The notes under the pieces: model-generated
Told to the model about the DNA's origin: nothing
Databases searched by the model: none
Seen by the model: the letters and a program-made list of their open reading frames with translations, nothing else
Position numbers and translations under genes: made by a program
Shown: piece by piece, positions 1 through 64,000 of the stretch
Layout: every line of letters begins with the position of its first letter
Numbering within the stretch: position 1 is the stretch's first letter
DNA from: an uncultured Anaerolineaceae bacterium
GTDB lineage: Bacteria; Chloroflexota; Limnocylindria; Limnocylindrales; CSP1-4
DNA length: 64,000 nucleotides
Direction of reading: 5' to 3'
NCBI GenBank assembly: GCA_964477545.1
Contig: CAYZEJ010000001.1
Coordinates: 11-64,010, forward strand

Positions 1-1
1 C

Positions 2-55
2 GTCAAGCGCAAGCGCAAGGAAGCGAAGCGCAAGAAGGCCGCTCGGTCCGAGTGA
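2..55 (+). CDS. 3' end of a very basic protein (VKRKRKEAKRKKAARSE*), probably the C-terminus of ribosomal protein S21 (5' partial)
   Basis: Frame-2 translation gives a Lys/Arg-rich tail ending at TGA 53-55. A GatB/YqeY gene immediately downstream fits the conserved rpsU-yqeY linkage. Confidence 0.35.
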   Translation, partial: VKRKRKEAKRKKAARSE

Positions 56-59
56 CCGT

Positions 60-75
60 GCGGGCACGTGCCCGC
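60..75. terminator. Perfect 16-nt palindrome GCGGGCACGTGCCCGC between the upstream partial CDS and yqeY; possible terminator or attenuator hairpin
   Basis: Exact palindrome (6-bp GC stem, ACGT loop) located 5 nt after the stop at 53-55. No U-tract, as expected in a high-GC genome. Confidence 0.3.
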
Positions 76-601
76 CGACGACTCGGAACACGACCGCGGC
101 GCTGAAGCCCAAGGAACGCCGACGGTGACCCTCTCAAGCAGGCTCCAGGAAGATATGACGAACGCCATCCGGGCGCGCGACGAGCTTCGTCGCGACACCC
201 TGCGGATGGTGATTGCCGCTGCCTACAACGTCCAGAAAGCGGCCGGCCGTGAACTGACCGACGACGAGGTGTTGCAGGTGCTTGCGCGCGAGGTGAAGAC
301 GCGCCGCGAGTCTATCGAGGCATATTCCGCCGCCGGCCGGGACGAGGCGGCAGCGCGCGAGCAGGCCGAGATCGACATCGTCTCGGCGTACCTGCCCGCG
401 CAATTGAGCGAGGCCGAGGTCGAGGGGATCGTCAAGAAAACGATCGACGAGATTGGCGCGTCATCGCCACGCGACATGGGCAAGGTCATGGCCGCGCTCG
501 TCCCCAGGACCAGGGGCCGGGCGGATGGCAAGCAGGTCAGCGCCGCGGTTGCGCGTGAGCTTGCAGCCCGTGACCTCGCCGGCCACGATCAAGGCCATTA
601 G
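68..601 (+). CDS. GatB/YqeY domain protein
   Basis: Conserved YqeY-like N-terminus (LSSRLQEDMTNAIRARDELRRDTLRMV). Start uncertain: GTG at 125 or ATG at 155 fit the family length better than 68. Confidence 0.8.
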   Translation: MPADDSEHDRGAEAQGTPTVTLSSRLQEDMTNAIRARDELRRDTLRMVIAAAYNVQKAAGRELTDDEVLQVLAREVKTRRESIEAYSAAGRDEAAAREQAEIDIVSAYLPAQLSEAEVEGIVKKTIDEIGASSPRDMGKVMAALVPRTRGRADGKQVSAAVARELAARDLAGHDQGH

Positions 602-628
602 GCGCCGAGCCAGGAGCCCAGGACACCG

Positions 629-2782
629 ATGCTCGCCAGATCCGCCGCAGTTCGCCGCTTCGCGCGCACGGATGCCGTACGGCTCGTCGTCGCCGCCTTC
701 CTTTTCACCTTGGCGCTGGGCGGAGTGCTCGCAATCGACGCCCTGCCCGGTCCGCTTGCCAGCCCCGGCGCAATCGTCAATGACGTGGCTACCGCGGATA
801 TCCGGGCGCCGCGCGCGATCAAGTACGAGAGCACTGAGGAGACGCGGGTGCGTCGGGACGCCGCGCGGGCACAGGTCCAGCCTCAGTATGACTACTCGGC
901 GGATCGTGGCCAACTAATCGCCGGCCAGCAGTTGGCCGAGCTCGAGCGAGTCCATGCACCGGTCGACGCCGTGTACGCCGCGGTTCTGACGCCAGAGGCG
1001 CGCGAGGCTGCATTGCGCGCGGCGATGCCGGGTTTGAGCGCAACCGCCCAGGAAACCCTGAGCCAACTCGATGGCAGCCAGTGGGCCGCGCTCCGTGCGG
1101 AACTCGTACGAGTGCTCGACGCGACGGAACGCGGCGAAGTCAGGGACACGCTTTTGACCGACGTCCGCGCTGAGCTCGGCGACGAGATGAGCATCCGTTT
1201 CTCTGTCGACCAGCGCGCGCTCGCCCAGGAGATCCTGGCTCCGCTGGTGATTCCGAACTCGACATTCGATGCCGCCGCCACGGAGCGTGCCCGGGCAGAG
1301 GCCGCAAACCTCATCGCGCCGGTGAGCATCTCGATCGCCCGCGGCGAGATCATCGTCCAGCGCGACCAGCGCATTGACGACCTGGCCCGCGAGAAGCTCT
1401 CCCTCTTCGGCCTGCTTGATCCGCGCCCCGATCCGCTCCGTGCCGCCGGATGGCTGATGCTGGCCGGCCTTGTGGTCGTGCTCCTGCTCGCATGGGTGTG
1501 GCGCTTCCGATCGCAGATCTGGCACCGCAGCAGCGCCCTGCTGTTGATCGCGCTGGTGTTGCTTGGCGCGTCTATCGCACTGAAGGTGACCGGAGATCGG
1601 TCGGTCCTTCCATACGTCGTGCCCACCGCGGCTGTCGGCCTTCTCCTGGCCGTCCTGCTCGATGCCGGGGCCGCCCTGATGGTCATGGGCGTACTGGCGC
1701 TGCTCGGCGGCGCGATCATCGGCAGCGTCGAGTTCGCGACCTACGTGCTTTTCGGGGGAGTCGCCGGAATCATCGTCGTGCGCCGCGGCGAGAAGCTCAG
1801 CCACTTCGTCCAGGCAGCGGCGGCGGTCGCCGTCGTCCAGATCGCCGTCGTGACGATGTTCACGCTGCTCGGCGACCGCGACTTCACGGGCTTCTTCGAG
1901 CTTGCCGGGGCAGCCATAGCATCCGCCGCTGGCTCAGCCGTCGCGGCGCTGGGATCGTTCGTGATCCTGGGCAACGCATTCGGCATCACGACGTCATTCC
2001 GACTGCTGGAACTGGCCAACCCGTCCCAGCCGCTGCTGCGCAGGTTGCTGCTCGAGACGCCGGGCACGTACCACCATTCACTGATGGTCGGCAACCTCGC
2101 CGAGCGTGCGGCGGAGGCAATCGGCGCCGACCCGCTGCTGGTCCGCGTCGCCGCCTACCACCACGACGTCGGCAAGCTGGACAACCCGCAGGCCTTCATC
2201 GAGAACCAGGCCGCCAACGACAACGTCCACGACGAGCTGGAGCCGGAGCAGTCCGTCGCCCTGCTCAAGGCTCACGTCGCCAATGGCATCGACCTCGCCT
2301 ACAAGTACAAGCTGCCCAAGCCGCTGATCGCCTTCATCCCGCAGCACCACGGCACGGCGCTGATGAGCTACTTCTACGCGCGCGCCCAGGAGCAGGCCAT
2401 CGCCGACGCCGGTGCGCTGCCCGGAACGCCACTGGCGCAGGAGGCGGCCGCCAGCGTGGATGCGGGGCGCTTCCGACACGCCGGCCCCAAGCCGCAGTCG
2501 AAGGAGGCGGCCATCCTGATGCTCGCCGACAGCGTCGAGGCGTCCGTTCGATCGCTGGGCACGCCAGATGAGCCGGCCATCCGGGCGATGGTCTCGCGCA
2601 TCATCCGCGAGCGGCTCGAAGACGGGCAGTTCGACGAGTGCGACCTGACGTTGCGCGACCTCGACCGGATCCGCGAGGCCTTCGTCGCCCAGTTGCTGGG
2701 CATGTACCACCGCCGGATCGAGTACCCGCAGAACAAGATCGTAGAGATCGAGTCTCGCCGCGCGGCCGGTGGCTCGGCCTAA
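629..2782 (+). CDS. 7TM receptor with intracellular HD hydrolase domain (7TMR-HD, PgpH-like)
   Basis: Multiple TM helices followed by an HD domain (HHSLMVGNLAERAAEAIGAD...HHDVGK). Conserved position upstream of ybeY. Confidence 0.85.
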   Translation: MLARSAAVRRFARTDAVRLVVAAFLFTLALGGVLAIDALPGPLASPGAIVNDVATADIRAPRAIKYESTEETRVRRDAARAQVQPQYDYSADRGQLIAGQQLAELERVHAPVDAVYAAVLTPEAREAALRAAMPGLSATAQETLSQLDGSQWAALRAELVRVLDATERGEVRDTLLTDVRAELGDEMSIRFSVDQRALAQEILAPLVIPNSTFDAAATERARAEAANLIAPVSISIARGEIIVQRDQRIDDLAREKLSLFGLLDPRPDPLRAAGWLMLAGLVVVLLLAWVWRFRSQIWHRSSALLLIALVLLGASIALKVTGDRSVLPYVVPTAAVGLLLAVLLDAGAALMVMGVLALLGGAIIGSVEFATYVLFGGVAGIIVVRRGEKLSHFVQAAAAVAVVQIAVVTMFTLLGDRDFTGFFELAGAAIASAAGSAVAALGSFVILGNAFGITTSFRLLELANPSQPLLRRLLLETPGTYHHSLMVGNLAERAAEAIGADPLLVRVAAYHHDVGKLDNPQAFIENQAANDNVHDELEPEQSVALLKAHVANGIDLAYKYKLPKPLIAFIPQHHGTALMSYFYARAQEQAIADAGALPGTPLAQEAAASVDAGRFRHAGPKPQSKEAAILMLADSVEASVRSLGTPDEPAIRAMVSRIIRERLEDGQFDECDLTLRDLDRIREAFVAQLLGMYHRRIEYPQNKIVEIESRRAAGGSA

Positions 2783-3317
2783 GCCCCCCGCTGCAACCGT
2801 CCGCGCCGTATACCTCCGGCCGTGGCGGATCGACATCTCCGCGAGGCCGGGGGTGAAGGCGCCGGTTTCCATGCGCGTCCTGGCCGCGACTGCGGCGAAA
2901 GCCATGACGGCGGCAGGCGCTCCCTCGCCGGCGAGCGTCGCGCTGATCCTTTCCGACGACCGTGAGCTGGCCGAGCTCAACGCGGAGCACATGGGCGAAT
3001 ATGGGCCGACCGATGTGCTCTCTTTCCCCCTGCTTCCGCCGTCCGCCTTCCCGAACCACCCGGGCAAGACGTCCGAGCCATCTGCTGCTCGCCCGATCGA
3101 GCCCGCGTACCAGGCGCCTCATCGGCAGCGCACGCACCTGGGCGACATCGTGATCTCGGTCGAGCGCGCCATCGCGCAGGCGGCCGAGACGCCGGCTGAC
3201 GAGATGCGTCAACTAGTCGTCCACGGTGTCCTGCATATCTGCGGCTGGGACCACGCCCACCCCGAGGAGAACGAACACATGGGGGCGCTCGAGAAGGAAG
3301 TGTTGAGCCACCGATGA
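2769..3317 (+). CDS. ybeY: rRNA maturation endoribonuclease YbeY
   Basis: HGVLHICGWDHAHPEE zinc-binding motif. Follows the 7TMR-HD gene as in the conserved phoH-pgpH-ybeY neighbourhood. Confidence 0.85.
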   Translation: MARPKPPAATVRAVYLRPWRIDISARPGVKAPVSMRVLAATAAKAMTAAGAPSPASVALILSDDRELAELNAEHMGEYGPTDVLSFPLLPPSAFPNHPGKTSEPSAARPIEPAYQAPHRQRTHLGDIVISVERAIAQAAETPADEMRQLVVHGVLHICGWDHAHPEENEHMGALEKEVLSHR

Positions 3318-3901
3318 CGGACGAACATGGCGAACACGAGCACGTCCACACCTTCGACTGGCAGGCCGAGCTGGAGGGCATGCGCGATGGCGCCAAGCAT
3401 TTCTACGAGCACGAGTTCGACTGGAAAGGCCACGGCCCGCCGCCGGGTTTCGACGGCCCGCGCTACTACGCTGCATCCGCCGATTGGCGGCTCCTCGCCC
3501 GACTGGATCGAACGGCGCCTGGCGCCGGTGACCACGTAACCCTGGCGACCTCGACAGGCCAGGTGCGCGAGATGGTGGTTGCGGGCCAGCTCGTGTTCCT
3601 GTTCGAGGCGAGCGAATATCGGCTCACCGGCTTCCTGACACACGACGCGGAGGGCTACGAGGTCATATTCCTGCCGTTCCGCGACGGAACGTCAGGCAAG
3701 GAAACATACGGCGCCGGTCGCTACGTGGAGGTCCCCTACGACTCGGGCGAGCAGGAATTCGAGCTCGACTTCAACCTGGCCTACAACCCGTCGTGTGCGT
3801 TCAGCCCCGCGTACGACTGCCCATTTCCGCCGCCCGGCAATCGGCTGTCGATCGATGTTCGTGCGGGTGAGAAACTGCCGTCCGGCAAGGCGACCAGCTG
3901 A
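3314..3901 (+). CDS. DUF1684 domain protein
   Basis: Conserved NPSCAFSPAYDCPFPPPGNRLSIDVRAGEK block typical of DUF1684. ATGA overlap with ybeY. Confidence 0.75.
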   Translation: MTDEHGEHEHVHTFDWQAELEGMRDGAKHFYEHEFDWKGHGPPPGFDGPRYYAASADWRLLARLDRTAPGAGDHVTLATSTGQVREMVVAGQLVFLFEASEYRLTGFLTHDAEGYEVIFLPFRDGTSGKETYGAGRYVEVPYDSGEQEFELDFNLAYNPSCAFSPAYDCPFPPPGNRLSIDVRAGEKLPSGKATS

Positions 3902-4039
3902 GCGTTTCCTCCGCAGTCGGCCTGCGGCCGCTGCTGCGCGCGAAGCGGTCAGCTCCCGGCTGGCGCCGGGGTCTGACCGTCGCTTGCTAGAGATTGCCGG
4001 TGAAGTAGGCCAGGCCACTGGTCACCCAGATGGCAACGA

Positions 4040-4070
4040 AACAGACGGCCACGAAACAGACGGCCACGAT
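4040..4070. repeat. Tandem direct repeat, 15-nt unit x2 (CGAAACAGACGGCCA-like)
   Basis: Seen directly in the 294-nt intergenic region upstream of the TA module. Confidence 0.5.
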
Positions 4071-4145
4071 GCGGCCGATCCACGGCGCGGGGGAGGTCTT
4101 AGCAGGAGTCGTCGCTTCCGTTCAAACCTCCTCGGCCCGAATCGT

Positions 4146-4195
4146 AATAGGTGATGTAAAGTGGTCACCAAAGTAGTCACGGAGGTGAGCGGCGA
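4146..4195 (+). promoter_or_regulatory. Putative TA promoter/operator: TAATAG box, palindrome GTGGTCAC plus repeated GTCAC half-site, RBS GGAGG
   Basis: AT-richer stretch with GTGGTCAC (4161-4168) and GTCAC (4176-4180). GGAGG at 4181-4185, then 10 nt to ATG at 4196. Confidence 0.4.
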
Positions 4196-4432
4196 ATGGC
4201 GGAAATCGGCATCAAACAGCTGAAAGCCGAGGCGTCCGAGGTTGTCGGGCGCGTCCAGGACGGGACTGCCTACGTGGTCACGAAGCGCGGCCGGCCCGCC
4301 GCGGTCATCCTTCCGATCGAGGATGCCGAGGACATCGTTCTCGCGAGTGCAAACGAATACATCCGTATGCGTCGCGAAGGTCGCGCGGCGTACAAGAATC
4401 GGCTGACGACGAGTCTCGAAGACGTCAAATAG
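4196..4432 (+). CDS. Phd/YefM-family antitoxin
   Basis: 78 aa, YefM-like sequence (AYVVTKRGRPAAVILPIEDAEDIV). Immediately upstream of a RelE/ParE toxin. Confidence 0.8.
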   Translation: MAEIGIKQLKAEASEVVGRVQDGTAYVVTKRGRPAAVILPIEDAEDIVLASANEYIRMRREGRAAYKNRLTTSLEDVK

Positions 4433-4433
4433 G

Positions 4434-4724
4434 CCCTACCGCGTCGAGCTCGCGCCTCGCGCTCTCAAGGCCTACGAGACTCTCACCGGCGATGAGAGGG
4501 CGCGCATACGAGCCGCACTCGTGAAGCTCGCCGCTCAGGTCGTTACCCCGGCTGGCCGAGGAGCCAAGTCCGTGAAGAGCATTCGCGGCGCGCGCGACGA
4601 TTTCTGGCGTCTTCGGGTCGGCGATTACCGAGTGATGTACGACGTGATCCGCGAAGACGAAGTGATCCTTGTCCTAGGCATCATCAACAGGCGAGATCTC
4701 GAGGCCTGGCTCCGCCACCGCTGA
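4434..4724 (+). CDS. RelE/ParE-family toxin (no canonical start codon at the homologous N-terminus)
   Basis: Frame beginning right after the antitoxin stop translates to PYRVELAPRALKAYETL...LRVGDYRVMYDVIREDEVILVLGIINRRD (RelE/ParE fold). The first in-frame start codon is GTG at 4521, which would remove about 29 N-terminal residues. Confidence 0.65.
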   Translation, partial: PYRVELAPRALKAYETLTGDERARIRAALVKLAAQVVTPAGRGAKSVKSIRGARDDFWRLRVGDYRVMYDVIREDEVILVLGIINRRDLEAWLRHR

Positions 4725-4816
4725 CAGGCACTCAAATGGAGCCGACATCACCGACGGACCAGATCTCGCCTGTGCGGCAATCGATCTGCGCACGACCGCT
4801 ACGATCTCATCCTAGT

Positions 4817-4838
4817 GGCCGGTCGACCGTGACCGGCC
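4817..4838. terminator. GC-rich hairpin GGCCGGTC-gaccgt-GACCGGCC after the TA module
   Basis: 8-bp perfect stem with a 6-nt loop, between the toxin stop and the pth start. Confidence 0.3.
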
Positions 4839-4865
4839 CGTCAGCATGCCTGCCGATCCGTAGTC

Positions 4866-5579
4866 GTGGGTGAGATGAAGATCGTTGTCGGCCTCGGAAA
4901 CCCGGGTCGCCAGTACGAGGAAACGCGCCACAACGTGGGCTGGATGGTGCTCGACCGGTTGGTCGAGCGCGCCGGCTGGACCGGCCATGCCCGCGCGCGC
5001 GATGCGGCGGCAACCGTCTACGGGCGGTACAAGGGCCTGGACCTGATGCTCGTCAAGCCCACGACGTACATGAACCTCTCGGGCGTGGCCGTGCGCAAGG
5101 TGCTCGCGCGCCAACGCGCGCCGCTCGAGGACCTGCTCGTCGTCGTCGACGACTTCGACCTGCCGCTGGGCAAGTTACGGCTGCGCGAGAAGGGCAGCGC
5201 CGGAACCCACAACGGCCTCCGCTCGATCATCGCCGAGCTGGGCAACCAGGACTTCGCCCGCCTTCGCGTGGGCATCGGCCAGCCGTCGCGCGAGGCGATC
5301 GACCACGTACTCACGCGCTTCACCAAGAGCGAGCAGCGCGTCCTCGACGTGGTCATTAACGCCGCTGCCGATGCGGTCGAGGACTGGGCTCGCCTTGGCA
5401 CGTACCGCGCCGCCAACAAGTGGAACGCATGGGCGGCAAGCGAGGCGGACGGCACGCCGACGTCCGGCCCACAGCCCACGGCCGACGAGGGCAGAACAGT
5501 CGATCCGTCCGATCCGACCATCGTCAGGACGACCACGGGTTGGCGCCGGCTCCTGCCGCGGCGCGGGAGCGAGCGCTAA
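4866..5579 (+). CDS. pth: Peptidyl-tRNA hydrolase with a ~45-aa Pro/Thr/Gly-rich C-terminal extension
   Basis: MKIVVGLGNPG...HNG canonical Pth motifs. Likely true start is ATG at 4875. Confidence 0.9.
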   Translation: MGEMKIVVGLGNPGRQYEETRHNVGWMVLDRLVERAGWTGHARARDAAATVYGRYKGLDLMLVKPTTYMNLSGVAVRKVLARQRAPLEDLLVVVDDFDLPLGKLRLREKGSAGTHNGLRSIIAELGNQDFARLRVGIGQPSREAIDHVLTRFTKSEQRVLDVVINAAADAVEDWARLGTYRAANKWNAWAASEADGTPTSGPQPTADEGRTVDPSDPTIVRTTTGWRRLLPRRGSER

Positions 5580-5582
5580 CCG

Positions 5583-8500
5583 ATGCCCGAATCAACTGTC
5601 CGCATCCGCGGCCGAAGCACGCGCGACAGGCGCATCGCGGCCGAACTCGAGCAGCTCCACCAGACCGCGACGGCGTCGCCGTCGGGCCGTTCGCGCCTGC
5701 CCGATCTCTCGGCGCTGCCGCGCCTGCTGGCCGAGTCGGCCGAGATCCAGGCCCTCGCGGACAGGTACCGCATGGTCAAGGAGGGCCGAGTCGGCCAGAA
5801 CCTGCGCCACGTCACCTACGCAGCCATGCCCCATGGCGCGAAGTCATTCCTCGCCGCGGCCCTCGTCCTGGCCACAGGCGAGCGCCTCATTTGGATCGCG
5901 CGTGACGCGGAGATCGCTGATCGCGTGGCAGAGGAGCTCGCGGCGTGGCTCGGCGGCCCGGAGATCGTGGTGACGCTGGAGCCGCGCACCTCGCTTGCGT
6001 ACGAGCGTTCCGAGCTCATCCGCGATGAGAGCGCGGCGAGGGTTGCGGCTCTGGCCAACTGGCGTTCGGGTGGACCGAGGGTCCTGGTGGCCAGCGTGCA
6101 GGCTCTCTTCCAGCACACGCTCGCTCCGGCAGATATCCCGGCAAAGCCCGTGGCTCTCAATCCCGGACAGCGCATGTCCCAGGAGCGGGTGCTACGCGAG
6201 TTGATCGACCTCGGCTACGAGGCCCTGCCCGAGGTGGCCGGCCGTGGCGAGTTCGCGCGACGCGGCGGCATCGTGGACGTGTTTCCGGCCGGCCAGCCGC
6301 TGCCGGTGCGGATCGAGTGGTTCGGTGACACGATCGAGTCGCTCCGCGCCTTCGACCCGGCCACCCAGCGTGGAGTCCGGCCCGTCGACGAGATCAGCCT
6401 GCTGCCGGCCAGCGAGTTTCTCCTCGGCGGCGGCGGCGGTGCCGACGCAGGCGCAGACAAGCTCCGCCAGGCTCTCGGCACGCAGGTCAATCGGCTGCCA
6501 GCGGATCTGTCGGCCGACCTGGTGCGCCTCGAGCAGGGCCAGCTGGTCGACGCTGCCGAGATCTGGGCCGGCCACCTTGCGCCGGCGACCGGTCTCGACC
6601 ACGTCGCCGACGAGATCTGGTTGCTCGACGAACCAGGTGACGTGGAGGCCTCGGCCGATTTCCTGTGGACGCAGGCCGACGAGCGTCGGGCTGAGCTCGA
6701 GCGCGCCGGCACGCTGCCCAAGAGCTGGCCGACCGCCTACGTGCAGCGTCGCGACTGGAAGGCGCGTCTGTCCGCAGCCCGGACGCTCGAGCTGACCTGG
6801 GAGAGCGAAGCGCCCGAGGCGCCTCCCGGTGGCAATCCCTTCGGCTGGCACGAGCCGGTGCTGCCGCCGGCGCCGATCGGCGATCTGGCCCAAACCGTCA
6901 AGCGGTGGCGCCGGGAGAACCTGCGCGTCGTGCTCGCCTCGGACCAGTCAGCGCGCCTGTCGGAGATCCTAGGCGAGGCGGACATCATCGCCGCGCCCAC
7001 CGCGACTATCACCGAGGCACCGCCGCCGGGAGGCCTGGCCCTGATCGAGCGCAGCCTCAACTCGGGCTTCGCCGGTGGACCGGAGAACCTCGTCGTGGTG
7101 ACGGACCGGGAGCTCTTCGGGACCGTCCGCGTCCGTCGTCCGCGTGTGCTGCGCCGCGTCGTGCCCAAGGACCTCCTCGAACGTCTCCAGCCGGGCGATC
7201 TCGTCGTCCACATCGACCATGGCATCTCGCGCTACGGCGGCATGGCCCGCCGCAACGCGGGCGGCGACGGCACCGAGGAGCGCGACTTCCTCGAACTCCA
7301 GTTCGCCGAGGGCGGTCGGATCTGGGTGCCCGTCGAGCAGATCGAGCGCGTCTCGCGCTATGCCGGCGGAGAGAGCCCGCACCTGTCGCGGCTCGGCGGC
7401 GGCGAGTGGCAGCGGACCAAGACGCGTGTCCGCAAGGCGGTCACGGACCTGGCCAAGGACCTGCTCGACCTGTACACGTCGCGCGAGCGGGCGCAGGGGC
7501 GCCCGATCGGCCCCGATTCGCCCTGGCAGCAGGAGATGGAGGCGGCCTTTCCGTACGAGGAGACGCCCGACCAACTGCGCGCGACCGCCGAGGTCAAGGC
7601 CGACCTGGAGCGCGGGCGGCCGATGGACCGGCTGGTGGTCGGCGACGTTGGGTACGGCAAGACCGAAGTCGCGCTGCGGGCCGCGTTCAAGGCCATCGCC
7701 GACGGGATGCAGGTCGCGGTGCTTGTCCCGACGACGGTTCTCGCGGCCCAGCACCTGGAGACCTTCAGGCAGCGCTTCGCGGCGTATCCGTTCACGGTGC
7801 GCATGCTCAGCCGCTTCGTGCCGGTCGAGCAGCAGCACGAGATCGTCGCAGGGCTGGCCGCCGGATCGGTGGACCTCATCATCGGGACCCACCGGCTACT
7901 TTCCAGGGACATCGCGTTCCGCAACCTCGGACTCGTAGTGGTCGACGAGGAGCAGCGCTTCGGAGTGGCCCACAAGGAGCGCCTGAAGCAGATGCGCACC
8001 GAGGTGCACGTGTTGACGCTGTCTGCGACGCCGATCCCGCGGACTCTCAACCTCGCGCTCGCCGGTGTGCGCGACATGAGCGTCATCGAGACGCCTCCTG
8101 AGGATCGGCTGCCGATCCAGACGCGGGTCGCCGAGGCGTCTGCAGGCCTGGTCCGAGACGCCATCTTGCGCGAGCTCGATCGGGGAGGGCAGGCGTTCTT
8201 CGTCCATAATCGCGTGGAGACGATCGAGGCCCAGGCTGAGCAACTGCGCCAACTGCTACCCGCGGCACGGATCGTCGCCGCCCACGGCCAGATGGCCGAG
8301 GGGGCACTGGAGCGGGTGATGGTCGCCTTCGCGCGCGGCGAGTACGACGTCCTCGTGTGCACGACGATCATCGAGTCCGGGCTCGACATCCCCAATGCGA
8401 ACACGATCGTCATCGACCGCGCCGATGCGCTCGGCCTGGCGCAGCTCTACCAACTGCGAGGTCGCGTGGGCCGATCCTCGCGCCGCGCGTATGCCTACCT

Positions 8501-9233
8501 CCTGTATCGCCGCCGCGGCCAGCTTTCGGAAATTGCGCGCAAGCGGCTCCAGGCGATCTTCAACGCGTCCGAGCTCGGCGCCGGTTTCCAGATCGCGCTG
8601 TCCGACCTCGAGATCCGCGGCGCGGGCAACATCCTCGGCGCCGAACAGCACGGCCACCTGACGGCCGTCGGATTCGACCTCTATACGCGCCTGCTGGCGG
8701 AGGCCGTCGAGGAGCAGAAGGCCGTCAGGGAGGACCGCGAACCGATCAGGCCGCGCGCACAGACCGTGATCGATCTGCCGATCGACGCCTATCTGCCCGA
8801 TGACTACGTGGCCGAGGAGCCACAGAAGCTCGAGCTCTACCGGCGCCTGGGGCGCACGGCGGTCGATTCGGAGGTAGAGACGATTCGGGCCGAGCTGGTC
8901 GACCGCTTCGGCGCGCTACCGGCGCCAGTTGAGAGGCTGCTCGAAGTCGCGCGGCTGCGCATCTATGCCGAGGCAGCGGGGATTGCCTCACTGGCGAGGG
9001 AGGGACACGAGCTGATCGTTCGGTTCCAGGCCGATTGGTCGCGCTCGGCGGCGATGCGTGCGCTGGCCCCCACCGGACCGGCCGACCGGCTGCCCGGCGT
9101 TCCGGCCGGTGGCCTGACCTACGGGTCGAACCAGGTCAGGGTCAGGTTGGCGCGAGATGCCGCCTCGGCCTGGCAGACGACCCGCGCCGTCGTCGAGCGC
9201 CTCGCGACCAGAATGGAGCGCCGCGCCGCCTAG
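5583..9233 (+). CDS. mfd: Transcription-repair coupling factor Mfd
   Basis: 1216 aa. UvrB-homology N-terminal region, DEAD/DEAH helicase motifs (GDVGYGKTEVALRAAF, VVDEEQRFGV) and TRCF C-terminal domain. Conserved pth-mfd linkage. Confidence 0.9.
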   Translation: MPESTVRIRGRSTRDRRIAAELEQLHQTATASPSGRSRLPDLSALPRLLAESAEIQALADRYRMVKEGRVGQNLRHVTYAAMPHGAKSFLAAALVLATGERLIWIARDAEIADRVAEELAAWLGGPEIVVTLEPRTSLAYERSELIRDESAARVAALANWRSGGPRVLVASVQALFQHTLAPADIPAKPVALNPGQRMSQERVLRELIDLGYEALPEVAGRGEFARRGGIVDVFPAGQPLPVRIEWFGDTIESLRAFDPATQRGVRPVDEISLLPASEFLLGGGGGADAGADKLRQALGTQVNRLPADLSADLVRLEQGQLVDAAEIWAGHLAPATGLDHVADEIWLLDEPGDVEASADFLWTQADERRAELERAGTLPKSWPTAYVQRRDWKARLSAARTLELTWESEAPEAPPGGNPFGWHEPVLPPAPIGDLAQTVKRWRRENLRVVLASDQSARLSEILGEADIIAAPTATITEAPPPGGLALIERSLNSGFAGGPENLVVVTDRELFGTVRVRRPRVLRRVVPKDLLERLQPGDLVVHIDHGISRYGGMARRNAGGDGTEERDFLELQFAEGGRIWVPVEQIERVSRYAGGESPHLSRLGGGEWQRTKTRVRKAVTDLAKDLLDLYTSRERAQGRPIGPDSPWQQEMEAAFPYEETPDQLRATAEVKADLERGRPMDRLVVGDVGYGKTEVALRAAFKAIADGMQVAVLVPTTVLAAQHLETFRQRFAAYPFTVRMLSRFVPVEQQHEIVAGLAAGSVDLIIGTHRLLSRDIAFRNLGLVVVDEEQRFGVAHKERLKQMRTEVHVLTLSATPIPRTLNLALAGVRDMSVIETPPEDRLPIQTRVAEASAGLVRDAILRELDRGGQAFFVHNRVETIEAQAEQLRQLLPAARIVAAHGQMAEGALERVMVAFARGEYDVLVCTTIIESGLDIPNANTIVIDRADALGLAQLYQLRGRVGRSSRRAYAYLLYRRRGQLSEIARKRLQAIFNASELGAGFQIALSDLEIRGAGNILGAEQHGHLTAVGFDLYTRLLAEAVEEQKAVREDREPIRPRAQTVIDLPIDAYLPDDYVAEEPQKLELYRRLGRTAVDSEVETIRAELVDRFGALPAPVERLLEVARLRIYAEAAGIASLAREGHELIVRFQADWSRSAAMRALAPTGPADRLPGVPAGGLTYGSNQVRVRLARDAASAWQTTRAVVERLATRMERRAA

Positions 9234-9329
9234 ATACCGGCGAGCCGTCCTTGTTCGGAAAGTAGATCCGAGCGCAGACACGTTCGGAGACGGTGGCCGA
9301 CGGACCTGGGCTGCGCCAGTGGCCTCGAC

Positions 9330-9611
9330 CTAGGACGACGCCACGTCACGGCCATCGCTTGTACGCCAGAAGACGAGCCGCCGCTCGATCCGCTCGATCA
9401 GCGCGAAGAGGAGCAAGCCGATCAGTCCGAGGTACATGAAGGCGAAGACACGGTCGATACGCAGCTGCTGGGACGCGATGCGCACCAGCTCGCCGACGCC
9501 GCCACCTCCCCCAAGATACTCGCCGACGACAGCGCCGACGACGCTGAAGACGGCGGCCGTCTTCAGGCCCGCGAAGATGTAGGGCAGGGCCGACGGCAAC
9601 TTCAGCTTCAC
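9330..9611 (-). pseudogene. C-terminal ~90-aa remnant of an SsuC/TauC-type ABC permease (truncated gene)
   Basis: Matches only the last two TM segments and EAA-downstream region of binding-protein-dependent permeases (PYIFAGLK...GAVVGEY). No upstream coding continuation. Resembles the intact permeases at 55338-57052. Confidence 0.55.
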
Positions 9612-9777
9612 GAGGTTCGATGCCTTCCGTGGCCGGGCCGGGACGGGTCACTGACGGCCGGTTCGTACTGCGCGAATGCTTCTGCCCCGACTGCGGCACT
9701 GCCCTCGACGTGGAGGCTGCGCTGCCCGACGATCCGGTGCTCCACGACACGATCCGCGACTGGCCTACGGGATCGCC

Positions 9778-10401
9778 TTAGGGCAAGTCTGGATCCTCCG
9801 GCCGCGCTTCCGCTCGACCTGAGCTTCCCGGAGCCTGTCCGCGGGTACCGGCCCAGCGCTTGACTTTGGGCGAGCGCAGGCCGAACTGGTCGAGCATCCG
9901 GCCGACGAGGTGGTCGATCGCCTCGTCGAGCGAGGCCGGGTGGTTGTACCAAGCCGGCACGGGCGGAAAAATGACCACGCCCATTCGGCTCAACCCGAGC
10001 ATGTTCTCGAGGTGAACCTCGTTGAACGGCGTCTCGCGCGGCACGAGCAACAGCTTGCGGCGCTCCTTGAGGCATACGTCGGCAGCACGCCCGATCAGGT
10101 CGTCGGCGTAGCCGGTGCGAATGCCGGCCAGCGTCTTCATGCTGCACGGCACGATGATCATGCCGTCGGTCAGGAACGAGCCGGACGAAACCGGCGCGGC
10201 CTGATCGCCCGGCGCATAGACGACGTCGGCCAGCGCGGCGACGTCATCGGCCGAACGCGAGGTCTCGAGCTCGATCGTCGCCCGGGCCCAGCGGCTCAGG
10301 ATTAGGTGCGTCTCGACGTCGGGCATCGCGCGCAGCGTCTCGAGCAGGCGCACGCCAAGTGGAGCACCGGTGGCTCCGGTCATGGCGACGATCAGGCGCA
10401 T
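9778..10401 (-). CDS. ubiX: Flavin prenyltransferase UbiX (prFMN synthase)
   Basis: MRLIVAMTGATGAPLGVRLLE...IVPCSMKTLAGI hallmark UbiX/Pad1 sequence. Confidence 0.9.
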   Translation of the reverse strand: MRLIVAMTGATGAPLGVRLLETLRAMPDVETHLILSRWARATIELETSRSADDVAALADVVYAPGDQAAPVSSGSFLTDGMIIVPCSMKTLAGIRTGYADDLIGRAADVCLKERRKLLLVPRETPFNEVHLENMLGLSRMGVVIFPPVPAWYNHPASLDEAIDHLVGRMLDQFGLRSPKVKRWAGTRGQAPGSSGRAEARPEDPDLP

Positions 10402-10437
10402 CGGCCTAGCCTAACGGCGGTTTCGGTGCAGGCGTGG

Positions 10438-11175
10438 CTACCAGGCCGACACGTGGAGCGCCTGCCCGGTTACCTTAGCCGACTCGTCCGAGGCCAAGAA
10501 CAGGATCGCGTTGGCCACGTCGACCGGATCGGCGATCGACTTGAACGGGTTCAGATCGATACGCATCTGGCGATACTTCTCTTCCATGTTGACGAGCCGC
10601 GGGTTGTCGACGAAGCCCGGCACCACGCAGTTGACGTTGACCTTGTAGCGCGCCATTTCGCGCGCCAGCGCACTGGTGAAGCCGATGATCCCCGCCTTGG
10701 CCGTCGCGTAGTTGACCTGGCCGATGTTGCCCTGGTACGAGCGCGACGACATCAACACGATCTTTCCGTAGCTGCGCTCCATCATGTGCGGCACGACCGC
10801 CCGACAAGCCAAAAACGTCGTGCGCAGGTTGAGGTCGATGACCGAGTCCCATTGCTCGTCGGTCATCTTGTAGAGCAGCGCGTCCTTGGAACCGCCGACG
10901 AGCGGCACCAGGATGTCCAGCTGGCCAAGGTCGCTGACGACGCTGTCCACAAGCGCGCGGACATCGGCGTCGTCGCGGGCGTTGGTGGTGCGGAAACCGA
11001 CCTTCGACCGGTCGGGCACGTTCAGCCCGGCAACGAAGGTCCCCGACTTTGACTTGTCCAGGTCGGCTACGACGACGTGCGCGCCCTCCTGGCAGAAGCG
11101 CTCGACGATCGTGCCGCCGATTGCGCCAGCGCCGCCGGTGATGACTGCCACGCGCCCATCTAGGCGACCGCTCAC
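10438..11175 (-). CDS. Short-chain dehydrogenase/reductase (3-hydroxyacyl-CoA dehydrogenase-like)
   Basis: TGGAGAIG Rossmann motif and YxxxK catalytic motif. In an operon with thiolase and DUF35. Confidence 0.85.
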   Translation of the reverse strand: MSGRLDGRVAVITGGAGAIGGTIVERFCQEGAHVVVADLDKSKSGTFVAGLNVPDRSKVGFRTTNARDDADVRALVDSVVSDLGQLDILVPLVGGSKDALLYKMTDEQWDSVIDLNLRTTFLACRAVVPHMMERSYGKIVLMSSRSYQGNIGQVNYATAKAGIIGFTSALAREMARYKVNVNCVVPGFVDNPRLVNMEEKYRQMRIDLNPFKSIADPVDVANAILFLASDESAKVTGQALHVSAW

Positions 11176-11204
11176 TCGATCCTCCGACTAACGGCTGGCG
11201 GGTT

Positions 11205-12341
11205 CTAGCTGACCAGGATGTGGACGGCGGCGGCGCCGGTGCCGATACCCGGCGTCGAGCCACCCTGCACGTGCGCCAGTGCGGCCTTGGCGCCTGGCGC
11301 CTGGCGGAGGCCGGCACGTCCCTGGAGCTGGCGTGTCAGCTCCACGACCTGGACCACGCCCGTGGCACCCAGCGGATGGCCGAGCGATAGACGACCGCCG
11401 CTCGGGTTGACCGGCAGCCGGCCGCCGAGCGCCGTGACGCCTTCGTCCACGAGCCGACCTCCTTCGCCTTTCGCGCAGAAGCCGAGGTTCTCGTAGGCGA
11501 GGATCTCGCCGATGGTGAACGCGTCGTGGACCTCGGCGACGTCAATGTCCTCGGGACCGATGCCGGCCATCTCGTACGCCTTCTGCGCCGCGCGCGCGCC
11601 GACGTCGTCGTCCTGGCCGGGCTCGCCCTTGGCCGGGTTGGTGTATCGGCCCGACGTGACCGCCGACGCGGCCACTCGGATCGCGTTCGCCTTGCCATTG
11701 GCGAGTGTCTCGCGGCTGGCGAGCACGACCGCGGCGGCGCCATCGGTGGTCGGGCAGCACTGGAGCAGCGTCAGCGGCTCGGCGATCATACGCGAGCCGA
11801 GCACCTCCTCGATCGTCATGTGCTCCTGGTAGTGGGCATTCGGGTTGAGCGCGCCGAACTGGTGCGCTTTGACCGACACCTGGGCCATCTGCTCGGGCGT
11901 CAGGCCATACGTGTCCATGTGCTTGCGCGCGCGAAGGGCGTACTTGGCCGGCAGTGTCTTGCCCAGGGCAGCCTCGTACTCCCCCGGATTGGACGGGATG
12001 AGGCCCTTCTCCATCTTCTCCATGCCGACCACGAGCGCAACGTCGTGCATCCCCGAGGCCACGGCCATCCAGCCGATATGCAGCGCCGAGCCACCGCCCG
12101 CGCAGGCATTCTCGACGTTGAGGATCGGCATCCCGGTCAGGCTCAGCTCGCGCAGCACGCGCTGGCCGGCAACGCGGCCGCCGTTCGAGTTGCCGAAGAC
12201 GGCGATCCCCACCCGGCCGGCGTCGATGCCGCTGTCCTCCAACGCCGCCGTCACGGCCCGGGGGACGAAGTCCTCGAGCAGCTGATCTGGATAACGGCCG
12301 AACTTGATCTGGCCGGTGCCGGCGACGAATACGTCACGCAT
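11205..12341 (-). CDS. Thiolase-like protein, SCP-x / BbsB type (lipid-transfer-protein family)
   Basis: MRDVFVAGTGQIKFGRY N-terminus and a C-terminal thiolase domain. Paired with a DUF35 protein. Confidence 0.85.
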   Translation of the reverse strand: MRDVFVAGTGQIKFGRYPDQLLEDFVPRAVTAALEDSGIDAGRVGIAVFGNSNGGRVAGQRVLRELSLTGMPILNVENACAGGGSALHIGWMAVASGMHDVALVVGMEKMEKGLIPSNPGEYEAALGKTLPAKYALRARKHMDTYGLTPEQMAQVSVKAHQFGALNPNAHYQEHMTIEEVLGSRMIAEPLTLLQCCPTTDGAAAVVLASRETLANGKANAIRVAASAVTSGRYTNPAKGEPGQDDDVGARAAQKAYEMAGIGPEDIDVAEVHDAFTIGEILAYENLGFCAKGEGGRLVDEGVTALGGRLPVNPSGGRLSLGHPLGATGVVQVVELTRQLQGRAGLRQAPGAKAALAHVQGGSTPGIGTGAAAVHILVS

Positions 12342-12753
12342 TTCTTGGTTCGCCTTGCTCCGCTGGGGCGAAACGGTAGGTGACGAACGGCGTTCCGTCG
12401 GCCGATACGCTGGTCGTGCCCTCGGTGACGCGGATGGCCATGCCCGTGGCCAGCTGATCGACCGGTGCATCGATCGGGGCAAGCACGACGGCGTCGCCGG
12501 GGAACACGCCGTAACCCACCGCCATCGGCGTCGTGAAGCCGGCCGGCGCCTGGTGAACCACAGTGTAGCTCAGCAACCGGGCCGGACCCTCGAGGCGCAT
12601 TGGCTCGACTTCGGTGCTCCGACAGCGCGGGCAGAACTCGCGCTCGGGAAACGTGACCTCGCCGCACGTGAGGCAGCGGATGCCGTGGAGCGTTACCTTG
12701 CCGCTCTGCGAGGTGGTCCAGCGGCCGATGCGTAAAGCCAAGTATGTCCTCAC
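12334..12753 (-). CDS. DUF35 OB-fold/zinc-ribbon protein (thiolase partner, BbsA-like)
   Basis: CxxC...CxxC ribbon (CLTCGEV...CPRCRS) followed by an OB fold. Start placed at GTG 12753 so that the conserved promoter motif at 12789-12840 lies upstream. The track ORF extends to 12819. Confidence 0.7.
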   Translation of the reverse strand: MRTYLALRIGRWTTSQSGKVTLHGIRCLTCGEVTFPEREFCPRCRSTEVEPMRLEGPARLLSYTVVHQAPAGFTTPMAVGYGVFPGDAVVLAPIDAPVDQLATGMAIRVTEGTTSVSADGTPFVTYRFAPAEQGEPRNA

Positions 12754-12788
12754 TCTGTTCGTGCCGGGTCGTCCGATCGACGCCGTGC

Positions 12789-12802
12789 GCAACGATTGTT
12801 GC
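12789..12802. promoter_or_regulatory. Inverted-repeat motif GCAACGATTGTTGC (site 1), start of a conserved promoter block shared with 47337-47390
   Basis: Exact GCAAC-N4-GTTGC in the divergent region between the DUF35 operon and MFS gene 1. The downstream block GAGCATGACAnTATCnGTTCCA is conserved in the paralogous promoter. Confidence 0.5.
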
Positions 12803-12887
12803 ACGGACTCGCGGAGCATGACACTATCGGTTCCAGTGGAACCCAGCGGATTCGTGACTGACGCCGACCAGTGGCTCGGCCCCTAAC

Positions 12888-14096
12888 GTGAGGCGGCCCC
12901 GCCTCAGGCCAGAAGCGCCGCCAGATCCGGCGCCCGGTGGAAACGCGGGTACCGGCCCTCCCGCGGACGGTGCCAGAGACCGCGCGTTCTCGATGCTGTC
13001 GATCGCGGGTTTCTCAGTTTCACTTGGCGCGTCAAGTCTCGTCCTGCCGCTGCTCGCAGTCGCGGCCGGGTACGACATCGCTGCCGTCGGTCTGTTCACG
13101 GCGATCTCGGCCGTCTCGCAGCTGCTGTTCAGGCTATGGCTGCCCTGGCTACTGACGCGCTTCCCCGACCGGAACCTGGTCATTACCGCCAACGTGATGA
13201 TGGTTGGTTCATTCGCCGCGCTTCTTTTCAGCACCGCGCTGCCGGCGTTTGTCACCGCACAACTACTCCAGGGCACGGCGCGCGCCCTTTTCTGGACAGC
13301 CACGCAGACGCACGCTGTGCGAAGTGCCGGGGGCCCTGTCCGGGCGCTCTCGATGGTCAACGCAGTCGGGAACCTCGGCCAGCTGGTTGCTCCCGCCATC
13401 GCTGGCGTGGTCGCGGCACAGTCGCTCGAGTGGGGCCTGGCGCTGTGTGCAGCGGCATCCGCGATCGGCCTCTTCACCGGCTTTGGCATGGCGCTGCTGC
13501 CGCCCTTTACCAAGCAGGCACGGCACGGCGAGCTGCGTATCTGGCGCCGGCCCGGCGTCGATGTAGCCTGCTGGGCCTCGTACAGTGCCGGCGGCTGGCG
13601 GGCCATGGTCATGTCGCTCGTACCTGCGGCGCTCGAAGCTGCGGGCCAGCCACGCGCGGTGATCGGGGTGCTGATGATGACGTCGGAGGCGACCGGCCTG
13701 GCCACAGCTGCCGTGCTCGTCCGCTTCCGCGTGCCTAACGTCCCGGCCGCCATCCAGCTCGCCGTTCTGATGCTCACCACCGCCCTTGTGTTGTTCCCGT
13801 TTGTGGCCTCGAACCCCGTCACCGCGGCGCTGGCGATGGCGCTCGGCGGGCTCGGGTCAGGCCTGCTGATGAGCCTCGGTCCGGCGCTGGCGACGATGTC
13901 CGTCCGACCCGAGGAGCGGGGCGAGGCGATCGCCGTGGCCGGTACGTTTCGCGCGGTGTCACTGCTGATCACGCCCGGAGCCGCCGCGATCGCCATCGGC
14001 GTCGTCACCCTGCCCGTGGGCATGGTCGTGGCTGGCCTGGTCATCGGCATTCCGCCGATCGTCGCTGGGCTTCTTCGGGCGACGCGCGCAACCTGA
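12888..14096 (+). CDS. MFS transporter (paralog 1)
   Basis: 12 predicted TM segments. About 70% identical to 47485-48678. Confidence 0.8.
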   Translation: MRRPRLRPEAPPDPAPGGNAGTGPPADGARDRAFSMLSIAGFSVSLGASSLVLPLLAVAAGYDIAAVGLFTAISAVSQLLFRLWLPWLLTRFPDRNLVITANVMMVGSFAALLFSTALPAFVTAQLLQGTARALFWTATQTHAVRSAGGPVRALSMVNAVGNLGQLVAPAIAGVVAAQSLEWGLALCAAASAIGLFTGFGMALLPPFTKQARHGELRIWRRPGVDVACWASYSAGGWRAMVMSLVPAALEAAGQPRAVIGVLMMTSEATGLATAAVLVRFRVPNVPAAIQLAVLMLTTALVLFPFVASNPVTAALAMALGGLGSGLLMSLGPALATMSVRPEERGEAIAVAGTFRAVSLLITPGAAAIAIGVVTLPVGMVVAGLVIGIPPIVAGLLRATRAT

Positions 14097-14138
14097 TTCG
14101 ATCACACCCACCCGAGCTGCCGACCAGAACGCATTAGG

Positions 14139-15122
14139 TCAGACGGGTTCGGGCAGCGGAAGCCCAACGCCCGACTCGATCGCGCGGCGATAGACAAGCT
14201 CGGCGACGGCCACGTCGTAAAGACCCATCCCGAAGCATTTGAACAACGTGACTTGGTCCTCACTGGTGCGGCCGGGCGTCCGGCCGGCGATGATCGCCCC
14301 GAGCTCGACGGCACGGCCGGAGGCGACCGCCTCGCCCACCTCGGGCGTCTCCTGCTCACGGGCCTGCTCGAGCGAGTCGACCGCGACAACCCCCGCAAGA
14401 GCGACCGTCGCGTCGTCAATCTCACGCCGCTCGCGGCCGGAAGCGATGTCGAGGCGGTACGACGAGCGAATTGAGACGACGTGCGTGCCTGGCGACAGCC
14501 ACTCCCCACGAAACACCGGCTGGGTCGCGCTGGTCGCGGCGATTACGATCTCGCACCCGCTCGCGGCGTCACGCACGTCGCTCACGGGATGAACTTTGAC
14601 TCCGAGCCGCTCGCCCATCTCGGAGGCAAACCGATCACGCCGGTGGGGAGTCGGGCTGAAGATCCGCACTTCGCTCAGCCGCCGTGCCGCCGCAGCCGCG
14701 AGCAACTGGGTCCGCGCTTGACGTCCGGCCCCGATCAGGCCCACAACGCTCGCCGACGGCCGCGCCATGTGGCGTACCGATACGCCGCCTGCCGCACCCG
14801 TCCGGTAGTCGGTGATCAGGTCGGACCAGAAGAGAGCCAACAGCTCGCCGGTGTCGGTGCTGTAGAGCACCTGGACGGACTCCTTGGTGACGCCGGGCGC
14901 GAAGTCGAAGCTCTGGATACCGGCCTTGGTGCCCATGACGCCACGGCTCGGCAGCGCGCCACTCATCGAACGGAACACGCCTTTTGGCACGCGCAATCGC
15001 TGGCGCGGCAGGTTGATCGCCGTGCCCTCGCATTGCTCGCGCAGCGCGGTCTCGACAGCGTCGAGCGCCTCGTCCATGCGCAGCAGCCGACCGACGTCGG
15101 CGTGCGACAGGAAGATCGCCAC
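14139..15122 (-). CDS. Ornithine cyclodeaminase / mu-crystallin family protein (paralog 1)
   Basis: OCD/mu-crystallin Rossmann region (VGLIGAGRQARTQL). Adjacent to UbiD 1. Confidence 0.85.
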   Translation of the reverse strand: MAIFLSHADVGRLLRMDEALDAVETALREQCEGTAINLPRQRLRVPKGVFRSMSGALPSRGVMGTKAGIQSFDFAPGVTKESVQVLYSTDTGELLALFWSDLITDYRTGAAGGVSVRHMARPSASVVGLIGAGRQARTQLLAAAAARRLSEVRIFSPTPHRRDRFASEMGERLGVKVHPVSDVRDAASGCEIVIAATSATQPVFRGEWLSPGTHVVSIRSSYRLDIASGRERREIDDATVALAGVVAVDSLEQAREQETPEVGEAVASGRAVELGAIIAGRTPGRTSEDQVTLFKCFGMGLYDVAVAELVYRRAIESGVGLPLPEPV

Positions 15123-15147
15123 TCCCTAGATCAGGCCTCCAAGCTGG

Positions 15148-16683
15148 TCACGCTCGGGCGCCCTCCTCCACCACGCCCGTTCCGTTGCCGGCCGAACTGT
15201 CAGCAGCCGTGCCATCAGTTGCGCCGCGGGCCGCGCCATCTCCGCTGCCATCGTTGGCCGGCTTGTTCAGGATCCAGCCCCAACGCTTGCGCGTTTCGCG
15301 CTTGGTCTCGACGTCCGGCCCGATCGTCCGCGGAAACCTGTCGCGCCACTCCCACGGGATCGTCGCGTCGTACAGCATCCGCGAGTTGAAGCCCTTGTGG
15401 TCGGGATGGATGGCGGGGTCGAGCGGGCCCGAATATGCGCGTTTAATGAGGTCGATCGAGCGCTCCGGATCGCCGCGCGTGACCATCGCCCAGACCACGT
15501 CCTCCAGGTCCGTCACGTCGATGTCTTCATCGACGACCACGACGATGCGCCCGAGGTAGGCCCCGGTGTGGCACATCGCTGCGACGTGCAGCGCCTGCCG
15601 GGAATGGCCAGCGTAGCGCTGCTGGATCGAGATGACGTTGAAGAGCCGCGTACCGCCCAGCGCGAAACACCATGCGTCGACCACGCCCGGCACGCCGGCC
15701 CGCTTGAGGTCGCGCAGCAGGAGGGCCGAGCGCAGGTGATCGCGGTAGCGCATCGGCTCCCAGGGCGGCTTGTTGGGCGGCACGCCGAGCAGGATGGGGT
15801 CGTTGCGGTGGTAGACCGCCTCGACCTCCATGAACGGCTCCTCATGCTCTCCTGAGGCGTAGTAGCCATGCCACTCGCCGAACGGGCCTTCCATCATCCA
15901 CTGGTCGTGGCGCAGGAAGCCCTCGAAGACGATTTCAGCGTGCGATGGGATCGGCAGCCCGGTAATAGGCCCCTTGACGACCGGATAAGGCTCGCCGCGA
16001 ATGCCGCCGAGCCAGTCGTACTCGGACACGCCGTAGGGCACCTCCAGCGTCGAGGCCATGAACAGCAGCGGATCCATGCCCAGGATGATCGCCACGGGCA
16101 TGGGCTCCTGGCGTTTGAAGTACACGTCACGGAACTGGATGCCGTGCTTGCCGGGCGAGATGTAAACGCCTACCCGCTTGTCATCGTGGACCTGCACACG
16201 GTATGTCCCGACGTTGATCCAATCCGAGTCGGGGTCCTTGATCACGACGCCGACGCCCGTGCCGATATAGCGGCCGCCATCGTGCGGATGCCACCACGGC
16301 GAGGGGAACTTCAGGACGTTGACATCGGCGCCCTTGTCGACGTTCTCGAAAACCTCGCCGCCATCCTGCACGGACGGTGGCACTGCGCGTCCGGCCTCCG
16401 TGAGCTCGAGGAAGCGGTCCATCAGTGGGCGCCGCTCGATGTCCTCCGGCAGGCCCAGTGTGAGCGCGAGCCGTGGCCGGGTGGCCAGGGCGTTGGCCAG
16501 GATGCGGTAGCCCGCTGGATAGTCCGGGATCTGATCAAAGATCACCGCGGGCGCGTCATCAGTGTGGTGGAGCATCTCGGTAACACGGCCGATATCCTCC
16601 TGCCACGAGGCTTCGGTAACCTCGCGCAGCTCGCCGCGCTGACGTACGCGCTCGATCCAGTCGCGCAGGTCGCGATACTCCAC
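15148..16683 (-). CDS. UbiD-family (prFMN-dependent) decarboxylase, paralog 1, with a Gly/Ala/Ser/Asp-rich C-terminal tail
   Basis: UbiD family with the EGPFGEWHG motif. 511 aa. Confidence 0.9.
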   Translation of the reverse strand: MEYRDLRDWIERVRQRGELREVTEASWQEDIGRVTEMLHHTDDAPAVIFDQIPDYPAGYRILANALATRPRLALTLGLPEDIERRPLMDRFLELTEAGRAVPPSVQDGGEVFENVDKGADVNVLKFPSPWWHPHDGGRYIGTGVGVVIKDPDSDWINVGTYRVQVHDDKRVGVYISPGKHGIQFRDVYFKRQEPMPVAIILGMDPLLFMASTLEVPYGVSEYDWLGGIRGEPYPVVKGPITGLPIPSHAEIVFEGFLRHDQWMMEGPFGEWHGYYASGEHEEPFMEVEAVYHRNDPILLGVPPNKPPWEPMRYRDHLRSALLLRDLKRAGVPGVVDAWCFALGGTRLFNVISIQQRYAGHSRQALHVAAMCHTGAYLGRIVVVVDEDIDVTDLEDVVWAMVTRGDPERSIDLIKRAYSGPLDPAIHPDHKGFNSRMLYDATIPWEWRDRFPRTIGPDVETKRETRKRWGWILNKPANDGSGDGAARGATDGTAADSSAGNGTGVVEEGARA

Positions 16684-16785
16684 GGTTTGCTACCTCCACA
16701 CGGTGGCACGGCCGATGCTTGCCTCGCCGGGACATCGTACAGAGTGTCACGATGTAGTGCGCAATCCAGTGCAGAAACGGTTGAC

Positions 16786-16831
16786 AGCAGCAATTGTTGT
16801 GTCAGCATCCTGTCAGGGGAGCAACCGTTGC
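16786..16831. promoter_or_regulatory. Divergent promoter region with GCAGCAATTGTTG and GCAACCGTTGC inverted repeats and TTGACA/TGTCA arms
   Basis: Variants of the GCAAC/GTTGC arm motif in the 261-bp divergent region between UbiD 1 and LLM 1. Confidence 0.4.
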
Positions 16832-16944
16832 GTGACGCGCACTTCAAGCCACTCAAATGGCATCGCGGCTGAGCGCGAGCAACACTCCGTCGGGCTGCTC
16901 GTAGCCAGATTGATGGAACAACTGCCACCGGGAGGACGTGCGTC

Positions 16945-18033
16945 GTGAAAGTGTCGATCGCCGAGCTGGGCGAAATGCCGCACGGCCGCTATCTGGACTT
17001 CGTGCGTCTGTGCGAGCTCCTGCGCTTCGACGGTTTCTACCACGCTGATGAGAAGTGGACTCGGGACGTCTGGTCGCGGCTGGGCATGGCGGCGACAGTC
17101 ACCAGCCGTATCCGCCTTGGACCGAGTGTCACCGACCCCGTAACTCGTCACCCGGCGCTGACCGCCCAGGCCGCGGCGACCTTGGCCGAGGCTACCCAGG
17201 GGAGGTTCCACCTGATGCTCGGAGCCGGAAGCCACTTCGAGACTCTGCCCGGGTTCGAGGTCAACCGGCCCGCCGCCGCCATCCGCGAAGCCATCGAGCT
17301 TTGCCGCCGGCTGTGGACGGGTGAGCGGGTCACGTACGAGGGCGAGATCGTGCGCTTCCTCGGCGGCAAGCTCGACTTCCCCCTTAGCCCGGAGTTGACG
17401 CCCAAGATATGGGTGGCGACGCGCGGCGTCCAGGTGCTGCGCATGGCCGGTGCTGTCGCCGATGGCGTCCTCGTCGGCAGCTTCGCGACCGACTGGGGCA
17501 TCAATTACGCGCGGGCCGAGATCGCCAAGGGCCTTGAGCGGTCGGGCCGCAGCTGGCAGGACATTACCCTCGCCAGCTGGCTGTACGTGTGCATCCTGCC
17601 GAATGCGGACGATCCTGTGCCCGAGGGCATCCGACGCGGCGTCAGCCACGCCCTGTGGAGCAGCCGGCCGATCATGGAGCCGCTCATCGACGCGCTTGCC
17701 GGCGAGGTTCCTGATGAGTTCCGCCGCTTCGTACGCGAAGCGCCGCACGAGTGGTCGCCGGAGGTGCTGGGTGAGTTGCGCCGCTTGATTCCGCGCAACC
17801 TGATCGACCAGATGTCCGTTGTAGGCACGGCCGAGCAGGTGACCGAGAAGCTGCTCAACCTCGAGCGTCTTGGCGTCCAGGAAATCGTGGTCTGGCCGTT
17901 CCCTCACGACGCCGGCGTCCAGACCACGGCCGACACGTCGGACGTTGAGGATTTCGTGGTCGACTTCGCCCAGAACGTCCTGCCACGGGTGCGACGCCAC
18001 GAGTCGCGCGGTGAATACACGCTGGTCGACTGA
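16945..18033 (+). CDS. LLM-class (luciferase-like) F420/flavin-dependent oxidoreductase (paralog 1)
   Basis: Luciferase-like monooxygenase fold. RBS GGGAGGA 7 nt before GTG. About 65% identical to 49756-50820. Confidence 0.85.
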   Translation: MKVSIAELGEMPHGRYLDFVRLCELLRFDGFYHADEKWTRDVWSRLGMAATVTSRIRLGPSVTDPVTRHPALTAQAAATLAEATQGRFHLMLGAGSHFETLPGFEVNRPAAAIREAIELCRRLWTGERVTYEGEIVRFLGGKLDFPLSPELTPKIWVATRGVQVLRMAGAVADGVLVGSFATDWGINYARAEIAKGLERSGRSWQDITLASWLYVCILPNADDPVPEGIRRGVSHALWSSRPIMEPLIDALAGEVPDEFRRFVREAPHEWSPEVLGELRRLIPRNLIDQMSVVGTAEQVTEKLLNLERLGVQEIVVWPFPHDAGVQTTADTSDVEDFVVDFAQNVLPRVRRHESRGEYTLVD

Positions 18034-18048
18034 GCAGGCGCCGGAATC

Positions 18049-19035
18049 ATGCTTCGATTGACCATTGCTACCGGCCTGTACGACCGCACTGCGGCGCTAC
18101 ACGATGGGCGCATCCGCCCGGAGGGCGTCGACGCCACTTGGCTGGCGCTCAACGTGGAGCAGATCTTCTGGCGCATGCTCCAGCACGGCGAGTTCGACGC
18201 CAGCGAGCTGTCGCTGGCGAGCTATGTGATCAGGCGCGATCAGGGCCATCGAGACCTGGTCGCCATCCCGGTCTACCTCTCGCGCACGTTCCGCCACGAC
18301 TGCATCTACGTCAACGCCGACGCGGGCATCAGCGAGCCTCGGGAGCTTGTCGGGCGGCGCGTGGGGGTGCCCGAGTACCAGATAACGGCGGCGGTCTTTG
18401 CCCGCGGCCTGCTGTCGGATGACTTCGACATCGATCCTCGTCAACTGGAGTGGCTGCAGGGTGGGCTCGAGGAGCCCGGCCGCGTGCCGCACACGAAGGT
18501 CGAGCTTCCCGCTGACATCCGCGTCTCCATGATCGGCGAGGACAAGACACTGGCGCGCATGCTCGAGGAGGGCGAGATCGACGCGCTGATCAGCCCACGT
18601 GTGCCCTCTACTTTCCGAAGCGGTCGGGGCAAGGTCGTACGGCTCTTCGAGAGCCCGTGGGCGCAAGCGCGCGACTACTACAGCCGAACCGGGATCTTCC
18701 CGATCATGCACCTGGTCGCGGTTCGTTCGGAGCTGGTCGAGGCCAACCCATGGCTGCCGCAGACGCTTGCACGGGCGTTCGGCGCGGCCAAGGCGATAGC
18801 TGACGCCAACCTGCGCGAGACAGCCGCGCTGCCGATCAGCCTGCCGTTCCTCGTGGAGCACTTCGAGCAGACCGCCGCTTTGATGGGCGCCGACTTCTGG
18901 CCGTACGGGGTGGAGGCCAACCGGCCGACGCTGGAGGCGTTCATCCGCTACGCCCACGAGCAAGGGCTTATCAAGGAGCGTCCCGCTATCGAGGAGCTCT
19001 TTCCGGCCAGCACCCAGCGAACGTCGCGACTATGA
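18049..19035 (+). CDS. PhtD-like protein (4,5-dihydroxyphthalate decarboxylase family, NMT1-related PBP fold), cytoplasmic, paralog 1
   Basis: N-terminus MLRLTIATGLYDRTAALHDGRIRPEG without a signal peptide. Family assignment is from memory of similarly annotated proteins. Confidence 0.65.
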   Translation: MLRLTIATGLYDRTAALHDGRIRPEGVDATWLALNVEQIFWRMLQHGEFDASELSLASYVIRRDQGHRDLVAIPVYLSRTFRHDCIYVNADAGISEPRELVGRRVGVPEYQITAAVFARGLLSDDFDIDPRQLEWLQGGLEEPGRVPHTKVELPADIRVSMIGEDKTLARMLEEGEIDALISPRVPSTFRSGRGKVVRLFESPWAQARDYYSRTGIFPIMHLVAVRSELVEANPWLPQTLARAFGAAKAIADANLRETAALPISLPFLVEHFEQTAALMGADFWPYGVEANRPTLEAFIRYAHEQGLIKERPAIEELFPASTQRTSRL

Positions 19036-19065
19036 AAACTGGCGCAGCAGCATTACTCTCAGGCA

Positions 19066-19079
19066 GCAACTCTTGTTGC
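19066..19079. promoter_or_regulatory. Inverted-repeat motif GCAACTCTTGTTGC (site 3) plus half-site CGCAACGATTG at 19093-19103
   Basis: Exact GCAAC-N4-GTTGC upstream of tctC. Confidence 0.5.
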
Positions 19080-19141
19080 AGGCTCGTATGATCGCAACGA
19101 TTGCGGCCGCGAGGTCGCGCAAGCGAGGAGGTCCTGTCCCG

Positions 19142-20221
19142 ATGTCGTGGAGCACAAGCCGAGCACGGGGAGCAGCATCGCTCCTGGCTGTGTTCACTCT
19201 GATTCTTGCCGGCTGTTCGGCCACGCCGGCGGCAACGACCACGCCAACCGCCCCAACTTCGACGGTCGCCCCGGCGACCATAGCGGCCACCCCGGACGCA
19301 TGTGCCGGCTTTCCGTCACGCGACATCGAGTTCGTCATTCCCTATGGGCCCGGCGGTGGCTTCGACACATGGGTGCGTCTCGTGGCTCCGGCCCTGCAGG
19401 GCCACCTGCCGAACGACGTCAACGTCGTGCCGGTCAACCGTGAAGGTGCCGGCGGCCTCGTCGGCGTGACCGAGGTGCTGAATACCGAGCCAGACGGTTA
19501 CACCATCGTCATCACCGAACCGGGCGTGCTGGCCACGCAACAGATCGCAGGCACGACTGACGCTAACTTCCGGGAACTGCGCGCAATCGGCCGGCTCACG
19601 GTCGGACCCGAGACCATCGTGGTGGCGAGCACGTCAGAGTGGCAGACGATCGAAGACGTGCAGGCGGCCGTTGACGAGGCGAATCCGCTGCTGATGGCGT
19701 CCGGCGGCATCGCGGCCATCAACATTGTCTCCTTCGACCAGCTTGAACTGCCCTACAATGACGTGGCGCACGACACGAGCTCCGACGCGCTGCTCAGCCT
19801 CATCCGCGGCGACACCGACATCGCGTTGTACCCGCTCACCTCTGTCGCGTCCGGAATCGAGGGCGGTGACCTCCGTCCGCTGGTCCTCATCGGCCCGGCG
19901 CCCGAGGCTGGCCAGCCCAACGCCGAACTGGCAGAAGGCGTGCCCAGCCTTGACGAATTAACGGGCAACGAGGGCATCGGCGATGCCCTGGCCCAGACGC
20001 GCATCGTGGCCGCGCCCCCGGCAACGCCCGACTGCGTGCTCGAGATTCTCGACCAGTCACTCGCTGACACATTCGCCGACGAGGACTTCCTCGCTCAGCT
20101 CGACGGGGCCGGGTTCATTCCCGTCCACGGTTCGGCCGAGACGGCGCAGGGCGTCATCGAGATCACCTACGAGACGCTCGAGCAGTACGAGGACCTGATT
20201 CGCGAGAACCTGGCCGAATAG
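19142..20221 (+). CDS. tctC: Tripartite tricarboxylate transporter substrate-binding protein TctC (Bug family), lipoprotein
   Basis: Lipobox LAGC and Ala/Thr/Pro-rich linker. RBS GAGGAGG 10 nt before ATG 19142. The track ORF starts earlier at 19073. Confidence 0.8.
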   Translation: MSWSTSRARGAASLLAVFTLILAGCSATPAATTTPTAPTSTVAPATIAATPDACAGFPSRDIEFVIPYGPGGGFDTWVRLVAPALQGHLPNDVNVVPVNREGAGGLVGVTEVLNTEPDGYTIVITEPGVLATQQIAGTTDANFRELRAIGRLTVGPETIVVASTSEWQTIEDVQAAVDEANPLLMASGGIAAINIVSFDQLELPYNDVAHDTSSDALLSLIRGDTDIALYPLTSVASGIEGGDLRPLVLIGPAPEAGQPNAELAEGVPSLDELTGNEGIGDALAQTRIVAAPPATPDCVLEILDQSLADTFADEDFLAQLDGAGFIPVHGSAETAQGVIEITYETLEQYEDLIRENLAE

Positions 20222-20261
20222 CGTTACGGCCTGAGGCTGTTCGGGGCGCGGGAAGAGCCGC

Positions 20262-21770
20262 GTGATCGAAGGCCTAGCAAGTGCGGCAGCGGACCTGCTC
20301 GTGTGGCCAGGTCCGCTGCTCATCCTTGCCGGGGTCCTGATCGGGCTGTTTGTCGGCATCCTTCCCGGGCTGGGCGGCTCGGCGGGCATGGCCCTCCTTC
20401 TGCCGCTCACCTTCGGGATGTCGGCGACCCACGCCGTGGCCTTCCTGATGGCCATCGGCACGAGCTCAGGCCTGGGCGGCCAGATGACCTCGATCCTCGT
20501 CAGCGTGCCGGGCGATCCGCCCAACGCGGTGACGACGATCGATGGCTACCAGATGACGAAGAAGGGGAAAGCGGCCGAGGCGATCGGGGCTGCCACCTTC
20601 GGCTCCGTCTTTGGGGCCGTCTTCGGCATCATCCTGTTCCTGGCGCTGCTGCCGTTTGCGCGCACCCTCGTGCTGTCCGTTTCGTACCCCGAGTTCTTCA
20701 TGATCGCGCTGGTCGGCCTGTTGCTCATTGCAGCCATGACCGGCGGCACCATCGTCAAGGGCTTCGTCTCGGTCGGTGCAGGGCTGATGGTGGCGTTCAT
20801 CGGGCTGGATCCCGTCGTCGGCAATCCGCGCTTCACCTTCGGCCAGTTATACCTCTGGGACGGCATCGACATCGTGCCCGCGCTGATCGGGCTCTTCGCC
20901 GGGGGCGAGATGCTGGCGCTGTTCAGTGCCGGCCGCGACACGTCCCTCGCTCAGGTGGTGCCCGTGGGCAAGGCGTCGCGCATCGTAGACGGCCTGTGGT
21001 CCACGGTGCGCGCTTGGAGGATAGTCCTGGTCAGCTCGGTCATCGGCTTCATTGCCGGGCTCATACCGGGCATCAGCGGCACGTTGGCGTCGTTCTTGGC
21101 GTACGGCCAGGCGAAGCGCATGTCGAAGCATCCCGAGGAGTTCGGGCGTGGCTCGGTCGAGGGCGTCATCGCGCCGGAGACCGCGAACGACTCGGACAAG
21201 GGCGGTGCCATGCTGCCGACACTGGCCTTCGGCATCCCCGGCGGCGTGCTGTGGGCCGTGCTGCTGGCCGGGCTGCTGATCCACGGCGTCCCGGCCGGTC
21301 CCACGCTGTTGCGCGGCGACCTTCATATCGTCTATGTGATCGTCGTCGCCGCGCTCGTACCGCGCCTGATCGCCGCGATGCTGATGCTGATCGTTGGCGC
21401 CCGCGCCGTTGCCATCGCACGAATGCGGGGCGACGTGCTGGCGCCGCTTATCGCGGTGATCGCAATCGTCGGGGTCTACGCGATCCGGACCGACATCCTC
21501 GATGTTGTTGTGCTGCTCATCTTCGGCTACGTCGGCTACGCGATGGAGGTCTACGGATTCTCGCGCCTGGGCTTCATCATCGCGCTGGTGCTGGGTGGCC
21601 TGATCGAGCAGACGTTGCACCAGACACTGGCGACTTTCGGGCCGACCGGCTTCTTCAGCCGCCCAATCTCGCTGGTACTGCTGGTAGTCGCGGTGGTTAT
21701 CGTCGCAGTGCCCGCCATCGGCTGGCTTCGCCGGATGGCTGCGCCGTCAGCGCGCGAAATCGGACCATGA
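20262..21770 (+). CDS. tctA: Tripartite tricarboxylate transporter large permease TctA
   Basis: Roughly 500-aa polytopic membrane protein of the TctA family. Confidence 0.85.
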   Translation: MIEGLASAAADLLVWPGPLLILAGVLIGLFVGILPGLGGSAGMALLLPLTFGMSATHAVAFLMAIGTSSGLGGQMTSILVSVPGDPPNAVTTIDGYQMTKKGKAAEAIGAATFGSVFGAVFGIILFLALLPFARTLVLSVSYPEFFMIALVGLLLIAAMTGGTIVKGFVSVGAGLMVAFIGLDPVVGNPRFTFGQLYLWDGIDIVPALIGLFAGGEMLALFSAGRDTSLAQVVPVGKASRIVDGLWSTVRAWRIVLVSSVIGFIAGLIPGISGTLASFLAYGQAKRMSKHPEEFGRGSVEGVIAPETANDSDKGGAMLPTLAFGIPGGVLWAVLLAGLLIHGVPAGPTLLRGDLHIVYVIVVAALVPRLIAAMLMLIVGARAVAIARMRGDVLAPLIAVIAIVGVYAIRTDILDVVVLLIFGYVGYAMEVYGFSRLGFIIALVLGGLIEQTLHQTLATFGPTGFFSRPISLVLLVVAVVIVAVPAIGWLRRMAAPSAREIGP

Positions 21771-22282
21771 ACGCGACCCATCAGCGCCCGGTCGGTCGGT
21801 CGATAGGCGCGATCGTCTTCAACCTCATCGTGATCGGCTTCGTCGGTCTTCTCGTTACGAACGCCCTGGGCCTTCGCCCGGGTGCCGCGTTGGTGCCACT
21901 GCTCATCGGCGTGCCGACACTGATCGCGGCGGCGATCATCTTCGTGCTCGACCTGTTCCCGGGCCTGCGCCGGGCGTCCGGAGCCGACGAGGGGAAGGGT
22001 GGCATGGCACGCCTGGCTGCTATGCGCGAAGCCGACGACGAGAGCGAGCTCGAACTTGCGGCCGACCCCGCGTCGCTACGCCGTCAGGCCGCCTTCGCCC
22101 TTTGGGTCGGGGGCTTCGCCCTGCTGGTCGCGCTCACCAACATCTACGTCGCGATGCCCGTGGCGTTGGTGGCCATCTTCCTTGTCATCCGCGTGCCATT
22201 GCTGCACATCGCGGTCATCGTGGGCGTGACCGGGCTGGGCTTCTACGGCCTCCTCCACTACCTCCTCCACGTCCGTCTCTAG
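21767..22282 (+). CDS. tctB: TctB-like small membrane subunit
   Basis: 171-aa protein with 4 TM segments and ATGA overlap with tctA. It lies in the C-terminal part of the shadow ORF 20303-22282. Confidence 0.6.
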   Translation: MNATHQRPVGRSIGAIVFNLIVIGFVGLLVTNALGLRPGAALVPLLIGVPTLIAAAIIFVLDLFPGLRRASGADEGKGGMARLAAMREADDESELELAADPASLRRQAAFALWVGGFALLVALTNIYVAMPVALVAIFLVIRVPLLHIAVIVGVTGLGFYGLLHYLLHVRL

Positions 22283-22752
22283 GTCGCTACGGCACGCCGA
22301 ATAGCGTCCACCTGCGACTGCCAGCGCGCCACGGCGCGCTCGGTGTTGGCCAGCTCGATGGTCGGGCCGCTGCTCAGGCGCGCGTAGCTGACTTCGTCGC
22401 GGACGGTGCTCTCCACCGTGGCCGAGAAGAGAGCCAGCTTGCTGCCGCCAAGGTCATCGGCGAGCGGACGCGCGGCGAGTCTCAGCCGATAGGCCGCACC
22501 GTGTAGGTAGATCTGGAGAACCGCGCGTCCCGACCGTTGCAGGTTGTCTGTGGTCGTGCTCGCCGGCCAGAGGGCCAGCCCGACCGAATGCTCGTCGAGG
22601 GCGACCACCTCGCCCACGCTCAGCAGGGCGACATGCGGCCAGCCCGACGGCGCAACCGTTACGAGCTCGAAGACGAGCGACGCCCGGGCGGCAAGGTCTT
22701 CTCCGTCGAGCACCTGCCGGATCTCGTCGGGCAATCCTGGTGGGTCTTTCAT
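22279..22752 (-). CDS. Pyridoxamine 5'-phosphate oxidase-like FMN/F420-binding protein
   Basis: 157 aa from MKDPPGL. Split-barrel-like sequence. Start chosen at the internal ATG because the region upstream holds a regulatory motif. Confidence 0.45.
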   Translation of the reverse strand: MKDPPGLPDEIRQVLDGEDLAARASLVFELVTVAPSGWPHVALLSVGEVVALDEHSVGLALWPASTTTDNLQRSGRAVLQIYLHGAAYRLRLAARPLADDLGGSKLALFSATVESTVRDEVSYARLSSGPTIELANTERAVARWQSQVDAIRRAVAT

Positions 22753-22781
22753 CGCTGGATGACTCCATGGCCTGGTGTGAT

Positions 22782-22795
22782 GCAATCGTGGTTGC
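22782..22795. promoter_or_regulatory. Inverted-repeat motif GCAATCGTGGTTGC (site 4, one mismatch)
   Basis: Lies in the divergent region between the PNPOx-like gene and the 13-gene CoA operon. Confidence 0.4.
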
Positions 22796-22829
22796 AGCGA
22801 GCCTAGGTGGGTGAAACAATCGATGTCAA

Positions 22830-23996
22830 ATGTTCCTGGCGCCGACGGCCGACGAACGACTCCTGCGCGATTCCGTCGGCGCGATCTGCGCACAATTCGC
22901 CGATGACTATTGGCGGCAGGCCGACGCTGCACGGGAGTACCCAAGCGAATTCGTCGACGCGCTGACAGCGGCCGGCTGGCTAGCGATGCTCGTGCCCGAG
23001 GAGCACGGCGGTGCCGGCCTCGGCATCAGCGAGGCAGCCATCGTCCTCGAGGAGATCAATCGGTCCGGTGGCAACTCCGCCGCCTGTCACGCCCAGATGT
23101 ACATCCTCGCCGCGCTCGTCCGCCACGGCACGGACGAGCAGCGCCGACGGTACCTGCCGGAGATCGCCGCCGGGCGGCTCAGGCTGCAGGCATTTGGCGT
23201 GACCGAACCGTCCGCCGGGTCGGAGACGACTCGTATCCAGACGTTCGCGCGGCGCGTCGGCAATCACTATGTCGTAAACGGCCAGAAGATCTGGGCATCG
23301 CGCGCGGCGCACTCCGACCTGATGCTGCTACTGGCGCGCACCACGCCCTACGAGGAGCTGACCGACAAGACGCGAGGCCTTTCACTCTTCATCGTCGACC
23401 TTCGCACCGCCGTCGCCGCGGGCCGAGTGACGATCCGGCCGATTGACACGATGCTGAACCACTCGACGACCGAAGTCTTCATCAACGACCTCGAGGTCCC
23501 CGCCGACGACCTGGTGGGCGAGGAGGGGTTGGGCTTCCGCTACATCCTCGACGGCTGGAACGCCGAGCGCATCCTGATCGCAGCCGAGTGCGTCGGCGAT
23601 GGGCGCTGGTTCGTAGAGCACTCGGCGGCCTACGCGCGCGAGCGGGTGGTCTTCGGGAGGCCGATTGGACAGAACCAGGGCGTGCAGTTTCCGATCGCCC
23701 GCGCCTATGCCGCGGTCGTGGCAGCCGACCTCGTGCGCCGCCGCGCCGCGGAGCTGTACGACGCCGGCGAGAGGTGCGGCCCGGAGGCGAACATGGCCAA
23801 GTACCTCGCTGCCGAGGCCAGCTGGGAGGCGGCCAACGTGTGCCTCGACGTGCATGGCGGGTTCGGCTTCGCACGCGAGTACCACGTCGAGCGCAAGTTC
23901 AGAGAGACGCGGCTGTACCGTGTGGCGCCGATCAGCCAGAACCTCGTCCTCGCCTATCTCGGACAGCACGTGCTGAACCTGCCGCGCTCCTACTGA
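22830..23996 (+). CDS. Acyl-CoA dehydrogenase
   Basis: ACAD N-terminal, middle and C-terminal domains. Confidence 0.9.
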   Translation: MFLAPTADERLLRDSVGAICAQFADDYWRQADAAREYPSEFVDALTAAGWLAMLVPEEHGGAGLGISEAAIVLEEINRSGGNSAACHAQMYILAALVRHGTDEQRRRYLPEIAAGRLRLQAFGVTEPSAGSETTRIQTFARRVGNHYVVNGQKIWASRAAHSDLMLLLARTTPYEELTDKTRGLSLFIVDLRTAVAAGRVTIRPIDTMLNHSTTEVFINDLEVPADDLVGEEGLGFRYILDGWNAERILIAAECVGDGRWFVEHSAAYARERVVFGRPIGQNQGVQFPIARAYAAVVAADLVRRRAAELYDAGERCGPEANMAKYLAAEASWEAANVCLDVHGGFGFAREYHVERKFRETRLYRVAPISQNLVLAYLGQHVLNLPRSY

Positions 23997-25132
23997 TGCC
24001 TGGTCCGCCTCTGGCCGGTCTGCGCGTCGTTGCCGTCGAGCAAGCGGTCGCCGCGCCGCTGTGCACCCGCCACCTTGCCGACCTCGGCGCAGACGTGGTC
24101 AAGGTCGAGCGACCAGGTGGGGGAGACTTCGCCCGCCATTATGACGGAGTGGTGCTGGGCCAGTCGGCGTACTTCGTCTGGCTCAACCACGGCAAGCGCA
24201 GCGTCACGCTCGATCTCGGTCGCGATGACGAACGGGCCGCGCTGGAGCGACTGCTCGACCGCGCCGACATTTTCGTCCACAACCTGGCGCCGGGCGCCGC
24301 CGACCGGCTGGGTATTGACCATCGCTCCGTCCGCGCCCATCGGCCGACTCTCGTCTCGTGCGCGATCAGCGGCTACGGCCCGGGCGGACCCTACAGCGAT
24401 CGCAAGGGGTTTGACCTGCTGCTGCAGGGCGAGAGCGGCCTGATGTCGGTCACCGGCACGCCCGAGGCGCCGGCCAAGGTGGGCATATCCGTCGCCGACC
24501 TGTGCGCCGGGATGTACGCACTTTCGGCCGTGCTCGCCGCCCTACATCGCCGGGAACGCGCGGGCGGCGGCGCGACCATCGACATCAGCCTGCTCGACTG
24601 CCTCGCCGAGTGGATGAGCGTGCCCTCACTGCAGCTGCGTTACGGCGGCAAGGCGCCGGCGAGGGTCGGCGCGCGACACGCCTCGATTGTGCCGTACGGG
24701 CCGTACCGCACCGCCGACGGAATGGTCAACCTGGCCGTCCAGAACGAGAGCCAGTGGCGCCGCTTCTGCGCCACGGTGCTGCGGCGGCCGGCGCTGGGTG
24801 ACGACCCTGAACTCGCCGGTAACGAGCGGCGCGTGCGCGATCGCGCGCGTTTAGAGGAGTTGATCGATGAGTGCCTGGCCGACGTCACGACGACCGAGGT
24901 GGAGCGGCGGCTGGCTGCCGCCGACGTGCCATGCGGGGCGCTGAACGACGTGCAGGGGTTGCTCGACCATCGCCAGCTCGCGGCGCGCGATCGCTGGTGG
25001 GATGTTGCCTCGCCGGCGGGGCCTGTGCGCAGCGTGCGACCACCCTTCAACATCGACGGCATGGCCGCCCATGCAGGTCGTGTGCCTGACCTCGGCGAGC
25101 ACACCGCCGAGGTGCTGGAGGAGATCGCATGA
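23996..25132 (+). CDS. Family III CoA-transferase (CaiB/BaiF/Frc-like)
   Basis: MPGPPLAGLRVVAVEQAVAAPLCTRHLADLGADVVKVE N-terminus. TGATG overlap with the ACAD gene. Confidence 0.85.
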   Translation: MPGPPLAGLRVVAVEQAVAAPLCTRHLADLGADVVKVERPGGGDFARHYDGVVLGQSAYFVWLNHGKRSVTLDLGRDDERAALERLLDRADIFVHNLAPGAADRLGIDHRSVRAHRPTLVSCAISGYGPGGPYSDRKGFDLLLQGESGLMSVTGTPEAPAKVGISVADLCAGMYALSAVLAALHRRERAGGGATIDISLLDCLAEWMSVPSLQLRYGGKAPARVGARHASIVPYGPYRTADGMVNLAVQNESQWRRFCATVLRRPALGDDPELAGNERRVRDRARLEELIDECLADVTTTEVERRLAAADVPCGALNDVQGLLDHRQLAARDRWWDVASPAGPVRSVRPPFNIDGMAAHAGRVPDLGEHTAEVLEEIA

Positions 25133-25677
25133 GCGAGGCGCGGCCGAACTCGGGGCCGACTGATGGTCAGGCATCGGTCAGCGGTGGCCGCTGCCTGGAG
25201 GACTTCGAGGTTGGCGCGGTCTACCGGCATCCACTCGGCCGCACGATCAGCGCGGTCGACAACAGCTGGTTCACGCAGCTCACTCTCAACACCAACCCAC
25301 TCCACTTCGACAGGCACTATGCGGCTCAGACCCGCTTCGGGCGACCCCTAGTGAACTCGACGCTGACACTCGCCCTGGTGACGGGCCTATCGGTACGGGA
25401 TGTGAGCCAGAACGCCATCGCCAATCTGGGCTGGGACGAGGTGCGCCTGCTCAAGCCGGTGTTCGAGGGAGACACGCTGTATGGCCAGAGCGAGGTGCTC
25501 GCGGCGAGACCGTCGCGCACCCGCCCCGACGCCGGGCTGGTCAGCGTCCGCACCACGGGCTACAACCAGGATGGCGAGGTGGTCATCACCTTCCGCCGCG
25601 AGATGATGGTCTACCGTCGCGGTTACGTGCCGCAGCCGCCGGCGCCGAGAGAGGAGCCGTCGGAAGAAGTGAAATGA
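25129..25677 (+). CDS. MaoC-like (R)-specific enoyl-CoA hydratase/dehydratase
   Basis: Hot-dog fold (NPLHFD). Overlaps neighbours on both sides. Confidence 0.8.
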   Translation: MSEARPNSGPTDGQASVSGGRCLEDFEVGAVYRHPLGRTISAVDNSWFTQLTLNTNPLHFDRHYAAQTRFGRPLVNSTLTLALVTGLSVRDVSQNAIANLGWDEVRLLKPVFEGDTLYGQSEVLAARPSRTRPDAGLVSVRTTGYNQDGEVVITFRREMMVYRRGYVPQPPAPREEPSEEVK

Positions 25678-26825
25678 ACGGTATCGCTGCTGTTTCCGCT
25701 CGAACTGGTTGGCTGTGGGCGCAGCCGGTCATCCTAAGCGTGCCGGCGACCGACAGTCTGCTTGTCGGAAAGGCGGTAGAGCGGCGAAACGACGCCCTGG
25801 CCAGGCTGCTCGAACGCGCGTTCGTCACGCCGGGCGACGTTGCCGTGCGCCTAGAGATCGGGCGCGACAAGGTCGACACGATGCTGCGTGCTGCCCGCCC
25901 GACGCCGGCGGTCATGCTGGACGGCGAGGATGCCGCCCGGGGCACGCCAGAGGAGGTCGCCCACGCGGTCGCCGTCGCATTGCTTGATTCCGCATGGCAG
26001 ACGGGCACGCTGCGCCTGGTGCGCCTGGCCGCGGGCACGACCGGTTCGCACCAGCTCGAGGTGATCGCGCGTCAGTTGGCCGGCGCGGGAGCAAGTGCTG
26101 CGCCCCACAGCGTCGTCCTGCCGAAGGTTACTCACCCGGCATACGTGCGCGCCGCGATCGGTACGCTCGAGCGTTTTGAGGACGCGGTCGGAATCCCGCG
26201 AGAGCATGTTGGCATCCATCTGCTGATCGAGAATGCGGCCGGCATGGCAGCCATCAACGAGCTGGCACACGCGGCAGGATCGCGTCTTGCCGGTATGTTG
26301 TTCGGCGCGCTTGATTACGCTGCCGACATCGGCCTGCCCGATCCGGCCGATCACGCCGGCGCCAGTGCGTCCTGGGCGCGCATGCAGGTGGCCAACGCAG
26401 CGGCGGCCGCCGGGGTTCCGGCGCTTGACGGCATGACCACGGCATTCCCGCCGCGGCCTGGGACGGGCAAGGATCTCGCAGATGGACTGCTGACCGCTAT
26501 TGAGGTCACCTATCGAGACACGCTGCGCGCCGCCAGCCAGGGCATGTCGGGCAAGTTGGTAGGTCATCCGGCGCAACTGCTGGCCGCGCTGCTCGCATTT
26601 GACGAAACCTATTCGCCGCAAGCGCAGCAGCGCTGGCGGAGCGTCATCGCGGCATACCAGGCCAACACGAAGGGGGGCGCCATGACGCACGAGGGACAGA
26701 TGATCGACCAGGCGTCGGTGCACCACGCACGAATGATGCTCGAGCGAGCACGCGCGGGCGGCTTTGTTCAGGCCGCGATGGTGCGCGACGAAAGGAGTTC
26801 GATCGCGGCAGGGTCAGCACAGTGA
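25674..26825 (+). CDS. HpcH/HpaI aldolase / citrate-lyase beta (CitE)-like acyl-CoA lyase
   Basis: CitE-like core (MLDGEDA...ENAAG...DYAADIG). Confidence 0.7.
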   Translation: MNGIAAVSARTGWLWAQPVILSVPATDSLLVGKAVERRNDALARLLERAFVTPGDVAVRLEIGRDKVDTMLRAARPTPAVMLDGEDAARGTPEEVAHAVAVALLDSAWQTGTLRLVRLAAGTTGSHQLEVIARQLAGAGASAAPHSVVLPKVTHPAYVRAAIGTLERFEDAVGIPREHVGIHLLIENAAGMAAINELAHAAGSRLAGMLFGALDYAADIGLPDPADHAGASASWARMQVANAAAAAGVPALDGMTTAFPPRPGTGKDLADGLLTAIEVTYRDTLRAASQGMSGKLVGHPAQLLAALLAFDETYSPQAQQRWRSVIAAYQANTKGGAMTHEGQMIDQASVHHARMMLERARAGGFVQAAMVRDERSSIAAGSAQ

Positions 26826-28267
26826 CCGTCGCCGCGACCGCAGCCCGGCCTATATTCGTGGGGGGCCGCTGGGAAACCGGCGAGGACCTGCTCGAGGTGG
26901 CCAACCCGGCACGGGCGGACGAGCTAGCCGGGACAACCTACCAGGCCAGCGCAGACCAGCTCGAGCGTGCGATCGTGGCTGCTGAAGCGGCGTTCGCCGA
27001 GACGCGCCGCTCGCCCGCGTACGAGCGTGGCGCCCTGCTGCGGCGCATCAGCGCGGGAGTGCTCGCGCGACGCGACGAGCTCGCGCGCCTGCTGGCCCTT
27101 GAGATTGGCAAGCCCATTCGCGACTCGGTCATCGAGGCGGAGCGCACGGCCCTGGCTTTCCGCATCGCCGGCGAGGAAGCCGAGCGACTGCACGGCGAGC
27201 TCATCCCACTTGACCTGAACGCGGCTTCGCGCGGGCGTGTCGGCGTGACCCGACGCTTCCCTATCGGTCCGATAGCGGCGATCAGCCCGTTCAACCTGCC
27301 GCTCGGGCTGGCCGTCCACAAGCTGGCACCAGCGATGGCCGTAGGCGCACCGATCGTGCTCAAGGTGCCGTCGCGCGCGCCGCTGGCGCTGCTGGCACTG
27401 GCCGAGGTCATCGAAGCGGCTGGCGCGCCGGCTGGTTCGGTCAGCATCATGCCCATGAGCCGCAGCGTGGGCGACCGGATGATCAGCGACGAGCGGTTCA
27501 AGCTCCTCACCTTCACCGGCAGTCCCGCGGTCGGCTGGGACATGAAGGCACGTGCCGGCAAGAAGAAGGTCGTGCTCGAGCTGGGCGGCAACGCCGCGGC
27601 GATCGTCGACGCGTCAGCCGACATTGAATGGGCAGTAACCCGCTGCCTGACAGGCGCGTTCAAGTTCGCTGGCCAGCTGTGCGTGAGCGTCCAGCGCCTG
27701 CTGCTTCACGACGACATCGCCGACGACTTCCTCGCGCGCTTCGGCGAGCGCGCCGCGAAGCTGCGCATGGGCGACCCGCTCGATCCGGCGACCGAGCTCG
27801 GGCCGGTCATCGACCGAGACGTCGTCGAGCGGACGCAGGGCTGGATCGAAGAGGCCGTGTCGCTGGGAGGGCGTGTGCTGATGGGCGGGGAGCCTCATGG
27901 TCAGTTCTTCCCGCCGACCCTTCTTGCCGACGTGCCCGCCCAAGCGCAGATCTGCACCGAGGAGGCTTTCGCGCCGGTGGCCGTCGTCAGTCGGTTTGCG
28001 ACCTTCGAAGAGGCGATCGAGCGTGTCAACGAGTCCCGTTTCGGACTGCAGGCTGGCGTGTTTACGAGTGGGCTGGCCAATGCCTGGCGCGCCTTTGACG
28101 AACTCGAGGTCGGCGGGGTGATGATCAACGACATCCCCGGCTATCGCATCGACCACATGCCGTTCGGTGGCGTGAAGGAGTCCGGACTGGGGCGCGAGGG
28201 GCTGCGCTGGGCGATGGAGGATATGACCGAGCTCCGGCTGATGGTCGTGGCGCCCGTCGGAGGCTGA
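26822..28267 (+). CDS. NAD(P)-dependent aldehyde dehydrogenase
   Basis: ALDH superfamily with catalytic Cys (FAGQLCVSVQR) and Glu (LELGGN) motifs. Confidence 0.9.
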   Translation: MTVAATAARPIFVGGRWETGEDLLEVANPARADELAGTTYQASADQLERAIVAAEAAFAETRRSPAYERGALLRRISAGVLARRDELARLLALEIGKPIRDSVIEAERTALAFRIAGEEAERLHGELIPLDLNAASRGRVGVTRRFPIGPIAAISPFNLPLGLAVHKLAPAMAVGAPIVLKVPSRAPLALLALAEVIEAAGAPAGSVSIMPMSRSVGDRMISDERFKLLTFTGSPAVGWDMKARAGKKKVVLELGGNAAAIVDASADIEWAVTRCLTGAFKFAGQLCVSVQRLLLHDDIADDFLARFGERAAKLRMGDPLDPATELGPVIDRDVVERTQGWIEEAVSLGGRVLMGGEPHGQFFPPTLLADVPAQAQICTEEAFAPVAVVSRFATFEEAIERVNESRFGLQAGVFTSGLANAWRAFDELEVGGVMINDIPGYRIDHMPFGGVKESGLGREGLRWAMEDMTELRLMVVAPVGG

Positions 28268-28389
28268 GAGGAGGTCAGCTCGGCGACAGTGGCAACAACG
28301 AGTGTTCCAATCACGGGGCACCCGTGCTATGTTTCGTTGCATCGTTGGCGAGGGCGCGAGCCACTCGGACAAGGGGAGTTGGAGCGGAC

Positions 28390-30159
28390 ATGCGAGTTGT
28401 CGACGCTGTTGCGGAGTGGTTCGAGACAGTTGGGCTGACGCACTACTTCGGCTACGCGGGGGGCGCCATTTGGCCGCTGCTCGACGCCTTCGTCGACAAG
28501 CCCAACATACGCGGCATCCAAGCCAAGAACGAGGGTCATGCGGTGCACATGGCCGACGTTTACTACCGCATTACCGGCAGCATCGCGCCGGTGCTGGTGA
28601 GCAAGGGTCCCGGTCTGCTGAACACCGTTGGCGCGACGGCCAGTGCGATGCACGACAGCTCGGCGGCGCTGATCCTGGCCGGCTCGGGCTCGACTCACTT
28701 CCTCGGCCGTGCCGGGATGCAGGAGATGTTCTACCGCGGCTTTGAGAGCGCCGTCGATGTGTTCCGGCCGATCACCAAGGGCGCTTGGCTGGTCGTGCGC
28801 CCCGACCAGGTGATCGACGTTCTGAACGCTGCGCTCAAGGGGGCTACCAGCGGTCGACCGGGCCCGGTCTTCGTGCAGATCCCGTATGACATCCAGCTTG
28901 CAGAGGTAGAGGGCGAGGTCGAGCACATCGGGCGGCGCAGCGCGCTGCCGGGCATGCGCGCTGCGCCGGAAAACATCGAGCGTGTCGTCGCCCTGCTCGA
29001 GCAGGCCGAACGGCCGATGCTGCTGGCGGGCGGCGGCGTGGCTCGCTCACGCGCAGCCGACAAGCTGTGCACCACCGCGGAGAGACTCGGCGTGCCGGTC
29101 GTCACCACACTGCCCGCCAAAGGCATCTTGCCCGAGGATCATGCGCTGTCGCTCGGGCCAGTGGGGCGCTCGGGTACTAATGCCGCCGCACGCGCGACGC
29201 GCGAGGCGGACCTTGTAATTGCGGTCGGCGCACGCTTCTCGGACAACCACACGGGGAACTGGCGCGAGGGCATGATCTACGACGTGCCACGTACCAAGAT
29301 CGTGCAGGTCGATGTCGACCCCGCCGAGGTCGGGCGCAACTATCCGGTCGAAGTGGGCCTTCTGTCCGACGCCGGAGCCTTCCTTGACGACCTTCGCAAT
29401 GCCGTAGGCGACGGTAGCCCAGCGCGCCACGCGGGCTGGGCCAAGTCCGTGGAGGGCTACCGCGACGACTGGCGAGCTGAGATCGAGGAGGTCATCAAGC
29501 ACGCCGGCTCGCCAATTCACCCGGGCCGGCTGTGCTACGAGGTAGGCGAGGCACTGCCCGCCAACGGCCACGTGCTGATCGACGTGGGCGACGTGATTCA
29601 GTATGCCGAGCCGTACATGACCATCCGCCGCCCCGGCTCGTGGCACATCAACTCGGGCATGGCCGAGATGGGTTGGGCGACACAGGGCGGCCCCGGCGCT
29701 GTGATTGCGGATCCCGGCAGCATCGCCGTCGTGCTGACCGGTGATGGTGCGTTCCTGATGGGGCCCCAGATCGTCGCCACCGCGGTCGAGTACGGCCTGC
29801 CGGTGGTCTGGGTGATCCTGAACAACAATGAGCTGGGCATTGAGCGCAAGGGCGCAACGGCGGCATTGGGCCGTCCTCACCCGTGGTACTCGTTTACCCG
29901 TCACGATACCGGCGAGCCGTACAACCCCGACTTCGCTGCCGCCGCACAGGCGTACGGAGCCGGGGGCGAGCGCGTCGAGAACGCGGATGACTTCCGCCCG
30001 GCGCTCGAGCGAGCGATCGACAGCGGCCGCCCGTACGTCCTCGACGTGCCCATCGATGTCTCAGTCCCGACGTTTTTCGTCAAGGGTCTCGATCGCGCCT
30101 ACCCCAACAAGTGGGCTCAGAGCTATCCCGGCTACGGGCTGCTGAGGAACAAGCAATGA
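28390..30159 (+). CDS. Thiamine-diphosphate-dependent enzyme (acetolactate synthase / oxalyl-CoA decarboxylase / 2-hydroxyacyl-CoA lyase family)
   Basis: TPP-binding GDGAFLM motif and three-domain architecture. RBS AGGGGAG upstream of ATG 28390. Confidence 0.85.
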   Translation: MRVVDAVAEWFETVGLTHYFGYAGGAIWPLLDAFVDKPNIRGIQAKNEGHAVHMADVYYRITGSIAPVLVSKGPGLLNTVGATASAMHDSSAALILAGSGSTHFLGRAGMQEMFYRGFESAVDVFRPITKGAWLVVRPDQVIDVLNAALKGATSGRPGPVFVQIPYDIQLAEVEGEVEHIGRRSALPGMRAAPENIERVVALLEQAERPMLLAGGGVARSRAADKLCTTAERLGVPVVTTLPAKGILPEDHALSLGPVGRSGTNAAARATREADLVIAVGARFSDNHTGNWREGMIYDVPRTKIVQVDVDPAEVGRNYPVEVGLLSDAGAFLDDLRNAVGDGSPARHAGWAKSVEGYRDDWRAEIEEVIKHAGSPIHPGRLCYEVGEALPANGHVLIDVGDVIQYAEPYMTIRRPGSWHINSGMAEMGWATQGGPGAVIADPGSIAVVLTGDGAFLMGPQIVATAVEYGLPVVWVILNNNELGIERKGATAALGRPHPWYSFTRHDTGEPYNPDFAAAAQAYGAGGERVENADDFRPALERAIDSGRPYVLDVPIDVSVPTFFVKGLDRAYPNKWAQSYPGYGLLRNKQ

Positions 30160-31055
30160 ACGCACAGTCGACCGAAGTCAACGCCGACGCGGATGTCATT
30201 TCGGCACTGCGCCACAGCTACGACGAGCTGACGCGCTCGCAGAAGCGAATCGCCGAGGCGATCGTCGACGATCCCGAGTTCGTTGCCTTCGCAACCGTCG
30301 ACAAGATGGCCAGCCGGCTGGGTGTCAGCCCATCGACCGTGGTGCGCTTCACGTATCGATTAGGGCTCAACGGCTACCAGGATCTGCAGGAACGCGTTCG
30401 GTTGCTGGTCCGGTCACAGATGCGTTCGGCCGCGGGCGATGGTGATGAAGCCCAGGTTATCGCCCACCTCGGCGATACCGCCTTCGCACGATCGTTCGAG
30501 CGCGACCTGGACCATCTCCGCCGGACGATCGCTGGGCTCGACCGCGACGCGCTCGAACGTGCCGTCGAGCTGCTGGTTGCCGGCAGGCGTGTGCTGGTGA
30601 CCGCGGACGCGACGGCCCGCAGCGTTGCGTATTTCACGATGCTCGCGCTCGATCGCATGCGTGGCGCGACCGACCTTGTACGTGCCGACGGTGACAGCGT
30701 GGGCCGGCTGGTAGACATCTCACCGGAAGACGTCGTACTGGCCTTCACCTTCCCACCCTATGCCTCGAGCGTCCTTCGGATGGTCCGCTGGGCACACGAG
30801 CGGCGAGCCCGCATCATCGCCGTGACCGACTCGCCGATCTCGCCCGTCGGCCAGCTGGTGGATGTCGTGTTGCCTGCTCTGTCGTCCGGCATCGGAGCCC
30901 ACAACACGCTGGTTCCGGCGTTGGCGATTGCCAACGCACTGACTAACGCCTTCGCCGTGCACGAGCGCGCAACCGCCCTCGACCGCTACGGCACCGCTAA
31001 CCAGTTGATGGAGCAGTGGGACCACTACGTGCTGAAGTCCGGCGATGAGCGATGA
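30156..31055 (+). CDS. RpiR-family transcriptional regulator (HTH + SIS domain)
   Basis: HTH rpiR-type N-terminus and SIS domain. ATGA overlap with the TPP enzyme. Its 3' end overlaps the next gene by 11 nt. Confidence 0.75.
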   Translation: MNAQSTEVNADADVISALRHSYDELTRSQKRIAEAIVDDPEFVAFATVDKMASRLGVSPSTVVRFTYRLGLNGYQDLQERVRLLVRSQMRSAAGDGDEAQVIAHLGDTAFARSFERDLDHLRRTIAGLDRDALERAVELLVAGRRVLVTADATARSVAYFTMLALDRMRGATDLVRADGDSVGRLVDISPEDVVLAFTFPPYASSVLRMVRWAHERRARIIAVTDSPISPVGQLVDVVLPALSSGIGAHNTLVPALAIANALTNAFAVHERATALDRYGTANQLMEQWDHYVLKSGDER

Positions 31056-32277
31056 GCCAAACGCCCTCGCTGGCCTCCGCGTAATCGACGCCAGCGGTGA
31101 GCTGGCGGCGTATGCAGCACGGTTGCTGGGGGACCTGGGGGCCGAGGTTATCCGGGTGGAGCCACCCACCGGATCGCCCGTCCGCATCCGGTCGCCGCTC
31201 GTTAGCGAGCCACACGGGCGTGGCACCAGTGCCTTCGACCTGTTCGTAAATGCGGGCAAGCTCTCGGTCACGCTCGACCTCGGCCATGCCGATGGCCGGT
31301 CGCTGCTCGTGCGCCTGGCCGAGCAGGCCGACATCCTGCTCGAGACATTCGAGCCGGAGTGGGCCGACGCAGTGGGTCTCTCGCCCTCCGAGTTGCGGCG
31401 CGTCAATCCGCGCCTCATCCACGTCTCGGTCACGCCTTATGGGCGATCGTTGAGTGCCGCGGCGAACGACGACGATCTGACCATCCTGGCCGCTGGCGGA
31501 CTGCTTCACCTCGGCGGCTATCGCGATGCCGAGCCGGTCGCCGCGTATGGCGGCCAGAGTCGCTTCGCCGCATCTCTCTTTGCGACTACGGCGGCGTTGA
31601 TCGGTGTGCTCGACCGCGAGCGTACCGGTCAGGGCTGCTGGGTCGATGTCTCGGCGCAAGAGTGCGTGGCGCAGGCGCTCGAGGACTCGGTGGCTACATA
31701 CGACCTCACCGGTGAGGTGCGCGAGCGGCTGGGGTCCGAGCCACGCGAGGCGGGCAGCGGCATCTATCGCTGCGCCGACGGCTACGTGGCCATGATGGCC
31801 GGTCGGCTGGGCACCGCTAAGGCCTGGCAGTCACTCATCGATTGGCTGGTAAAGGAGGAGGTCGACGGAGCGACCGAGCTGCAGGATCCGTGGTGGTCGC
31901 AGCTGCCCAATCGGCAGAGCGACCGCGGCATCAGCCGCTTCGGCGAGATCTTCGGCCGATTTACCGCAGGTCGGCCGCGCGCCGACCTGTATGCGGAGGC
32001 GCAGCGGCGCGGCATCGCACTGTCGCCGGTCAACGACGTGGCGGCAGTACTGGCCGACGCCCAGCTCGCGGCGCGCGGGTTCTGGGTCCTGGTCGACGAT
32101 CCGCAGGCGGGCCGCACCATGACCTATCCCGGGCCGCCATACCGCCTGTCGGCGACGCCGCCCCGGGCAGCGCGGCCCGCGCCCCGCCCGGGGGAGCACA
32201 ACGTGGCCGTGCTCCGCGATCGGCTGGGTCTTACCAGCGAACAGTACGAGCAACTGCTGGAGGCGGGGGTGGTATGA
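31045..32277 (+). CDS. Family III CoA-transferase subunit (BbsE/SptA-like)
   Basis: CaiB/BaiF family. First of two adjacent CoA-transferase genes. Confidence 0.85.
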   Translation: MSDEPNALAGLRVIDASGELAAYAARLLGDLGAEVIRVEPPTGSPVRIRSPLVSEPHGRGTSAFDLFVNAGKLSVTLDLGHADGRSLLVRLAEQADILLETFEPEWADAVGLSPSELRRVNPRLIHVSVTPYGRSLSAAANDDDLTILAAGGLLHLGGYRDAEPVAAYGGQSRFAASLFATTAALIGVLDRERTGQGCWVDVSAQECVAQALEDSVATYDLTGEVRERLGSEPREAGSGIYRCADGYVAMMAGRLGTAKAWQSLIDWLVKEEVDGATELQDPWWSQLPNRQSDRGISRFGEIFGRFTAGRPRADLYAEAQRRGIALSPVNDVAAVLADAQLAARGFWVLVDDPQAGRTMTYPGPPYRLSATPPRAARPAPRPGEHNVAVLRDRLGLTSEQYEQLLEAGVV

Positions 32278-33497
32278 GCCAGCGCTCCGTCTTCCTGAGC
32301 GAGCTTCGCGTGCTCGACTTCGCGTGGGTGGGCGCCGGCGCGTTGGTGACCAAGCTCCTGGCGGATATGGGCGCCGAGGTGATCAAAGTCGAGTCGCGCG
32401 CCCGGCCGGACAACCTGCGCATGGCGCCGCCCTACCGGCCGGGCGGCGAGGGGCTTGAGGGATCGGGATACTTTGCCTCACGCAACACGAACAAGAAGAG
32501 CTTCGCTCTCGACATGCGGCAACCGGAGGCGCGCGAGATCGCCCTCGCCTTGGCCGAGCGCTGCTCGATCGTCACCAGCAATTTCCGGCCCGGCGTGATG
32601 GAGCGCTGGGGTCTCGCCTACAGCGACATTCGGGAGCGCAACCCATCGGTCATTTACCTGACGATGCCGATGCAGGGCTCTGACGGCCCCCACGCCGCCT
32701 ACACCGGCTTTGGCTCAACCATTGCCGCGCTGTCTGGCCTCGTTCACCTTTCGGGGCGTCCTGACCGTCCTCCCGTCGGCACCGGCACTCACTACCCGGA
32801 CCACGTGCCCAGCCCCGGGCATGCGCTCGTCGCACTGCTCGCCGCTCTGCGCCATCGGGAACGAAGCGGCGAGGGCCAGGCGATCGAGGTTGCCCAGTTG
32901 GAATCAACCGTCAACGTCGTTGGCCAGGCGTTCCTCGATGATGGCCAGACCGAAGGCACGCGCGACCGCAGCGGCAACCGACTTCCCGGCGCCAGCCCGC
33001 GCGGCGTTTTCCCGTGCGCAGGGCCTGAGAGCTGGGTGGCGATCGCCTGCTTGACGGAGAGCAACTGGCGCAACCTGTGCGACGTGCTGGGTCGGCGGGA
33101 ATGGGCCAATGACGGACGGTTTGCCACGCTGCTCGCCCGCAAGGCGAACGAAGACGAGCTGGAGGCCCTGCTGGCGATCGAGACGCGTGTCCAGCAACGC
33201 GCCGAGCTGGTCGCCTCGCTCCGTGCCTGCAACGTGCCGGCGTCTCCGGTGAACAGCAGCCGCGATGTGCTCGGCGACGACGCCCTCGCGGCACGGGAGT
33301 ATTGGCAGCGCGTCAGCCATCCCGTGATTGGGGAGATGGCGATTGCTCGGCCGCCGTTCCGCATCGATGACTGGTCACGGCCCGACCTTGGCCGCGCGCC
33401 GCTGCTCGGCGAACACACGCGCCAGATCGCGAGTGAGCTGTTGGCGATGGACGACGCCGCGATCGACAGGCTCATTGAAGCCGGGGTTCTGGCGTGA
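32274..33497 (+). CDS. Family III CoA-transferase subunit (BbsF/SptB-like)
   Basis: MSQRSVFLSELRVLDFAWVGAGALVTKLLADMGAEVIKVES N-terminus. ATGA overlap with the previous gene. The track ORF has an N-terminal shadow extension. Confidence 0.85.
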   Translation: MSQRSVFLSELRVLDFAWVGAGALVTKLLADMGAEVIKVESRARPDNLRMAPPYRPGGEGLEGSGYFASRNTNKKSFALDMRQPEAREIALALAERCSIVTSNFRPGVMERWGLAYSDIRERNPSVIYLTMPMQGSDGPHAAYTGFGSTIAALSGLVHLSGRPDRPPVGTGTHYPDHVPSPGHALVALLAALRHRERSGEGQAIEVAQLESTVNVVGQAFLDDGQTEGTRDRSGNRLPGASPRGVFPCAGPESWVAIACLTESNWRNLCDVLGRREWANDGRFATLLARKANEDELEALLAIETRVQQRAELVASLRACNVPASPVNSSRDVLGDDALAAREYWQRVSHPVIGEMAIARPPFRIDDWSRPDLGRAPLLGEHTRQIASELLAMDDAAIDRLIEAGVLA

Positions 33498-34276
33498 CGG
33501 CGGACGCCGGAGGCGGTCTGCTGGTCGAGCGCAACGGGCACGTTCTCTGGCTGACATTCAACCGACCTGAGCGGCGCAACGCCATCGATCGCGCCATGCG
33601 CATCGCGTTCGGCACAGCCTGCGCGGAAGCCGACTCCGACGACGAGGTGCGCGTAGTCGTGCTGACAGGAGCGGGCGAGGCATTCTGTGCTGGGACCGAT
33701 CTCAAGGAGGCGCCGCGCGCCGATCCACCGCACCCGCTGGCCGATCGCACGGAGCCGATCGCGGCACCCATCGAGCGGCTAACCAAGCCGGTCATTGCCG
33801 CCATCAATGGGCCAGCGGCGGGCGGCGGGCTGGAAGTCGCGCTGGCTGCTGACCTGCGCATCTGCTCGACAACCGCGATGTTCGCCCTGCCCGAGGTGCG
33901 CGTCGGGAGCCTGCCCGGTAGCGGCGGCACACAGCGGCTCATCGCTTCCATCGCCCCCGCGGTCGCGTGGAAGATGCTGCTGACCGGTGATCCGATTGAC
34001 GCCGAAGAGGCGCTGCGCGTGGGCCTGGTCAGCGACGTGGTCCCGCGCGAAAAGCTGCCTGCGCTGGCCCAGGCACTCGCCGAGCGCGTGGCCGCCAATG
34101 CGCCACTGTCGGTGCGTGCGGCCAAGGTCGCCGGTCGGGCCGCAACGGAGCATCCCATAGCCAGCGGGCTGGCGCTCGAGCGGATGCTGTGGGCGCTGCT
34201 CGCGACCACTGAGGACCGCACGGAGGGCCGCGCCGCGTTTCGAGAGCGGCGCAAGCCCGACTACAAGGGACGGTAG
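33494..34276 (+). CDS. Enoyl-CoA hydratase/isomerase (crotonase)
   Basis: Crotonase fold with catalytic region (CAGTDLKE). Confidence 0.9.
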   Translation: MTADAGGGLLVERNGHVLWLTFNRPERRNAIDRAMRIAFGTACAEADSDDEVRVVVLTGAGEAFCAGTDLKEAPRADPPHPLADRTEPIAAPIERLTKPVIAAINGPAAGGGLEVALAADLRICSTTAMFALPEVRVGSLPGSGGTQRLIASIAPAVAWKMLLTGDPIDAEEALRVGLVSDVVPREKLPALAQALAERVAANAPLSVRAAKVAGRAATEHPIASGLALERMLWALLATTEDRTEGRAAFRERRKPDYKGR

Positions 34277-34286
34277 ACCCCGGCCG

Positions 34287-35426
34287 ATGGCATGGCGCAG
34301 GGCCGCGATCGTTGGCGTGGGTGTCAGCCGGCTGGGCAGGCTGCCTGGTGAGACGCCGCTCAGCCTCGCCGCCGAGGCCGTCCGCGACGCGTTGGCGGAC
34401 TCGGGCCTCGAGAAGGACGAGATCGACGGACTGCTCACCATGCCCGGCACGACCTCTCCCGATGGCGCGAAGCACTACCTGGCGTTGGGCGAGCGCCTGG
34501 GCATCAACCCGCACCTGACAGGGTCGCTGTACATGGGCGGCGCCACGGCCGGCGCGCTCATCCAGCAGGCGGCGCTGGCGGTCGACGCCGGGATGGCGAG
34601 CGTCGTTCTGTGCGTGTTCGGGGATACCGCGCGGAGCGGCGGCAATCGCTTCGACTCGGCCGCCGGTGCTGGTGATTCGTGGGGCATCTGGGGCATGTTC
34701 GGCAACGCCGCGAACAGCGCGTTCGGGGCACGGCGCCACATGGAGCTCTATGGCACCACCAGCGAGCAGCTCGGCTGGGTTGCAGTCACATGTCGACGGC
34801 ACGCTCGGCTCAATCCGCAGGCGACCATGCAGGAGGCCATGACGATCGGGGACCACCAGGCGTCGCGCATGATCGTCGAGCCGCTCCACCTGCTCGATTG
34901 CTGCGTCATCAGCGACGGAGCGGTTGCGATACTTGTCGCTAGTCCCGAACGCGCGGCCGACACTCGAAAGCCGTCGGTGATGCTGTGGGGCATGGGCCAG
35001 GGTCATACGCTCCAGAATCTCGAGGCCCCTGAGTGGTGGTACGTGCCCCACCAGGCTGACGCGCTCAGCCGAACCTACCGCATGGCCGGTGTGCGCCCGT
35101 CGGATATCGACCTCGCACAGCTCTACGACAACTTCACCATCTCGGTCCTGTTCTGGCTGGAGCACGCCGGCTTCGTCGGCCGCGGCGAGTCAGGACCCTT
35201 CGTCGAGGGTGGTACGCGCATCACGCTCGGCGGCGAGCTGCCCGTCAACACGGCGGGCGGCAACCTCTCAGAGGCGTACATGCAGGGCTGGCTGCACATC
35301 GTCGAGGGCGTGCGTCAGATCCGGGGCGAGGCCGGCCCTCGCCAAGTCGAGGGCGCCGAGCTGTGCCTTGTCACCGGTCGCGGCATGATCCTCAACACCG
35401 CGAGCGCGCTGATCCTGGGGAAGTGA
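34287..35426 (+). CDS. Thiolase-like protein, SCP-x / BbsB type (paralog 2)
   Basis: Thiolase fold. Immediately followed by a DUF35 gene. Confidence 0.85.
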   Translation: MAWRRAAIVGVGVSRLGRLPGETPLSLAAEAVRDALADSGLEKDEIDGLLTMPGTTSPDGAKHYLALGERLGINPHLTGSLYMGGATAGALIQQAALAVDAGMASVVLCVFGDTARSGGNRFDSAAGAGDSWGIWGMFGNAANSAFGARRHMELYGTTSEQLGWVAVTCRRHARLNPQATMQEAMTIGDHQASRMIVEPLHLLDCCVISDGAVAILVASPERAADTRKPSVMLWGMGQGHTLQNLEAPEWWYVPHQADALSRTYRMAGVRPSDIDLAQLYDNFTISVLFWLEHAGFVGRGESGPFVEGGTRITLGGELPVNTAGGNLSEAYMQGWLHIVEGVRQIRGEAGPRQVEGAELCLVTGRGMILNTASALILGK

Positions 35427-35427
35427 A

Positions 35428-35859
35428 GTGAGCGCTGGGGTCAAGCCGATCCTGCCCACGATCAGCGACCTGAACAGGTCGTTCTGGGAGGGTTGCGCCG
35501 CGGGCGAGCTGCGCATGCAGGGGTGCGTCCGGTGCGGACATGTGCGCTACCCGATCGCGCCGATCTGTCCGCGCTGCCTATCGCCCGACGACGAGTGGCG
35601 TCGCTTGTCGGGTCGAGGCGAGATCCTGTCGTGGGTCTATTTCCGGCGTTCGTACAACGCGGCATGGGAGCACCGGCTCCCATACAACGTCATCCTCGTG
35701 CAGCTCGAGGAGGGGCCGCGGATGTTCTCCAACGCCGTGCCGCTTGGGCGCGATGACCTGCACGTGGGCATGGCGGTTGGGGTCGAGTTCGTCGAAGAAG
35801 ACGGCGTGACGCTCCCACGCTTCAGGCCGCACGCTCATTTCGGGTCCCCCAAGCCTTGA
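35428..35859 (+). CDS. DUF35 OB-fold/zinc-ribbon protein (thiolase partner)
   Basis: CVRCGHVRYPIAPICPRC ribbon followed by an OB fold. Confidence 0.8.
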   Translation: MSAGVKPILPTISDLNRSFWEGCAAGELRMQGCVRCGHVRYPIAPICPRCLSPDDEWRRLSGRGEILSWVYFRRSYNAAWEHRLPYNVILVQLEEGPRMFSNAVPLGRDDLHVGMAVGVEFVEEDGVTLPRFRPHAHFGSPKP

Positions 35860-35880
35860 CCTGCAACGGATGTTGCGACC

Positions 35881-36114
35881 GTGGTCTTCCGCGGCGGCAC
35901 AACCTCTGGCTGCGTCCGGGCATCCGTGGTCGACGCCTACTCGGCTGGCTTTCAGCCTGTCGTGGCCGAGGAGGCAACGTTCGATCGCGCTCTCTCGCCG
36001 CATCTCGCGAACTTGTTCGACATCCACGCCAAGTACGGCCAAGTCATGCTGACCGCCGACATCGTTGCCCAGCTCACGCCCGAAGCCGACCGAGTGCCGA
36101 TCGGCACAGCCTAG
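35881..36114 (+). pseudogene. C-terminal remnant (~77 aa) of an isochorismatase-family hydrolase
   Basis: Matches only the region from the catalytic-Cys segment ([15 protein letters not shown]) to the C-terminus. An in-frame stop lies immediately upstream, so the N-terminal ~110 aa are absent. Confidence 0.45.
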
Positions 36115-36128
36115 ACGCGAGCGGAGTG

Positions 36129-36155
36129 GGCCCGCGGGGGGACTCCGCGCGGGCC
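36129..36155. terminator. GC-rich hairpin (8-bp stem GGCCCGCG / CGCGGGCC, 11-nt loop) between convergent genes
   Basis: Seen directly. Lies between the stop at 36114 (+) and the stop at 36166 (-). Confidence 0.35.
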
Positions 36156-36165
36156 GGTGTGCGGT

Positions 36166-37344
36166 CTACGCTGCGGGAGTCGCCGCCGAGGCTTCGCCGT
36201 CGACGAAGGCCAGCTTCTGGTAGCGCTGACGAGTCCGGTTGGTGTCGAACCACCGCATGAACGCGATGAGCATTGCCTTGGCGACGTCCTGGTTGCGGTC
36301 GCCGGTGGGCTGTCCGTAGAGGTCGGTGCGCATCAGGCCGCGCAGGACCGCGACCTCCGAGTCCGACAACTCCATGTCGATCGGGCGCCGCCTCGGGAAG
36401 GGGCGGAACTCGGGCTTGTAGGACGGGTCCGGGCGCAGCTCGCGCTCCGCCAGAATCTCCTTGACTTTGAAGTCGGCCCACGTCTTCTGCATCTTGAGCC
36501 CGCCCCATTGCTGGTTGACGAGCTCGACCAGCTCGCTCGTGTGCTCGGTCTTATCGTGGACGGCGATCAGAACGGGCTGCGGGTCGAAGTTATTGATCGG
36601 GTGAACCTCGGCCGGGCAGGACACCGGGACGGCAAGCATGTCCATCGTCGCCACCAGGTCGACGTAGTCACCCTTTACCGACCGGCCGTGGCCGAAGTTA
36701 CGCCGGCCGGTCGCGTCCATGATCGACTTCATCCAGAAGTTGTACGAGGTGTGGACGTCGTCAGCGGTCAGCCGGTACTCGCGGATCGCCTCGGTAAACG
36801 CGTCCTCGCAGCTGGCGTGATCGACGAGCCCGTACTCCTTCTCGTACAGCACGCCGTTACAGCGGTTGCCGGCGTAGTACTGGTCGCAGGACTCGGAGGC
36901 GTCGCGGATGACGAAGATCGGCCGGCCGTGCGGTGAGTTGGTGAATACGACCGTGCCCGGGCCCGTCACGAATCCGCGCTGCCGGTTGAAGCCGCAGTCG
37001 AGGTACTCCTTGTAGTCGTGCAGGTTGTAGGCGTTGAAATCGATGCACTGGCCGCCCACCAGTTGCGACATGCGCAGCACTTCACCCTTGTATACGGGGA
37101 TCGCCTTGCCTTCCCCGGGCTGGAGGACGATGTCGTACCGTTGCGGTCCGTACGCGGGGCGCTTGGCCTCGACCTGCGTCCACGGCGCCGGGTCGTCAGT
37201 CCCGCCGCCAGCCAGGATGTACGCGGCATGGTCGAGGGCGACCGCGCGTAGCACGTCAACCCTTTCTTTGCCGTAGGTGCCTGTGGCGACGACCTCATCG
37301 AGCAGCTGCAGCTGTGTTTCCAAAAATGGGACGCTTACTTTCAT
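36166..37344 (-). CDS. DUF1989 domain protein (urea-carboxylase-associated family fold) with N- and C-terminal extensions
   Basis: Conserved blocks VGGQCIDFNAYNLHDY and GDYVDLVATMDMLAVPVSCP recall DUF1989. 392 aa is longer than typical family members. Confidence 0.6.
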   Translation of the reverse strand: MKVSVPFLETQLQLLDEVVATGTYGKERVDVLRAVALDHAAYILAGGGTDDPAPWTQVEAKRPAYGPQRYDIVLQPGEGKAIPVYKGEVLRMSQLVGGQCIDFNAYNLHDYKEYLDCGFNRQRGFVTGPGTVVFTNSPHGRPIFVIRDASESCDQYYAGNRCNGVLYEKEYGLVDHASCEDAFTEAIREYRLTADDVHTSYNFWMKSIMDATGRRNFGHGRSVKGDYVDLVATMDMLAVPVSCPAEVHPINNFDPQPVLIAVHDKTEHTSELVELVNQQWGGLKMQKTWADFKVKEILAERELRPDPSYKPEFRPFPRRRPIDMELSDSEVAVLRGLMRTDLYGQPTGDRNQDVAKAMLIAFMRWFDTNRTRQRYQKLAFVDGEASAATPAA

Positions 37345-37413
37345 CGGTACTCCCTCGCATTACTTGACGTGACCACTGGGGGCACGCGATCGGGTGGCCC
37401 GCGGACCACCGCC

Positions 37414-37734
37414 CTACTCCGCTACTCGCGCGCGATCTCGCAACGGCATGAAGCCACGATGGACTGCGATCGTGCGTGGCGCGACTGGGCCACGCACGAG
37501 CTGGTCCTCGGTGGCGAGCCGCTCGACCAGGGCGTCGAGCTGGGCAGCGAAGGAGGCGGCGTCCGAGGTGACGACGACGGCGGCATCGGCGGGGACGTCG
37601 GAGGCCGGATGCAGATCCAGGCGTGCGGCGTAGCCGGCACGCTCAATGGTGCGGCGCGCGCGGCGGACGGCCTGGAACAGCGGCCCGGGGAGCGCGCCGT
37701 CGGGGTAGGTGACGACAATGTGAAGCACGCTCAC
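37414..37734 (-). CDS. Hypothetical 106-aa protein, translationally coupled to the XDH-family FAD subunit
   Basis: GTGA start/stop overlap with the upstream gene. No recognisable family. Confidence 0.5.
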   Translation of the reverse strand: MSVLHIVVTYPDGALPGPLFQAVRRARRTIERAGYAARLDLHPASDVPADAAVVVTSDAASFAAQLDALVERLATEDQLVRGPVAPRTIAVHRGFMPLRDRARVAE

Positions 37735-38735
37735 TGTTGGGCCAAATCCAGCAGCGTCCGTTCCAACACCGTGGCCATGACCTCGAGCTTCCAGGCGTTT
37801 CGCGTCATCGGCCGAGCCGCGGCGCGCAACGCTGCGACGGCGTCGGGCACTGAGTCCCCCACTCGACGGCCAGCGAGCGCCTGCTCAACCACCACCGCGC
37901 GCCAAGGCACTGGCGCGACGGCGCCGAGGACAACGCGTCCCTCATGCCAGACCCCGTCCGAGATCGAGGCCAGTGCCGCAACGGACGCGATGGCGAAGTC
38001 CCACGTCGGCAGGCCCTTCTCATTGACCTTGACCCAGGTCTGCCGGGCGCCGGCCGCAACAGGCGGCACCGTTACCTCGACCAGCAACTCGTCTGGCGCC
38101 AGTGCCGTCTCCGCCACCAGATTCTCGGCCGGGCTGACGAAGTAGTCGTCGAACGAGATGACCCGCTCGCCATTCGGCGACGCCACCCGGGCAGAACCGC
38201 CAAGAGCCATCAGCGCCGACCCCAGATCGGAGGGATGGACGATAAAGCAGATGTTGCCCTCGAGGATCGCGTTGTAGCGGTTGTCGCCCTTGACCGCGTA
38301 GCAGATCGCGCCGCCCTTCTTGATGCAGTCGAAATCCTTGTTGCGGAAGAACCAGCAGCGCGGCCGCTGGTGGAGGTTGCCGCCGAGCGTGCCGACGTTG
38401 CGGATCTCCGGCGTCGCTACCAGCCCAGCCGCCGCCGCCAGCAGCGGCCATGAACGGCGCACCTCGGCCGACTCGGCGATGTCGGCGAGCGTCGTCGCCG
38501 AGCCGATCACCAGCTCGCCCCGATCACCAACCCGGATGTCGCGCAGCTCGCGTAGCCGCGCAACGTCGATGAGCTCGGTGGGGTAGGGCATCGCCGAGCC
38601 GATCAGCTGGTCGCGCATCACGCCCGCCACGAGGTCGGTGCCCCCGCCCAGGGGCCGCCCCTCCAGCCCGGCCTCGGCGAGCATCGCCACGGCCTCATCC
38701 ACGGTGGCCGGCTCGTGCAGCCGGAACGACCTCAC
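37731..38735 (-). CDS. Xanthine dehydrogenase / CO dehydrogenase family FAD-binding (medium) subunit
   Basis: PCMH-type FAD-binding N-terminus (RPLGGGTDLV) and CO-dehydrogenase flavoprotein C-terminal domain. Confidence 0.85.
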   Translation of the reverse strand: MRSFRLHEPATVDEAVAMLAEAGLEGRPLGGGTDLVAGVMRDQLIGSAMPYPTELIDVARLRELRDIRVGDRGELVIGSATTLADIAESAEVRRSWPLLAAAAGLVATPEIRNVGTLGGNLHQRPRCWFFRNKDFDCIKKGGAICYAVKGDNRYNAILEGNICFIVHPSDLGSALMALGGSARVASPNGERVISFDDYFVSPAENLVAETALAPDELLVEVTVPPVAAGARQTWVKVNEKGLPTWDFAIASVAALASISDGVWHEGRVVLGAVAPVPWRAVVVEQALAGRRVGDSVPDAVAALRAAARPMTRNAWKLEVMATVLERTLLDLAQQ

Positions 38736-41731
38736 TCAGCCGCTCCAAGTGCGGCCAGCACCCGCATCCTCGAAAGCGGCAGGTCCGTGAGCCAGACGCC
38801 TGTCGCGTTGTGGAAGGCATTGGCGAGTACGGGCCCAACCGGCGGCGTCGAGGCCTGCCCGATGGCCAGCGCCCCGTACGGCCCGTAGTCCTGCGGCACT
38901 TCGACGAAGTCGACGATGATCGGCGGCACCTCGCCGAAGGCCATCGGCTTGTAGTCGAGGATGTTGGCGTTGACGGGCAGCCCGGTGCGCTCGTCGATCA
39001 ACAGCTCCTCGTACAGCGCGCCGCCGAGGCCCATCCCGACTCCGCCTTCAACCTGTTGCTCGAGCATGAGCCGGTTGAGCACCTTGCCCACATCGTGGAC
39101 GGCGACGTAACGACGGATGTCAATCTTGCCCATGTGGGTGTCGACCTCGATCTCGACCGCGTGCGCTCCGGTGGCAACCGATTCGCTGGTCAACTGCCGG
39201 CGGCGGTCGGAGGCACCGACTATCGGCTCGGCGAGCCCCGCCACGACCTCCCGAACCGCCACTCGGTGTCCGTTGCCGGGCACCGACACCCAGCCGTCGC
39301 GGATCTCCAGCGACTCTGGCTCGATCGAGGCGCCGTTTGACAGTATCGGCGCGGCCAGGCGGCGAACCTCGTCGCGCACCTGCTCTGCGGCGTCGACGAC
39401 GGCCCAGCCGCCGACATTCATCTGCAGTGATGAGTTGGATGGTCCGGTGTTGGTATTGAATGCGGTGTCGACGCCGGGCAGGATGCTCACTTCGTCGAGC
39501 GGGATGCCCGTCGTCTGCGCCGCGAGCATGGCCAGCAGCGTGCGCTGGCCGGCGCCCACCTCGGTGCTGCCCGAGCGTACCTCGAGCGTGCCGTCGGGGT
39601 GGAGCAGCACCTGGCCGGTCGAGGGCGGCGGCAGGCCGTCCTTGGAAGTACCGCCCTGCTTGCCGCCGCCACGGTCGATCGCCGAGACGATGGCCATGCC
39701 GTGGAACACGCCTGGACGCACCTCGCGCGCCGCCGGTGGATGCCACTTCTCGCGCCAATCGATCAGCTCGGCCGCGCGCTCGAGCGACTGGCGGTGGCCG
39801 CCGACCCGACCAAAAGGCAGGCCCGGCTTCTCACCTGTCAGCTCGTCGAAGAGGGAGCCGACCTCGTTGAGATTCTGCAGCCGGAAGTCGAGCGGGTCGG
39901 CTCCGATCGCGTTGGCGGCACGCTCCATGGCTGTCTCGAGCGCGAACAGGCCGTAGTGGCGGCCCACGCCGCGCATGGGCCCGGCGCGGAAGTTGTTGGT
40001 CCAGACCTCGGTTCCGGCGTAACGCTGGTTGTCGTACGTGTACAGGATCTGGAACGGGTACCAGCCGCCCAGCACGCCGACGCCGGTCAGGCCGCGAGCC
40101 GCCGCGGCGCTGGGCGGCAGCCCGGCGTTCGTACCGCCGTCGTAGAGCACATCGACCGACAGGCCTGTGAGCTTGCCGTCGCGAGTGAGGCCCATCTTGA
40201 CGTTCGTCCTCGTCCGGCCGCGATGGGCCGACGTCAGGAAGCTTTCTTCGCGGCTGAGCATCGCTCGCACCGGCCGCTCAACGATCCTGGCCATGACCGC
40301 CGGGAGTGCCAGCTCCTCGACCAGCTGATCGGCCGAGCCGTACGACGAGCCCATGTAGCCGGTCTGGATGACGCGGACCTGCTCCTCGGGCAGCGACAGC
40401 CACTTGGCCAGCTCGCGCCGCACGTCGAAGGTGCGGTGTGTCGTTTGCCACGTCGTCAGGGTGTCTGCCTCCCAGGAGTACAGGCCCGTGCGCAGCTCGA
40501 GCGGCAGGTGCTGCTGGTAGGGAGTGGTCGAAGTCGACTCGACCAGCACCTCTGCCTCGGCCAGTGCGGTCTCCGGGTCGCCGATGACGACCGGGCCGAG
40601 CACGTTGCGTATGGTGCCGGGGTAGATGTTGTCCCACTGCTGTTCGGCGCCGGTGGCCTTCTCGAAATCGAGCGCCGGCTCGAGAGCCTCGTACTCGACC
40701 TCGATCTTTGACAGCGCGTCCTCGGCGAGATGCTCAGACTCCGCCGCCACGACCGCGACGGGCATGCCGACGTGAATCACCTCCTTGTTGAGCAGCCTGC
40801 GCTCGGGCGGTCCCTCGATGACGATCGAGCGGTATGGCTCGGGCAAATTGAAGGCGTGCAGGACGCGCACGACGCCGGGCATCCGCTCCGCGGTCGCGGA
40901 GTCCACGCGCAGCACGCGCGCCCGCGGGTAGGGCGAGCGAAGGGTGCGCACGAAGACCTGGTTGGGCAGCGACATCAGGCTGACGAAGTCGGCCTCGTCG
41001 GTGATCTGGGCACGGCCGTGGATGCGCGGCACGCGCGTGCCTAGCACCTCCGACGTGTGCGGCATCAATGTCTCGCGCGGCGCCGGCGCGGACGTCGGAT
41101 CGCGCATCTCCACCGCTGCCCGCTGAACGGCGCGCACGATGCGCTCCTGCTCACCGCAGCGGCACAGGATGCCCGACAGCGCGTCCTTGATCTCGGACTC
41201 GGACGGGTCCGGGTTGCGCTCGAGGAGTGCGAGCGAGGTCATCAAAAAGCCCTTGGTGCAGATGCCGCACTGGAACGCACCGTCTTCCCAGAATGTGCGC
41301 TGAAGCGGGTGCAGGCCGGATATGCCGGGACCGCTCGCCAGCCCGGCGGCGGTGCGCACCTCGCAGCCGTCAAGACGTGCAGTGAGCAAGGCACAGCTGT
41401 TGACGGAGCGACCGTCGACGATCACGTTGCACGCGCCGCACTGCGCCCGGTCACAGCCGAGGTTGGCGCCACGCTCGCCGAGACGCAGCGCGAGCGTCTC
41501 CCACAGGCTCTCGCGTGGCTCGACTTGAAGAGCGTGGACGACGCCGTCAATCGTCAAAGAAGCAGAGTGCCAGGACGACGCTGAGTCGTTGGCGGCTCGT
41601 GCTGCTGTGGTGCGCGGACCAGTGGGACGCTTCAAGGCGCCTCGCAACATTGGATCGAAATCTCGGCGGGCGCTACGCGTGACGAAGGGGACCTCGGCAA
41701 CGGATCCGCCACTATGGCATTCTCGGCGCAA
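38732..41731 (-). CDS. Fused [2Fe-2S] small subunit + molybdopterin-binding large subunit of a xanthine dehydrogenase / aldehyde oxidase family enzyme
   Basis: N-terminal ferredoxin-like and 4-helix FeS motifs (CDRAQCGACNV; CGICTKG...CRCG) followed by about 850 aa of aldehyde oxidase/XDH Moco domains. True start may be the ATG at 41650. Confidence 0.85.
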   Translation of the reverse strand: MRRECHSGGSVAEVPFVTRSARRDFDPMLRGALKRPTGPRTTAARAANDSASSWHSASLTIDGVVHALQVEPRESLWETLALRLGERGANLGCDRAQCGACNVIVDGRSVNSCALLTARLDGCEVRTAAGLASGPGISGLHPLQRTFWEDGAFQCGICTKGFLMTSLALLERNPDPSESEIKDALSGILCRCGEQERIVRAVQRAAVEMRDPTSAPAPRETLMPHTSEVLGTRVPRIHGRAQITDEADFVSLMSLPNQVFVRTLRSPYPRARVLRVDSATAERMPGVVRVLHAFNLPEPYRSIVIEGPPERRLLNKEVIHVGMPVAVVAAESEHLAEDALSKIEVEYEALEPALDFEKATGAEQQWDNIYPGTIRNVLGPVVIGDPETALAEAEVLVESTSTTPYQQHLPLELRTGLYSWEADTLTTWQTTHRTFDVRRELAKWLSLPEEQVRVIQTGYMGSSYGSADQLVEELALPAVMARIVERPVRAMLSREESFLTSAHRGRTRTNVKMGLTRDGKLTGLSVDVLYDGGTNAGLPPSAAAARGLTGVGVLGGWYPFQILYTYDNQRYAGTEVWTNNFRAGPMRGVGRHYGLFALETAMERAANAIGADPLDFRLQNLNEVGSLFDELTGEKPGLPFGRVGGHRQSLERAAELIDWREKWHPPAAREVRPGVFHGMAIVSAIDRGGGKQGGTSKDGLPPPSTGQVLLHPDGTLEVRSGSTEVGAGQRTLLAMLAAQTTGIPLDEVSILPGVDTAFNTNTGPSNSSLQMNVGGWAVVDAAEQVRDEVRRLAAPILSNGASIEPESLEIRDGWVSVPGNGHRVAVREVVAGLAEPIVGASDRRRQLTSESVATGAHAVEIEVDTHMGKIDIRRYVAVHDVGKVLNRLMLEQQVEGGVGMGLGGALYEELLIDERTGLPVNANILDYKPMAFGEVPPIIVDFVEVPQDYGPYGALAIGQASTPPVGPVLANAFHNATGVWLTDLPLSRMRVLAALGAAE

Positions 41732-41741
41732 AAGTTGTTGC
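41728..41741. promoter_or_regulatory. Inverted-repeat motif GCAAAAGTTGTTGC (site 6, one mismatch)
   Basis: Lies in the divergent region between the molybdoenzyme operon and ridA. Confidence 0.4.
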
Positions 41742-41800
41742 AGTCAACCACCATGCTCGGCGAGAACTTCCAAAAGCAGCGAGCCACAAGGGGAGTCGTG

Positions 41801-42184
41801 ATGCCACCTGAGACCATTTCCGTACCGGGTATCCACCGACCCGTCGGTTATTCGCATGCGAGCGGCGCGGACAAGATCGTGTATGTCGCGGGCCAAGTCG
41901 CAACGAGCGCCGACGGCCGCACGGTCGGTGTCGGGGACTTTGAGGCGCAGGTTCGCCAGGTGTACGCCAACCTGGCAACGGTCATCGAACAGGTGGGCGG
42001 TTCGTGGGCAAGCATTGCCAAGACGACCGCCTATCTGACCGACGCTCGCTTCATCAACGACTTTCGAAACATCCGACGCGAGCTCATGGCGGGTCACGAG
42101 CCGCCCAACACGCTGGTCATCGCGGCGGCACTCGGCTCACCCGAGCTACGGGTCGAGGTCGATGCGATCCTGGCATTGGATTAG
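41801..42184 (+). CDS. RidA/YjgF/TdcF enamine-imine deaminase
   Basis: 127-aa RidA fold. RBS AAGGGGAG 5-6 nt before ATG 41801. The track ORF starts earlier at 41714. Confidence 0.85.
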   Translation: MPPETISVPGIHRPVGYSHASGADKIVYVAGQVATSADGRTVGVGDFEAQVRQVYANLATVIEQVGGSWASIAKTTAYLTDARFINDFRNIRRELMAGHEPPNTLVIAAALGSPELRVEVDAILALD

Positions 42185-42373
42185 ATCGCCCGGCGTCGTC
42201 GATTTCGCGCAGCACCAAATTTTGCGTCAGAGCCCTGTGTCTGCCAAAAACCGTTGCAGAGGCGCGTAGTATCTGCGCAGCCGAGGCGGCCCCGCTCCGG
42301 CGCAGGCTGCCATTCCGCGGCACGTCGCTGGGCTCGGTCCACGCGGCCAGCAGCACAAACGAGGAGGAGCCAG

Positions 42374-43657
42374 ATGCATCAGCGGTTCCGTTTCCGCGTC
42401 TCGGCCTTGGCGATCGCCGCGCTCGTCGTGGCGGCCTGCCAGGCTGGCGCACCAACGCCAGGCGCGACGAGCACGCCCGCCGATGCCACCGCCTCGCCCC
42501 CGGCAGCAACGGCGACAGCGCCGACTACCGGCGAGCCAATTCGCATCGGTGCGGCCATGGCGCTGACCGGTGACTTCTCGCCCGACACCGAGCTCGTTCA
42601 CGACGGCTACGTTTTCGCCGTGAACCGCATCAACGAGATGGGTGGCATCGAGGTCGGTGGCCAGATGCGGCCTGTCGAACTCGTGGTACGTGACGACGGC
42701 TCCGACCGTGAGGTTTCTGCTCGCTTGCTCGAGCAGTTGATCGCCGAGGACGAGGTTGATCTGCTGCTTGCCCCCTGGGGCTCGGGCAACACGAACGCCG
42801 TCGCGCCCATCAATGAGCGCTACGGACGCCCGATGATCGCTCCACTGGCCGCCTCAGATTCGATTTGGGAGCAGGGCTACGAGTACCTGTTTGGGATGCT
42901 GCCGCTGGGAAGCGACAACGAGCGCCCCATGGTCCAGATGGCGCAGGAGCTTGGCGCCGAACGCATCGCCCTGATTACGACAGACGATCTGTTCCCGGGA
43001 CTTGCCCATGAGGGCGCGGTCGATGAGGCGGAGACACTCGGCCTCGAGGTCGTCGTGAATGAGATCTATCCCCCCGGCACTGTTGATTTGGGGGCGCTCA
43101 TCACGCGCCTTGAGCAGGCCGAGCCCGACTTCGTCATCGCTCCCGTAGATGTTGCCGATGCGATCGTCCTCATCCGCCAGCTGAAGGAACGCGACTTCCG
43201 TCCGCCGGGGCTCGCGCTCTCGGGAGCCACGTTCGTGCCCGACTTCCTGGACAACGTCGGCAACGACGCGGAAGGCCTGTTCGGGATCGTTCACTGGTTC
43301 CCAACGCTGCCCTGGAGCGACGACATCTTCGGGACGGCCGAGCAGTACGCGCAGGACTTCGAAGCAGAGATGGGATATCCGCCAACCCACGACAACGCTG
43401 CGGCCTCAGGTGCCGTGGAGGTGCTCAAGCTGGCAGTCGAATCGGCCGGCAGCCTGGAGCAGGATGCCGTTCGCGACGCCCTCCGTCAGATCGACCTCGA
43501 AACGTTCTTTGGTCCAGTCAACTTTGACGACACGACCGGGCGAAACATTGGGCTCGAGTACCCAGTTCAAATCCAGGGCATGGCACCGGTGATCGTGTAC
43601 CCGGATGACGCGGCCGGTGCCGAGCCCATCTATCCCATCACCGAATGGAGCGAATAG
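42374..43657 (+). CDS. LivK/UrtA-type ABC substrate-binding lipoprotein
   Basis: Lipobox VAAC with Ala/Thr/Pro linker. Periplasmic-binding-protein type I. Confidence 0.8.
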   Translation: MHQRFRFRVSALAIAALVVAACQAGAPTPGATSTPADATASPPAATATAPTTGEPIRIGAAMALTGDFSPDTELVHDGYVFAVNRINEMGGIEVGGQMRPVELVVRDDGSDREVSARLLEQLIAEDEVDLLLAPWGSGNTNAVAPINERYGRPMIAPLAASDSIWEQGYEYLFGMLPLGSDNERPMVQMAQELGAERIALITTDDLFPGLAHEGAVDEAETLGLEVVVNEIYPPGTVDLGALITRLEQAEPDFVIAPVDVADAIVLIRQLKERDFRPPGLALSGATFVPDFLDNVGNDAEGLFGIVHWFPTLPWSDDIFGTAEQYAQDFEAEMGYPPTHDNAAASGAVEVLKLAVESAGSLEQDAVRDALRQIDLETFFGPVNFDDTTGRNIGLEYPVQIQGMAPVIVYPDDAAGAEPIYPITEWSE

Positions 43658-43704
43658 TCCTCGATCTTCCCGCCAAGCTCAGGAGCTGAGCACAGAACCC
43701 GCCC

Positions 43705-44568
43705 GTGAGCCAGGCACTCATCAATGCCCTGCTCACGGGCGGGCTTTACGCATCGCTGGGCATCGGGCTGTCGCTCGTCTACGGCGTCACCAAGGTCATC
43801 AATGCCGCGCACGGCGCCTACATCGTCCTCGGTGCGTTTCTTGCTTGGGCGGCGTGGAGCGCGTGGGGCATCGATCCATTTGCATCGATCCCGTTCTTGC
43901 TGGTCGTCGGTTTCGTGCTCGGCTATCTCGTCCAGCGCCTGCTGGTCAATGCGGTGGTCAAGAGATCGACGCTAATGACGGTTGCCATGACGTTCGGCAT
44001 CGACCTGGTCATCGTTACCGCCATACTCGTCGTCTGGGGCGCCGATTTGCGCATCGTCGATGTCGACTATGCCGCCGCTGGGTTCTCCGTCCTGGATGCG
44101 CGCGTCTCATGGGTACGGCTGGGCATCTTCGGCGTCGCCTTGGGGATGGCCGTGGCCCTAGAGGGTGTCATCCGGAGAACCAGGGTCGGTGCTCAGATTC
44201 GCGCGGTATCGCAGGATCGGCCCGCGGCCGAGCTCCTGGGCATCGACGTCGGCCACACATACGGAGTCGCCCACGGACTGGCGGCGGGTGTCGCGTGTGG
44301 CGCGGGGGCGATGGTCTCGATGATCACGCCGCTCCAGCCATTCCTGGGCGTTTCGTTGCTGCTTATCGCCTTCGCAGTGGTCGTACTGGCTGGCTTCGGG
44401 CCGATTGCACCGGTCATCGTCGCCGGCGTCCTGCTCGCGCTGTCCGAGCAGGTGGCCGGGCTGTACCTCGGCACGCAGTACCAGCGCCTGGCTATCTTCG
44501 TCGTGTACCTGGCCGTCGCGACGCTGCGTCCGCATGGCCTGTTCGGTCGCCGTTTCTATGCCCACTGA
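43705..44568 (+). CDS. LivH-type ABC permease
   Basis: Branched-chain amino acid transport permease family. Confidence 0.85.
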   Translation: MSQALINALLTGGLYASLGIGLSLVYGVTKVINAAHGAYIVLGAFLAWAAWSAWGIDPFASIPFLLVVGFVLGYLVQRLLVNAVVKRSTLMTVAMTFGIDLVIVTAILVVWGADLRIVDVDYAAAGFSVLDARVSWVRLGIFGVALGMAVALEGVIRRTRVGAQIRAVSQDRPAAELLGIDVGHTYGVAHGLAAGVACGAGAMVSMITPLQPFLGVSLLLIAFAVVVLAGFGPIAPVIVAGVLLALSEQVAGLYLGTQYQRLAIFVVYLAVATLRPHGLFGRRFYAH

Positions 44569-44571
44569 CGG

Positions 44572-45570
44572 GTGGAACTCGTGATCGCGGTCAAGGAGCG
44601 GCGGGCCGCCTTACGCCTGCTGATCGTCGTTGCGCTGATCGTGCTGCTGACGGCTCTGCCGTTCGGTCTGAACAACTTCTGGCTGCGCGTCATGACGACC
44701 GGCCTGATGTTCGCCGGCCTCGGACTCGCGATGCAGATCATGATCGGGTTGACCGGCTGGCCGGCCCTCGGCAATGTCGTGTTCTTTGGCGTAGGCGCTT
44801 ACGGCGCGGCACTCGTCAACCTGCGTCTGGACGCGCCCGTATATCTCGCCATTCCGTTCGGAGGGCTGGTTGCGGCATTGCTGGCGATCATCGCGGCGCG
44901 AGCGATGCTCTCGCTGCGCGGCTCGTACTTCCTGATGGCAACGGTGGCGCTCAACTTTGCGATGCTCGAGCTGGTACTGACTGCGCGCGGCGTGACGAAC
45001 GGGCCGCAAGGTTTGACTCTTGCCCCAGTTGTCTCCGGCTCGCCGCATTTCGTCTACACGTTCTTCTACATGCTCTTCCTCGCCGTGTTGGCGGGGGCCG
45101 CGCTGGTTCTGCTGCTGATGCGGCGCAGCAGGCTCGGCTACGGCCTTCTGGCAATAAAGGGAAATGAGGACGCCGCCCTGATGCTTGGCGTACCGACCTT
45201 CCGGTACAAAGCGATCGCCTGGGCCGCAAGCGCGGCCGTGACCGGCGTCATCGGCGGCGTCTACGCGTTCTGGATCGGATACATCGATCCCGAGTCCGTA
45301 TTCGACCTGCTCATCTCGCTGGCGGTCATCCTGATGGTCCTCCTGGGTGGCAGGTTGCTCATCTTCGGCCCGATTTTGGGCGCTCTCGCCTACGAATTGG
45401 TCGACGTCGTCGCCTGGCGTGAGTTCAATGAGCTTCGCCTGGCAGTGCTCGGCATCACCCTGATTGCCATCGTGCGCTTCCTGCCGGGCGGGCTGCCAGA
45501 GCTGTGGGATCACGTCGTCCGCCTTCGCCACCGTCGCCGCGCACGAGCCGAGGCGCGCCGTGCTGCTTGA
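44572..45570 (+). CDS. LivM-type ABC permease
   Basis: Branched-chain amino acid transport permease family. Confidence 0.85.
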   Translation: MELVIAVKERRAALRLLIVVALIVLLTALPFGLNNFWLRVMTTGLMFAGLGLAMQIMIGLTGWPALGNVVFFGVGAYGAALVNLRLDAPVYLAIPFGGLVAALLAIIAARAMLSLRGSYFLMATVALNFAMLELVLTARGVTNGPQGLTLAPVVSGSPHFVYTFFYMLFLAVLAGAALVLLLMRRSRLGYGLLAIKGNEDAALMLGVPTFRYKAIAWAASAAVTGVIGGVYAFWIGYIDPESVFDLLISLAVILMVLLGGRLLIFGPILGALAYELVDVVAWREFNELRLAVLGITLIAIVRFLPGGLPELWDHVVRLRHRRRARAEARRAA

Positions 45571-46288
45571 GCTCGACAATGTCTCGCGACACTTCGGCGG
45601 CGTGCGCGCCGTGGACGGAGTCAGCGGCGGCGTGGAACACGGCAAGATCCTGGGCCTGATCGGGCCGAACGGCTCGGGCAAGACGACGCTACTGTCGATG
45701 ATCTCTGCAGCGCTGGCCCCCAGCAGTGGCGAGATCCGGCTTGACGGCCGCTCGATGCGCGGGTGGTCGCCGCGCGACGCTGCCAAAGGGAGCGTCGCGC
45801 GCGCCTTCCAGGTACCCCAACACGCGGCCGACCTGACCGTTCTCGAAAACGTGATGCTGGGAGCGATGTTCGGCAGCCGGTGGGTGTCGCAGCGTGAAGC
45901 GGCGGAGGAAGCGCGCCACAACCTGGCCCAAGTCGGTCTTAGCTGGCTTGCCGACAAACATCCATATGAGGCATCCCTGGGCGAGCGCCGCGGCATCGAG
46001 CTTGCCCGGCTGCTGACGATGCGGCCGACGCTGGCGCTCATGGACGAGGTGATGGGTGGCCTGTCGGCAAAGAACGTCGAGATGACCGAGCAGATCATCC
46101 TGCGCCTCCGCGATGAGGGAGTCACGCTCATCGTCGTTGAGCACGTGGCAGGCGTGATAGCGCGGCTTGCGGATGAGATCTGCGTTCTACACGAGGGCCG
46201 CGTTCTGCGCTGGGGACCCCCAGCCGAGGTGCTCGCCGACCGTCAGGTCATCGACGTCTACCTTGGTCGCGACGTCGCGCATGACTGA
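45560..46288 (+). CDS. LivG-type ABC ATPase
   Basis: Walker A GPNGSGKTT. GTG start at 45560 overlaps the permease stop. Confidence 0.85.
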   Translation: MLLELDNVSRHFGGVRAVDGVSGGVEHGKILGLIGPNGSGKTTLLSMISAALAPSSGEIRLDGRSMRGWSPRDAAKGSVARAFQVPQHAADLTVLENVMLGAMFGSRWVSQREAAEEARHNLAQVGLSWLADKHPYEASLGERRGIELARLLTMRPTLALMDEVMGGLSAKNVEMTEQIILRLRDEGVTLIVVEHVAGVIARLADEICVLHEGRVLRWGPPAEVLADRQVIDVYLGRDVAHD

Positions 46289-47021
46289 CGGCCTGCTCCA
46301 GATGCGCAGCGTCTCAGCTGGCTACGAAGCAGACCGGCCCAGCTGGGATCGACCGGTCATCAGCGAATTCGAACTGGACGTCGCTCTGGGCGAGCTGGTC
46401 ACGCTACTGGGTGCCAATGGCTCGGGCAAGTCTTGTGTTCTTCTCGCCACGGCCGGTCTGATCCGTCTGGCTGGTGGCTCGATCAGGTTCAACGGAAGCG
46501 ACCTGACGCGCTCCTCGGCCACAGACAGGGCGCGCAGGGGCATCAGCCTCGTGCCCGAAGGTCGCCGCCTTTTCCCCGGGATGACCGTTCGCGAGAATCT
46601 GGTCCTGGCCGCTGTATCACTGCATCGACCCGTTGACGAGGGGATCGAGACCGTTCTCGATCTGTTCCCTCAGCTACGCAATCTGCTCGACAGCGTCTCC
46701 GGGTCGCTGTCAGGGGGTGAGCAGCAGATGTGCGCAATCGGCCGTGGCTTGATGGCTCGCCCACGGCTCTTGCTTATCGACGAGCTTTCACTTGGACTGG
46801 CTCCGGTCATGGTCGAACGACTCGTGGATGCCCTCAAGCGAATTCACAGTGAGATGGGGATCACGGTCCTATTTGTCGAGCAGGCGGCAGATCTTGCCAT
46901 CGACATCGCCGACCGCGTGGTAGTCCTCTCGCTGGGCCGGAAGGTGTTCGATGGCACTTCGGCTGAGGCGGCCGCATCGCGCGACCTCATCGAACGCGCC
47001 TACCTCGGCCTACCCGTCTGA
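46281..47021 (+). CDS. LivF-type ABC ATPase
   Basis: Walker A GANGSGKS. ATG at 46281 overlaps the LivG stop. Confidence 0.85.
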   Translation: MTDGLLQMRSVSAGYEADRPSWDRPVISEFELDVALGELVTLLGANGSGKSCVLLATAGLIRLAGGSIRFNGSDLTRSSATDRARRGISLVPEGRRLFPGMTVRENLVLAAVSLHRPVDEGIETVLDLFPQLRNLLDSVSGSLSGGEQQMCAIGRGLMARPRLLLIDELSLGLAPVMVERLVDALKRIHSEMGITVLFVEQAADLAIDIADRVVVLSLGRKVFDGTSAEAAASRDLIERAYLGLPV

Positions 47022-47336
47022 CAGCTGAGTGGGTGTCGCGGGGGCAGCGGCAGACCGTGACCTCCACGGCGTTACGCGCGCGTGAAGGCCGCGCCATAGA
47101 AATGCCGAATCACTTGAGCGGCGTGGGAGGTTCGGCGCAGGGCGCGCTCAGGGAACGAGACCTCGCCACATATACGGCAGCGATTTCCGAGGAGAGTGAC
47201 CTCGCCCTCCGGCCCCACTGTCCAGCGTCCTATTCGCGGTTGCGCCAACTCGCCTCCCAGTCATGCCCCAGCGAGCGAACGGCTCCCTGACACTTTGGGC
47301 AAGTGGAGCGCAGTCTAGGAGCAGCCGGCGGACATC

Positions 47337-47350
47337 GCAACGATTGTTGC
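47337..47350. promoter_or_regulatory. Inverted-repeat motif GCAACGATTGTTGC (site 7), start of conserved promoter block 47337-47390
   Basis: Exact copy of the site-1 motif plus the downstream GAGCATGACAGTATCCGTTCCA block. 135 nt upstream of MFS gene 2. Confidence 0.5.
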
Positions 47351-47484
47351 AGCGTGTTGCAGAGCATGACAGTATCCGTTCCACGCCTCCCGGAGCCCTG
47401 GCTGCCCGGTGATCCGGCAAACACCTCGGAGGGTCCCACCGTTCATCGAATCACGACGGCCATTACCAACCGGGACGCGCGAGC

Positions 47485-48678
47485 GTGACTGAAGAACCAA
47501 AACCGGAAGAAAGCCCGGAAACGGACAGCGACCAGGGCGGGCAGGTCGACCGAACCTTCTCGGTGCTGTCTATCGCCGGGTTCTCCCTGTCGTTGGGGGC
47601 CGCTGGACTCGTTATGCCACTCGTGGCTCTCGCGTCTGGTTACGACCTGGCCGCGGTTGGCGTCCTGGCCGCGATCTCGGCGGTTTCGCAGCTCGGCTTC
47701 CGGCTGCTGCTGCCGTGGCTCCTGACGCGGTTCTCCGATCGCGACCTGATCGTCGCCGCCGAGATCATGATGGTCGGCTCTTTCGCCCTGCTCGTGGTCA
47801 GCCGCGAGCTGCCGGCGTTCGTTCTGGCGCAGCTGCTCCAGGGCGGAGCCCGAGCGCTCTTCTGGACGGCGAGCCAGACGCACGCGGTCCGTGGCTCTGG
47901 CGGCGTTGTCCGGTCCTTGGCGATGGTGCAGGCGGTGGGGAATGTCGGGCAGCTGATCGGCCCGGTCGTGGCCGGGATCGTGGCCGCCGAATCGCTCGAC
48001 CTCGCCCTCATCGTGTGTGGTGTGGCGGCGGCAGTAGGGCTAGTTTCCGGGTTCGCCATGACGACGCTGCCGACGTTCCCGAAACAGGTCCGTCACGACG
48101 GTCAGCGGATCTGGCGACGCCCAGGGGTGGACGTCGCCTGCTGGGCTTCCTACAGCGCAGGCGGCTGGCGCGCCATGCTCTCGTCGTACGTTCCCGTCGC
48201 CCTGGCGGCGGCCGGGCAACCTCCCCAGGTCATCGGCGTGCTGATGATGGTGGCCGAGGGGACTGGCGTGGCGGCGTCGGGGCTCCTCCTCCGGCGCCGC
48301 CCGCTCGAAGTCGGGACCGCGATCCAGCTGGCGGTCCTCATCGTCACCGCCAGCCTGATTGCATTCCCGTTCGTTGCCGCGAACGCGGCCGGAGCCGGAC
48401 TGGCGCTGGCGCTGGGCGGCCTGGGCTCTGGCCTGCTTATGAGCCTGGGGCCCGCGCTGGCGACCCAATCGGTGAGCGTCGAAGAGCGTGGCGAGGCGAT
48501 CGCGGTGGCCGGAACCTTCCGCGCCGTTGCCCTCCTCGTCACCCCCGGCGTGACAGCCGCCGCGCTCACGGTCGTCAGTCTCCCGGTCGGGCTGGTCGTG
48601 GCTGCGCTGGCCATTGGAGTTCCGCCCATAGCGGCTGCACTCCGAAGGACGCCTGCGCCCGCGTCGTCGAGCGGATGA
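47485..48678 (+). CDS. MFS transporter (paralog 2)
   Basis: About 70% identical to 12888-14096. Confidence 0.8.
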   Translation: MTEEPKPEESPETDSDQGGQVDRTFSVLSIAGFSLSLGAAGLVMPLVALASGYDLAAVGVLAAISAVSQLGFRLLLPWLLTRFSDRDLIVAAEIMMVGSFALLVVSRELPAFVLAQLLQGGARALFWTASQTHAVRGSGGVVRSLAMVQAVGNVGQLIGPVVAGIVAAESLDLALIVCGVAAAVGLVSGFAMTTLPTFPKQVRHDGQRIWRRPGVDVACWASYSAGGWRAMLSSYVPVALAAAGQPPQVIGVLMMVAEGTGVAASGLLLRRRPLEVGTAIQLAVLIVTASLIAFPFVAANAAGAGLALALGGLGSGLLMSLGPALATQSVSVEERGEAIAVAGTFRAVALLVTPGVTAAALTVVSLPVGLVVAALAIGVPPIAAALRRTPAPASSSG

Positions 48679-48770
48679 AACGTCCGTTGCACGTCGAGGT
48701 CTGTCGTGCATGTACGATTGCATCGGGTCCACGCGTGCGGGCCCGGGGGTAGCTGGGAGGCCTCTGAACC

Positions 48771-49754
48771 GTGCTGCGCATGACGATCGCGACTGGTCGG
48801 TACGACCGGACCGCCGCCCTCCACGACGGTCGTGTCCGACCCGAGGGCATTGACGCCACCTGGCTGGCACTCAACGTGGAGCAGACCTTCTGGCGCATGT
48901 TCCGCCACCAGGAGTTCGACGCGTCCGAGCTATCGCTGTCGGGAACGCTCGTCCGATTGGGCCGCGGTGTCACCGACTTCGTGCCGATCCCGGTCTTCCT
49001 GTCGCGCACGTTCCGCCACGAATGCATCTACGTCAACACGCGCGCTGGGCTGAAGGGGCCCGAGGATCTGGCGGGGCGCCGGGTCGGCTTGCCCGAGTTC
49101 CAGCTCACCGCCTGCGTCTGGGCACGCGGCCTCCTCGAGGACGAGTATGGGGTGCGCCAAGAGGACATCACGTGGATACAGGGCGGCCTCGAGCAGCCCG
49201 GCCGCCGACCCCAGGAGCCGGTGTCGCCACCTGGCGTGACGATCGAGGACGCGCCTGCCGGGGCAACGCTGTCCGCGATGCTTGCCGCGGGAGAGATCGA
49301 CGCACTGATAAGCCCGCGCCGGCCTTCAGTGTTCGGCGATGGAACCGGGCGTGTCGAGCGTTTGATCCCCAATGTCTGGGAGGCCAGCCGGGCGTATTAC
49401 GAGCGCACCAGGATCTTTCCGATCATGCACCTCGTCGCTATCCGGCGTCCGATCGTCGAGGCAAACCCCTGGGTCCCCCAGACGCTGTCGAACGCCTTCC
49501 TCGCGGCCAAGCGGCTGGCGGACGCTGACCTGAGAGACACAACAGCCTTGCCCATCGGGCTGCCGTTCCTGGTCCAGCACGCCGAGGAAACCGCCGAGTT
49601 GATGGGCGACGACTTCTGGCCGTACGGAGTCGAAGCCAATCGAGCGACGCTCGAGGCGTTCGTGCGCTACTCGCACCGTCAGGGCCTGATCCCGGAACTT
49701 CCGGACATCGACTCGCTCTTCCCGGCTTCAACACGCGAGGTCTCCCGGATCTGA
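48771..49754 (+). CDS. PhtD-like protein (paralog 2)
   Basis: MLRMTIATGRYDRTAALHDGRVRPEG N-terminus. About 65-70% identical to paralog 1. Confidence 0.65.
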   Translation: MLRMTIATGRYDRTAALHDGRVRPEGIDATWLALNVEQTFWRMFRHQEFDASELSLSGTLVRLGRGVTDFVPIPVFLSRTFRHECIYVNTRAGLKGPEDLAGRRVGLPEFQLTACVWARGLLEDEYGVRQEDITWIQGGLEQPGRRPQEPVSPPGVTIEDAPAGATLSAMLAAGEIDALISPRRPSVFGDGTGRVERLIPNVWEASRAYYERTRIFPIMHLVAIRRPIVEANPWVPQTLSNAFLAAKRLADADLRDTTALPIGLPFLVQHAEETAELMGDDFWPYGVEANRATLEAFVRYSHRQGLIPELPDIDSLFPASTREVSRI

Positions 49755-49755
49755 G

Positions 49756-50820
49756 ATGAGGTTCTCGATCGCATCTCTCGGCGAAGAGCCGGCCGACCGC
49801 TTCGTCCCGTACGTCCGCCTGTGCGAAGGACTGGGCTTCGACTCCTTCTGCCATGCCGACGAGAAATGGACCCGCGATGTGTACGTGCGCCTCGCACTGG
49901 CCGGCGCGGCGACCTCGCGGATCGGTCTCGGCATCACGGTTACCGACCCGTACACGCGACATCCGGCGCTGACTGCCCAGGCCACGGCGACGCTTTCGGA
50001 GGCGACAGGTGGCCGTCTGCGAGTCGTCCTCGGCGCGGGCAGCCACTTCGAGACGCTTCCTGGTTACGCGTCGGTCAGGCCCGCCGTCGGCATCCGCGAG
50101 TCGGCGGAGCTCATGCGCCGGCTGTGGGCCGGCGAACGCGTGACGGTCGACGGCGAGATGGTCAAGTTCACGAACGGGACCTTGGACTTCGAGCTGGCTC
50201 CTGAGCACCGGCCAGCGCTTTGGGTGGCGGGCCGCGGGGAATTCGTCCTGCAGTCGGGCGGCGCCGTCGGCGACGGGGTGCTCATCGGAAGTTTCGCGAC
50301 GCCCGAGGGCATTCGATGGGCCAAGTCGAAGATCGAGAAAGGCATGGCCTCGTCTGGACGGTCGTGGTCCGATGTGAGCCTGGCGTCGTGGCTCTATGTC
50401 GCCGTCCTGGAAAACGAAGACGATCCGGTGCCCGAGGGGGTGCGGCGCGGCGTCAGCCACGCGCTCTGGAGTAGCCGCGCAGTCGTTACCCCACTGCTCG
50501 AGGGCGTCGAGATGAAGAACGCCGACGAGTTCCGGCGGTTTCTGACCGATGCGCCGCACGAATGGTCGCCCGAGATCATGGCCGAGCTCCGCCGCCTCAT
50601 CCCGCGCGAGGTGTTCGATGTCCTTGCGCTGGTCGGAACCGCCGACCAGGTTGCAGGCCGGCTGGCGGCTCTCGAGGCGGAGGGCATCGAGGAGTGCATT
50701 GCGTGGCCATTCCCGCCGGACGGGATGGACGTCGAGGACTATGCGATCCGCCTGGGCAGCGAACTGCTGCCGCGCGTCCGTGGGATTCGCTCGCGGGGCG
50801 AATACCGACTCGTCGACTAG
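49756..50820 (+). CDS. LLM-class F420/flavin-dependent oxidoreductase (paralog 2)
   Basis: About 65% identical to 16945-18033. Confidence 0.85.
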   Translation: MRFSIASLGEEPADRFVPYVRLCEGLGFDSFCHADEKWTRDVYVRLALAGAATSRIGLGITVTDPYTRHPALTAQATATLSEATGGRLRVVLGAGSHFETLPGYASVRPAVGIRESAELMRRLWAGERVTVDGEMVKFTNGTLDFELAPEHRPALWVAGRGEFVLQSGGAVGDGVLIGSFATPEGIRWAKSKIEKGMASSGRSWSDVSLASWLYVAVLENEDDPVPEGVRRGVSHALWSSRAVVTPLLEGVEMKNADEFRRFLTDAPHEWSPEIMAELRRLIPREVFDVLALVGTADQVAGRLAALEAEGIEECIAWPFPPDGMDVEDYAIRLGSELLPRVRGIRSRGEYRLVD

Positions 50821-50830
50821 CCTTGAAACC

Positions 50831-51361
50831 ATGGTTCTGACCGCTGCGAAGCCCCGCCCCATCTACCTTGCCGGGCAGTGGGTCGAATCGCCCGATGTGC
50901 TTGAGGTCAGCAATCCGGCCGAGCCCTCGGGCTCAGCGGGAACCACCTACAACGCCACTCCCGACCAGTACGAGCAGGCCGTGCAGGCCGCAGTGGCCGC
51001 CTTTGAGGTGACGCGGTCGCTTCCGGCATACGAACGCGGCCGAGCGCTGCGCGAGATAAGCGCCGGCCTCACCGCCCGCAGGCTCGAGCTGGGCGCCCTC
51101 ATCCGCTCGGAGATCGGCAAGATCACTGCCGACGCCGTCCTCGAGGTTGACCGAACCGCCCTGACGTTCCGGCTGGCGGCCGAGGAAGCGGAGCGAATGG
51201 TCGGCGAGGTCATTCCACTCGACCTGCTGCCCAGTTCGAAGGGGAGGGTGGGAATCACGCGTCGCTTTCCGATCGGTCCCGTGGCGGGAATCAGCCCGTT
51301 CAACCTGCCTGGCACCCGCTCGACGGCGGCCGCTACATCGGCACCGGCGTCGCCGTGGTGA
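50831..51361 (+). pseudogene. N-terminal ~177-aa fragment of an aldehyde dehydrogenase (homolog of 26822-28267), fused to UbiD remnant DNA
   Basis: Aligns to ALDH residues 1 to about 170 and stops matching at ISPFNLP. The next nucleotides read WHP(L)DGGRYIGTG, which is UbiD sequence, in another frame. Confidence 0.6.
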
Positions 51362-52238
51362 TCAAGGACCCCGACTCAGACTGGATCAACGTCGGGACGT
51401 ACCGGGTCATGATCCACGACGACAAGCGGATCGGGATCTACATCGCGCCGGGCAAGCACGGCAAGCAGTTTCAGGACGCCTACTTCAAGCGCGGTGAGCC
51501 CTGTCCGATCGCGATCGTCTGCGGAATGGACCCGTTGCTGTTCCTGGCCTCAACGCTCGAGGTGCCGCAGGGCGTGTCCGAGTACGACTGGGTGGGCGGG
51601 ATCCGCGGTGAGCCCTATCCGCCACCGGCCGCAAGGACGAGCCGATGATGGAGGTCGCAGGTCTATATCACCGCAACGACCCGATCATCCTCGGCGTCCC
51701 CCCGAACAAGCCGCCGTGGGAGCCGATACGCTACCGCGAGTACCTCCGGTCCGCGCTGCTCCTCCGGAACATGAAGGCAGCCGGGGTCCCCGGCGTCGTG
51801 GACGCGATGTGCTATGCGTTCGGCGGAAACCGACTGTTCACCGTCGTCTCCATCCAGCCGCGCTACGCCGGCCACGCCCGGCAGGCGATGCACGTCGCAG
51901 CAATGGGCCACGCCGGCGCGTACATGGGCCGCATCGTGGTCGTCGTCGAGGACGACATCGACGTCACCGACATCACCGAGGTGCTATGGGCGATGGTCAC
52001 CCGCGGCGACCCGGAACGCTCGATCGACATGATCAAGCGCGCTTGGTCCGGCCCGATCGACCCGGCCATCCATCCGGACCTCAAGGGCCACAACTCGCGG
52101 CTGCTGTACGACGCGACGCGGCCATGGGAGTGGCGCGACAAGTTCCCACCGGCGATCGGTCCTGATCCCGAGACGAAGGCCCGCACCCGCGAGCAATGGG
52201 GCTGGATCCTCTCCGGCGGCGAGCCGCCTTCACGGTGA
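51355..52238 (+). pseudogene. UbiD-family decarboxylase remnant (homolog of 15148-16683) lacking the N-terminal ~150 aa, with an internal frameshifting deletion
   Basis: Two consecutive frames (51355-51648 and 51645-52238) match UbiD 1 middle and C-terminal regions at about 80% identity. About 50 aa between GEPYP and EPMMEV are deleted, which shifts the frame. Confidence 0.6.
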
Positions 52239-52245
52239 CGATCCC

Positions 52246-53235
52246 ATGAACCCGGTGGAGTTGACTCTCGCCATGCACGACTACGACCACACCCGCGACG
52301 TCGTCACGGGCAAGGTTCCGGTCGAGGGAGTTCGGCTGCGCACGGTCGAGCTGACACCGCCCGAGCTGAACGCCAGGTTCTCCAAGCTGCGTGAGTGGGA
52401 GATCTCCGAGTTCGGCTTGGGCAAGTACATCGCCCTTCGCGCCGGCGGCGACGACGGCATAACCGCGATCCCCGTCTTTCCGGCGCGCGCCTTTCGCCAG
52501 TCGGCCATCTACGTTGCGGCCGACAGCTCGCTCGAGGCGCTGGAGGAGCTGGCCGGAAAACGTGTCGGCATCCCGGAGTGGGCGCAGACAGCGGTGGTGT
52601 GGGCGCGCGGTCTGTTGGCCGATCACCACGGCGTCGATCTCACCACCATCGACTGGTATCAGGCTGGAGTCGACGAGCCCGGCCGTGCCGAGAAGGTGGC
52701 CATCCAGCTACCGGCCGGGGTGCGGCTCACCGCGCGCCCGGACGCGACCCTTCAGGAGCTGCTCCTCGGCAGCGAGCTCGACGCGATCATCACTGCCCAG
52801 CCGCCGAAGGCGTTTGCCAGCACTGACGGCCGCATCAGGCGGTTGCTTCGTGAGCCACGCGCGGCTGAGGAGGCGTACTTTCGCGCCACCGGCATTTTCC
52901 CGATCATGCACCTGATCGCGATCCGGCGCGACGCGTACGACGCGGATCCGTGGATCGCGCGCAATCTGCTCACCGCTTTCGAGACTGCCAAGCAACGCAG
53001 CGACGAGCGCCTCGCCGACCCGATGTCGCCGCGCATGCCGCTGCCCTGGAGCGCCGACGACGCATCCCGGGCTCGTCACGTCTTCGGGGGCGATCCCTAT
53101 GCGTACGGCATCGAGCCGAACCGCCGGACGCTCGACGCACTGCTCGATTACGCAACCGCCCAGGGCATCGCTGCGCGCCGCCTGGAGGTCGATGAGCTAT
53201 TCGCCCCGACCGTGCGGGAGACAATCCGACGGTGA
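52246..53235 (+). CDS. PhtD-like protein (paralog 3)
   Basis: MNPVELTLAMHDYDHTRDVVTGKVPVEG N-terminus, same family as the other paralogs. Confidence 0.65.
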   Translation: MNPVELTLAMHDYDHTRDVVTGKVPVEGVRLRTVELTPPELNARFSKLREWEISEFGLGKYIALRAGGDDGITAIPVFPARAFRQSAIYVAADSSLEALEELAGKRVGIPEWAQTAVVWARGLLADHHGVDLTTIDWYQAGVDEPGRAEKVAIQLPAGVRLTARPDATLQELLLGSELDAIITAQPPKAFASTDGRIRRLLREPRAAEEAYFRATGIFPIMHLIAIRRDAYDADPWIARNLLTAFETAKQRSDERLADPMSPRMPLPWSADDASRARHVFGGDPYAYGIEPNRRTLDALLDYATAQGIAARRLEVDELFAPTVRETIRR

Positions 53236-53244
53236 GGCGTGTGT

Positions 53245-53340
53245 AATTTCCAGGAAATGGAAGATTCACGTGCGAAAAACGTTGACGGCAACATTTGTTG
53301 CTGGCAGACTCGCCCGGCGCACGGAATTTTCCGCGCATTC
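53245..53340. promoter_or_regulatory. AT-richer regulatory region with palindromes ATTTCCAGGAAAT and GGAATTTTCC, GTTGAC box and GCAACATTTGTTGC (site 8, 53288-53301)
   Basis: A perfect 13-nt palindrome at 53246-53258, an exact GCAAC-N4-GTTGC at 53288-53301, and a second TTCC/GGAA inverted repeat at about 53321-53330. Upstream of the ABC operon, whose RBS GAGGAGG is at 53376-53382. Confidence 0.45.
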
Positions 53341-53390
53341 GCTTGCGGTCTGCGGCATCGGAACGGAACCGCTTTGAGGAGGAATGTCGA

Positions 53391-54473
53391 GTGAATATGG
53401 CCCGCGCGGGCGCCCTGGTGGCGACCGCAATCATGATGGTGGCGTGTGCGGCACCAGCCGCGCCGACACAGGCGCCTGCCACAGCGGCACCGGCCACAGC
53501 GGCACCGGCGACTCCGGACGCCAATCCGAGCCCCGGCGCACCTGAAAAGACGACGCTCCGTATCGTCCAGGGGTCTAGCCCGGACTACACCCAGATCGCA
53601 TTGACCAAGGCGATCGAGTATCTGAACGAGCGTGGCATCCAGACCACGTTCGAAAGCGTCGACGATACCGACGTCGCCACCCGCGCGGTCATCGCCGGCC
53701 AGGCCGACATCGTTGTCAACTCGCTCTTCTTCGGCATCAACGCCGTCAAGGAGGGCATCCCGCTCGTGACGATCATGGCCGACGCGCAGACGCTCGACTA
53801 TCTGCTCGTCAGCACGCCCGACGTCACCGATCCCAAGCAGCTCGAGGACGGCGGAACGATGGGCATCAACCAGCCCGGCGACCTGGGCGCAACCGTGGCC
53901 GACCAGTGCCTCAAGTTCCTCGACGTGGACGTGACGACGGTGCAGTTCGTGCAGGTCGGCGGCACCGGCGCGCGCATGGCGGCACTCCTTGCCGGCCAGA
54001 TCCAAGCCGCTCCTGCGCACGCTGCAGAGGCTCTTGCCGCGGTAGACGAGGGCGGTTTGACCGTGCTGGCCGACTGCGGCGAGGCGATCGGCTCGTTCCT
54101 CCAGACTGGCGCCACGGTTGACTCCAACTGGCTCGCCGCTAACCCGAACCTGGCACAGCACTTCGTCGATGCCTACATCGACGCCCTGCGCTGGGCGGAG
54201 GACAACAAGGACGAATACATGGAGCTGTCCCGGACAGTTCTGCCCGAGATGCCGGAGGCACAGCGCAGCCCGGCCTATGACGTCTTCAAGAACGTCGGCC
54301 TCTTCGCTGTCAACGGCGGGCTCAGCCCGGCGAGCATCCAGAAGCTGACCGACATCGGCCTCGACGCCAGCTCGATCGAGGAGCCGGTGCCGGATAACTG
54401 GTACACGATGGATCTGATCGAGAACTACCTCGCCCGCAACGACGAGGTCGATCAGCCGAACTTCCGACCGTAG
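53391..54473 (+). CDS. NMT1/THI5/SsuA-like ABC substrate-binding lipoprotein
   Basis: Lipobox VAC with Ala/Pro/Thr linker. Start GTG 53391 or ATG 53397. Confidence 0.75.
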   Translation: MNMARAGALVATAIMMVACAAPAAPTQAPATAAPATAAPATPDANPSPGAPEKTTLRIVQGSSPDYTQIALTKAIEYLNERGIQTTFESVDDTDVATRAVIAGQADIVVNSLFFGINAVKEGIPLVTIMADAQTLDYLLVSTPDVTDPKQLEDGGTMGINQPGDLGATVADQCLKFLDVDVTTVQFVQVGGTGARMAALLAGQIQAAPAHAAEALAAVDEGGLTVLADCGEAIGSFLQTGATVDSNWLAANPNLAQHFVDAYIDALRWAEDNKDEYMELSRTVLPEMPEAQRSPAYDVFKNVGLFAVNGGLSPASIQKLTDIGLDASSIEEPVPDNWYTMDLIENYLARNDEVDQPNFRP

Positions 54474-54564
54474 TCGGCGAGCGGTAATTCGATCCAGGGT
54501 CAATCACCTGCAGTGTGGCCGGCGAGAGCCGGCCACACTGCACTTCTAACGGAGAAGGCCAGCC

Positions 54565-55341
54565 GTGCTTGAGATGGTGAAGGTCAACAAGGCGTTCGCC
54601 ACGTCGGCCGGCAAGGTCCTGGACGACTTCACCCTGTCGGTCAAGCCTGGCGAATTCGTCAGCCTGATCGGGCCATCCGGCTGCGGCAAGACGACTGCAC
54701 TGAGGATCGTGGCCGGGCTGCTCTCCCCCTCCAGCGGGAAGGTCGTCGTCAACGGCAAGGAGAGTCTCGGACCATCGCGCGAGAAGGCCATCGTCTTCCA
54801 GCACTTCAACCTGTTCCCGTGGCGGACGGCGATCGACAACGTTGCGTACGGCCTCGAGATCCACGGTGTCAAGAAACAAGAGCGCCTTAAGATCGCGCGC
54901 GAATACCTCGATCTGGTTGGCTTGAGGGCGTCCGAGAAGCAGTTCCCCGCCCAGCTGTCGGGCGGAATGCGTCAGCGCATCGGTATCGCGCGCGCACTCG
55001 CGATCAACCCGAAGCTGCTGCTGATGGACGAGCCCTTCGGGGCCCTCGACGCCCTTACGCGGGAGTACCTACAGGGTCAGCTGGCGCGGATCTGCGAGGA
55101 GCGCAACCTCACGACGCTGTTCGTGACCCATTCGATCGACGAGGCGATCTACCTGTCCGACCGTGTCGTGGTGATGGGCGTACAACCCGGGCGCATAATC
55201 GCGGAGTTCCCCATCAGCCTGCCCAAGCCGCGGGCTGACTACAACTTCCGGGCTGAGGCGGTGTACGCGAAGGTGCGCGAGGAGATCTGGCAGCTGCTCG
55301 AGCAGCAGATCAGCAAGACGGCCGAGGCGGTTCCCGTATGA
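54565..55341 (+). CDS. ABC transporter ATPase (SsuB/TauB/NrtD type)
   Basis: Walker A GPSGCGKTT, signature LSGGMRQR, Walker B LLLMDEPF. Confidence 0.9.
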   Translation: MLEMVKVNKAFATSAGKVLDDFTLSVKPGEFVSLIGPSGCGKTTALRIVAGLLSPSSGKVVVNGKESLGPSREKAIVFQHFNLFPWRTAIDNVAYGLEIHGVKKQERLKIAREYLDLVGLRASEKQFPAQLSGGMRQRIGIARALAINPKLLLMDEPFGALDALTREYLQGQLARICEERNLTTLFVTHSIDEAIYLSDRVVVMGVQPGRIIAEFPISLPKPRADYNFRAEAVYAKVREEIWQLLEQQISKTAEAVPV

Positions 55342-56171
55342 CCGCGGTCGCACGGCCGATCAACGCGGGGGGCTCGCCCAACCCGGTCGTCGAAGCGGCC
55401 GGTCGCCTGGCCGGCAGGATCTTCAGCCGCAAGAACGGCTTGCGGCTGGCGTCGCTGATCGTCGTCTTCGGCGTGTGGGAGCTGTGGGGGTCGGCCAACC
55501 CGTTCTTTGCCTCACATCCCTCGGCAATCTTCGAGGCGGCCCGCGAGGATCTTCTCCGGGTGGTCCTGCCTGCCTTCGTCACGACCATCACAGCGCTGCT
55601 TGTTGGCCTCGCGATCGCCACGCCGATCGGCATCGCTATTGGGTTCGCGATGGGTCGCGTCCGGCTGCTTGACGTGGCATTGACGCCGTACGTCAACGCG
55701 ATCTACGCGACACCGCGTATCGCGCTCATCCCCGTGCTGGTGCTGTGGCTCGGCATCGGGTTCGAAATGCGGATCACGATCGTCGCGCTGGGCGCGGTCT
55801 TCCCACTGATCATCAACACCTACGCCGGAGCGAAGCACGTCGATCCCGAACTGCTCGACACCGGCCGGTCCTTCATGGCCAGCCCCGGTCAGATGCTGCG
55901 CACCATCGTCATGCCGTCGTCGCTGCCGTTCATGTTCGCTGGCTTCCGCATCGGCATCGGCCGCGGCGTGTCGGGCGTGATCGTCGCCGAGATGACATCG
56001 GCGCTGACCGGGCTCGGGCGGATCATGATCGAGAACGCCAAGTACCTTCAGATCGCCGAAGTGTTCGTCAGCATCATGGTGCTGGGCATCTTCAGCCTTT
56101 TCCTCTTCGAGGGCGTCGCGCGAGTCCAGAAGAGGCTCACGCCGTGGGGCAATGTGGAGCGCCTGAAGTGA
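55338..56171 (+). CDS. ABC permease (SsuC/TauC type), first of two
   Basis: Binding-protein-dependent transport system inner-membrane component. ATGA overlap with the ATPase. Confidence 0.85.
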   Translation: MTAVARPINAGGSPNPVVEAAGRLAGRIFSRKNGLRLASLIVVFGVWELWGSANPFFASHPSAIFEAAREDLLRVVLPAFVTTITALLVGLAIATPIGIAIGFAMGRVRLLDVALTPYVNAIYATPRIALIPVLVLWLGIGFEMRITIVALGAVFPLIINTYAGAKHVDPELLDTGRSFMASPGQMLRTIVMPSSLPFMFAGFRIGIGRGVSGVIVAEMTSALTGLGRIMIENAKYLQIAEVFVSIMVLGIFSLFLFEGVARVQKRLTPWGNVERLK

Positions 56172-57052
56172 CGGTCCGCAATCCGGCCAGCGAGGCCGGC
56201 ATCGCCACCCCGAGTCTGGCCGAGAGTCCGGAGCTCGCAGCGTCGCCGATCGAGGAACTCGATCCGACGAAGAAGCCGGGCTTCCTCTACACCCGCACAG
56301 GGATGCTCATCGTCCGCATCGCGACCGCTGTGCTTATCTTTGGCGCCTGGGAATGGTACGGCCAGGGCGTAAGCCGGGCACTGTTGGCGCCTCCGTCGCG
56401 GATCGTGGCCAAGGCCTTCGAGCTCCTTCAGAACGGCGAGATCATCGCAGCGCTGAGTCAGAGCGTTACGACGATGCTCATCGGACTCTCCATATCGATC
56501 GCCGTCGGCATTCCGCTGGGCATGGTCATGGGTCGATTCAAGACCGTTGAGTCGGTGCTCGACCCGTACGTGCTTTTCCTGTACGTGCTGCCGAGTGTCG
56601 CGTTCGTGCCGGTGTTCGTGGTGATGTTCGGGCTCGACATCAAGCTGCGCCTCGCCTTGATCGTCATGTCGGCGGCCTTCCCATTGATCATCAACACGAT
56701 CGCCGGGGTGAAACACGTGGACAGCGAGCTGATCGACGGCGGCAAGGCATTTACCGCGAACGAGCGGCAGATCATGTGGACGGTGCTGCTGCCCGGATCG
56801 CTGCCGTTCATATTTGCCGGCCTGCGCATCGGCTTCTCGGCGGCCTGGGTGGGCTGCATCGTGGCCGAGATGACGGCGCTGATCACCGGCGTCGGCGGGC
56901 TGCTCCTCGAGGCCTCTGCCCGGTTCCGCACTGCGGACGTATTCGTGGCGATATTTGGCATCATGGCCGTTGCGGTCACGATTCAATGGTTCACGGCTCG
57001 CCTCGAAGTCTGGCTCACGCCGTGGGCACGCACTGGGAACGAAGCGACCTAG
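56168..57052 (+). CDS. ABC permease (SsuC/TauC type), second of two
   Basis: GTGA overlap with the first permease. The track ORF 55745-57052 carries a shadow N-terminal extension. Confidence 0.85.
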   Translation: MTVRNPASEAGIATPSLAESPELAASPIEELDPTKKPGFLYTRTGMLIVRIATAVLIFGAWEWYGQGVSRALLAPPSRIVAKAFELLQNGEIIAALSQSVTTMLIGLSISIAVGIPLGMVMGRFKTVESVLDPYVLFLYVLPSVAFVPVFVVMFGLDIKLRLALIVMSAAFPLIINTIAGVKHVDSELIDGGKAFTANERQIMWTVLLPGSLPFIFAGLRIGFSAAWVGCIVAEMTALITGVGGLLLEASARFRTADVFVAIFGIMAVAVTIQWFTARLEVWLTPWARTGNEAT

Positions 57053-57107
57053 GGATCGCGCAGCCGGCCGCAGCACGTTCGGCAACGCTGCGCTAGAAGG
57101 AGGACCG

Positions 57108-58619
57108 ATGTCGATGCTGGACCTGCGCGACTTCGTCGCGGCAGTCGAGAGAGAGCTGCCGGACAAGGTGGTTCACGTCGATCGGCCGGTGAATCCCGCC
57201 GACTTCGAGGTGACGGCGATCCTGCAGCAGCTCGAGGATGCCGGCCGCAATCCGATGGCGCTGTTCCATCGGCCTCTCAACCTCTTCGGCGAGGTCTCGA
57301 AGTTCCCGCTCCTGACCAATGTCTTTGCCGAGCGCGAACGGTGCGCCCTCGCCCTCGGGATGCCGCCGTCGGAGTCGAAGTTCCCGCTCAGTCTCGAGTA
57401 CGGCCGGCGCGAGAAGGAACGCATTCCGCCCACGGTGGTGCCGGTGTCCGAGGCACCCGTCAAGGACGTCGTGCAGTTCGGCGACGAGGCCGACCTGCGC
57501 CAGTTCCCCATAGTCCGACACCACCACATGGACCCGGCGGCCTACATTGACATGACCCCGATCATGCGCGACCCGGACACGGGCGCGTACAACGCCGCGT
57601 ATCTGCGCATGATGTACAAGGGCCCGCGTCGGCTGGGGCTGCACATGTCGCCGCGACACAACTGGCAGATCACCCGAAAGCACGAGGAGCGCGGCCTGCC
57701 GACTCGCGTTGCGATCGTGGTCGGCCACCACCCGGCGTTCTTTCTGGGGACGCTCAACGTCGCGCCGTTCGGTGACGACGACTACGAGGTCATCGGCGCG
57801 GTGGCCGGCCAATCGCTTCGGCTCACGCCGTCGGCCACCTGGGGCGACGAGTTCATGATCCCGGCCGACGCGGACATAATCATCGAGGGTGAGATCCCTC
57901 CGGGTGTGCGCGAGGTCGAGGGCCCCTTCGGCGAGTTCCCGGGGACCTACGGGCCGCAGCGCCTGCGCTGGGTCATCGACGTGACGGCCATCAACCACCG
58001 CCACAATGCGATCTACCAGGACGTGTTCGTCGGCCACGCCGATGACTGGATCCAGGGCGGCCTGCCCAAAGAGGCCAGGATCTACAACCGGATCAAAGGC
58101 GTCGTGCCCTCAGTCACCGCCGTGCATCTGCCGGTTTCGGGCGTCTGCAGGCTGCACTGCAACGTTTCCATTGACAAGAAGGTCGATGGTGAGTCGAAGC
58201 AGGCCGCCTTCATCGTCCTCGGCGAAGTCGACATGATCAAGCACGTCTTCATCGTCGATGCGGACATCGATGTGTTCGACGATCGCCAGGTGCTGTGGGC
58301 CGTAGCGACGCGCGTTCAGGCAGATCAGGCCATCGACATCATCAAGAATGTCAAAGGCAATACGCTCGACCCGTCCCAGACGGACCCGATCATGACGACC
58401 AAGATGATCGTGGACGCCACGAAGCCGGTGCAGCGCCCATTCTCGGAGCGCATCATGGTCCCCGAAGAGGCGAAGCAGCGGGTGCCGATCGCGGAATTCG
58501 TCAGGGAGAGCGGGGAGCAGCCAGCATACGAGCCAGACACGGGCGCGGACTCGCAGGACGAGGCAGGGGAGGCAAGCGCTGCCGAGCCCGTGGTGGCGAC
58601 GCGCGGCGGGGGGGCCTGA
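57108..58619 (+). CDS. UbiD-family decarboxylase (paralog 3; VdcC/BsdC-like hydroxyarylic acid decarboxylase type)
   Basis: EGPFGEFPG motif. RBS GAAGGAGG 7 nt before ATG 57108. Followed by a small Cys-rich ORF. Confidence 0.9.
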   Translation: MSMLDLRDFVAAVERELPDKVVHVDRPVNPADFEVTAILQQLEDAGRNPMALFHRPLNLFGEVSKFPLLTNVFAERERCALALGMPPSESKFPLSLEYGRREKERIPPTVVPVSEAPVKDVVQFGDEADLRQFPIVRHHHMDPAAYIDMTPIMRDPDTGAYNAAYLRMMYKGPRRLGLHMSPRHNWQITRKHEERGLPTRVAIVVGHHPAFFLGTLNVAPFGDDDYEVIGAVAGQSLRLTPSATWGDEFMIPADADIIIEGEIPPGVREVEGPFGEFPGTYGPQRLRWVIDVTAINHRHNAIYQDVFVGHADDWIQGGLPKEARIYNRIKGVVPSVTAVHLPVSGVCRLHCNVSIDKKVDGESKQAAFIVLGEVDMIKHVFIVDADIDVFDDRQVLWAVATRVQADQAIDIIKNVKGNTLDPSQTDPIMTTKMIVDATKPVQRPFSERIMVPEEAKQRVPIAEFVRESGEQPAYEPDTGADSQDEAGEASAAEPVVATRGGGA

Positions 58620-58623
58620 TCAC

Positions 58624-58872
58624 TTGGCCACGATCTTCTACGTCCATTGCCCGCGCTGCAACGGCAAGTTTCCCTGCCACCAGGAGTTGTGGCAGGTCGA
58701 GTACTCGCTGCTCTGTCCGTTCTGCCAGCTGAGCTTCCACCAGGAAGAGAGCCCGCTGATCATCTCCGCGACTGGCGAACGGAAGCCTGGTTCGCGCATC
58801 AAAAGCTTCGCCGCGATCGCTGCGCCGGTCGATGGCGACGTTGACCCGTCGGCGAACGCCGAGTCCATGTAG
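58624..58872 (+). CDS. Small Cys-rich zinc-ribbon protein (82 aa), candidate BsdD/VdcD-like partner of the UbiD decarboxylase
   Basis: TTG start 4 nt after the UbiD stop. CPRCNGKFPC...CPFCQ motifs. Analogy to the small D subunits of bsdBCD/vdcBCD-type operons is inferred from position and size, not from sequence recall. Confidence 0.5.
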   Translation: MATIFYVHCPRCNGKFPCHQELWQVEYSLLCPFCQLSFHQEESPLIISATGERKPGSRIKSFAAIAAPVDGDVDPSANAESM

Positions 58873-58909
58873 CCCCGCCTCGTCAGTCGCCGATCAAACG
58901 TTGGCGGGC

Positions 58910-60013
58910 TCAGGGATGGACGTCCTCCAGGAACCAGTCGGTGGGGATCTCCCTGCCTATGCCGCGTTCGCGTGCCCGCTCATAGGCGAGCGCGGCCACT
59001 GCCGCGAACTGGAGGCCCGTGCCAATGGTGTTAACAAAGCAGGTGTGAGCTGCTGACTGCGGTGCAGGCACCCGGCCGCTGATGAGCTCGGCGAGGTCGG
59101 GCTGGCGGGTCAGGTCGACCGTGCCTGCCTGCCGCTGGGCACGCAGTGACTTCGCGTCGTCGTTCACGCCCTCTTCCGGATCATGGGCATAGATCGGTTG
59201 CTCGCCCATGCCCACAACATAGTTGGCCGGTCGATCCGCACGCGTGTGGACGACAACCTGCGCGGCGCGCTCCAGCACTCCGGGACCCAGTTCCAGCTCC
59301 TTCACGCACGTGACATGGGCATGGGGCTTCAGCCAATCCGCCTCGATCACCGGGGTGATGCTGTTCGTGGCGCTGCCGACGATGTCTGCGCCCTCGGCAG
59401 CCTCGCGCGCAGATCCCGCCGGCCTCACACTGATGCCCAGCTCCTGGGCGAGCTCTGCCGCGACGCGCTCGCGATTGGCTCGATTCGGGCTGAAGACGCG
59501 GATCTCCTTGATCGGTCGCACCGCGCACATGGCCCACGCCTGAGCGTGCGCCTGCCAGCCTGATCCCAGGAGGCCGTACGTTTCGGCTCGCTCGACGGCC
59601 ATGTAGCGCGCCGCAAGCGCGTTCGTGCCGGCGACGCGCATCCGTTGCATCACGCCGTCGGGCATGATGGACAGGGGCTCGCCGGTTCGCGTACTGAACA
59701 GCAGGACGAGTCCGACGTACTTGCCGTTGCCGGCCGCCGGGTGCTTCTCCTTGCGAACGCCGTCCTTGGCCACCCGCCAGCGGATCACGTCGGAGTTGAG
59801 CCGAAGGACGGCCACCTCGCGGATCGGGAGCATGCCGTCCATGGTTTTGAAGACGTACCTGCCGTTCTCGTCGCTCGGACCGAACATGTCGCTTCGTGGC
59901 CTGCTGATCGCGCGCCGTTCGGCCAGCTCAACGTAGCTCTCGTGGAGGCGCTCGATGCATTGATCGATGTGAAGGAGCGCGGCTATTTCGTCGTTGTCCA
60001 GCAACAGCGTCAT
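58910..60013 (-). CDS. Ornithine cyclodeaminase / mu-crystallin family protein (paralog 2)
   Basis: OCD family (LLGSGWQAHAQ Rossmann region). Confidence 0.85.
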   Translation of the reverse strand: MTLLLDNDEIAALLHIDQCIERLHESYVELAERRAISRPRSDMFGPSDENGRYVFKTMDGMLPIREVAVLRLNSDVIRWRVAKDGVRKEKHPAAGNGKYVGLVLLFSTRTGEPLSIMPDGVMQRMRVAGTNALAARYMAVERAETYGLLGSGWQAHAQAWAMCAVRPIKEIRVFSPNRANRERVAAELAQELGISVRPAGSAREAAEGADIVGSATNSITPVIEADWLKPHAHVTCVKELELGPGVLERAAQVVVHTRADRPANYVVGMGEQPIYAHDPEEGVNDDAKSLRAQRQAGTVDLTRQPDLAELISGRVPAPQSAAHTCFVNTIGTGLQFAAVAALAYERARERGIGREIPTDWFLEDVHP

Positions 60014-60060
60014 GACTCAGTCCACCTCCTTCACTCCGAGCGATTGATACCAAGGCTCGC

Positions 60061-61089
60061 CTATTCGGCGGGCTCCCACGCGATCGTGCTCGGCGCGAAC
60101 AGATCCTCGAGCGCGATATCCGTTGTCGTGAGCCCCTGCTCGCGACTGTGCCGTATCAACCGCTCCAGTGCCACGCGGTTGGCCCTGATCCCGTAGGGGA
60201 ATGGATCCGGCCCAAACCACGACTTCACCTGGGCAAGGAACTCCCAGCGAAACACGAGACCCAGCGGCACGGACTCGACCGGGTCCTTTTCGGCCAGCGC
60301 CTTTGCCTCCAGGAACGCCTGGTAGATGTTGAGCGCGAGCCAGGGATGTTTCCGCGCGAGCTCGCCGCGGATCACGTACGTGTGGTTAATCGGGATGAAC
60401 CCGTGCGCTTCGAAGAAGCGCCGGCCCTCGGCGATCCCGTCGCCGAACGCGGGAACGACCGTGCTCCAGTCGCCCGAGCCCTGGATGCGCTGCGAACGCT
60501 CGATGACGTTGTCGGCGCCGACCGTCCGGTTGGGGCGGACGAAAGCCGCGTCCAGCTTGCCACCGAGGAGCATCGAGGCGAGGCTCTCGTCGGGCGGAAT
60601 TCGCTTGAGCGAGATGCCCATAGGTGGGGCGAAGCCGGTCGCCCCGCCGTGACTCGTCGACTCGCCACGCTCCATGAACCAGCTGATCGACGACGGCTTA
60701 ACGCCGAAGTCGTGCTCGAGCACCGCCCGAAGCCAGACGGCCGCGGTCTGCTGATACTCCGGTACGCCGACCCGCTTGCCGGCCAGATCGGACGGCTTGT
60801 GGATGTTGGCGTCCGCGCGGGCGTCGAGCTCGATCTGGAAGAAGCGCCGTGACGGAAACGCGGGGATCGCGACGAGGTCGATCCCGCGCTCTTTAGCCAT
60901 CAGGAACGACGACAGGGACATCTCCGAAACGTCGAAGTCGGCGAACCGGAGTTGGCGCCAGAAGATCTCACCGGGGTGGCCGATGGTGGGGATCAATTCG
61001 ACCCCGTCAGGACGGACGATGCCGTCGACGAGAGGTCGGACGCGCTCGTTGATTCGCGTCGCGAAGGAAAGCTGCAAGCGCTTCATCAA
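60061..61089 (-). CDS. PhtD-like protein (paralog 4)
   Basis: Same NMT1-related family as the other three paralogs. No signal peptide. Confidence 0.65.
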   Translation of the reverse strand: MMKRLQLSFATRINERVRPLVDGIVRPDGVELIPTIGHPGEIFWRQLRFADFDVSEMSLSSFLMAKERGIDLVAIPAFPSRRFFQIELDARADANIHKPSDLAGKRVGVPEYQQTAAVWLRAVLEHDFGVKPSSISWFMERGESTSHGGATGFAPPMGISLKRIPPDESLASMLLGGKLDAAFVRPNRTVGADNVIERSQRIQGSGDWSTVVPAFGDGIAEGRRFFEAHGFIPINHTYVIRGELARKHPWLALNIYQAFLEAKALAEKDPVESVPLGLVFRWEFLAQVKSWFGPDPFPYGIRANRVALERLIRHSREQGLTTTDIALEDLFAPSTIAWEPAE

Positions 61090-61117
61090 ACCTCCTGTCA
61101 GGCACTCTCGATGGGAA

Positions 61118-62476
61118 TCAGAGCGAGACGGCGGCGGTCAACGCGGCGATCGACGGCGACGACTCGAGTGAATCGACGGCTGCGACGATCGACGAGACGC
61201 GGTCGCTGAAGCCGATCGCGACGGCGGACCGGTCGAGCTTCTGCCGGACCTCGTCGGCCGAGAGTGGCCGCCGCGGATCGCCCGGTGGGATGTCCACCTG
61301 TTGCACGAACTCTCGGCCCGCCCGGTCGCGCAGAGTCACCCGGGCGCCGGTCGTTGCCAGGGTTGCGTCCTCCGCGACGACAACGGACTCCGTAGCGAAG
61401 AGTCCGACTCCCGCATCGGCTCGCCGCTCGTCGGCCGTCTGATCGAGCCATGCCTCGCCGTCCGCGAGGACAACCGCAACGGTCCAGCGCGCCGACTGGA
61501 GCGCGGCGAGGCGTGTCTGCCAGCCTGAGCTGCCGTTCAGGGAGAAGGCGCGCGGCGGAAGGTTGACGCGCACGTCGGCAACAGTGGCAAGCCCGGCGGC
61601 CCCAATGGGCAAACCGAGCTGGCCGCGTATGGCGAGCGTGGCATCAATGACCGGCTGAAGCGAGCTCGCGCCCGGCCAGCGCCGCAGCGCTATCGACTCA
61701 AGGAGGTAGTCCGAGCCCAAGCGGTCTGTGAGGCGTTCCATGCGGCCGGTATCGGCGTACGCCGCGAGGAGCCCGCCGCGAGTGGCCGTCAGAGCCGCTT
61801 CCGAGGCGTCGATGCCCGCAGCAGCGAGCTCTGCCGAAAGTAAGCCCGACACCCCGCCGCGGGCCTGATGAACCTTGACACCGCTCGTGCCCAGCGCCGC
61901 AAAGGTGCCGGCCGCTTGACTCGCCGCATGCCCAATCGCGAAGCGGACGCCGCGCCCGTCGAGCCGTGCCACGCGCGCGGCGGCGCATGCTGCGCCGATC
62001 GCGCCCGCGATGCCAGGGTTGTGCCACCCGCGCGCCTCATACGCGTCAGTGTGCAGAGCCTCAGCGACACGGACGGAGACCTCCATCCCCGCCGCAATAC
62101 CGGCGAGCACATCAGCGCCGGTGGCTCCATGCAGCTCGGCGGCGGCAAGTGAGGCGGGCAAGACTTCAGGCAACACGTGCGTCAGCGTCTCGCGGTGCAC
62201 GTCGCCCAGCGTCGGGGCCGCGATCTGGAAACCGTTGAGCATCGCGGCGCCGCCAGCAGCTCTCGGTGTCCCGGCCAGCACCGTCGACGTGCCAGTTCCG
62301 AACACAGACTCGGCCACCGACTCCATCTCGGAATGGTGCTCGGCGAGCACTCCGGCCAGACCGCACGCGAGGGCATCCAAGATGTGCAGCCGTACGCGCT
62401 CCAGGATGCCCGGAGGCATGTCCGCCGGCCGAAGGCTGGAGACGAACTCGGACAGAGTTTCCTCGGCGGTCGTCAC
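61118..62476 (-). CDS. MmgE/PrpD family protein (2-methylcitrate dehydratase / cis-aconitate decarboxylase family)
   Basis: MmgE/PrpD N-terminal region (LHILDALACGLAG). GTGA overlap with the upstream LLM gene. Confidence 0.85.
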   Translation of the reverse strand: MTTAEETLSEFVSSLRPADMPPGILERVRLHILDALACGLAGVLAEHHSEMESVAESVFGTGTSTVLAGTPRAAGGAAMLNGFQIAAPTLGDVHRETLTHVLPEVLPASLAAAELHGATGADVLAGIAAGMEVSVRVAEALHTDAYEARGWHNPGIAGAIGAACAAARVARLDGRGVRFAIGHAASQAAGTFAALGTSGVKVHQARGGVSGLLSAELAAAGIDASEAALTATRGGLLAAYADTGRMERLTDRLGSDYLLESIALRRWPGASSLQPVIDATLAIRGQLGLPIGAAGLATVADVRVNLPPRAFSLNGSSGWQTRLAALQSARWTVAVVLADGEAWLDQTADERRADAGVGLFATESVVVAEDATLATTGARVTLRDRAGREFVQQVDIPPGDPRRPLSADEVRQKLDRSAVAIGFSDRVSSIVAAVDSLESSPSIAALTAAVSL

Positions 62477-63411
62477 ATTGAGAAGGATTCGCGGACGGCG
62501 TCGGCGAGCTCGCGCTGCGCGCTCCGGTACGGCCCGACCACATCCACCTGGAATCGGCGCATCACATGCTGCATGTCGTCCGAATCGGAGTTGGCCTCGA
62601 ACACGACAACGAACTCGTCCACGCCGATCTCATCGAACGCAAGCAGCTCCTGAACCATTGTCTGAGGGGCGCCGTGGAGGCTGTAGACCGGACCTGGCGG
62701 GGCGTCGAACCTGACCCTGGAGCGGACCGACAGTGCGGGCCGCGGCCGACCGGCCGCGCGCGCCCGTTCCAGCAGGACGCGCCACCGCTCGCGCAGGTCC
62801 TGAGGCCCCGTTTGGCTGGCGTGGTAGCCGTCGCACAGCGTCGCGGCACGGGTGAGGGCAGCGTCGGAGCGCCCACCCATCCAGATCGGCAGCGCCGCCC
62901 CCTGGGGTGGCAGGGGATCGAATACGAACCCGTCCAGTCGGTGAAACCGACCCTCGAACGGCTCGGTCCGACCGGCCCACAGGTGCCGCCACAGCGCGAT
63001 TGTCTCGTCCAGGTAGGCACCCCGATGGTTCATGCGATCGGCCTTGCCGAGGTTGCCCCACTCCGGTGCGTCCGTCCGGTCGCCGACGCCCACGCCCACG
63101 ATCAGCCGCCCGCCGCTGAGAACGTCGATCGTGGCAAGCTCCTTGGCCAACTGCGGTGCATCCCGCATCGCTGGGACGACGACGCTCGTGCCGATACGCA
63201 GGGAAGAGTGACGCCCCGCAACCCATGCGAGGGTCGTGACAGCCTCGAGGATGGAGCCATAGGTCGCCGCTTCGGCTCTGGGTGAAACAAGCATGTGATC
63301 CGTCGCCCAGACACTCGACCAGCCGAGGCTCGAGGCAGTCGCAGCGGCGTCATCGACGGCCGCCGGGGACACCCGTTTACCCATGGTCGGGAGGATGAGG
63401 CCGAAGCGCAT
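62473..63411 (-). CDS. LLM-class F420/flavin-dependent oxidoreductase (paralog 3, Rv2161c-like)
   Basis: MRFGLILPTMG start at 63411. The track ORF extends to 63462. Confidence 0.8.
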   Translation of the reverse strand: MRFGLILPTMGKRVSPAAVDDAAATASSLGWSSVWATDHMLVSPRAEAATYGSILEAVTTLAWVAGRHSSLRIGTSVVVPAMRDAPQLAKELATIDVLSGGRLIVGVGVGDRTDAPEWGNLGKADRMNHRGAYLDETIALWRHLWAGRTEPFEGRFHRLDGFVFDPLPPQGAALPIWMGGRSDAALTRAATLCDGYHASQTGPQDLRERWRVLLERARAAGRPRPALSVRSRVRFDAPPGPVYSLHGAPQTMVQELLAFDEIGVDEFVVVFEANSDSDDMQHVMRRFQVDVVGPYRSAQRELADAVRESFSM

Positions 63412-63456
63412 GTGCTGACGAGCTCCCACTCGATGCTGCCAAATTGTGCGCGTCTG

Positions 63457-63470
63457 GCACAAAGGCGGAA
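63457..63470. promoter_or_regulatory. Inverted-repeat motif GGAACGATTGTTGC (site 9, one mismatch)
   Basis: About 50 nt upstream of the LLM-PrpD-PhtD-OCD operon start, in the region shared with divergent apt. Confidence 0.45.
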
Positions 63471-63755
63471 CGATTGTTGCACGCGCGCGCGGGGCTCGGC
63501 GCGCTCACCCTAGGTCGGGGCCTGGGGCGAGCATATGGAGGCCACCCGCGTGGGCCAGACGGCGGCTGTGAGCGCGGTCGAAATGATCCGCTGGGAGCTG
63601 CGGCGACGCTAGTCGCGCGATCGACCACGCGAAATCGTGGAAATCCACAGACTATTGACCTGCCGGGCGTGCGAGGCGCTGCGCTAGACTGACGCCGCCC
63701 AAAGACCCAGCCGGGCATATCCATCCTGGCCCCATTCGAGAGGCGATCCCAGCCC

Positions 63756-64000
63756 GTGTCCGCCGACGACCTGCGCGCGAAGATTCGCGAGATCCCCGAC
63801 TTCCCCAAGCCGGGCATCCTCTTCTACGACATCACCACCCTGCTCAAGGACGCCGGCGCGTTCAAGGAATCGATCCAGCTGATGCTCGAGCCATTCCGCG
63901 GCAAGCACGTGGATCTCGTCGTGGGCATGGAATCGCGCGGTTTCATCTTCGCCGCTCCGATGGCGACCGAGCTTGGCGCAGGCTTCGTGCCGGTCCGCAA
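63756..64000 (+). CDS. apt: Adenine phosphoribosyltransferase (3' partial)
   Basis: GTG start. [25 protein letters not shown] and [14 protein letters not shown] PRTase motifs. Runs off the window end. Confidence 0.8.

Follow-up and report, generated by a model that had tools for sequence, protein, structure and literature searches.

The 64-kb stretch of DNA analysed here (the window) carries a catabolic gene cluster of ~54 kb, at about 9.7-63.5 kb, arranged in 12-14 transcription units. The cluster encodes UbiD/UbiX decarboxylases, luciferase-like monooxygenases, family III CoA-transferases, a TPP enzyme and a molybdenum hydroxylase, together with TctABC, MFS, NMT1-type and Liv-type transporters. 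Paralogous modules (MFS, unk328, LLM, UbiD, OCD, NMT1) and gene remnants point to past duplication and rearrangement. The initial annotation described the region as an island; it does look like a co-regulated cluster, but the term is loose. No tRNA gene was found in the window, Pfam and NCBIfam scans of the called genes, a few short ORFs excepted, identified no integrase or transposase, and G+C content is flat along the window.

A recurrent palindrome in the cluster promoters

The exact motif GCAACNNNNGTTGC occurs five times in the window (12789, 19066, 35863, 47337 and 53288), against 0.05 copies expected from 100 dinucleotide shuffles, which bears out an earlier estimate of less than one chance copy per 64 kb. 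Four of these copies had been listed before and all four are real, while the fifth, at 35863-35876, had been overlooked. Nine copies lie within one mismatch of GCAAC-N4-GTTGC (2.27 expected), the additions being 22782, 41728, 63467 and 48677. The last spans the MFS2 stop codon and scores less than the 10-bit threshold applied to the matrix described below, and therefore has the appearance of a chance copy. At up to two mismatches enrichment is absent (42 copies in the window against 35.3 expected); the near-exact copies are therefore the carriers of the signal. The motif is a 14-base palindrome, better written as GCAACA-N2-TGTTGC (6-2-6) than as GCAAC-N4-GTTGC.

A matrix built solely from sites in other genomes and applied to the window with a cut-off of at least 10 bits returned 13 matches, compared with a mean of 3.2 for the same scan of 30 first-order Markov simulations. 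Twelve of the 13 are intergenic, although intergenic DNA makes up only 6.1% of the window once start codons have been refined. A site is present 29-190 nt 5’ of the start codon at essentially every unit of the cluster, and the palindrome is absent from the housekeeping flanks (yqeY...mfd; apt).

In the left part of the cluster, the operator candidate GCAACGATTGTTGC (12789..12802, no strand assigned) occupies the divergent region between DUF35-thiolase-SDR-UbiX (minus strand) and MFS1 (plus strand). Its right arm supplies a -35-like TTGCAC (12799-12804), followed after 17 nt by TGA-CACTAT (12822-12827). Between the divergent UbiD1-OCD1 (minus) and LLM1-unk328 (plus) units lies a degenerate candidate, GCAGCAATTGTTGT (16787..16800, plus strand), with TTGACA (16781-16786) immediately 5’ and an auxiliary CGTTGC at 16826-16831; the variant previously placed at 16786-16831 resolves into this copy and a second degenerate one, GGAGCAACCGTTGC, at 16818-31. 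The tctCAB operon is preceded by GCAACTCTTGTTGC (19066..19079, plus strand), with TATGAT (19087-19092) 7 nt further on. A second, degenerate copy, GCAACGATTGCGGC (19094..19107, plus strand), starts 28 nt past the tctC operator, around the predicted transcription start, and includes what had been recorded as a half-site at 19093-19103.

The weak candidate GCAATCGTGGTTGC (22782..22795, no strand assigned) separates unk157 (minus) from the ACAD...TPP-RpiR...DUF35b operon (plus). The promoter here reads TTGCAG (22792-22797), 17 nt, AACAAT (22815-22820), and the position of the ATG at 22830 suggests a near-leaderless mRNA. Within the same operon, a weak internal site, ACAACGAGTGTTCC (28295..28308, plus strand), sits in the 122-nt Aldh/TPP gap just 5’ of TPP-rpiR, with an auxiliary CGTTGC at 28335-28340, and is kept in a contig of 97% identity. 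The overlooked exact copy, GCAACGGATGTTGC (35863..35876, plus strand), begins 4 nt past the DUF35b stop. It has TTGACC on its 5’ side at a 2-nt offset and only a truncated isochorismatase-like ORF on its 3’ side; with neither a convincing -10 nor an intact downstream gene, it may therefore be a stranded operator.

On the minus strand, GCAACAACTTTTGC (41728..41741) fills the spacer of TTGACT (41747-41742)-17-GAGAAT (41724-41719) at the Mo-hydroxylase operon (start refined to 41650), has an auxiliary CGTTGC at 41702-41697 and is common to the divergent ridA (start 41798). The weak site GCACCAAATTTTGC (42212..42225, plus strand), which like that at 28295-28308 is an intergenic addition to the earlier list, precedes the Peripla_BP_6/Liv-type ABC operon (start 42374), with its auxiliary CGTTGC at 42252-42257. 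A further copy of GCAACGATTGTTGC (47337..47350, plus strand) stands 5’ of MFS2-unk327-LLM2, where TTGCAG (47347-47352), 17 nt and TGA-CAGTAT (47370-47375) form the promoter and the auxiliary element is CGTTCC (47377-47382). The perfect 6-2-6 palindrome GCAACATTTGTTGC (53288..53301, plus strand) fills the spacer of TTGACG-17-CAGACT in front of the NMT1-type SBP/ABC/UbiD2 operon (start 53391). Finally, the site once placed at 63457-63470 in fact lies at 63467-63480 (minus strand; GGAACGATTGTTGC as read on the plus strand), 54 nt 5’ of the LLM3-PrpD-NMT1c-OCD2 operon (start refined to 63412), and the orthologous promoter in locus L002 has GCAACGATCGTTCC.

Promoter register and auxiliary half-sites

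The palindrome overlaps its target promoters in fixed register with the -35 and -10 hexamers. Of 35 sites, taken from the window and from related loci, 16 have TTGAC plus 1 nt immediately before the 14-mer (chance 5e-4); an nAnnnT hexamer follows exactly 17 nt past the -35 in 14 of these 16 (chance 0.027). In these class A sites (16/35) the palindrome fills the 17-nt -35/-10 spacer and is centred near -22.5. In class B sites (12789, 47337, 22782 and the plus strand of L001) the right arm itself provides a weak -35-like TTGCAx, with the centre near -38.5. Placement in the spacer and overlap with the -35 both imply repression by promoter occlusion. Our promoter calls are predictions based on the conserved TTGAC-17-nAnnnT register; a scan of 12.5-23 kb with the E. 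coli consensus found no sigma-70-like promoters.

Of 28 promoter-oriented sites, 11 have an auxiliary CGTT[GC]C 36-40 nt past the motif start and a twelfth has one at 29 nt; the expectation for a 17-position window is ~1.4%. The conserved presence of this half-site three helical turns past the right arm at many promoters suggests dimer-of-dimers binding. The MFS1 and MFS2 proteins are 68% identical; upstream of the two genes, identity rises above background only in a single 50-nt block (40/50 identical) that contains the operator and promoter.

RpiR and its orthologues

The rpiR gene (30156..31055, plus strand) is co-transcribed within the CoA-transferase operon and encodes the proposed cognate repressor, with an N-terminal HTH_6 domain (Pfam 1.9e-14) and a C-terminal SIS domain (6.3e-11). 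Its PDB matches are RpiR-family chains (3sho, 8ju9, 8k3b and 4ivn). Against the HexR, RccR, AlsR and MurR NCBIfam equivalogs it scores 37-65 bits, compared with cut-offs of 296-920, and so falls outside those groups; for HexR, AlsR and MurR the figures are 48-65 bits and 296-400. As the initial annotation stated, this is the only regulator gene of the window, and no other DNA-binding protein was found among the scanned genes. The window’s own rpiR operon has the two weakest sites (22782 and 28295), with 12.6 and 11.1 bits on the other-genome matrix.

RpiR orthologues were found at 11 distinct loci with 57-73% identity, plus one at 50%, in similar UbiD/UbiX/NMT1/CoA-transferase clusters. The operons that contain them differ in layout: SBP-ABC-perm-perm-unk330-MFS-UbiD(-UbiX)-RpiR in L081, L083, L097 and L098; TPP-Aldh-RpiR-CoAT in L091-94 and L102; TPP-RpiR in L100; LLM-MFS-Aldh-TPP-RpiR in L099; and ACAD-CoAT-Aldh | TPP-RpiR in L101. 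Wherever the promoter of the rpiR-containing operon is on the contig it has the palindrome, whatever the first gene, and a top-scoring match of each 14-21-kb RpiR locus is in the gap 5’ of the rpiR operon. Such own-operon sites were located in L081 (679), L083 (2230), L097 (1164), L098 (1609), L091 (653), L092 (280), L099 (4221), L100 (7930), L101 (5905) and L102 (9), and L095, the locus of the 50% orthologue, has a relaxed-pattern match, GCAAAATGTGTTGT, 5’ of the gene. According to the gene tables, RpiR is the only DNA-binding protein common to the related loci.

With a matrix derived from the window and a threshold of 16 bits, the RpiR loci (182.5 kb) gave 15 matches and the GC-matched non-RpiR loci (836.6 kb) one; from 18 bits upwards the counts were nine and none. 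The density of high-scoring sites is thus ~70-fold greater in the RpiR loci, although the comparison loci are also phylogenetically more distant, so that phylogeny and RpiR presence are confounded. No RpiR homologue occurs in any of L001-L080. Among these, L001 (Jiangella asiatica) has a good site at the promoter of the orthologous operon, and RpiR was not found within +-10 kb.

It had been proposed that the cognate factor may be encoded elsewhere, which would make RpiR a bystander. This is probably wrong, since the palindrome tracks the rpiR operon in the related loci. The suggested search for a regulator with the site at its own promoter leads to the rpiR operon, both in the window (22782 and 28295) and in the orthologues. 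Two other early proposals fare well: strong enrichment, intergenic placement, hexamer register and conservation at paralogous and orthologous promoters agree that the motif is probably the operator of a dimeric DNA-binding protein and make the whole cluster look like one regulon.

A probable cluster-wide repressor and its relatives

We consider it probable that the palindrome is the operator of a cluster-wide repressor, most likely RpiR; the co-occurrence of palindrome and rpiR orthologues is the support for that assignment. RpiR on the palindrome would control essentially every transcription unit of the cluster and, being encoded inside its own regulon, would bring its own production under the same control. 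At class A promoters the bound protein would cover the -35/-10 spacer and at class B promoters the -35 hexamer itself, denying RNA polymerase access until a pathway metabolite in the SIS domain brought about its release. From DNA sequence we infer the binder, repression, the oligomeric state and the effector alike. A bolder reading, which we hold only tentatively, is that Chloroflexota-like bacteria of soil and freshwater share a widespread, uncharacterised RpiR/SIS subfamily that was recruited from sugar sensing to the control of UbiD/UbiX-decarboxylase and CoA-transferase pathways for organic acids, probably aromatic or heterocyclic. Its effector would not be a sugar but might, for example, be a CoA thioester with phosphates suited to the SIS pocket. 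A dimer of dimers, spanning the spacer operator and the half-site three helical turns downstream, would keep a dozen or more operons repressed.

The strongest of the rival accounts, though doubtful, is that the palindrome is a true operator but belongs to another dimeric regulator with its gene outside the window, such as a TetR-family factor of PsrA/PaaR type, with RpiR controlling something else or using another element such as a GGAA..TTCC-like leader motif. The AAC-N4-GTT core does resemble TetR-family acyl-CoA operators, the palindrome is unlike those of HexR and RccR, the Jiangella site has no RpiR within 10 kb, and SBP-operon promoters have a second conserved leader element. Nonetheless, TetR, MarR, IclR and GntR genes are absent from the window and none is common to the 11 RpiR loci, while the palindrome tracks the rpiR operon across at least five operon architectures. 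The GGAA/TTCC-like element is absent at the TPP-RpiR operon promoters (L091, L100, L102) and therefore cannot be the autoregulatory site. A TetR-family (PsrA/PaaR-like) regulon with its regulator gene in or beside the cluster is not supported, as TetR_N was not found in the window genes or in the related-locus gene tables, though such a gene may lie at a distance.

We regard it as improbable that the bound protein, RpiR or another, is a class II activator centred near -40 instead of a repressor. Class B sites, which overlap the weak TTGCAx with a centre at ~-38.5, come close to the classical -41.5, but the 16 of 35 palindromes in the TTGAC/-10 spacer, centred at ~-22.5, are incompatible with activation. 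The two classes are 16 bp (~1.5 helical turns) apart, so that a single activation geometry cannot suit both, and the auxiliary half-sites lie around or past the predicted transcription start. A CRP/FNR-type 5-N4-5 activator site was likewise rejected: these same 16 sites depart from -41.5, and no cNMP-binding/CRP-type gene is present in the window. Least credible of all, and in our view very improbable, is that the repeats are a duplicated promoter cassette, a small repeat element or chance palindromes with no protein bound. The paralogous modules and gene remnants do attest to duplication; against this, similarity between sites stops at the 14-mer and promoter hexamers, the one clear paralogous pair (MFS1/MFS2) keeps the operator-promoter block alone, the palindrome takes two registers relative to the -35, orthologous promoters keep it in genomes with 57-73% identical proteins, and chance predicts 0.05 exact copies. 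A REP/MITE-like dispersed repeat was discarded, as flanks are unrelated save for the promoter hexamers and no Rfam family matched.

The regulon is well supported and of a known type, with an uncharacterised RpiR subfamily as its likely controller; no new regulatory principle emerges from it. If confirmed, it would link regulator, operator and regulon in a poorly studied, mostly uncultured Chloroflexota lineage (the names on the nearest RpiR homologues are Chloroflexota, close to Ca. Limnocylindrales) and widen the range of the RpiR/SIS family past carbohydrate metabolism. It would also group ~50 genes of an unknown pathway as a single co-regulated unit, among them two or three UbiD decarboxylases, UbiX, the Mo-hydroxylase and an unnamed 328-aa NMT1-like cytoplasmic protein, and such co-regulation would be a strong functional clue to the cluster’s substrate. 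Operator and promoter together may offer a compact inducible part for high-GC hosts.

An AAC-N4-GTT core is typical of TetR-family regulators of acyl-CoA metabolism, with G/CAAAC-N2-4-GTTTG/C as the operator of PsrA and CNAACGNNCGTTNG as that of Thermus PaaR. These systems share with our proposal a 14-bp palindrome with this core, placed over acyl-CoA/CoA-transferase promoters and acting in repression, whereas the arms are GAAAC/GTTTC for PsrA/PaaR and GCAACA/TGTTGC in the window. Classical spacer operators place a repressor site between -35 and -10, and in 14-16 of our predicted promoters the palindrome fills the 17-nt TTGACn/nAnnnT spacer; the likeness is one of expected mechanism (RNA polymerase occlusion), with no homology implied. 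The HTH_6 + SIS architecture of the window RpiR is that of HexR and RccR of Pseudomonas, apo-repressors of pseudo-palindromic operators, some of which lie in the promoter regions of the regulators themselves (PMC5489143). Both are released or modulated by a small ligand, a step only proposed for the window RpiR. In RccR operators the same half-sites recur at two spacings (PMC5489143), which parallels the main operator and auxiliary half-site described here. Their operators, TTGT-N7-8-ACAA for HexR and TGTAGT-N3-ACTACA for RccR (PMC5489143), differ from GCAACA-N2-TGTTGC in half-site orientation and spacing. The host here is Chloroflexota-like rather than Pseudomonas, and the putative regulon comprises UbiD/UbiX, CoA-transferases, monooxygenases and organic-acid transporters in place of the sugar and phosphosugar metabolism governed by HexR and RccR.

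Distribution of a palindromic motif across the cluster

Exact copies of the palindrome GCAAC-N4-GTTGC occur five times in the 64-kb window (12789, 19066, 35863, 47337 and 53288), against 0.05 expected from dinucleotide-preserving shuffles. Nine copies are found against 2.27 expected when one mismatch is allowed, while at two mismatches (42 against 35.3) the enrichment is gone; the signal is therefore carried by near-exact copies. The initial annotation had listed four exact copies, all of which stand, and had missed the one at 35863. The variant it placed at 63457-63470 in fact lies at 63467-63480, the range 16786-16831 contains two degenerate copies, and the half-site at 19093-19103 belongs to a second degenerate copy at 19094-19107. 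Sites from other genomes yield the symmetrised consensus GCAACAATTGTTGC, in which 6-bp arms, GCAACA and TGTTGC, flank two bases. The T-rich appearance of the spacers GATT, TCTT and ATTT arises because each ends in the T of TGTTGC.

Scanning with a matrix built from non-window sites only gave 13 window matches of at least 10 bits, 12 of them in the intergenic DNA that makes up 6.1% of the window; the same matrix gave a mean of 3.2 such matches in 30 first-order Markov simulations. Two weak intergenic sites were newly found in this way, at 42212 upstream of the Liv-type ABC operon and at 28295 in the gap between the aldehyde dehydrogenase and TPP enzyme genes. After start-codon refinement the strong sites are all intergenic, as previously claimed, with the start codons 29-190 nt downstream of them. 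Counting 42212 and 28295, a site is present upstream of each of the 12-14 transcription units of the cluster, and the housekeeping flanks contain none, in support of the earlier proposal that the whole cluster forms one regulon. The motif is very probably a transcription-factor operator.

The two MFS transporter genes provide an internal comparison. Their products are old paralogues (68% protein identity) and their upstream regions, in which lies the decayed remnant of a DUF35 gene, show only background identity when aligned (8-14 matches per 25 columns), with the exception of two adjacent 25-column blocks that are identical at 20 of 25 positions each. These blocks contain CGCAACGATTGTTGCA and GAGCATGACAnTATCnGTTCCA and, judged from the alignment, their conservation is the footprint of selection on operator and promoter.

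Gene content and signs of rearrangement

Genes were called by third-position G+C and annotated with Pfam; the window has a flat G+C profile at 67%. Housekeeping genes occupy the left flank (1-9.2 kb: yqeY, a 7TM-HD protein, ybeY, DUF1684, pth and mfd), and a truncated ORF at the window end, without a Pfam match, reads from its sequence as an adenine phosphoribosyltransferase. In the left flank, the 3.9-4.87 kb stretch between DUF1684 and pth is gene-poor apart from a 78-aa ORF (4196-4432) whose sequence resembles Phd/YefM-type antitoxins. Between flank and window end, at about 9.7-63.5 kb, lies a catabolic cluster. This encodes two intact UbiD decarboxylases and a broken third, one UbiX-type flavoprotein, three luciferase-like monooxygenases (LLM), a fused Mo-hydroxylase with its FAD subunit, two ornithine-cyclodeaminase-like proteins, PrpD/MmgE and RidA. 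It also encodes an ACAD-CoA-transferase-MaoC-CitE-like-aldehyde dehydrogenase set, a TPP enzyme, three family III CoA-transferases, an enoyl-CoA hydratase (ECH) and SCP-x-type thiolase/DUF35 pairs, with TctCAB, two MFS, a Liv-type ABC and an NMT1-type ABC system for transport.

Several unannotated ORFs recur beyond the window. The paralogues unk328 (18049-19035) and unk327 (48771-49754), of 328 and 327 aa, are 63% identical, lack a Pfam match and, with no obvious signal peptide by eye, read as cytoplasmic. They are distant kin of the NMT1/SsuA-type binding proteins NMT1a and NMT1c (30-37% identity), and their homologues are spread over many phyla and adjoin LLM or UbiD genes in the closest loci; their role may be enzymatic and not in transport. 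Directly 3’ of UbiD2, unk82 (58624-58872) encodes an 82-aa Cys-rich zinc-ribbon protein that is retained after the UbiD2 orthologue of the Chloroflexi MAG ACE_CHL4 (52% identity), and is possibly a small UbiD-associated subunit.

Gene remnants within the cluster point to duplication and rearrangement. Gene decay is seen at 50780-52238, where the N-terminal part of an aldehyde dehydrogenase (50780-51361) precedes two pieces of UbiD (51355-51648 and 51645-52238) that together look like the broken third UbiD gene. Further remnants are the C-terminal part of an ABC permease at the left edge (9330-9611, minus strand), the DUF35 zinc-ribbon remnant upstream of MFS2 (47100-47260, minus strand), and a C-terminal isochorismatase-like fragment (35881-36114) immediately 3’ of the exact operator copy at 35863, which may itself be stranded. 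The region had been called an island. The window scan detected no tRNA genes, Rfam gave no match in the window, and family scans of the called genes, a few short ORFs left out, detected no integrase or transposase; we therefore refer to a cluster, not a demonstrable mobile element.

Position of the motif relative to promoter elements

An E. coli-consensus scan of 12.5-23 kb returned no promoter, and promoter calls therefore rest on conserved register, analysed over 35 pooled sites from the window and related loci. In 16 of the 35, TTGAC plus one base stands directly 5’ of the 14-mer (chance 5e-4), and in 14 of these 16 the -35 is followed, at a distance of exactly 17 nt, by a hexamer of the form nAnnnT (chance 0.027), typically CAGACT, GAGAAT, CACGAT or CATACT. 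At such class A sites the palindrome fills the -35/-10 spacer; window members are 53288, 41728 (minus strand, Mo-hydroxylase operon) and 16787, the last with TTGACA and no nAnnnT hexamer at 17 nt. At class B sites (12789, 47337, 22782 and, on one strand, the Jiangella asiatica locus) it is the right arm, GTTGCA, that provides a -35-like TTGCAx; after 17 nt comes TGA-CACTAT, TGA-CAGTAT or AACAAT or, in Jiangella, GATAAT after 16 nt. The two registers are 16 bp apart, a difference that fits occlusion of RNA polymerase and not a single activation geometry. In the ACAD operon the predicted -10 (AACAAT) ends 9 nt before the ATG (22815-22832), which suggests a leaderless or near-leaderless transcript.

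Of 28 promoter-oriented sites, 11 have an auxiliary CGTT(G/C)C located 36-40 nt from the start of the motif and a twelfth has it at 29 nt; the expectation for a 17-position window is about 1.4%. Window examples are at 16826-16831, 28335-28340, 41697-41702 (minus strand), 42252-42257 and 47377-47382, and others occur in L081, L083, L097, L098 and L099, which carry RpiR orthologues, and in the ACE_CHL4 locus. The GTTGC or GTTCC half-site is separated from the right arm by 31-32 bp, or three helical turns, and so falls near the predicted start of transcription or slightly downstream of it; GTTCC is accepted as a variant because it replaces GTTGC in the main operators at 63467 and at 15471 of the ACE_CHL4 locus. 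This spacing suggests that a dimer of dimers binds cooperatively.

The 5’ leaders of NMT1-SBP and MFS operons contain a second conserved palindromic element of GGAA/TTCC type: CACGGAATTTTCCGCG at 53321-53334, CGGTTCCAGTGGAACC at 12829-12845, CACGGAATGTTCCGTG at about 19570 of L099, and GTGCAACGTTCCGTCCATTGACGG in L081, L083 and L097. It has no Rfam match and is absent from the TPP-RpiR promoters, and may represent a variant of the operator, the target of a second factor or an RNA element of the leader.

The candidate regulator and its relation to known systems

The only DNA-binding protein found in the window with Pfam is an RpiR-family regulator (HTH_6 + SIS, 30156-31055, plus strand); the small ORFs unk157, unk106, unk82 and g12 and the window-end ORF, inspected in case they encoded an overlooked regulator, contain no HTH. 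A search with this protein returned hundreds of homologues, with identities down to 54% within the best 120 and several named as proteins of Chloroflexota or Ca. Limnocylindrales MAGs. Because a metagenome scan with RpiR yielded 9 loci only, most gene contexts come from exact-match retrieval of these homologues. The orthologues always lie within clusters of the same families as the window: UbiD, UbiX, NMT1 SBP/ABC, unk330, MFS, TPP enzyme, aldehyde dehydrogenase, two CoA-transferases, ECH, thiolase/DUF35, LLM, PrpD and Mo-hydroxylase. The first gene of the rpiR-containing operon varies, being NMT1 SBP in L081, L083, L097 and L098, the TPP enzyme in L091-94, L100 and L102, LLM in L099, and ACAD in the window, with the TPP enzyme following an internal gap; in L101 a TPP-RpiR unit follows an ACAD-CoAT-Aldh set. 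Without exception, a top-scoring matrix match of the 14-21-kb locus lies in the gap immediately 5’ of the rpiR-containing operon, usually in the class A arrangement, as in L102 (TTGACA-GCAACAAATGTTGC-TGC-GACGAT). In L095, where the 50% identical orthologue apparently stands alone, the relaxed pattern is matched by GCAAAATGTGTTGT some 130 nt upstream of it.

High-scoring sites are denser in loci with RpiR. With a window-derived matrix, 10 non-redundant RpiR loci (182.5 kb) contain 15 matches of at least 16 bits and nine of at least 18 bits, against one and zero in 49 GC-matched loci without RpiR (836.6 kb). A protein scan of genome contigs with unk328 gave 80 loci (L001-L080), none of which encodes an RpiR homologue; 78 of them lack the exact motif, and only the two closest, Jiangella (L001) and ACE_CHL4 (L002), have matrix matches at orthologous promoters, namely upstream of tctC, of LLM3-PrpD-NMT1c and of the CoAT-unk328-LLM-TctC-UbiD operon. 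The main difficulty for the RpiR assignment is Jiangella, where a site is present and no RpiR lies within 10 kb. The initial annotation had suggested that the cognate regulator may be encoded elsewhere, which is probably wrong, since the in-cluster RpiR is the best candidate and no other regulator is common to the related RpiR loci. An XRE-family HTH gene (225 aa, 15909-16586 of L002) adjoining the LLM3-operon operator was considered as the regulator and discarded: neither the window nor any other locus has a homologue, and the gene probably has no connection with the regulon. Operators of the TetR-family PsrA/PaaR type have the form AAC-N4-GTT, which the palindrome resembles; neither the window nor the related loci contain a TetR gene.

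From the enrichment, placement and conservation of the sites and their co-occurrence with rpiR orthologues, we consider it fairly likely that the palindrome is a repressor operator for essentially all units of the cluster and that the repressor is the in-cluster RpiR. An RpiR dimer, possibly assembled into a tetramer bridging to the auxiliary half-site, would bind the palindrome and block RNA polymerase at all cluster promoters, its own included, until a pathway metabolite bound to the SIS domain caused release. The weakest sites are those of the window’s own rpiR operon (22782 and 28295), which would allow basal repressor synthesis.

Our literature search found no paper tying RpiR to UbiD or prenylated-FMN systems, and a search of PMC5934670 for an RpiR box or palindrome found nothing. 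Orthology of the window protein to HexR, AlsR or MurR was rejected on NCBIfam scores far below the cut-offs. Its proposed operator is unlike the TTGT-N7-8-ACAA and TGTAGT-N3-ACTACA of characterised RpiR-family regulators and, again unlike theirs, its proposed regulon is not one of sugar metabolism. HexR and RccR are apo-repressors with pseudo-palindromic binding sites, some of which lie in the promoter regions of the regulators themselves, and RccR recognises one half-site at two different spacings (PMC5489143); their regulatory logic matches that proposed here for the window RpiR.

Follow-up and report, generated by a model that had tools for sequence, protein, structure and literature searches.

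A conserved gene set for putative (hetero)aromatic polycarboxylate degradation in an uncultured Chloroflexota bacterium

The 4,5-dihydroxyphthalate decarboxylase is a cofactor-free enzyme that works through a keto tautomer, and water-derived hydroxylation by molybdenum hydroxylases is their usual reaction on electron-poor N-heteroaromatic rings. Hydroxyaromatic-acid decarboxylases are also included in Amidohydro_2 and in the class-II aldolase fold. In Alcaligenes UK21, 6-hydroxyquinolinate decarboxylase is a cofactor-free, phthalate-decarboxylase-like enzyme that follows a hydroxylase and acts on a pyridine dicarboxylate (review PMC6644310).

Here, a gene set spanning roughly 54 kb was analyzed in an uncultured Chloroflexota bacterium, within a window of 64,000 nucleotides (the whole stretch of DNA studied) whose origin from a metagenome-assembled contig is a caveat. 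An earlier note had read it as a candidate system for degrading aromatic or heterocyclic (di)carboxylates, laid out in three modules: A (MFS1-OCD1-UbiD1, then LLM1-PhtD1), B (MFS2-PhtD2-LLM2-UbiD2 remnant-PhtD3) and C (LLM3-PrpD-PhtD4-OCD2, convergent with UbiD3 and its small subunit). That main idea holds and is strengthened by synteny and a shared operator. The region 9.8–63.5 kb probably forms a single regulon with eight or more transcription units, most likely importing and degrading a (hetero)aromatic acid with at least two carboxyls. The catabolic reading rests on the crowding of decarboxylase families in the window (two intact UbiD with UbiX, four PhtD-like proteins and an IRG1-like PrpD), on synteny, the components being contiguous elsewhere, and on a common operator-like palindrome. 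The families of MFS1/2, OCD1/2, UbiD1/3, LLM1–3, PrpD, UbiX and the two-subunit CoA-transferase were confirmed by Pfam and NCBIfam at the coordinates given below; the toolkit as first listed had omitted the molybdenum hydroxylase, the RpiR regulator, the Tct, ABC and Liv transporters and the CoA-ester modules, which share the same conserved neighborhood.

Decarboxylases and reductases

Two intact prFMN-type UbiD decarboxylases are present, not three as had been counted. UbiD1 (15148–16683, − strand) belongs to a PhdA-like clade, carries three UbiD Pfam domains, scores 283 against the cut-off of 245 for TIGR00148 (NCBIfam), finds PhdA as its top PDB match (7pda, 333 bits) and is 48% identical to the third UbiD of the Aromatoleum EbN1 phthalate island; orthologs (70–75%) occur in the related loci L001, L096, L097 and L099. 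UbiD3 (57108–58619, + strand; Pfam; start taken from the public gene call) is HmfF-like, with a TIGR00148 score of 293 against 245 (NCBIfam), PtHmfF as top PDB match (6h6v, 273 bits), 34% identity to HmfF from the canonical hmf cluster and orthologs of 82–91% in six loci. Directly after it lies the gene of an 82-aa CxxC...CxxC zinc-ribbon protein (58624–58872, + strand), presumably the small subunit of UbiD3. This ORF always trails the UbiD3 orthologs; six orthologs of the small protein share Cys9, 12, 31 and 34 without exception, and it has no sequence match in Pfam, NCBIfam or the PDB.

The third member, UbiD2 (51301–52238, + strand), is a pseudogene. It corresponds to UbiD1 residues 128–234 and 276–473 in two different frames, lacks residues 1–127 and about 235–275, is frameshifted at 51621 and is joined at about 51301–51310 to an aldehyde dehydrogenase remnant (50831–51310, + strand) of 160 N-terminal residues, 60% identical by tblastn to residues 1–160 of the aldehyde dehydrogenase at 26822–28267. 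The identical junction is found in an independent assembly (L081, 100% identical to window positions 46753–51350); compared with L097, UbiD2 has lost about 123 nt, and it is 95–97% identical to the intact UbiD that L096 carries in this place. The ubiX gene (9778–10401, − strand), the last of a DUF35-thiolase-SDR-UbiX transcription unit, was borne out by Pfam (Flavoprotein, 141 bits) and by NCBIfam cut-offs (VdcB 296 > 290, TIGR00421 252 > 109), and its product, a UbiX-family flavin prenyltransferase, is 59% identical to the annotated EbN1 UbiX.

The four PhtD-like proteins pass no Pfam or NCBIfam cut-off, yet they are genuinely homologous to 4,5-dihydroxyphthalate decarboxylase, for which a structure is solved (9jp7), and each represents its own subfamily (1 to 4): PhtD1, a cytoplasmic PBP-fold protein (18049–19035, + strand; 44% identity, E 1.3e-90), PhtD2 (48771–49754, + strand; 45%), PhtD3 (52246–53235, + strand; 35%) and PhtD4 (60061–61089, − strand; 36%, E 2e-56). 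Their ORFs begin at the conserved core, so that no space is left for a signal peptide, and the invariant polar residues of the family are retained. Orthologs of PhtD1 (78–82%) precede TctCAB in L083, L087 and L089; those of PhtD2 (67–71%) occur in L001, L002, L092 and L093, adjoining the molybdenum hydroxylase in the last two; those of PhtD3 (73–79%) always follow a UbiD1-type gene (L096, L097, L099); and those of PhtD4 reach 70–84%. The MmgE/PrpD protein (61118–62476, − strand; Pfam) is closest to IRG1/cis-aconitate decarboxylases, its best PDB matches being IRG1/CAD (65–73 bits), then iminodisuccinate epimerase; no NCBIfam match was obtained at 1e-10, and 2-methylcitrate dehydratase is not among the PDB matches at 1e-5.

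LLM1 (16945–18033, + strand; Pfam Bac_luciferase) and LLM2 (49756–50820, + strand; Pfam and NCBIfam; orthologs of 73% in L001 and L092) are Mer-like luciferase-like oxidoreductases. LLM1 is probably F420-dependent, judging from its top 14 NCBIfam matches, all F420-type and all under cut-off, and from Mer structures as top PDB matches (121 bits); a flavin reductase inside the cluster of some relatives counts against assuming F420 use by LLM1 and LLM2. LLM3 (62473–63462, − strand) is F420-type, scoring 170.9 with TIGR03619 (cut-off 166.9). OCD1 (14139–15122, − strand; Pfam 207 bits) resembles NAD(P)-dependent imine reductases of the ornithine cyclodeaminase/mu-crystallin family; among solved structures it comes closest to delta1-pyrroline-2-carboxylate reductase (6t3e, 154 bits), and it stays under every NCBIfam cut-off. 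OCD2 (58910–60013, − strand; Pfam 111 bits) belongs to the same family. Its slot between the small subunit and PhtD4 is filled only in the window, being empty in L002, L093, L096, L097 and L099, and OCD2-like genes adjoin PhtD-like and UbiD genes in L070, L071 and L075.

Hydroxylase, CoA-ester modules and transporters

The molybdenum hydroxylase (37414–41731, − strand; Pfam) has three parts: a fused [2Fe-2S] and Moco subunit of 999 aa (38732–41731), a FAD subunit (37731–38735) with a conserved four-cysteine insertion (Cys127/137/146/164, kept in L092 and L093) and a conserved accessory protein of 106 aa (37414–37734). The top PDB match is 4-hydroxybenzoyl-CoA reductase alpha (221 bits), and NCBIfam matches are all far under cut-off. 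Orthologs (58–70%) adjoin PhtD2-type and UbiD3 genes in L092 and L093.

Several Pfam-assigned sets could process CoA esters. An SDR (10438–11175), an SCP-x-type thiolase-like protein (11205–12482) and a DUF35/ChsH2 OB-fold protein (12334–12819), all on the − strand, presumably recall the Bbs-type beta-oxidation/thiolysis genes BbsABCD. On the + strand, an acyl-CoA dehydrogenase, a family-III CoA-transferase, a MaoC hydratase and an HpcH/CitE-like lyase (22830–26825) may together make up a CoA module for C5 dicarboxylates of the itaconate or mesaconate type; NCBIfam matches to succinate-glutarate/mesaconate CoA-transferases and RipC/Ccl are weak and under cut-off. An aldehyde dehydrogenase (26822–28267, + strand; orthologs of 65–66% near PhtD1-TctCAB in L083 and L089) and a ThDP enzyme of the acetolactate-synthase superfamily (28324–30159, + strand) follow, both Pfam-assigned with all NCBIfam matches under cut-off. 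Such modules could serve unrelated aliphatic dicarboxylates. In the relatives, orthologs (51–63%) of the two-subunit family-III CoA-transferase (CoAT_b and CoAT_c, 31045–33497, + strand; Pfam) head UbiD/PhtD operons in L096, L099 and L087, and those of the next set (33494–35859, + strand; Pfam), an enoyl-CoA hydratase (53–71%), a thiolase-like protein (79%) and a DUF35 protein (60%), are embedded within PhtD/UbiD clusters of L087, L096 and L097. A DUF1989 protein (36166–37344, − strand; Pfam, weak NCBIfam matches) was not seen in related loci and is an uncertain member of the system.

Transport genes, assigned by Pfam, comprise MFS1 (12888–14096, + strand; MFS_1), MFS2 (47485–48678, + strand), a TctC-TctA-TctB tripartite tricarboxylate-type transporter (19073–22282, + strand), an NMT1/SsuA-type ABC transporter with binding protein, ATPase and two permeases (53295–57052, + strand; orthologs of 68–87% in L096 and L097), and a RidA-family protein with a Liv-type ABC transporter (41714–47021, + strand). 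The latter consists of a Peripla_BP_6 binding protein, two permeases and two ATPases, with orthologs (72–81%) beside PhtD1-TctCAB-MFS-ALDH in L089.

Conserved gene order and a shared palindrome

The scattered parts of the window form compact clusters in related metagenome contigs: the two UbiD types, zinc-ribbon subunit, four PhtD-like subfamilies, LLMs and IRG1-like PrpD, together with the two-subunit CoA-transferase, ECH, molybdenum hydroxylase, RpiR, UbiX and transporters. Independent contigs join window modules in L001, L002, L087, L092, L093, L096, L097 and L099. The order in L096, L097 and L099 is CoAT-CoAT-ECH-flavin reductase-UbiD-PhtD3-SBP-ABC-UbiD3-small, convergent with PhtD4-PrpD-LLM3; within 20 kb, L092 and L093 hold the molybdenum hydroxylase with RpiR and UbiX, UbiD genes of either type, PhtD-like genes of types 2 and 4, and an LLM; and L087 reads CoAT-ECH-PhtD1-PhtD-like-TctCAB-thiolase-DUF35-LLM1-PrpD-like. 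The module boundaries drawn before therefore shift, since the run UbiD-PhtD3-SBP-ABC-UbiD3-small in close relatives assigns the second half of Module B, UbiD2 remnant-PhtD3, to the Module C operon. In distant anaerobes (L003, L071, L075), the association of UbiD, PhtD-like, OCD and Tct recurs, in L075 with an Amidohydro_2 protein, cupins and AFOR; a class-II aldolase-fold protein adjoins PhtD1 in L083 and L089.

An LLM was said to sit beside a PhtD-like protein in every module, as a functional couple. This holds only for Modules A and B; PrpD separates the two genes in Module C. The couple itself finds no support, direct type-1/2 adjacency being restricted to the window and Jiangella: type-1/2 LLM and PhtD share a cluster in L087 and L092, and the pairing is absent in L083, L089 and L093. 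The triad LLM3-PrpD-PhtD4 is kept in L002, L093 and L096–L100. The claimed paralog identities of 65–80% apply only to Module A against the left part of Module B (60–81%: MFS1/2 68%, PhtD1/2 64%, LLM1/2 60%, UbiD1 against UbiD2 fragments 75–81%) and not to PhtD3 and PhtD4 (30–37% to the other PhtD-like proteins), LLM3 (26–30% to the other LLMs), OCD1/2 (29%) or UbiD1/3 (28%), which fall at 26–37%. Old duplication as the source of all paralogs is not supported, as each has its own orthologs of 70–90% in other genomes, above any paralog identity within the window; PhtD2 and LLM2 are 70% and 73% identical to Jiangella homologs, against 64% and 60% to PhtD1 and LLM1.

A 16-bp palindrome, TGCAAC-N4-GTTGCA, occurs at nine sites when up to two mismatches are allowed; 1.6 would be expected, and 100 shuffles gave no more than five. 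Every site lies at a gene boundary, a third of them (3/9) share an identical 13-mer, and sites are kept at orthologous promoters (0.093 per kb in relatives, 0.027 per kb in unrelated loci). They lie between the first DUF35 gene (DUF35a) and MFS1 (CGCAACGATTGTTGCA, 12788–12803), upstream of tctC (AGCAACTCTTGTTGCA, 19065–19080; kept in L083–L086, L089 and L090), of the ACAD gene (TGCAATCGTGGTTGCA, 22781–22796), of MFS2 (CGCAACGATTGTTGCA, 47336–47351), of PhtD2 (TGAAACGTCCGTTGCA, 48676–48691), of the NMT1-type binding-protein gene (GGCAACATTTGTTGCT, 53287–53302; same place in L096, L097 and L099) and of LLM3 (CGGAACGATTGTTGCA, 63466–63481; kept before LLM3 orthologs in L002, L093 and L096–L100), and in the divergent promoter region of the molybdenum hydroxylase and RidA-ABC genes (CGCAAAAGTTGTTGCA, 41727–41742), with an analogous site between molybdenum hydroxylase and PhtD2-type genes in L093. 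Two observations count against a shared operator: an orphan site between two convergent genes (TGCAACGGATGTTGCG, 35862–35877), and the lack of a good copy in the UbiD1|LLM1 promoter region (16684–16944), the strongest in Module A. The candidate binder is an RpiR/SIS-family regulator (30111–31055, + strand; Pfam HTH_6 and SIS), beside which the region has no other transcription factor, with an ortholog (68%) between molybdenum hydroxylase and UbiX in L092; its absence within 10 kb at several related loci counts against this role.

A putative pathway and its described relatives

Most likely, the system serves to hydroxylate and decarboxylate a (hetero)aromatic polycarboxylate step by step. After uptake by TctCAB, the two MFS and the NMT1- and Liv-type ABC transporters, UbiD1 and UbiD3, the latter paired with the zinc-ribbon subunit and both using prFMN made by UbiX, would strip carboxyls without activation by a ring hydroxyl. 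The molybdenum hydroxylase would then introduce a hydroxyl or oxo group with oxygen from water, letting the PhtD-like enzymes, presumably one subfamily per intermediate or positional isomer, take further carboxyls via the keto tautomer without a cofactor. F420-type LLMs and OCD-type imine reductases would reduce the pyridone-like or hydroxy ring, and the opened ring would pass as CoA esters to central metabolites through the two-subunit CoA-transferase, ACAD, ECH/MaoC, SDR, thiolase-DUF35, CitE-like lyase, IRG1-like PrpD, ALDH and ThDP enzyme, with expression coordinated by the RpiR-type regulator on TGCAAC-N4-GTTGCA. Against this scheme, every specific NCBIfam equivalog model stays far under cut-off, giving no substrate-specific ortholog, and Pfam showed neither a ring-cleaving dioxygenase nor an amidase or other ring-opening hydrolase in the window, so that no enzyme identified there accounts for ring opening.

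The nearest characterized relatives are PhdA, PtHmfF, 4,5-dihydroxyphthalate decarboxylase, 4-hydroxybenzoyl-CoA reductase alpha and beta, delta1-pyrroline-2-carboxylate reductase and Mer; all of them act on cyclic imino acids or on carboxylates of the (hetero)aromatic kind, which supports a (hetero)aromatic substrate. The polycarboxylate reading is supported by the Alcaligenes UK21 precedent of a hydroxylase followed by a cofactor-free decarboxylase on a pyridine dicarboxylate (PMC6644310), and an N-heteroaromatic, pyridine-type polycarboxylate is tentatively favored as the substrate. A carbocyclic benzene polycarboxylate appears less likely. The analogies drawn with phthalate pathways stand at the family level only, UbiD1 and UbiD3 being 24% identical to the 527-aa UbiD beside the CoA-transferase pair in the EbN1 phthalate island. 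CoAT_b and CoAT_c correspond to the two members of that pair in the same order, with identities of 33% and 37%. As the earlier note had supposed, no matching characterized pathway was found: PhdA, HmfF, 4,5-dihydroxyphthalate decarboxylase, 4-hydroxybenzoyl-CoA reductase and IRG1 are family-level relatives only, and the closest characterized enzymes are 24–48% identical or weak family-level matches, which speaks against a close match to a described pathway of the same gene content. The canonical hmf cluster shares this architecture (UbiD, UbiX, TctC, molybdenum hydroxylase, CoA activation and ECH), which supports the reading of the locus as an aromatic-acid catabolic system.

Gene content and the decarboxylase families

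The window has a G+C content of 67%; genes were called by third-position GC and about 59 of them were annotated with Pfam and NCBIfam, while no tRNA or Rfam family was found in the window. Positions 1-9233 hold the housekeeping genes for YqeY, a 7TM-HD protein, YbeY, DUF1684, Pth and Mfd, and the region is therefore chromosomal. The catabolic region starts after a 93-aa ORF on the reverse strand (9330-9611), a truncated ABC permease that matches just the C-terminal portion of the permease domain (profile positions 103-182 of 184), and this ORF, directly after mfd, is probably a gene fragment at the edge of the catabolic region. Two small forward-strand ORFs (4196-4432 and 4521-4724) lie within the 964-bp gap between the DUF1684 gene and pth; by eye, their translations look like a 78-aa Phd/YefM-like antitoxin and a 67-aa RelE/ParE-like toxin, that is, a type II toxin-antitoxin pair. 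Another ORF of 221 aa (22279-22944, reverse strand) has no Pfam match and a lowered third-position GC of 0.73; it runs into the beginning of the ACAD gene and across one operator site. This ORF is probably spurious, in which case the 547 bp from tctB to the ACAD gene would be non-coding.

All gene families named in the earlier note are present where it had placed them. Its observation of an expanded set of paralogs was confirmed in part, and its interpretation as a novel system for degrading aromatic or heterocyclic carboxylates was supported in part, the core claim being stronger than that note could show. The four proteins PhtD1 to PhtD4 (18049-19035, 48771-49754, 52246-53235 and 60061-61089) passed no curated Pfam or NCBIfam model. 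Despite this, the label PhtD-like is justified by invariant residues and by full-length homology to 9jp7, the solved 4,5-dihydroxyphthalate decarboxylase, which PhtD1 and PhtD4 match over the full length (E values of 1.3e-90 and 2.2e-56). The identity to 9jp7 is 44, 45, 35 and 36% for PhtD1 to PhtD4, respectively. The residues R64, E75, R101, R140, D199, H242, D303, Y307, N312 and Q326 (9jp7 numbering), defined as invariant or nearly invariant polar positions from an alignment of 86 family sequences, are kept in all four paralogs. The four proteins begin at the conserved core and thus have no signal peptide. The PhtD-like family has more than 7000 homologs at E≤1e-3, for which we know of one characterised reaction and one older cofactor-free decarboxylase of a pyridine dicarboxylate that is described as similar; no literature citing 9JP7 was found.

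The UbiD1 (15148-16683, reverse strand) and UbiD3 (57108-58619, forward strand) proteins have UbiD_N, UbiD and UbiD_C domains and score 283 and 293 against TIGR00148 (cut-off 245), and the UbiX at 9778-10401 exceeds the cut-offs of the VdcB and TIGR00421 models. The best solved relative of UbiD1 is PhdA, a phenazine-1-carboxylate decarboxylase (7PDA; 333 bits, the next 183), and that of UbiD3 is PtHmfF, a 2,5-furandicarboxylate decarboxylase (6H6V; 273 bits). Against the VdcC model, UbiD3 scores 260 (cut-off 650). Three UbiD enzymes had been counted earlier, of which UbiD2 (51301-52238, forward strand) is a pseudogene. It consists of fragments only: the stretches corresponding to UbiD1 residues 1-127 and about 235-275 are missing, and the frame shifts at 51621. 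The remnant is joined to a piece of an aldehyde dehydrogenase (ALDH) gene (50831-51310, forward strand) that comprises its first 160 codons and is 60% identical to the ALDH at 26822-28267, and L081, an independent assembly, is 100% identical across this junction. The UbiD2 fragments are 95-97% identical to an intact UbiD at the same position in the related locus L096, which argues that the pseudogene is a recent loss via local rearrangement.

The small ORF of 82 aa that follows UbiD3 (58624-58872, forward strand) has a CxxC...CxxC pattern that is invariant in six orthologs, always downstream of UbiD3 orthologs. VdcCD-type two-subunit UbiD decarboxylases have the gene of a small zinc-binding D subunit immediately behind that of the UbiD; the product of the 82-aa ORF has no sequence match to a known UbiD partner subunit or to any entry in Pfam, NCBIfam or the PDB. 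In three related loci (L092, L096 and L097), a Flavin_Reduct gene adjoins the UbiD1-type gene, and the window is without a counterpart; this flavin reductase might supply FMNH2 for prFMN synthesis or serve a luciferase-like oxidoreductase (LLM).

Conserved gene clusters and a shared palindrome

About 100 loci, obtained by scanning genomes with PhtD1 and metagenomes with PhtD4 and by looking up homologs, were compared with all window proteins; the metagenome scan gave 10 loci only, so the co-occurrence statistics rest on about 20 related loci. The closer relatives repeatedly unite parts that are dispersed in the window. In L096, L097 and L099, where UbiD3 is 83-91% identical, the order is CoAT_b-CoAT_c-ECH-flavin reductase-UbiD (UbiD1 type)-PhtD3-binding protein-ABC-UbiD3-small subunit, convergent with PhtD4-PrpD-LLM3. 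Within 21 kb, L092 combines an LLM2-type gene, UbiD3 with its small subunit, PhtD4, ABC genes, PhtD2, the FAD and Mo subunits and their accessory protein, RpiR, UbiX, a UbiD1-type gene, the flavin reductase and MFS, and L093 has ABC genes, UbiD3 with the small subunit, the Mo-hydroxylase, PhtD2, PhtD4-PrpD-LLM3 and MFS. The locus L087 reads CoAT-ECH-PhtD1-(PhtD-like)-TctCAB-thiolase-DUF35-LLM1-(PrpD-like), while Jiangella asiatica (L001) has CoAT-PhtD2-LLM2-TctC-TctA-UbiD1-MFS on one strand. A Chloroflexi MAG (L002) has Module C, the part of the catabolic region with LLM3, PrpD, PhtD4 and UbiD3, at 66-85% identity.

The LLM3-PrpD-PhtD4 triad recurs in all related loci whose flanks are long enough (L002, L093 and L096-L100), and OCD2, of the ornithine cyclodeaminase/mu-crystallin family, takes its Module C position in the window only. 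An LLM gene had been described as lying beside a PhtD-like gene in all three modules; this fails in Module C, where PrpD separates LLM3 from PhtD4, and the synteny across relatives does not uphold the two as an obligate couple. The paralog identity of 65-80% given earlier applies, at 60-81%, to MFS1/2, PhtD1/2, LLM1/2 and UbiD1 versus the UbiD2 fragments, whereas PhtD3, PhtD4, LLM3, OCD2 and UbiD3 are just 26-37% identical to their namesakes. Each of the PhtD, LLM and UbiD paralogs has its own orthologs at 70-91% identity. These are old, separately conserved subfamilies and not a lineage-specific expansion; a recent duplication within the genome does not stand, since closer orthologs exist elsewhere for every paralog.

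Clusters that join a UbiD1-like gene to PhtD-like, OCD-like and Tct genes occur once more in the distant anaerobes L003, L071 and L075. The L075 locus (1-17357, uncultured deltaproteobacterium) is a dense decarboxylase cluster with four UbiD genes, two cupins, TctCAB, an OCD-like and a PhtD-like protein, together with a metallo-beta-lactamase-fold protein, a tungsten-type aldehyde:ferredoxin oxidoreductase (AFOR) with ferredoxin, and an Amidohydro_2 protein. The locus L091, the context of P0068, is crowded with transposases.

The comparison of intergenic regions brought to light the palindrome TGCAAC-N4-GTTGCA, which occurs nine times in the window with at most two mismatches; 100 shuffles give a mean of 1.59 copies and a maximum of 5. 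Each of the nine copies is intergenic or borders a called ORF on its 5' side. They lie in the DUF35a/MFS1 interval (12788), 5' of tctC (19065), 5' of the ACAD gene (22781), in the Mo-hydroxylase/RidA interval (41727), 5' of MFS2 (47336), PhtD2 (48676), the ABC binding-protein gene (53287) and LLM3 (63466), and, as an orphan between two convergent genes, just past the DUF35b stop codon (35862-35877). The orphan site is perhaps the relic of a lost promoter, because an LLM gene directly follows DUF35 in L087. At three of the nine sites the 13-mer AACGATTGTTGCA is identical. The palindrome recurs at orthologous positions in the relatives: in front of tctC (L083-L086, L089 and L090), of the binding-protein gene (L096, L097 and L099), of LLM3 (L002, L093 and L096-L100) and of the CoAT-PhtD-LLM operon (Jiangella), and in L093 also in the interval from the Mo-hydroxylase to PhtD2. 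Its density is 0.093 per kb in related loci versus 0.027 per kb in other loci. No other evidence speaks as strongly for a single regulon as this conserved palindrome.

The region's sole regulator gene encodes an RpiR-family protein (30111-31055), which has a 68% ortholog beside the Mo-hydroxylase and UbiX in L092 and is the putative binder of the palindrome. A sigma-54 promoter was rejected as the identity of the palindrome, as the palindrome lacks the -24 GG of the sigma-54 consensus and forms a true inverted repeat.

A catabolic island of unrelated operons, which share enzyme families by chance, would be compatible with several features of the region. The main divergent promoter region of Module A (UbiD1/LLM1) has no strong palindrome copy, most of the distant PhtD-like genes (45-53% identity) stand in contexts without the window's neighbours, and rearrangement has left scars in the UbiD2 pseudogene, the ALDH fragment and the truncated permease at 9330-9611. 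Nevertheless, the parts repeatedly co-localise in compact clusters on independent contigs and the conserved palindrome stands in front of eight units, and we give the absence of any single system a slim chance. The region is probably an aromatic-acid catabolic cluster in which the enzyme families are known and the conserved, co-regulated combination is undescribed.

Proposed degradation of a polycarboxylated ring

The best characterised relative of LLM1 and LLM2 is the F420-dependent Mer; their top models are all of the F420 type (Mer, 140 bits), all below curated cut-offs, and LLM3 exceeds the F420-type model TIGR03619 (170.9 vs 166.9). The best characterised relative of OCD1 is delta1-pyrroline-2-carboxylate reductase. 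The protein called PrpD (61118-62476, reverse strand) has no NCBIfam match at 1e-10, and its PDB matches are only IRG1/cis-aconitate decarboxylase followed by iminodisuccinate epimerase (52-73 bits), with no 2-methylcitrate dehydratase among them. The protein is thus not classed as a 2-methylcitrate dehydratase, the activity of a bona fide PrpD; its nearest relative is IRG1/CAD.

The molybdenum enzyme consists of a 999-aa Fe-S+Moco subunit and an FAD subunit. It is nearest, among characterised enzymes, to 4-hydroxybenzoyl-CoA reductase, far below the equivalog cut-offs (alpha 325 vs 995, beta 152 vs 405), so that it resembles this family and is not a member. The FAD subunit (37731-38735, reverse strand) has an insertion of ~50 aa with C127, C137, C146 and C164, all four conserved in L092 and L093. 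This insertion recalls the additional [4Fe-4S] loop present in PaoB and in the beta subunit of 4-hydroxybenzoyl-CoA reductase. By this analogy, the four-cysteine insertion may be a sign of low-potential electron transfer or of a reductive reaction. A small protein without a Pfam match always follows the FAD subunit gene (37414-37734 on the reverse strand in the window, 11025-11438 in L092 and 5503-5922 in L093); it has 106-139 aa and a conserved C-terminal AVHRGF motif. None of the proteins compared above with characterised relatives is orthologous to an enzyme of a characterised pathway.

The reading with the best support is a conserved regulon by which a (hetero)aromatic polycarboxylate would be taken up and degraded step by step, and all of its evidence consists of sequences from uncultured organisms. 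In such a pathway, the UbiD enzymes would take off carboxyl groups without activation by a ring hydroxyl, the molybdenum hydroxylase would put a hydroxyl group on the ring and the PhtD-like enzymes would next decarboxylate via the keto tautomer. The LLM and OCD enzymes would then serve ring reduction, and the opened ring would be handled by the CoA modules, the IRG1-like protein, the ALDH and the ThDP enzyme; an enzyme for the opening itself was looked for in the window and not found. An N-heteroaromatic substrate is our guess because of the Mo hydroxylase, the imine-reductase-type OCDs, the Mer-like LLMs, RidA, and the PhdA-like and HmfF-like UbiDs, and a carbocyclic polycarboxylate may be the alternative substrate.

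In its specific form the proposal is an undescribed route for a natural N-heteroaromatic polycarboxylate, in which prFMN decarboxylases, the Mo hydroxylase and four PhtD-like enzymes would strip the carboxyl groups, and F420-type LLMs with OCD imine reductases would dearomatise the ring reductively, without oxygenases. We put this route forward as doubtful and with low confidence. The candidate substrates would be the dipicolinate of spores, quinolinate, other pyridine di- or tricarboxylates and the pyrrole polycarboxylates of melanin.

An aliphatic substrate must be weighed here, namely tricarboxylates or unsaturated dicarboxylates of the aconitate, itaconate or alkylcitrate type; the UbiDs would then have alpha,beta-unsaturated acids as substrates, and the PhtD-like enzymes would take enol or beta-keto acids. 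The Tct "tricarboxylate" transporter in the cluster, the PrpD-family protein nearest to cis-aconitate decarboxylase, an ACAD-CoAT-MaoC-CitE-like set that recalls itaconate degradation and the Bbs-like CoA modules in the region all fit such acids. However, UbiD1 and UbiD3 reach 333 and 273 bits against PhdA and HmfF and only 84-155 against Fdc1- or TtnD-type enzymes, the Mo hydroxylase and the imine reductases would be left without an obvious role, and the sole characterised PhtD-family enzyme works on an aromatic ring. We therefore consider an aliphatic substrate unlikely.

The N-heteroaromatic route, if true, would give first functions to several PhtD-like subfamilies and to two uncharacterised UbiD clades. 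The locus provides a defined conserved context for four PhtD-like subfamilies, with a shared operator and a candidate regulator, and substrate discovery thus becomes practical by screens for the ligands of the binding protein and of the regulator and by enzyme screens. Two uncharacterised UbiD clades come with it as well, one of them paired with a small zinc-ribbon protein of a new type, and UbiD enzymes are wanted as reversible (de)carboxylation catalysts. The locus suggests, too, that oxygenase-independent degradation of polycarboxylated (hetero)aromatic acids is common to uncultured soil Chloroflexota and several other phyla, and it opens a practical way to assign first functions within several large enzyme subfamilies that are uncharacterised.

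Relation to known pathways

No description of the combination of UbiD, PrpD and luciferase-like proteins was found in the literature searched, and the titles and abstracts of the literature on dihydroxyphthalate decarboxylase likewise describe no such gene combination. The known o-phthalate pathways, either aerobic by 4,5-dihydroxyphthalate decarboxylase or anaerobic by a CoA-transferase and phthaloyl-CoA decarboxylase, share several enzyme families with the window. The PhtD-like proteins are true homologs of 9jp7, being of the same family, with a PBP-like fold, cytoplasmic and with the invariant polar residues; yet they form four subfamilies at 35-45% identity to 9jp7, whereas proteins of other loci reach 60-67%. 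A scan of roughly 59 window genes turned up neither a Rieske dioxygenase nor a dihydrodiol dehydrogenase, and this excludes the aerobic pathway.

The anaerobic module on plasmid 2 of Aromatoleum aromaticum EbN1 consists of succinyl-CoA:phthalate CoA-transferase, a UbiD-type phthaloyl-CoA decarboxylase and UbiX. The window likewise has a UbiD, a UbiX that is 59% identical to that of EbN1, and a two-subunit family-III CoA-transferase (CoAT_b/CoAT_c, 31045-33497) with subunits in the same order as the EbN1 pair, and the relatives L096 and L099 have this type of CoA-transferase in the UbiD operon. The EbN1 island (L094) also encodes a third UbiD of 504 aa (WP_011255029.1, record 74091-75605), downstream of an ABC transporter and flanked by two pairs of UbiX and a 527-aa UbiD, and this protein is 48% identical to UbiD1; we know of no function assigned to it. 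On the other side, UbiD1 and UbiD3 are 24% identical to both 527-aa copies beside the CoA-transferases and, at this distance, do not appear to be orthologs of phthaloyl-CoA decarboxylase, and the transferase subunits are 33% and 37% identical to the EbN1 pair. On the comparison with the EbN1 island and the absence of dioxygenase genes, the known phthalate pathways were rejected, and we regard them as very improbable.

A chemical precedent comes from pyridine dicarboxylates. According to the review PMC6644310, Alcaligenes sp. UK21 has a 6-hydroxyquinolinate decarboxylase that needs no cofactor and is "similar to phthalate decarboxylases"; it offers a precedent for hydroxylation followed by non-oxidative PhtD-type decarboxylation of a pyridine dicarboxylate, the likeness of this enzyme being by description only. 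The PhdA/PhdB decarboxylase of Mycobacterium fortuitum (7PDA), the best solved relative of UbiD1, is UbiX-dependent and acts on an N-heteroaromatic acid, its relation to UbiD1 being of family level only.

In the 4S pathway of dibenzothiophene, the LLM monooxygenase DszA is followed by the PBP-fold desulfinase DszB. By analogy, an LLM encoded beside a PBP-fold enzyme of the cytoplasm that releases a small oxyanion or oxide from an aromatic carbon recalls this pair; unlike DszA, LLM1 and LLM2 look to be of the F420 type and not of the FMNH2-monooxygenase type, and their adjacency to PhtD-like genes is not conserved across relatives.

The hmf cluster (HmfFG and HmfABCDE) for the degradation of 2,5-furandicarboxylate and 2-furoate, on a plasmid of Cupriavidus oxalaticus (L108), has the same architecture as the window. 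Both combine a UbiD and UbiX, which in the hmf cluster act on a heteroaromatic dicarboxylate, with TctC, an XDH-family Mo hydroxylase (of three subunits in the hmf cluster), CoA activation and a crotonase-fold enzyme (ECH). This likeness would suit a variant furan pathway for HMF, 2,5-furandicarboxylate (FDCA) and 2-furoate, in which FDCA is decarboxylated by UbiD3 and UbiX, the CoA-transferase replaces furoyl-CoA ligase, furoyl-CoA is hydroxylated by the Mo enzyme and ECH performs the hydrolysis of the product. PtHmfF is the closest solved relative of UbiD3, whose 90%-identity cluster members are named "2,5-furandicarboxylate decarboxylase 1" by JGI. The identities between hmf and window proteins are, however, only 27-47%. 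UbiD3 is 34% identical to HmfF of the canonical cluster and the remaining cluster proteins reach 27-32% (HmfA 27%, HmfB 27%, HmfE 32%), which is a family-level relation, and orthology to the hmf cluster was rejected at these identities of 27-34%. In L092 and L093, moreover, the Mo-hydroxylase clusters with PhtD-like genes and without a CoA-activating enzyme within 10 kb. A furan pathway is thus quite unlikely in our judgement. The window differs from the hmf cluster in having a CoA-transferase pair instead of a ligase, fused Fe-S and Moco subunits and a four-cysteine insertion in the FAD subunit, and it goes beyond that cluster with a second UbiD clade, four PhtD-like proteins, three LLMs, two OCDs and the IRG1-like PrpD protein, for all of which a furan pathway has no role.

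Follow-up and report, generated by a model that had tools for sequence, protein, structure and literature searches.

The row of genes at 22830-35859 of the window, the whole 64,000-nucleotide stretch of DNA analysed here, raises the question of which acid it processes and by what chemistry. The first-pass annotation described a thirteen-gene CoA-dependent operon with a core resembling benzylsuccinate beta-oxidation (Bbs); this observation was partly confirmed, and its interpretation was partly supported. ORF and Pfam analysis revealed a row of genes on one strand, and each domain call was backed by Pfam, but the number of genes was 12, both in the sequence and in the annotation's own list. The sole candidate for a thirteenth gene was a 69-codon C-terminal isochorismatase fragment (35878-36084). 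The features of the row, in order, were as follows.

22830-23996, forward strand: acyl-CoA dehydrogenase (ACAD), 388 aa, all three Pfam ACAD domains
23996-25132, forward strand: family III CoA-transferase 1 (CoAT1), 378 aa, Pfam CoA_transf_3 (E 9e-113)
25129-25677, forward strand: MaoC-type (R)-hydratase, 182 aa, Pfam MaoC_dehydratas and MC_hydratase
25674-26825, forward strand: CitE/malyl-CoA-lyase-like acyl-CoA lyase, 383 aa, Pfam HpcH_HpaI and DUF6986
26822-28267, forward strand: NAD(P)-dependent aldehyde dehydrogenase (ALDH), 481 aa, Pfam Aldedh (E 6e-139)
28268-28389, forward strand: ALDH/TPP gap, 122 nt, the only sizeable intergenic gap of the operon
28390-30159, forward strand: ThDP-dependent (TPP) enzyme, 589 aa, three Pfam TPP domains
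30156-31055, forward strand: RpiR-family regulator, Pfam HTH_6 and SIS, overlapping both neighbours
31045-32277, forward strand: CoA-transferase 2 (CoAT2, CoA_transf_3), best match benzylsuccinate CoA-transferase chain A
32274-33497, forward strand: CoA-transferase 3 (CoAT3, CoA_transf_3), best match benzylsuccinate CoA-transferase chain B
33494-34276, forward strand: crotonase-type enoyl-CoA hydratase (ECH), 260 aa, Pfam ECH_1 (E 1e-61)
34287-35426, forward strand: SCP2-thiolase-fold, Ltp2-like protein, 379 aa, Pfam Thiolase_C_1 (SCP2 type), presumed retro-aldolase
35428-35859, forward strand: stand-alone DUF35 protein, Pfam zf-ChsH2 and OB_ChsH2_C (zinc ribbon and OB fold)

The junctions were called with start codons corrected by homology; the start of the ThDP enzyme was set by homologues beginning MRVVDAV. 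Overlaps could be observed at eight of the 11 junctions, namely TGATG at ACAD/CoAT1, ATGA at CoAT1/MaoC, MaoC/lyase, TPP/RpiR and CoAT2/CoAT3, GTGA at lyase/ALDH and CoAT3/ECH, and 11 nt at RpiR/CoAT2. Gaps of 10 nt (ECH/Ltp2-like) and 1 nt (Ltp2-like/DUF35) separate two further pairs, and the 122-nt ALDH/TPP gap had gone unmentioned. It contains a small hairpin (28312-28326) and, ahead of the TPP start, a Shine-Dalgarno-like GGAG, and could mark an internal boundary or act as a promoter. Co-transcription of the 12 genes appears plausible from this layout; the gap, together with a gene inserted at the same junction in a related locus (L173), argues against it being obligatory. None of the 12 proteins reached the cut-off of an NCBIfam equivalog model, so all activities were extrapolated from the family level, and no characterised pathway matched the operon.

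The likeness to the Bbs system of anaerobic toluene degraders (BbsEF, BbsG, BbsH, BbsCD, BbsAB) was clearest in the adjacent transferases. As had been proposed, they are BbsEF-like subunit by subunit: among PDB entries, CoAT2 best matched 9FN0_A (254 bits; runner-up 129) and CoAT3 best matched 9FN0_B (310 bits; runner-up 179). Alignment revealed that CoAT2 retains Asp at the presumed catalytic position, while CoAT3 carries Gly where CoAT1 and CoAT2 carry Asp, its GFGST motif being kept in three orthologues. The operon shares with Bbs an ACAD, a crotonase, the pairing of an SCP2-thiolase-fold protein with a stand-alone DUF35 protein and, likely, a succinyl-CoA donor cycle. Ten kb upstream, a minus-strand set encodes an SDR, an SCP2-type thiolase, a BbsA-like DUF35 protein and UbiX, with the palindrome described below at its promoter; this thiolase retains the nucleophilic Cys and scored 292.7 bits against the BbsB model. 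These features speak for the earlier reading, in which CoA transfer, dehydrogenation, hydration and oxidation would be followed by thiolysis through thiolase/DUF35. However, no 3-hydroxyacyl-CoA dehydrogenase (BbsCD-type) was found by Pfam among the 12 genes, and in the SCP2-type protein of the operon itself both thiolase cysteines are missing, with a score of 92.9 bits against a BbsB cut-off of 750. The SDR/thiolase set is absent beside the core in L087 and L089. The operon further differs from Bbs in its ThDP enzyme, ALDH, RpiR and MaoC/CitE block, and in its carriers, which are soil Actinomycetota, Chloroflexota and Proteobacteria; most came apparently from soil and other non-hydrocarbon settings, and no benzylsuccinate synthase lies nearby. 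Thiolytic beta-oxidation is accordingly considered improbable.

The identity of the supposed SCP-x thiolase was likewise rejected. The top PDB match of this protein was the steroid aldolase TcLtp2 (6OK1_A, E 9e-67), the closest solved structure, and its MGGATAG motif places Gly at the position of the nucleophilic Cys. Two Tyr residues are reported to be catalytic in TcLtp2 (PMC12329534), and both equivalents are kept here, one in a YDNF motif (residue 280) and one in SEAY (residue 328); LYDNFT occurred in 106 of 120 homologues. The DUF35 protein, presumed partner of this aldolase, carries the C4 zinc-ribbon motif C33-x2-C36-x10-C47-x2-C50. The Ltp2-ChsH2(DUF35) and Sal-Shy(DUF35) steroid aldolases (6OK1; PMC12329534) thus resemble the pair in the Gly substitution, the YD.F Tyr and second Tyr, the zinc-ribbon partner and a hydratase acting upstream. 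They differ in having YDHF (Ltp2) or YDCY (Sal) in place of YDNF, a point against the aldolase reading, and in a DUF35 domain fused to a MaoC hydratase, whereas the DUF35 protein here is separate and small and the partner hydratase is a crotonase (best PDB matches 3-hydroxypropionyl-CoA dehydratase and PaaF). No steroid genes accompany the operon, whose substrate can be presumed to be a small polycarboxylyl-CoA. The missing cysteines lead to the expectation of retro-aldol cleavage to an aldehyde or ketone, unlike thiolytic Bbs; together with the missing dehydrogenase, they point to a logic of activation, hydration and retro-aldol cleavage.

We tentatively propose, with slightly less than even confidence, that the operon, or two abutting units split at 28268-28389, catabolises a succinate-derived branched di- or tricarboxylic acid through CoA-ester hydration and retro-aldol cleavage, not beta-oxidation. 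A succinate-derived di- or tricarboxylate is the most likely substrate class, and the following activities and their order are predictions. The CoAT2/CoAT3 heteromer, with the presumed catalytic Asp in CoAT2 only, would transfer CoA from succinyl-CoA to a 2-substituted succinate-type acid. The crotonase would add water to the resulting 2-alkylidene acyl-CoA, and cleavage of the 3-hydroxyacyl-CoA by the Ltp2-like/DUF35 complex would give a carbonyl compound together with an acyl-CoA; if the latter is succinyl-CoA, the CoA donor would be regenerated. The acid may be imported, at least partly, by the adjacent presumed uptake system, a tripartite tricarboxylate transporter.

19073-20221, forward strand: tctC, Pfam TctC
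20262-21770, forward strand: tctA, Pfam TctA
21767-22282, forward strand: tctB-like membrane ORF
22279-22752, reverse strand: small conserved protein, 157 aa, divergent from the operon

A TctC/TctA pair (49% and 67% identity) also adjoins the cluster in L002, and genes for MmgE/PrpD, PrpF and TctC are found with the core in L138, L170, L087 and L173. These recurring polycarboxylate signals support the proposed substrate class. The 157-aa protein had no Pfam match and was 40% identical to a 158-aa gene within the Mycolicibacterium litorale operon (L087).

The ThDP enzyme had been compared with oxalyl-CoA decarboxylase and 2-hydroxyacyl-CoA lyase (Oxc/HACL), and this assignment was not upheld. 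Its best PDB match was BbmA (270 bits), on which no literature could be traced, followed by acetohydroxyacid synthase (AHAS) and glyoxylate carboligase (approximately 200-210 bits), compared to approximately 150 bits for Oxc/HACL structures. By these scores the enzyme appears closer to the acetolactate-synthase/carboligase class, and a decarboxylase, a carboligase and a C-C hydrolase role are all compatible with the comparison. The ALDH best matched the NCBIfam lactaldehyde, sulfoacetaldehyde, succinate semialdehyde and phosphonoacetaldehyde dehydrogenases, all below cut-off. Pairs of a ThDP decarboxylase and an aldehyde dehydrogenase are known; in cyanobacteria, for example, 2-oxoglutarate decarboxylase is paired with succinic semialdehyde dehydrogenase. 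The operon resembles these, without implied orthology, in that an ALS-like ThDP enzyme adjoins an ALDH matching small-anionic-aldehyde dehydrogenases; the two genes stay neighbours across loci in either order. It differs in that an F420-type LLM replaces the ALDH in L106 and L112. The two enzymes would act back to back: most likely the ThDP enzyme would form an anionic aldehyde by decarboxylating a 2-oxo-acid, and the ALDH would oxidise the aldehyde to a carboxylate.

The natural-product-style names of BbmA and CsmA, the nearest relatives of the ThDP enzyme with solved structures, and the reversibility of aldolases and CoA-transferases, would suit a biosynthetic cluster in which carboligase and aldolase act in the condensing direction to yield a branched acid natural product. 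In every lineage, however, the cluster is surrounded by uptake transporters (TTT, MFS and ABC). Genes for tailoring, export or resistance are absent, and the block is a conserved metabolic one spread over many soil taxa, which makes biosynthesis highly improbable.

The CoA-transferase, MaoC and lyase genes at the front had been likened to itaconate/mesaconate/citramalyl-CoA-type chemistry, and the comparisons agreed with a C4/C5-dicarboxylyl-CoA-like block. The best NCBIfam matches of the ACAD were short-chain or dicarboxylyl types, none at equivalog cut-off, and its PDB matches were generic. Among PDB entries, CoAT1 best matched 4ED9, 10UH (a formyl-CoA transferase entry), YfdE and SUGCT, aligned with Asp (GFD) at the presumed catalytic position, and is classed with the homodimeric dicarboxylate type. 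The MaoC protein resembles itaconyl-/mesaconyl-CoA hydratases, its top NCBIfam match being RipB_Ich (190 bits; cut-off 340). The AlphaFold2 model of the lyase (pLDDT 84.9) superposed on CLYBL, Mtb CitE and the malyl-CoA and citramalyl-CoA lyases, with 16-25% identity, and LDGEDA, R117, E186 and D214 were invariant; fold, metal residues and substrate residues agree with the family. MaoC homologues (56-68% identity) adjoin nearly every lyase homologue, and in the proteobacterial locus L078 the same lyase family stands beside Mch-like and Mcd-like genes. The block parallels itaconate degradation (Ict/Ich/Ccl; RipABC) and the Mcd-Mch-Mcl1 steps of the ethylmalonyl-CoA pathway in its CoA-transferase, MaoC-type hydratase and CitE-fold lyase, with the ACAD first. 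It differs in scores far under the cut-offs (RipC 74 bits versus 375), in a DUF6986-bearing lyase with an N-terminal extension of approximately 75 aa, and in its fusion to an unrelated eight-gene core. As an added module, CoAT1 would activate a C4/C5-type dicarboxylate, the ACAD would desaturate it, the Ich-like MaoC protein would hydrate the product, and the lyase would release an acyl-CoA and glyoxylate, pyruvate or another 2-oxo-acid.

The core (ALDH/TPP enzyme, RpiR, two CoA-transferases, crotonase, SCP2-thiolase-like protein and DUF35) is widespread and uncharacterised, occurring in Mycolicibacterium (M. litorale), Solirubrobacteraceae, Variovorax and many soil contigs; the Ltp2-like protein alone had 4296 homologues at E<=1e-40. 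Among 31 long related loci, CoAT2 was present in 25, CoAT3 in 28, ECH in 29, DUF35 in 29, TPP in 16, RpiR in 15 and ALDH in 11. Most core loci had no ACAD nearby, though the core requires an unsaturated or hydroxylated acyl-CoA, a point against the proposed scheme. In the window and a few Chloroflexota-type loci the core is joined to ACAD-CoAT1 and to MaoC with the rare lyase, which had just 106 cluster representatives at E<=1e-30 among 1.84 billion searched. The first-pass annotation missed that the operon is, to judge from gene content, a mosaic of separable modules fused together.

Two or three functionally independent units might lie side by side, perhaps co-transcribed, with a C5-dicarboxylate route (ACAD-CoAT1-MaoC-lyase) for itaconate, methylsuccinate or mesaconate and a core serving a different compound. 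The blocks also occur apart, and Module A genes were found in none of the 31 long core loci. In Chloroflexota, the usual neighbours of lyase and MaoC are a lipoyl protein, an E2 domain and an approximately 495-aa protein. In L173, ACAD-CoAT1 joins the core without MaoC and lyase, and an opposite-strand gene is inserted at the ALDH/TPP junction, a recurrent break point. Against independence, translational coupling in the window runs from ACAD through ALDH, itself a core member, and at least four loci (the window, L002, L028 and L061) combine the blocks, in three different gene orders, an arrangement difficult to account for unless the blocks are functionally linked. L002 has the window's order, but a class II aldolase follows ALDH and precedes the TPP enzyme, making 13 genes; L028 has an inverted core; L061 reads lyase-MaoC-CoAT2-CoAT3-ACAD-CoAT1-ALDH-TPP-RpiR. 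Proteins of related loci were 60-80% identical except the lyase (35-41%), which may reflect a paralogue swap. Recurrence of the same gene content in differently ordered loci is, on this comparison, more than chance, and independent units are regarded as unlikely, though with an appreciable probability.

Beyond DUF35, the overlapping operon of M. litorale (L087) continues with UbiD, UbiX, an F420-dependent LLM and a PrpD/IRG1-like gene. Such companions, present in 7-9 of the 31 long loci, fall outside the retro-aldol scheme and count against it. Homologues of all four occur elsewhere in the window, several beside the palindrome; the UbiD best matched phenolic-acid-type decarboxylases, and a Moco hydroxylase operon flanks the 12 genes. 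Succinyl-CoA:phthalate CoA-transferase and a UbiD-type phthaloyl-CoA decarboxylase form the SptAB/PCD system. The likeness to it, one of gene arrangement and not of sequence comparison, is a heteromeric family III transferase genomically linked to UbiD and UbiX, in one operon in M. litorale and elsewhere in the window here; the operon differs from it in that the transferase is followed by a hydratase and an aldolase. An aromatic, heteroaromatic or conjugated polycarboxylate could then be converted to its CoA ester by the BbsEF/SptAB-like transferase and decarboxylated, as happens when phthalate is degraded anaerobically, by prFMN-dependent, UbiX-matured UbiD; hydration and cleavage of the enoyl-type CoA ester would follow, with ring-opening products passing to the ThDP enzyme and ALDH. 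However, UbiD and UbiX are missing from the operon itself and from most core loci, the analysis identified no enzyme for ring reduction or ring opening, and MmgE/PrpD, PrpF and TctC indicate aliphatic tricarboxylates. This route is given a small probability.

The RpiR gene within the operon had been regarded as unusual, and the related loci revealed the contrary: its place in the row is unchanged in 15 of the 31 long loci, including Mycolicibacterium, and also in L002, L087, L089, L171 and L173. The regulator is, by this criterion of position, a fixed core member, and the annotated ORFs of the window yielded no further transcription factor. A palindrome upstream of the operon is a candidate operator, and a second copy follows the last gene.

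22781-22796, no strand assigned: candidate operator, palindrome TGCAATCGTGGTTGCA, 34 nt ahead of the start of ACAD
35862-35877, no strand assigned: second copy TGCAACGGATGTTGCG, 3 nt past the DUF35 stop

TGCAAC-N4-GTTGCA matched nine times in the window compared to 1.59 expected, and none of 100 shuffles reached nine. All nine matches sit at gene boundaries, spread over approximately 50 kb. This distribution suggests an RpiR regulon, in which RpiR would act as pathway regulator, probably binding the palindrome not only at the operon promoter but also at the eight remaining boundaries in the surrounding island. The palindrome could also be observed in promoter regions of homologous operons (L087, L097, L128 and L130), and in L128 and L130 it lies at the ALDH/TPP junction.

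Pfam searches agreed with the domain labels given in the first-pass annotation to the plus-strand gene row at 22830-35859, where twelve genes are present and not the thirteen of its title. The operon consisted of the following genes, CoAT1 to CoAT3 being its three family III CoA-transferases in gene order.

Genes of the operon (domain assignments from Pfam)
22830-23996, plus strand, ACAD
23996-25132, plus strand, family III CoA-transferase CoAT1
25129-25677, plus strand, MaoC hydratase
25674-26825, plus strand, HpcH/CitE-like lyase
26822-28267, plus strand, aldehyde dehydrogenase (ALDH)
28390-30159, plus strand, ThDP (TPP) enzyme, start at the ATG used by homologues
30156-31055, plus strand, RpiR regulator
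31045-32277, plus strand, CoAT2
32274-33497, plus strand, CoAT3
33494-34276, plus strand, crotonase (ECH)
34287-35426, plus strand, SCP2-thiolase-fold protein
35428-35859, plus strand, DUF35 protein

The tight junctions described earlier could be seen as eight overlaps of 1, 4 or 11 nt and two gaps of 10 and 1 nt, but not between the ALDH and ThDP genes, where a gap of 122 nt holding a short hairpin and a GGAG remained once the ThDP enzyme start was set at the homologues' ATG. The G+C content of the window was approximately 67%. The promoter scan returned no promoters and nothing above shuffled expectation, the terminator scan returned eight terminator-like sites against 5.4 ± 2.7 expected from shuffles, which is no excess, and the Rfam and tRNA scan of the window gave no matches. 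None of the 12 operon proteins reached a curated NCBIfam equivalog cut-off. The enzyme families are all known, and no characterised pathway has the operon's gene set. The gene row is real, and its BbsEF-like transferase pair and C5-acid-like front end were borne out; the thiolytic Bbs logic, the Oxc/HACL assignment and the anomalous RpiR were not. Directly 3' of the operon lies an isochorismatase-family C-terminal fragment of 69 codons (35878-36084; Pfam E 8.5e-9), whose place is filled by a luciferase-like oxidoreductase gene in three related loci (L002, L171 and L173).

Comparison with related loci revealed a mosaic make-up. The full gene content recurs in a few loci, namely the metagenome contig L002, which keeps the window's gene order and has an additional class II aldolase gene between ALDH and TPP; the Chloroflexota MAG L028, in which the last five genes are inverted and lie upstream of ACAD; and the Thermomicrobiales MAG L061, in which the genes run lyase-MaoC-CoAT2-CoAT3-ACAD-CoAT1-ALDH-TPP-RpiR. 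Proteins of these loci other than the lyase were 58-80% identical to those of the window (60-80% in L002 and L061), whereas the lyase showed 35-41% identity, which suggests that it either evolved fast or was replaced by a paralogue. The lyase is also rare, with 106 of 1.84 billion cluster representatives reaching E<=1e-30 in an exhaustive profile search. In a profile scan of species-representative genomes, its relatives lay almost all in Chloroflexota MAGs and did not exceed 44% identity; the single lyase protein used as query against the genome contigs of species representatives gave no match. The only exact match beyond the source record was one 2.9-kb Logan contig. A MaoC gene 56-68% identical to that of the window adjoins the lyase in nearly every species-representative lyase locus. 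The rest of the operon is missing from most of these loci; encoded there instead are a lipoyl protein, an E2 domain and an approximately 495-aa protein, none of them with a counterpart in the window.

The core of the operon is far more widespread. Homologues of the SCP2-fold protein numbered 4296 at E<=1e-40, the best 120 listed being 72-91% identical. In Mycolicibacterium litorale (L087), the core of ALDH, ThDP enzyme, RpiR, CoAT2, CoAT3, crotonase, SCP2-fold protein and DUF35 is contained in a 16-gene overlapping operon with the order SBP-like, MFS, TPP, ALDH, RpiR, CoAT, CoAT, ECH, Ltp2-like, DUF35, UbiD, F420-type LLM, PrpD/IRG1-like, 158-aa protein, UbiX and SBP-like. The core could also be found in a Solirubrobacteraceae MAG, a Variovorax plasmid and further contigs. 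Core genes and their companions were counted in 31 related metagenome loci of at least 12 kb each.

Occurrence among the 31 related loci
CoAT2, 25
CoAT3, 28
ECH, 29
DUF35, 29
TPP, 16
RpiR, 15
ALDH, 11
UbiD, 8
UbiX, 8
F420-LLM, 9
PrpD-like, 7
ACAD, CoAT1, MaoC and lyase, 0 each

In a further locus, L173, ACAD-CoAT1 is joined to the core without MaoC and lyase, and an opposite-strand gene sits at the ALDH/TPP junction. Locus comparisons thus divide the operon into three separable pieces, ACAD-CoAT1, MaoC-lyase and the eight-gene core, which are fused in the window and a few relatives, with the ALDH/TPP gap as a recurrent seam. Such shuffling of modules is a clear illustration of how catabolic operons are assembled. 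The same separability can be read as independent modules that stand side by side, a rival to one composite operon.

The protein first labelled an SCP-x thiolase did not keep that identity, since the nucleophilic Cys is absent (Gly, in MGGATAG, occupies its position), the closest PDB match is the aldolase TcLtp2 (6OK1_A, E 9e-67), and the BbsB model scored 92.9 bits against a cut-off of 750 bits. Structure 6OK1 is the steroid side-chain retro-aldolase TcLtp2 crystallised with a DUF35 domain. At the corresponding motif, SCP2 thiolases have HDCF, whereas Ltp2 has YDHF and Sal YDCY; in Ltp2, the Tyr of the YD.F motif acts as base and the His of YDHF forms the oxyanion hole, with Tyr344 as the second catalytic Tyr of TcLtp2 (PMC12329534). 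The operon protein has YDNF, with Y280, and LYDNFT was present in 106 of the 120 homologues. The oxyanion-hole His is replaced by Asn, and the second Tyr is kept (SEAY at residue 328; E[S/A]Y across the family). The DUF35 protein consisted of Pfam zf-ChsH2 and OB_ChsH2_C with a canonical zinc ribbon (C33-x2-C36-x10-C47-x2-C50). The operon thus shares with the DUF35-dependent Ltp2/Sal retro-aldolases an SCP2 fold without nucleophilic Cys, the YD.F Tyr and a C4 zinc-ribbon DUF35 partner, which here is stand-alone and not a MaoC hydratase domain. Because the operon has no 3-hydroxyacyl-CoA dehydrogenase, the core should hydrate an enoyl-CoA, and the Ltp2-like protein should then split the resulting 3-hydroxyacyl-CoA in retro-aldol fashion.

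The proposed Bbs-like transferase pair was supported at the level of homology. The best solved relatives of CoAT2 and CoAT3 were the two subunits of benzylsuccinate CoA-transferase, 9FN0_A (254 bits; next match, 129) and 9FN0_B (310 bits; next match, 179), respectively, so that a BbsE/BbsF-type heteromeric family III transferase is probably shared. Alignment with orthologues revealed an Asp in CoAT1 (GFD) and in CoAT2-type proteins (D-L), which we take to be the catalytic nucleophile of family III transferases, whereas all CoAT3-type proteins, including the L002 and L087 orthologues, have Gly (GFGST) at this position. If the role of the Asp is right, this suggests a heteromer with one live subunit and an inactive CoAT3.

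The thiolytic half of the Bbs logic was not matched. The BbsCD-type 3-hydroxyacyl-CoA dehydrogenase of the Bbs pathway is missing: no SDR or HADH occurs among the 12 operon genes, and the nearest SDR (10438-11175, minus strand) belongs to a separate operon. The BbsB thiolase with its catalytic cysteines and the BbsA DUF35 subunit likewise find no equivalent among the operon proteins, the operon DUF35 giving no match to the BbsA model at 1e-10. Genuine thiolysis is nevertheless a rival to retro-aldol cleavage, as an SDR/thiolase/DUF35 set 10 kb upstream could help. This minus-strand set (9778-12819) encodes a second SCP2-type protein, which keeps the nucleophilic Cys and scored 292.7 bits with the BbsB model, accompanied by a BbsA-like DUF35, an SDR and UbiX, with a palindrome at its promoter. 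The island therefore contains both a thiolytic and an aldolase-type set.

The TPP enzyme had been compared with oxalyl-CoA decarboxylase or 2-hydroxyacyl-CoA lyase. However, Oxc/HACL (137-155 bits) were outscored by BbmA, its best solved relative (270 bits), by plant AHAS (approximately 210) and by glyoxylate carboligase (approximately 197), and no Oxc model was among its 25 best NCBIfam matches. The best model matches of the ALDH were dehydrogenases for small anionic aldehydes. The ThDP and ALDH genes adjoin in either order across loci, and this constant adjacency fits consecutive steps, most simply from 2-oxo-acid to aldehyde to acid. Literature searches on BbmA/CsmA, DUF6986, the PDB codes or the combined cluster genes found none. 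Elsewhere in the window, decayed duplicate genes at 50810-52238 include an ALDH N-terminal fragment of approximately 165 aa, 50% identical to the operon ALDH, which abuts two UbiD-family gene pieces (51355-51648 and 51645-52238).

The C5-acid-like character of the added block of ACAD, CoAT1, MaoC and lyase was upheld. The best model match of MaoC was itaconyl-CoA hydratase RipB/Ich (190.4 bits against a cut-off of 340), and the RipC_Ccl model scored 73.6 bits against 375, so the curated RipB/Ich and RipC/Ccl cut-offs of the itaconate degradation system Ict/Ich/Ccl (RipABC) are missed. An AlphaFold2 model of the lyase (pLDDT 84.9) superposed on human CLYBL, malyl-CoA lyases, citramalyl-CoA lyase and M. 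tuberculosis CitE at 16-25% identity (Foldseek probability 1.00 to 5VXC, 4L9Z, 8KHL and 6AQ4; TM up to 0.81 on target). Residues D83/E85/D86, R117, E186 and D214 were invariant in the alignment and, from family knowledge, are presumably the metal ligands and the substrate Arg. The modelled lyase thus shares the TIM-barrel fold of the CitE/malyl-CoA lyase superfamily and, presumably, its acidic metal ligands and substrate Arg. CoAT1 resembles dicarboxylate transferases, e.g., SUGCT and YfdE. The lyase family also occurs in a Halothiobacillaceae MAG, where it adjoins a 360-aa double-MaoC protein resembling mesaconyl-CoA hydratase, together with a 542-aa ACAD whose N-terminal extension is like that of methylsuccinyl-CoA dehydrogenase. 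Based on these likenesses and this context, the block may be read as a route in which a dicarboxylate would be activated, desaturated, hydrated and cleaved by the lyase to an acyl-CoA and glyoxylate, pyruvate or another 2-oxo-acid.

Genes for TctCAB lie immediately 5' of the operon in the window and beside the cluster in L002. Proteobacterial and actinobacterial core loci also contain MmgE/PrpD-family genes, PrpF and TctC binding proteins. The PrpD-like protein of the window was weakly closest to cis-aconitate decarboxylases. These companions and the BbsEF-like transferase point to a succinate-derived branched di- or tricarboxylate as the substrate class. Aconitate (trans-, cis-), itaconate, methylsuccinate, tricarballylate, 4-substituted 2-oxoglutarates, 4-oxalomesaconate and nicotinate-derived acids were each considered, and each fails to cover all genes; therefore, no substrate is named. 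Organosulfonate chemistry was rejected as well: SsuA-like binding proteins and LLMs are present, but the matches of ALDH to SafD, the ThDP enzyme to Xsc and ACAD to 3-sulfinopropionyl-CoA desulfinase reached about half the cut-off or less, and TctCAB, PrpD and PrpF are more consistent with the polycarboxylate class. Three pairs of a luciferase-like oxidoreductase and a periplasmic-binding-protein-fold (SsuA/NMT1-like) gene were observed at 16945-19035, 48771-50820 and 60061-63462; the binding-protein-fold genes are paralogous, with no adjacent permease noted.

The best explanation, held tentatively and with slightly less than even confidence, is a composite catabolic operon applying hydratase and retro-aldol chemistry to CoA esters of an imported polycarboxylate. 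Biosynthesis is a rival to this catabolic role. The frequent UbiD/UbiX and F420-LLM companions are left unexplained by the proposed scheme; a UbiD-coupled pathway for an aromatic or conjugated acid is the corresponding rival. UbiD (15148-16683, minus strand) and UbiX (9778-10401, minus strand) lie outside the operon in the window and share one operon with the core in L087, a gene context that may parallel the transferase and UbiD/UbiX association of the phthalate-type SptAB/PCD system. Almost all L087 accessory genes have scattered window homologues at 40-58% identity (UbiX, UbiD, 158-aa protein, SBP-like, PrpD/IRG1-like and F420-dependent LLM); besides UbiX and UbiD at these positions, counterparts were located at 22279-22752 (158-aa protein) and 60061-63462.

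If the composite catabolic model is true, DUF35 aldolases of the Ltp2/Sal type, to date described only for the cleavage of steroid side chains, would extend into general organic-acid catabolism, and thousands of proteins labelled 'thiolase' or 'acetyl-CoA acetyltransferase' would change function. BbsEF-type heteromeric CoA-transferases would not be confined to anaerobic hydrocarbon degraders, and the pathway would be a common one for an organic acid in soil bacteria (Mycolicibacterium, Solirubrobacterales, Chloroflexota and Variovorax).

The mid-operon RpiR, earlier called unusual, proved to be a hallmark of the core, as its gene overlaps both neighbours and its position is constant across the core family. 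It has an N-terminal HTH_6 (E 1.9e-14) and a C-terminal SIS domain (E 6.3e-11; both Pfam), as in RpiR/MurR regulators, and was the only transcription factor found among the annotated window ORFs. Comparison of intergenic regions revealed a palindrome, TGCAAC-N4-GTTGCA. Allowing up to two mismatches, the window contains nine copies, where 1.59 ± 1.27 were expected; none of 100 shuffles reached nine.

Palindrome sites in the window
12788-12803, site 1
19065-19080, site 2
22781-22796, site 3
35862-35877, site 4
41727-41742, site 5
47336-47351, site 6
48676-48691, site 7
53287-53302, site 8
63466-63481, site 9

All nine lie in or straddle the non-coding part, approximately 8% of the window, and stand only at gene boundaries across approximately 50 kb. 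One lies 34 nt 5' of ACAD, one at the tctC start and one just 3' of DUF35, and the remaining six, spread from 12.8 to 63.5 kb, each precede another operon for transporters or enzymes. The palindrome, with one or two mismatches, was also found in the promoter region of homologous operons (L087, M. litorale, 198-213; L097, 1191-1206) and directly 5' of TPP (L128, 3514; L130, 3566). As a candidate operator, it may be bound by the embedded RpiR, and a putative RpiR regulon over approximately 50 kb is a reasonable inference. This candidate regulator-operator pair is testable, M. litorale being a cultured carrier. What gives the locus its main value is the aldolase core, Ltp2-like, widespread and mis-annotated, together with this candidate regulon.

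A bolder joint reading, which we consider rather unlikely, is that the whole island of approximately 50 kb is one RpiR regulon and that the core is a widespread and so far undescribed aerobic pathway, an 'aldolytic' counterpart to that of benzylsuccinate. Its parts would be the BbsEF-like transferase with one dead subunit, crotonase, the YDNF-type aldolase with DUF35, ThDP enzyme, ALDH and RpiR. Alkylidene- or hydroxyalkyl-succinates, a class including itaconate and aconitate, would receive CoA from succinyl-CoA, be hydrated and be split to an aldehyde and succinyl-CoA, closing the CoA cycle without dehydrogenase or thiolase. Convergent to the operon, a minus-strand set at 36166-41731 encodes a DUF1989 protein and a xanthine-dehydrogenase-family Moco/FAD/2Fe-2S enzyme; divergent from it, with a palindrome between, lie a RidA-like gene and a branched-chain-type ABC transporter (41714-47021).
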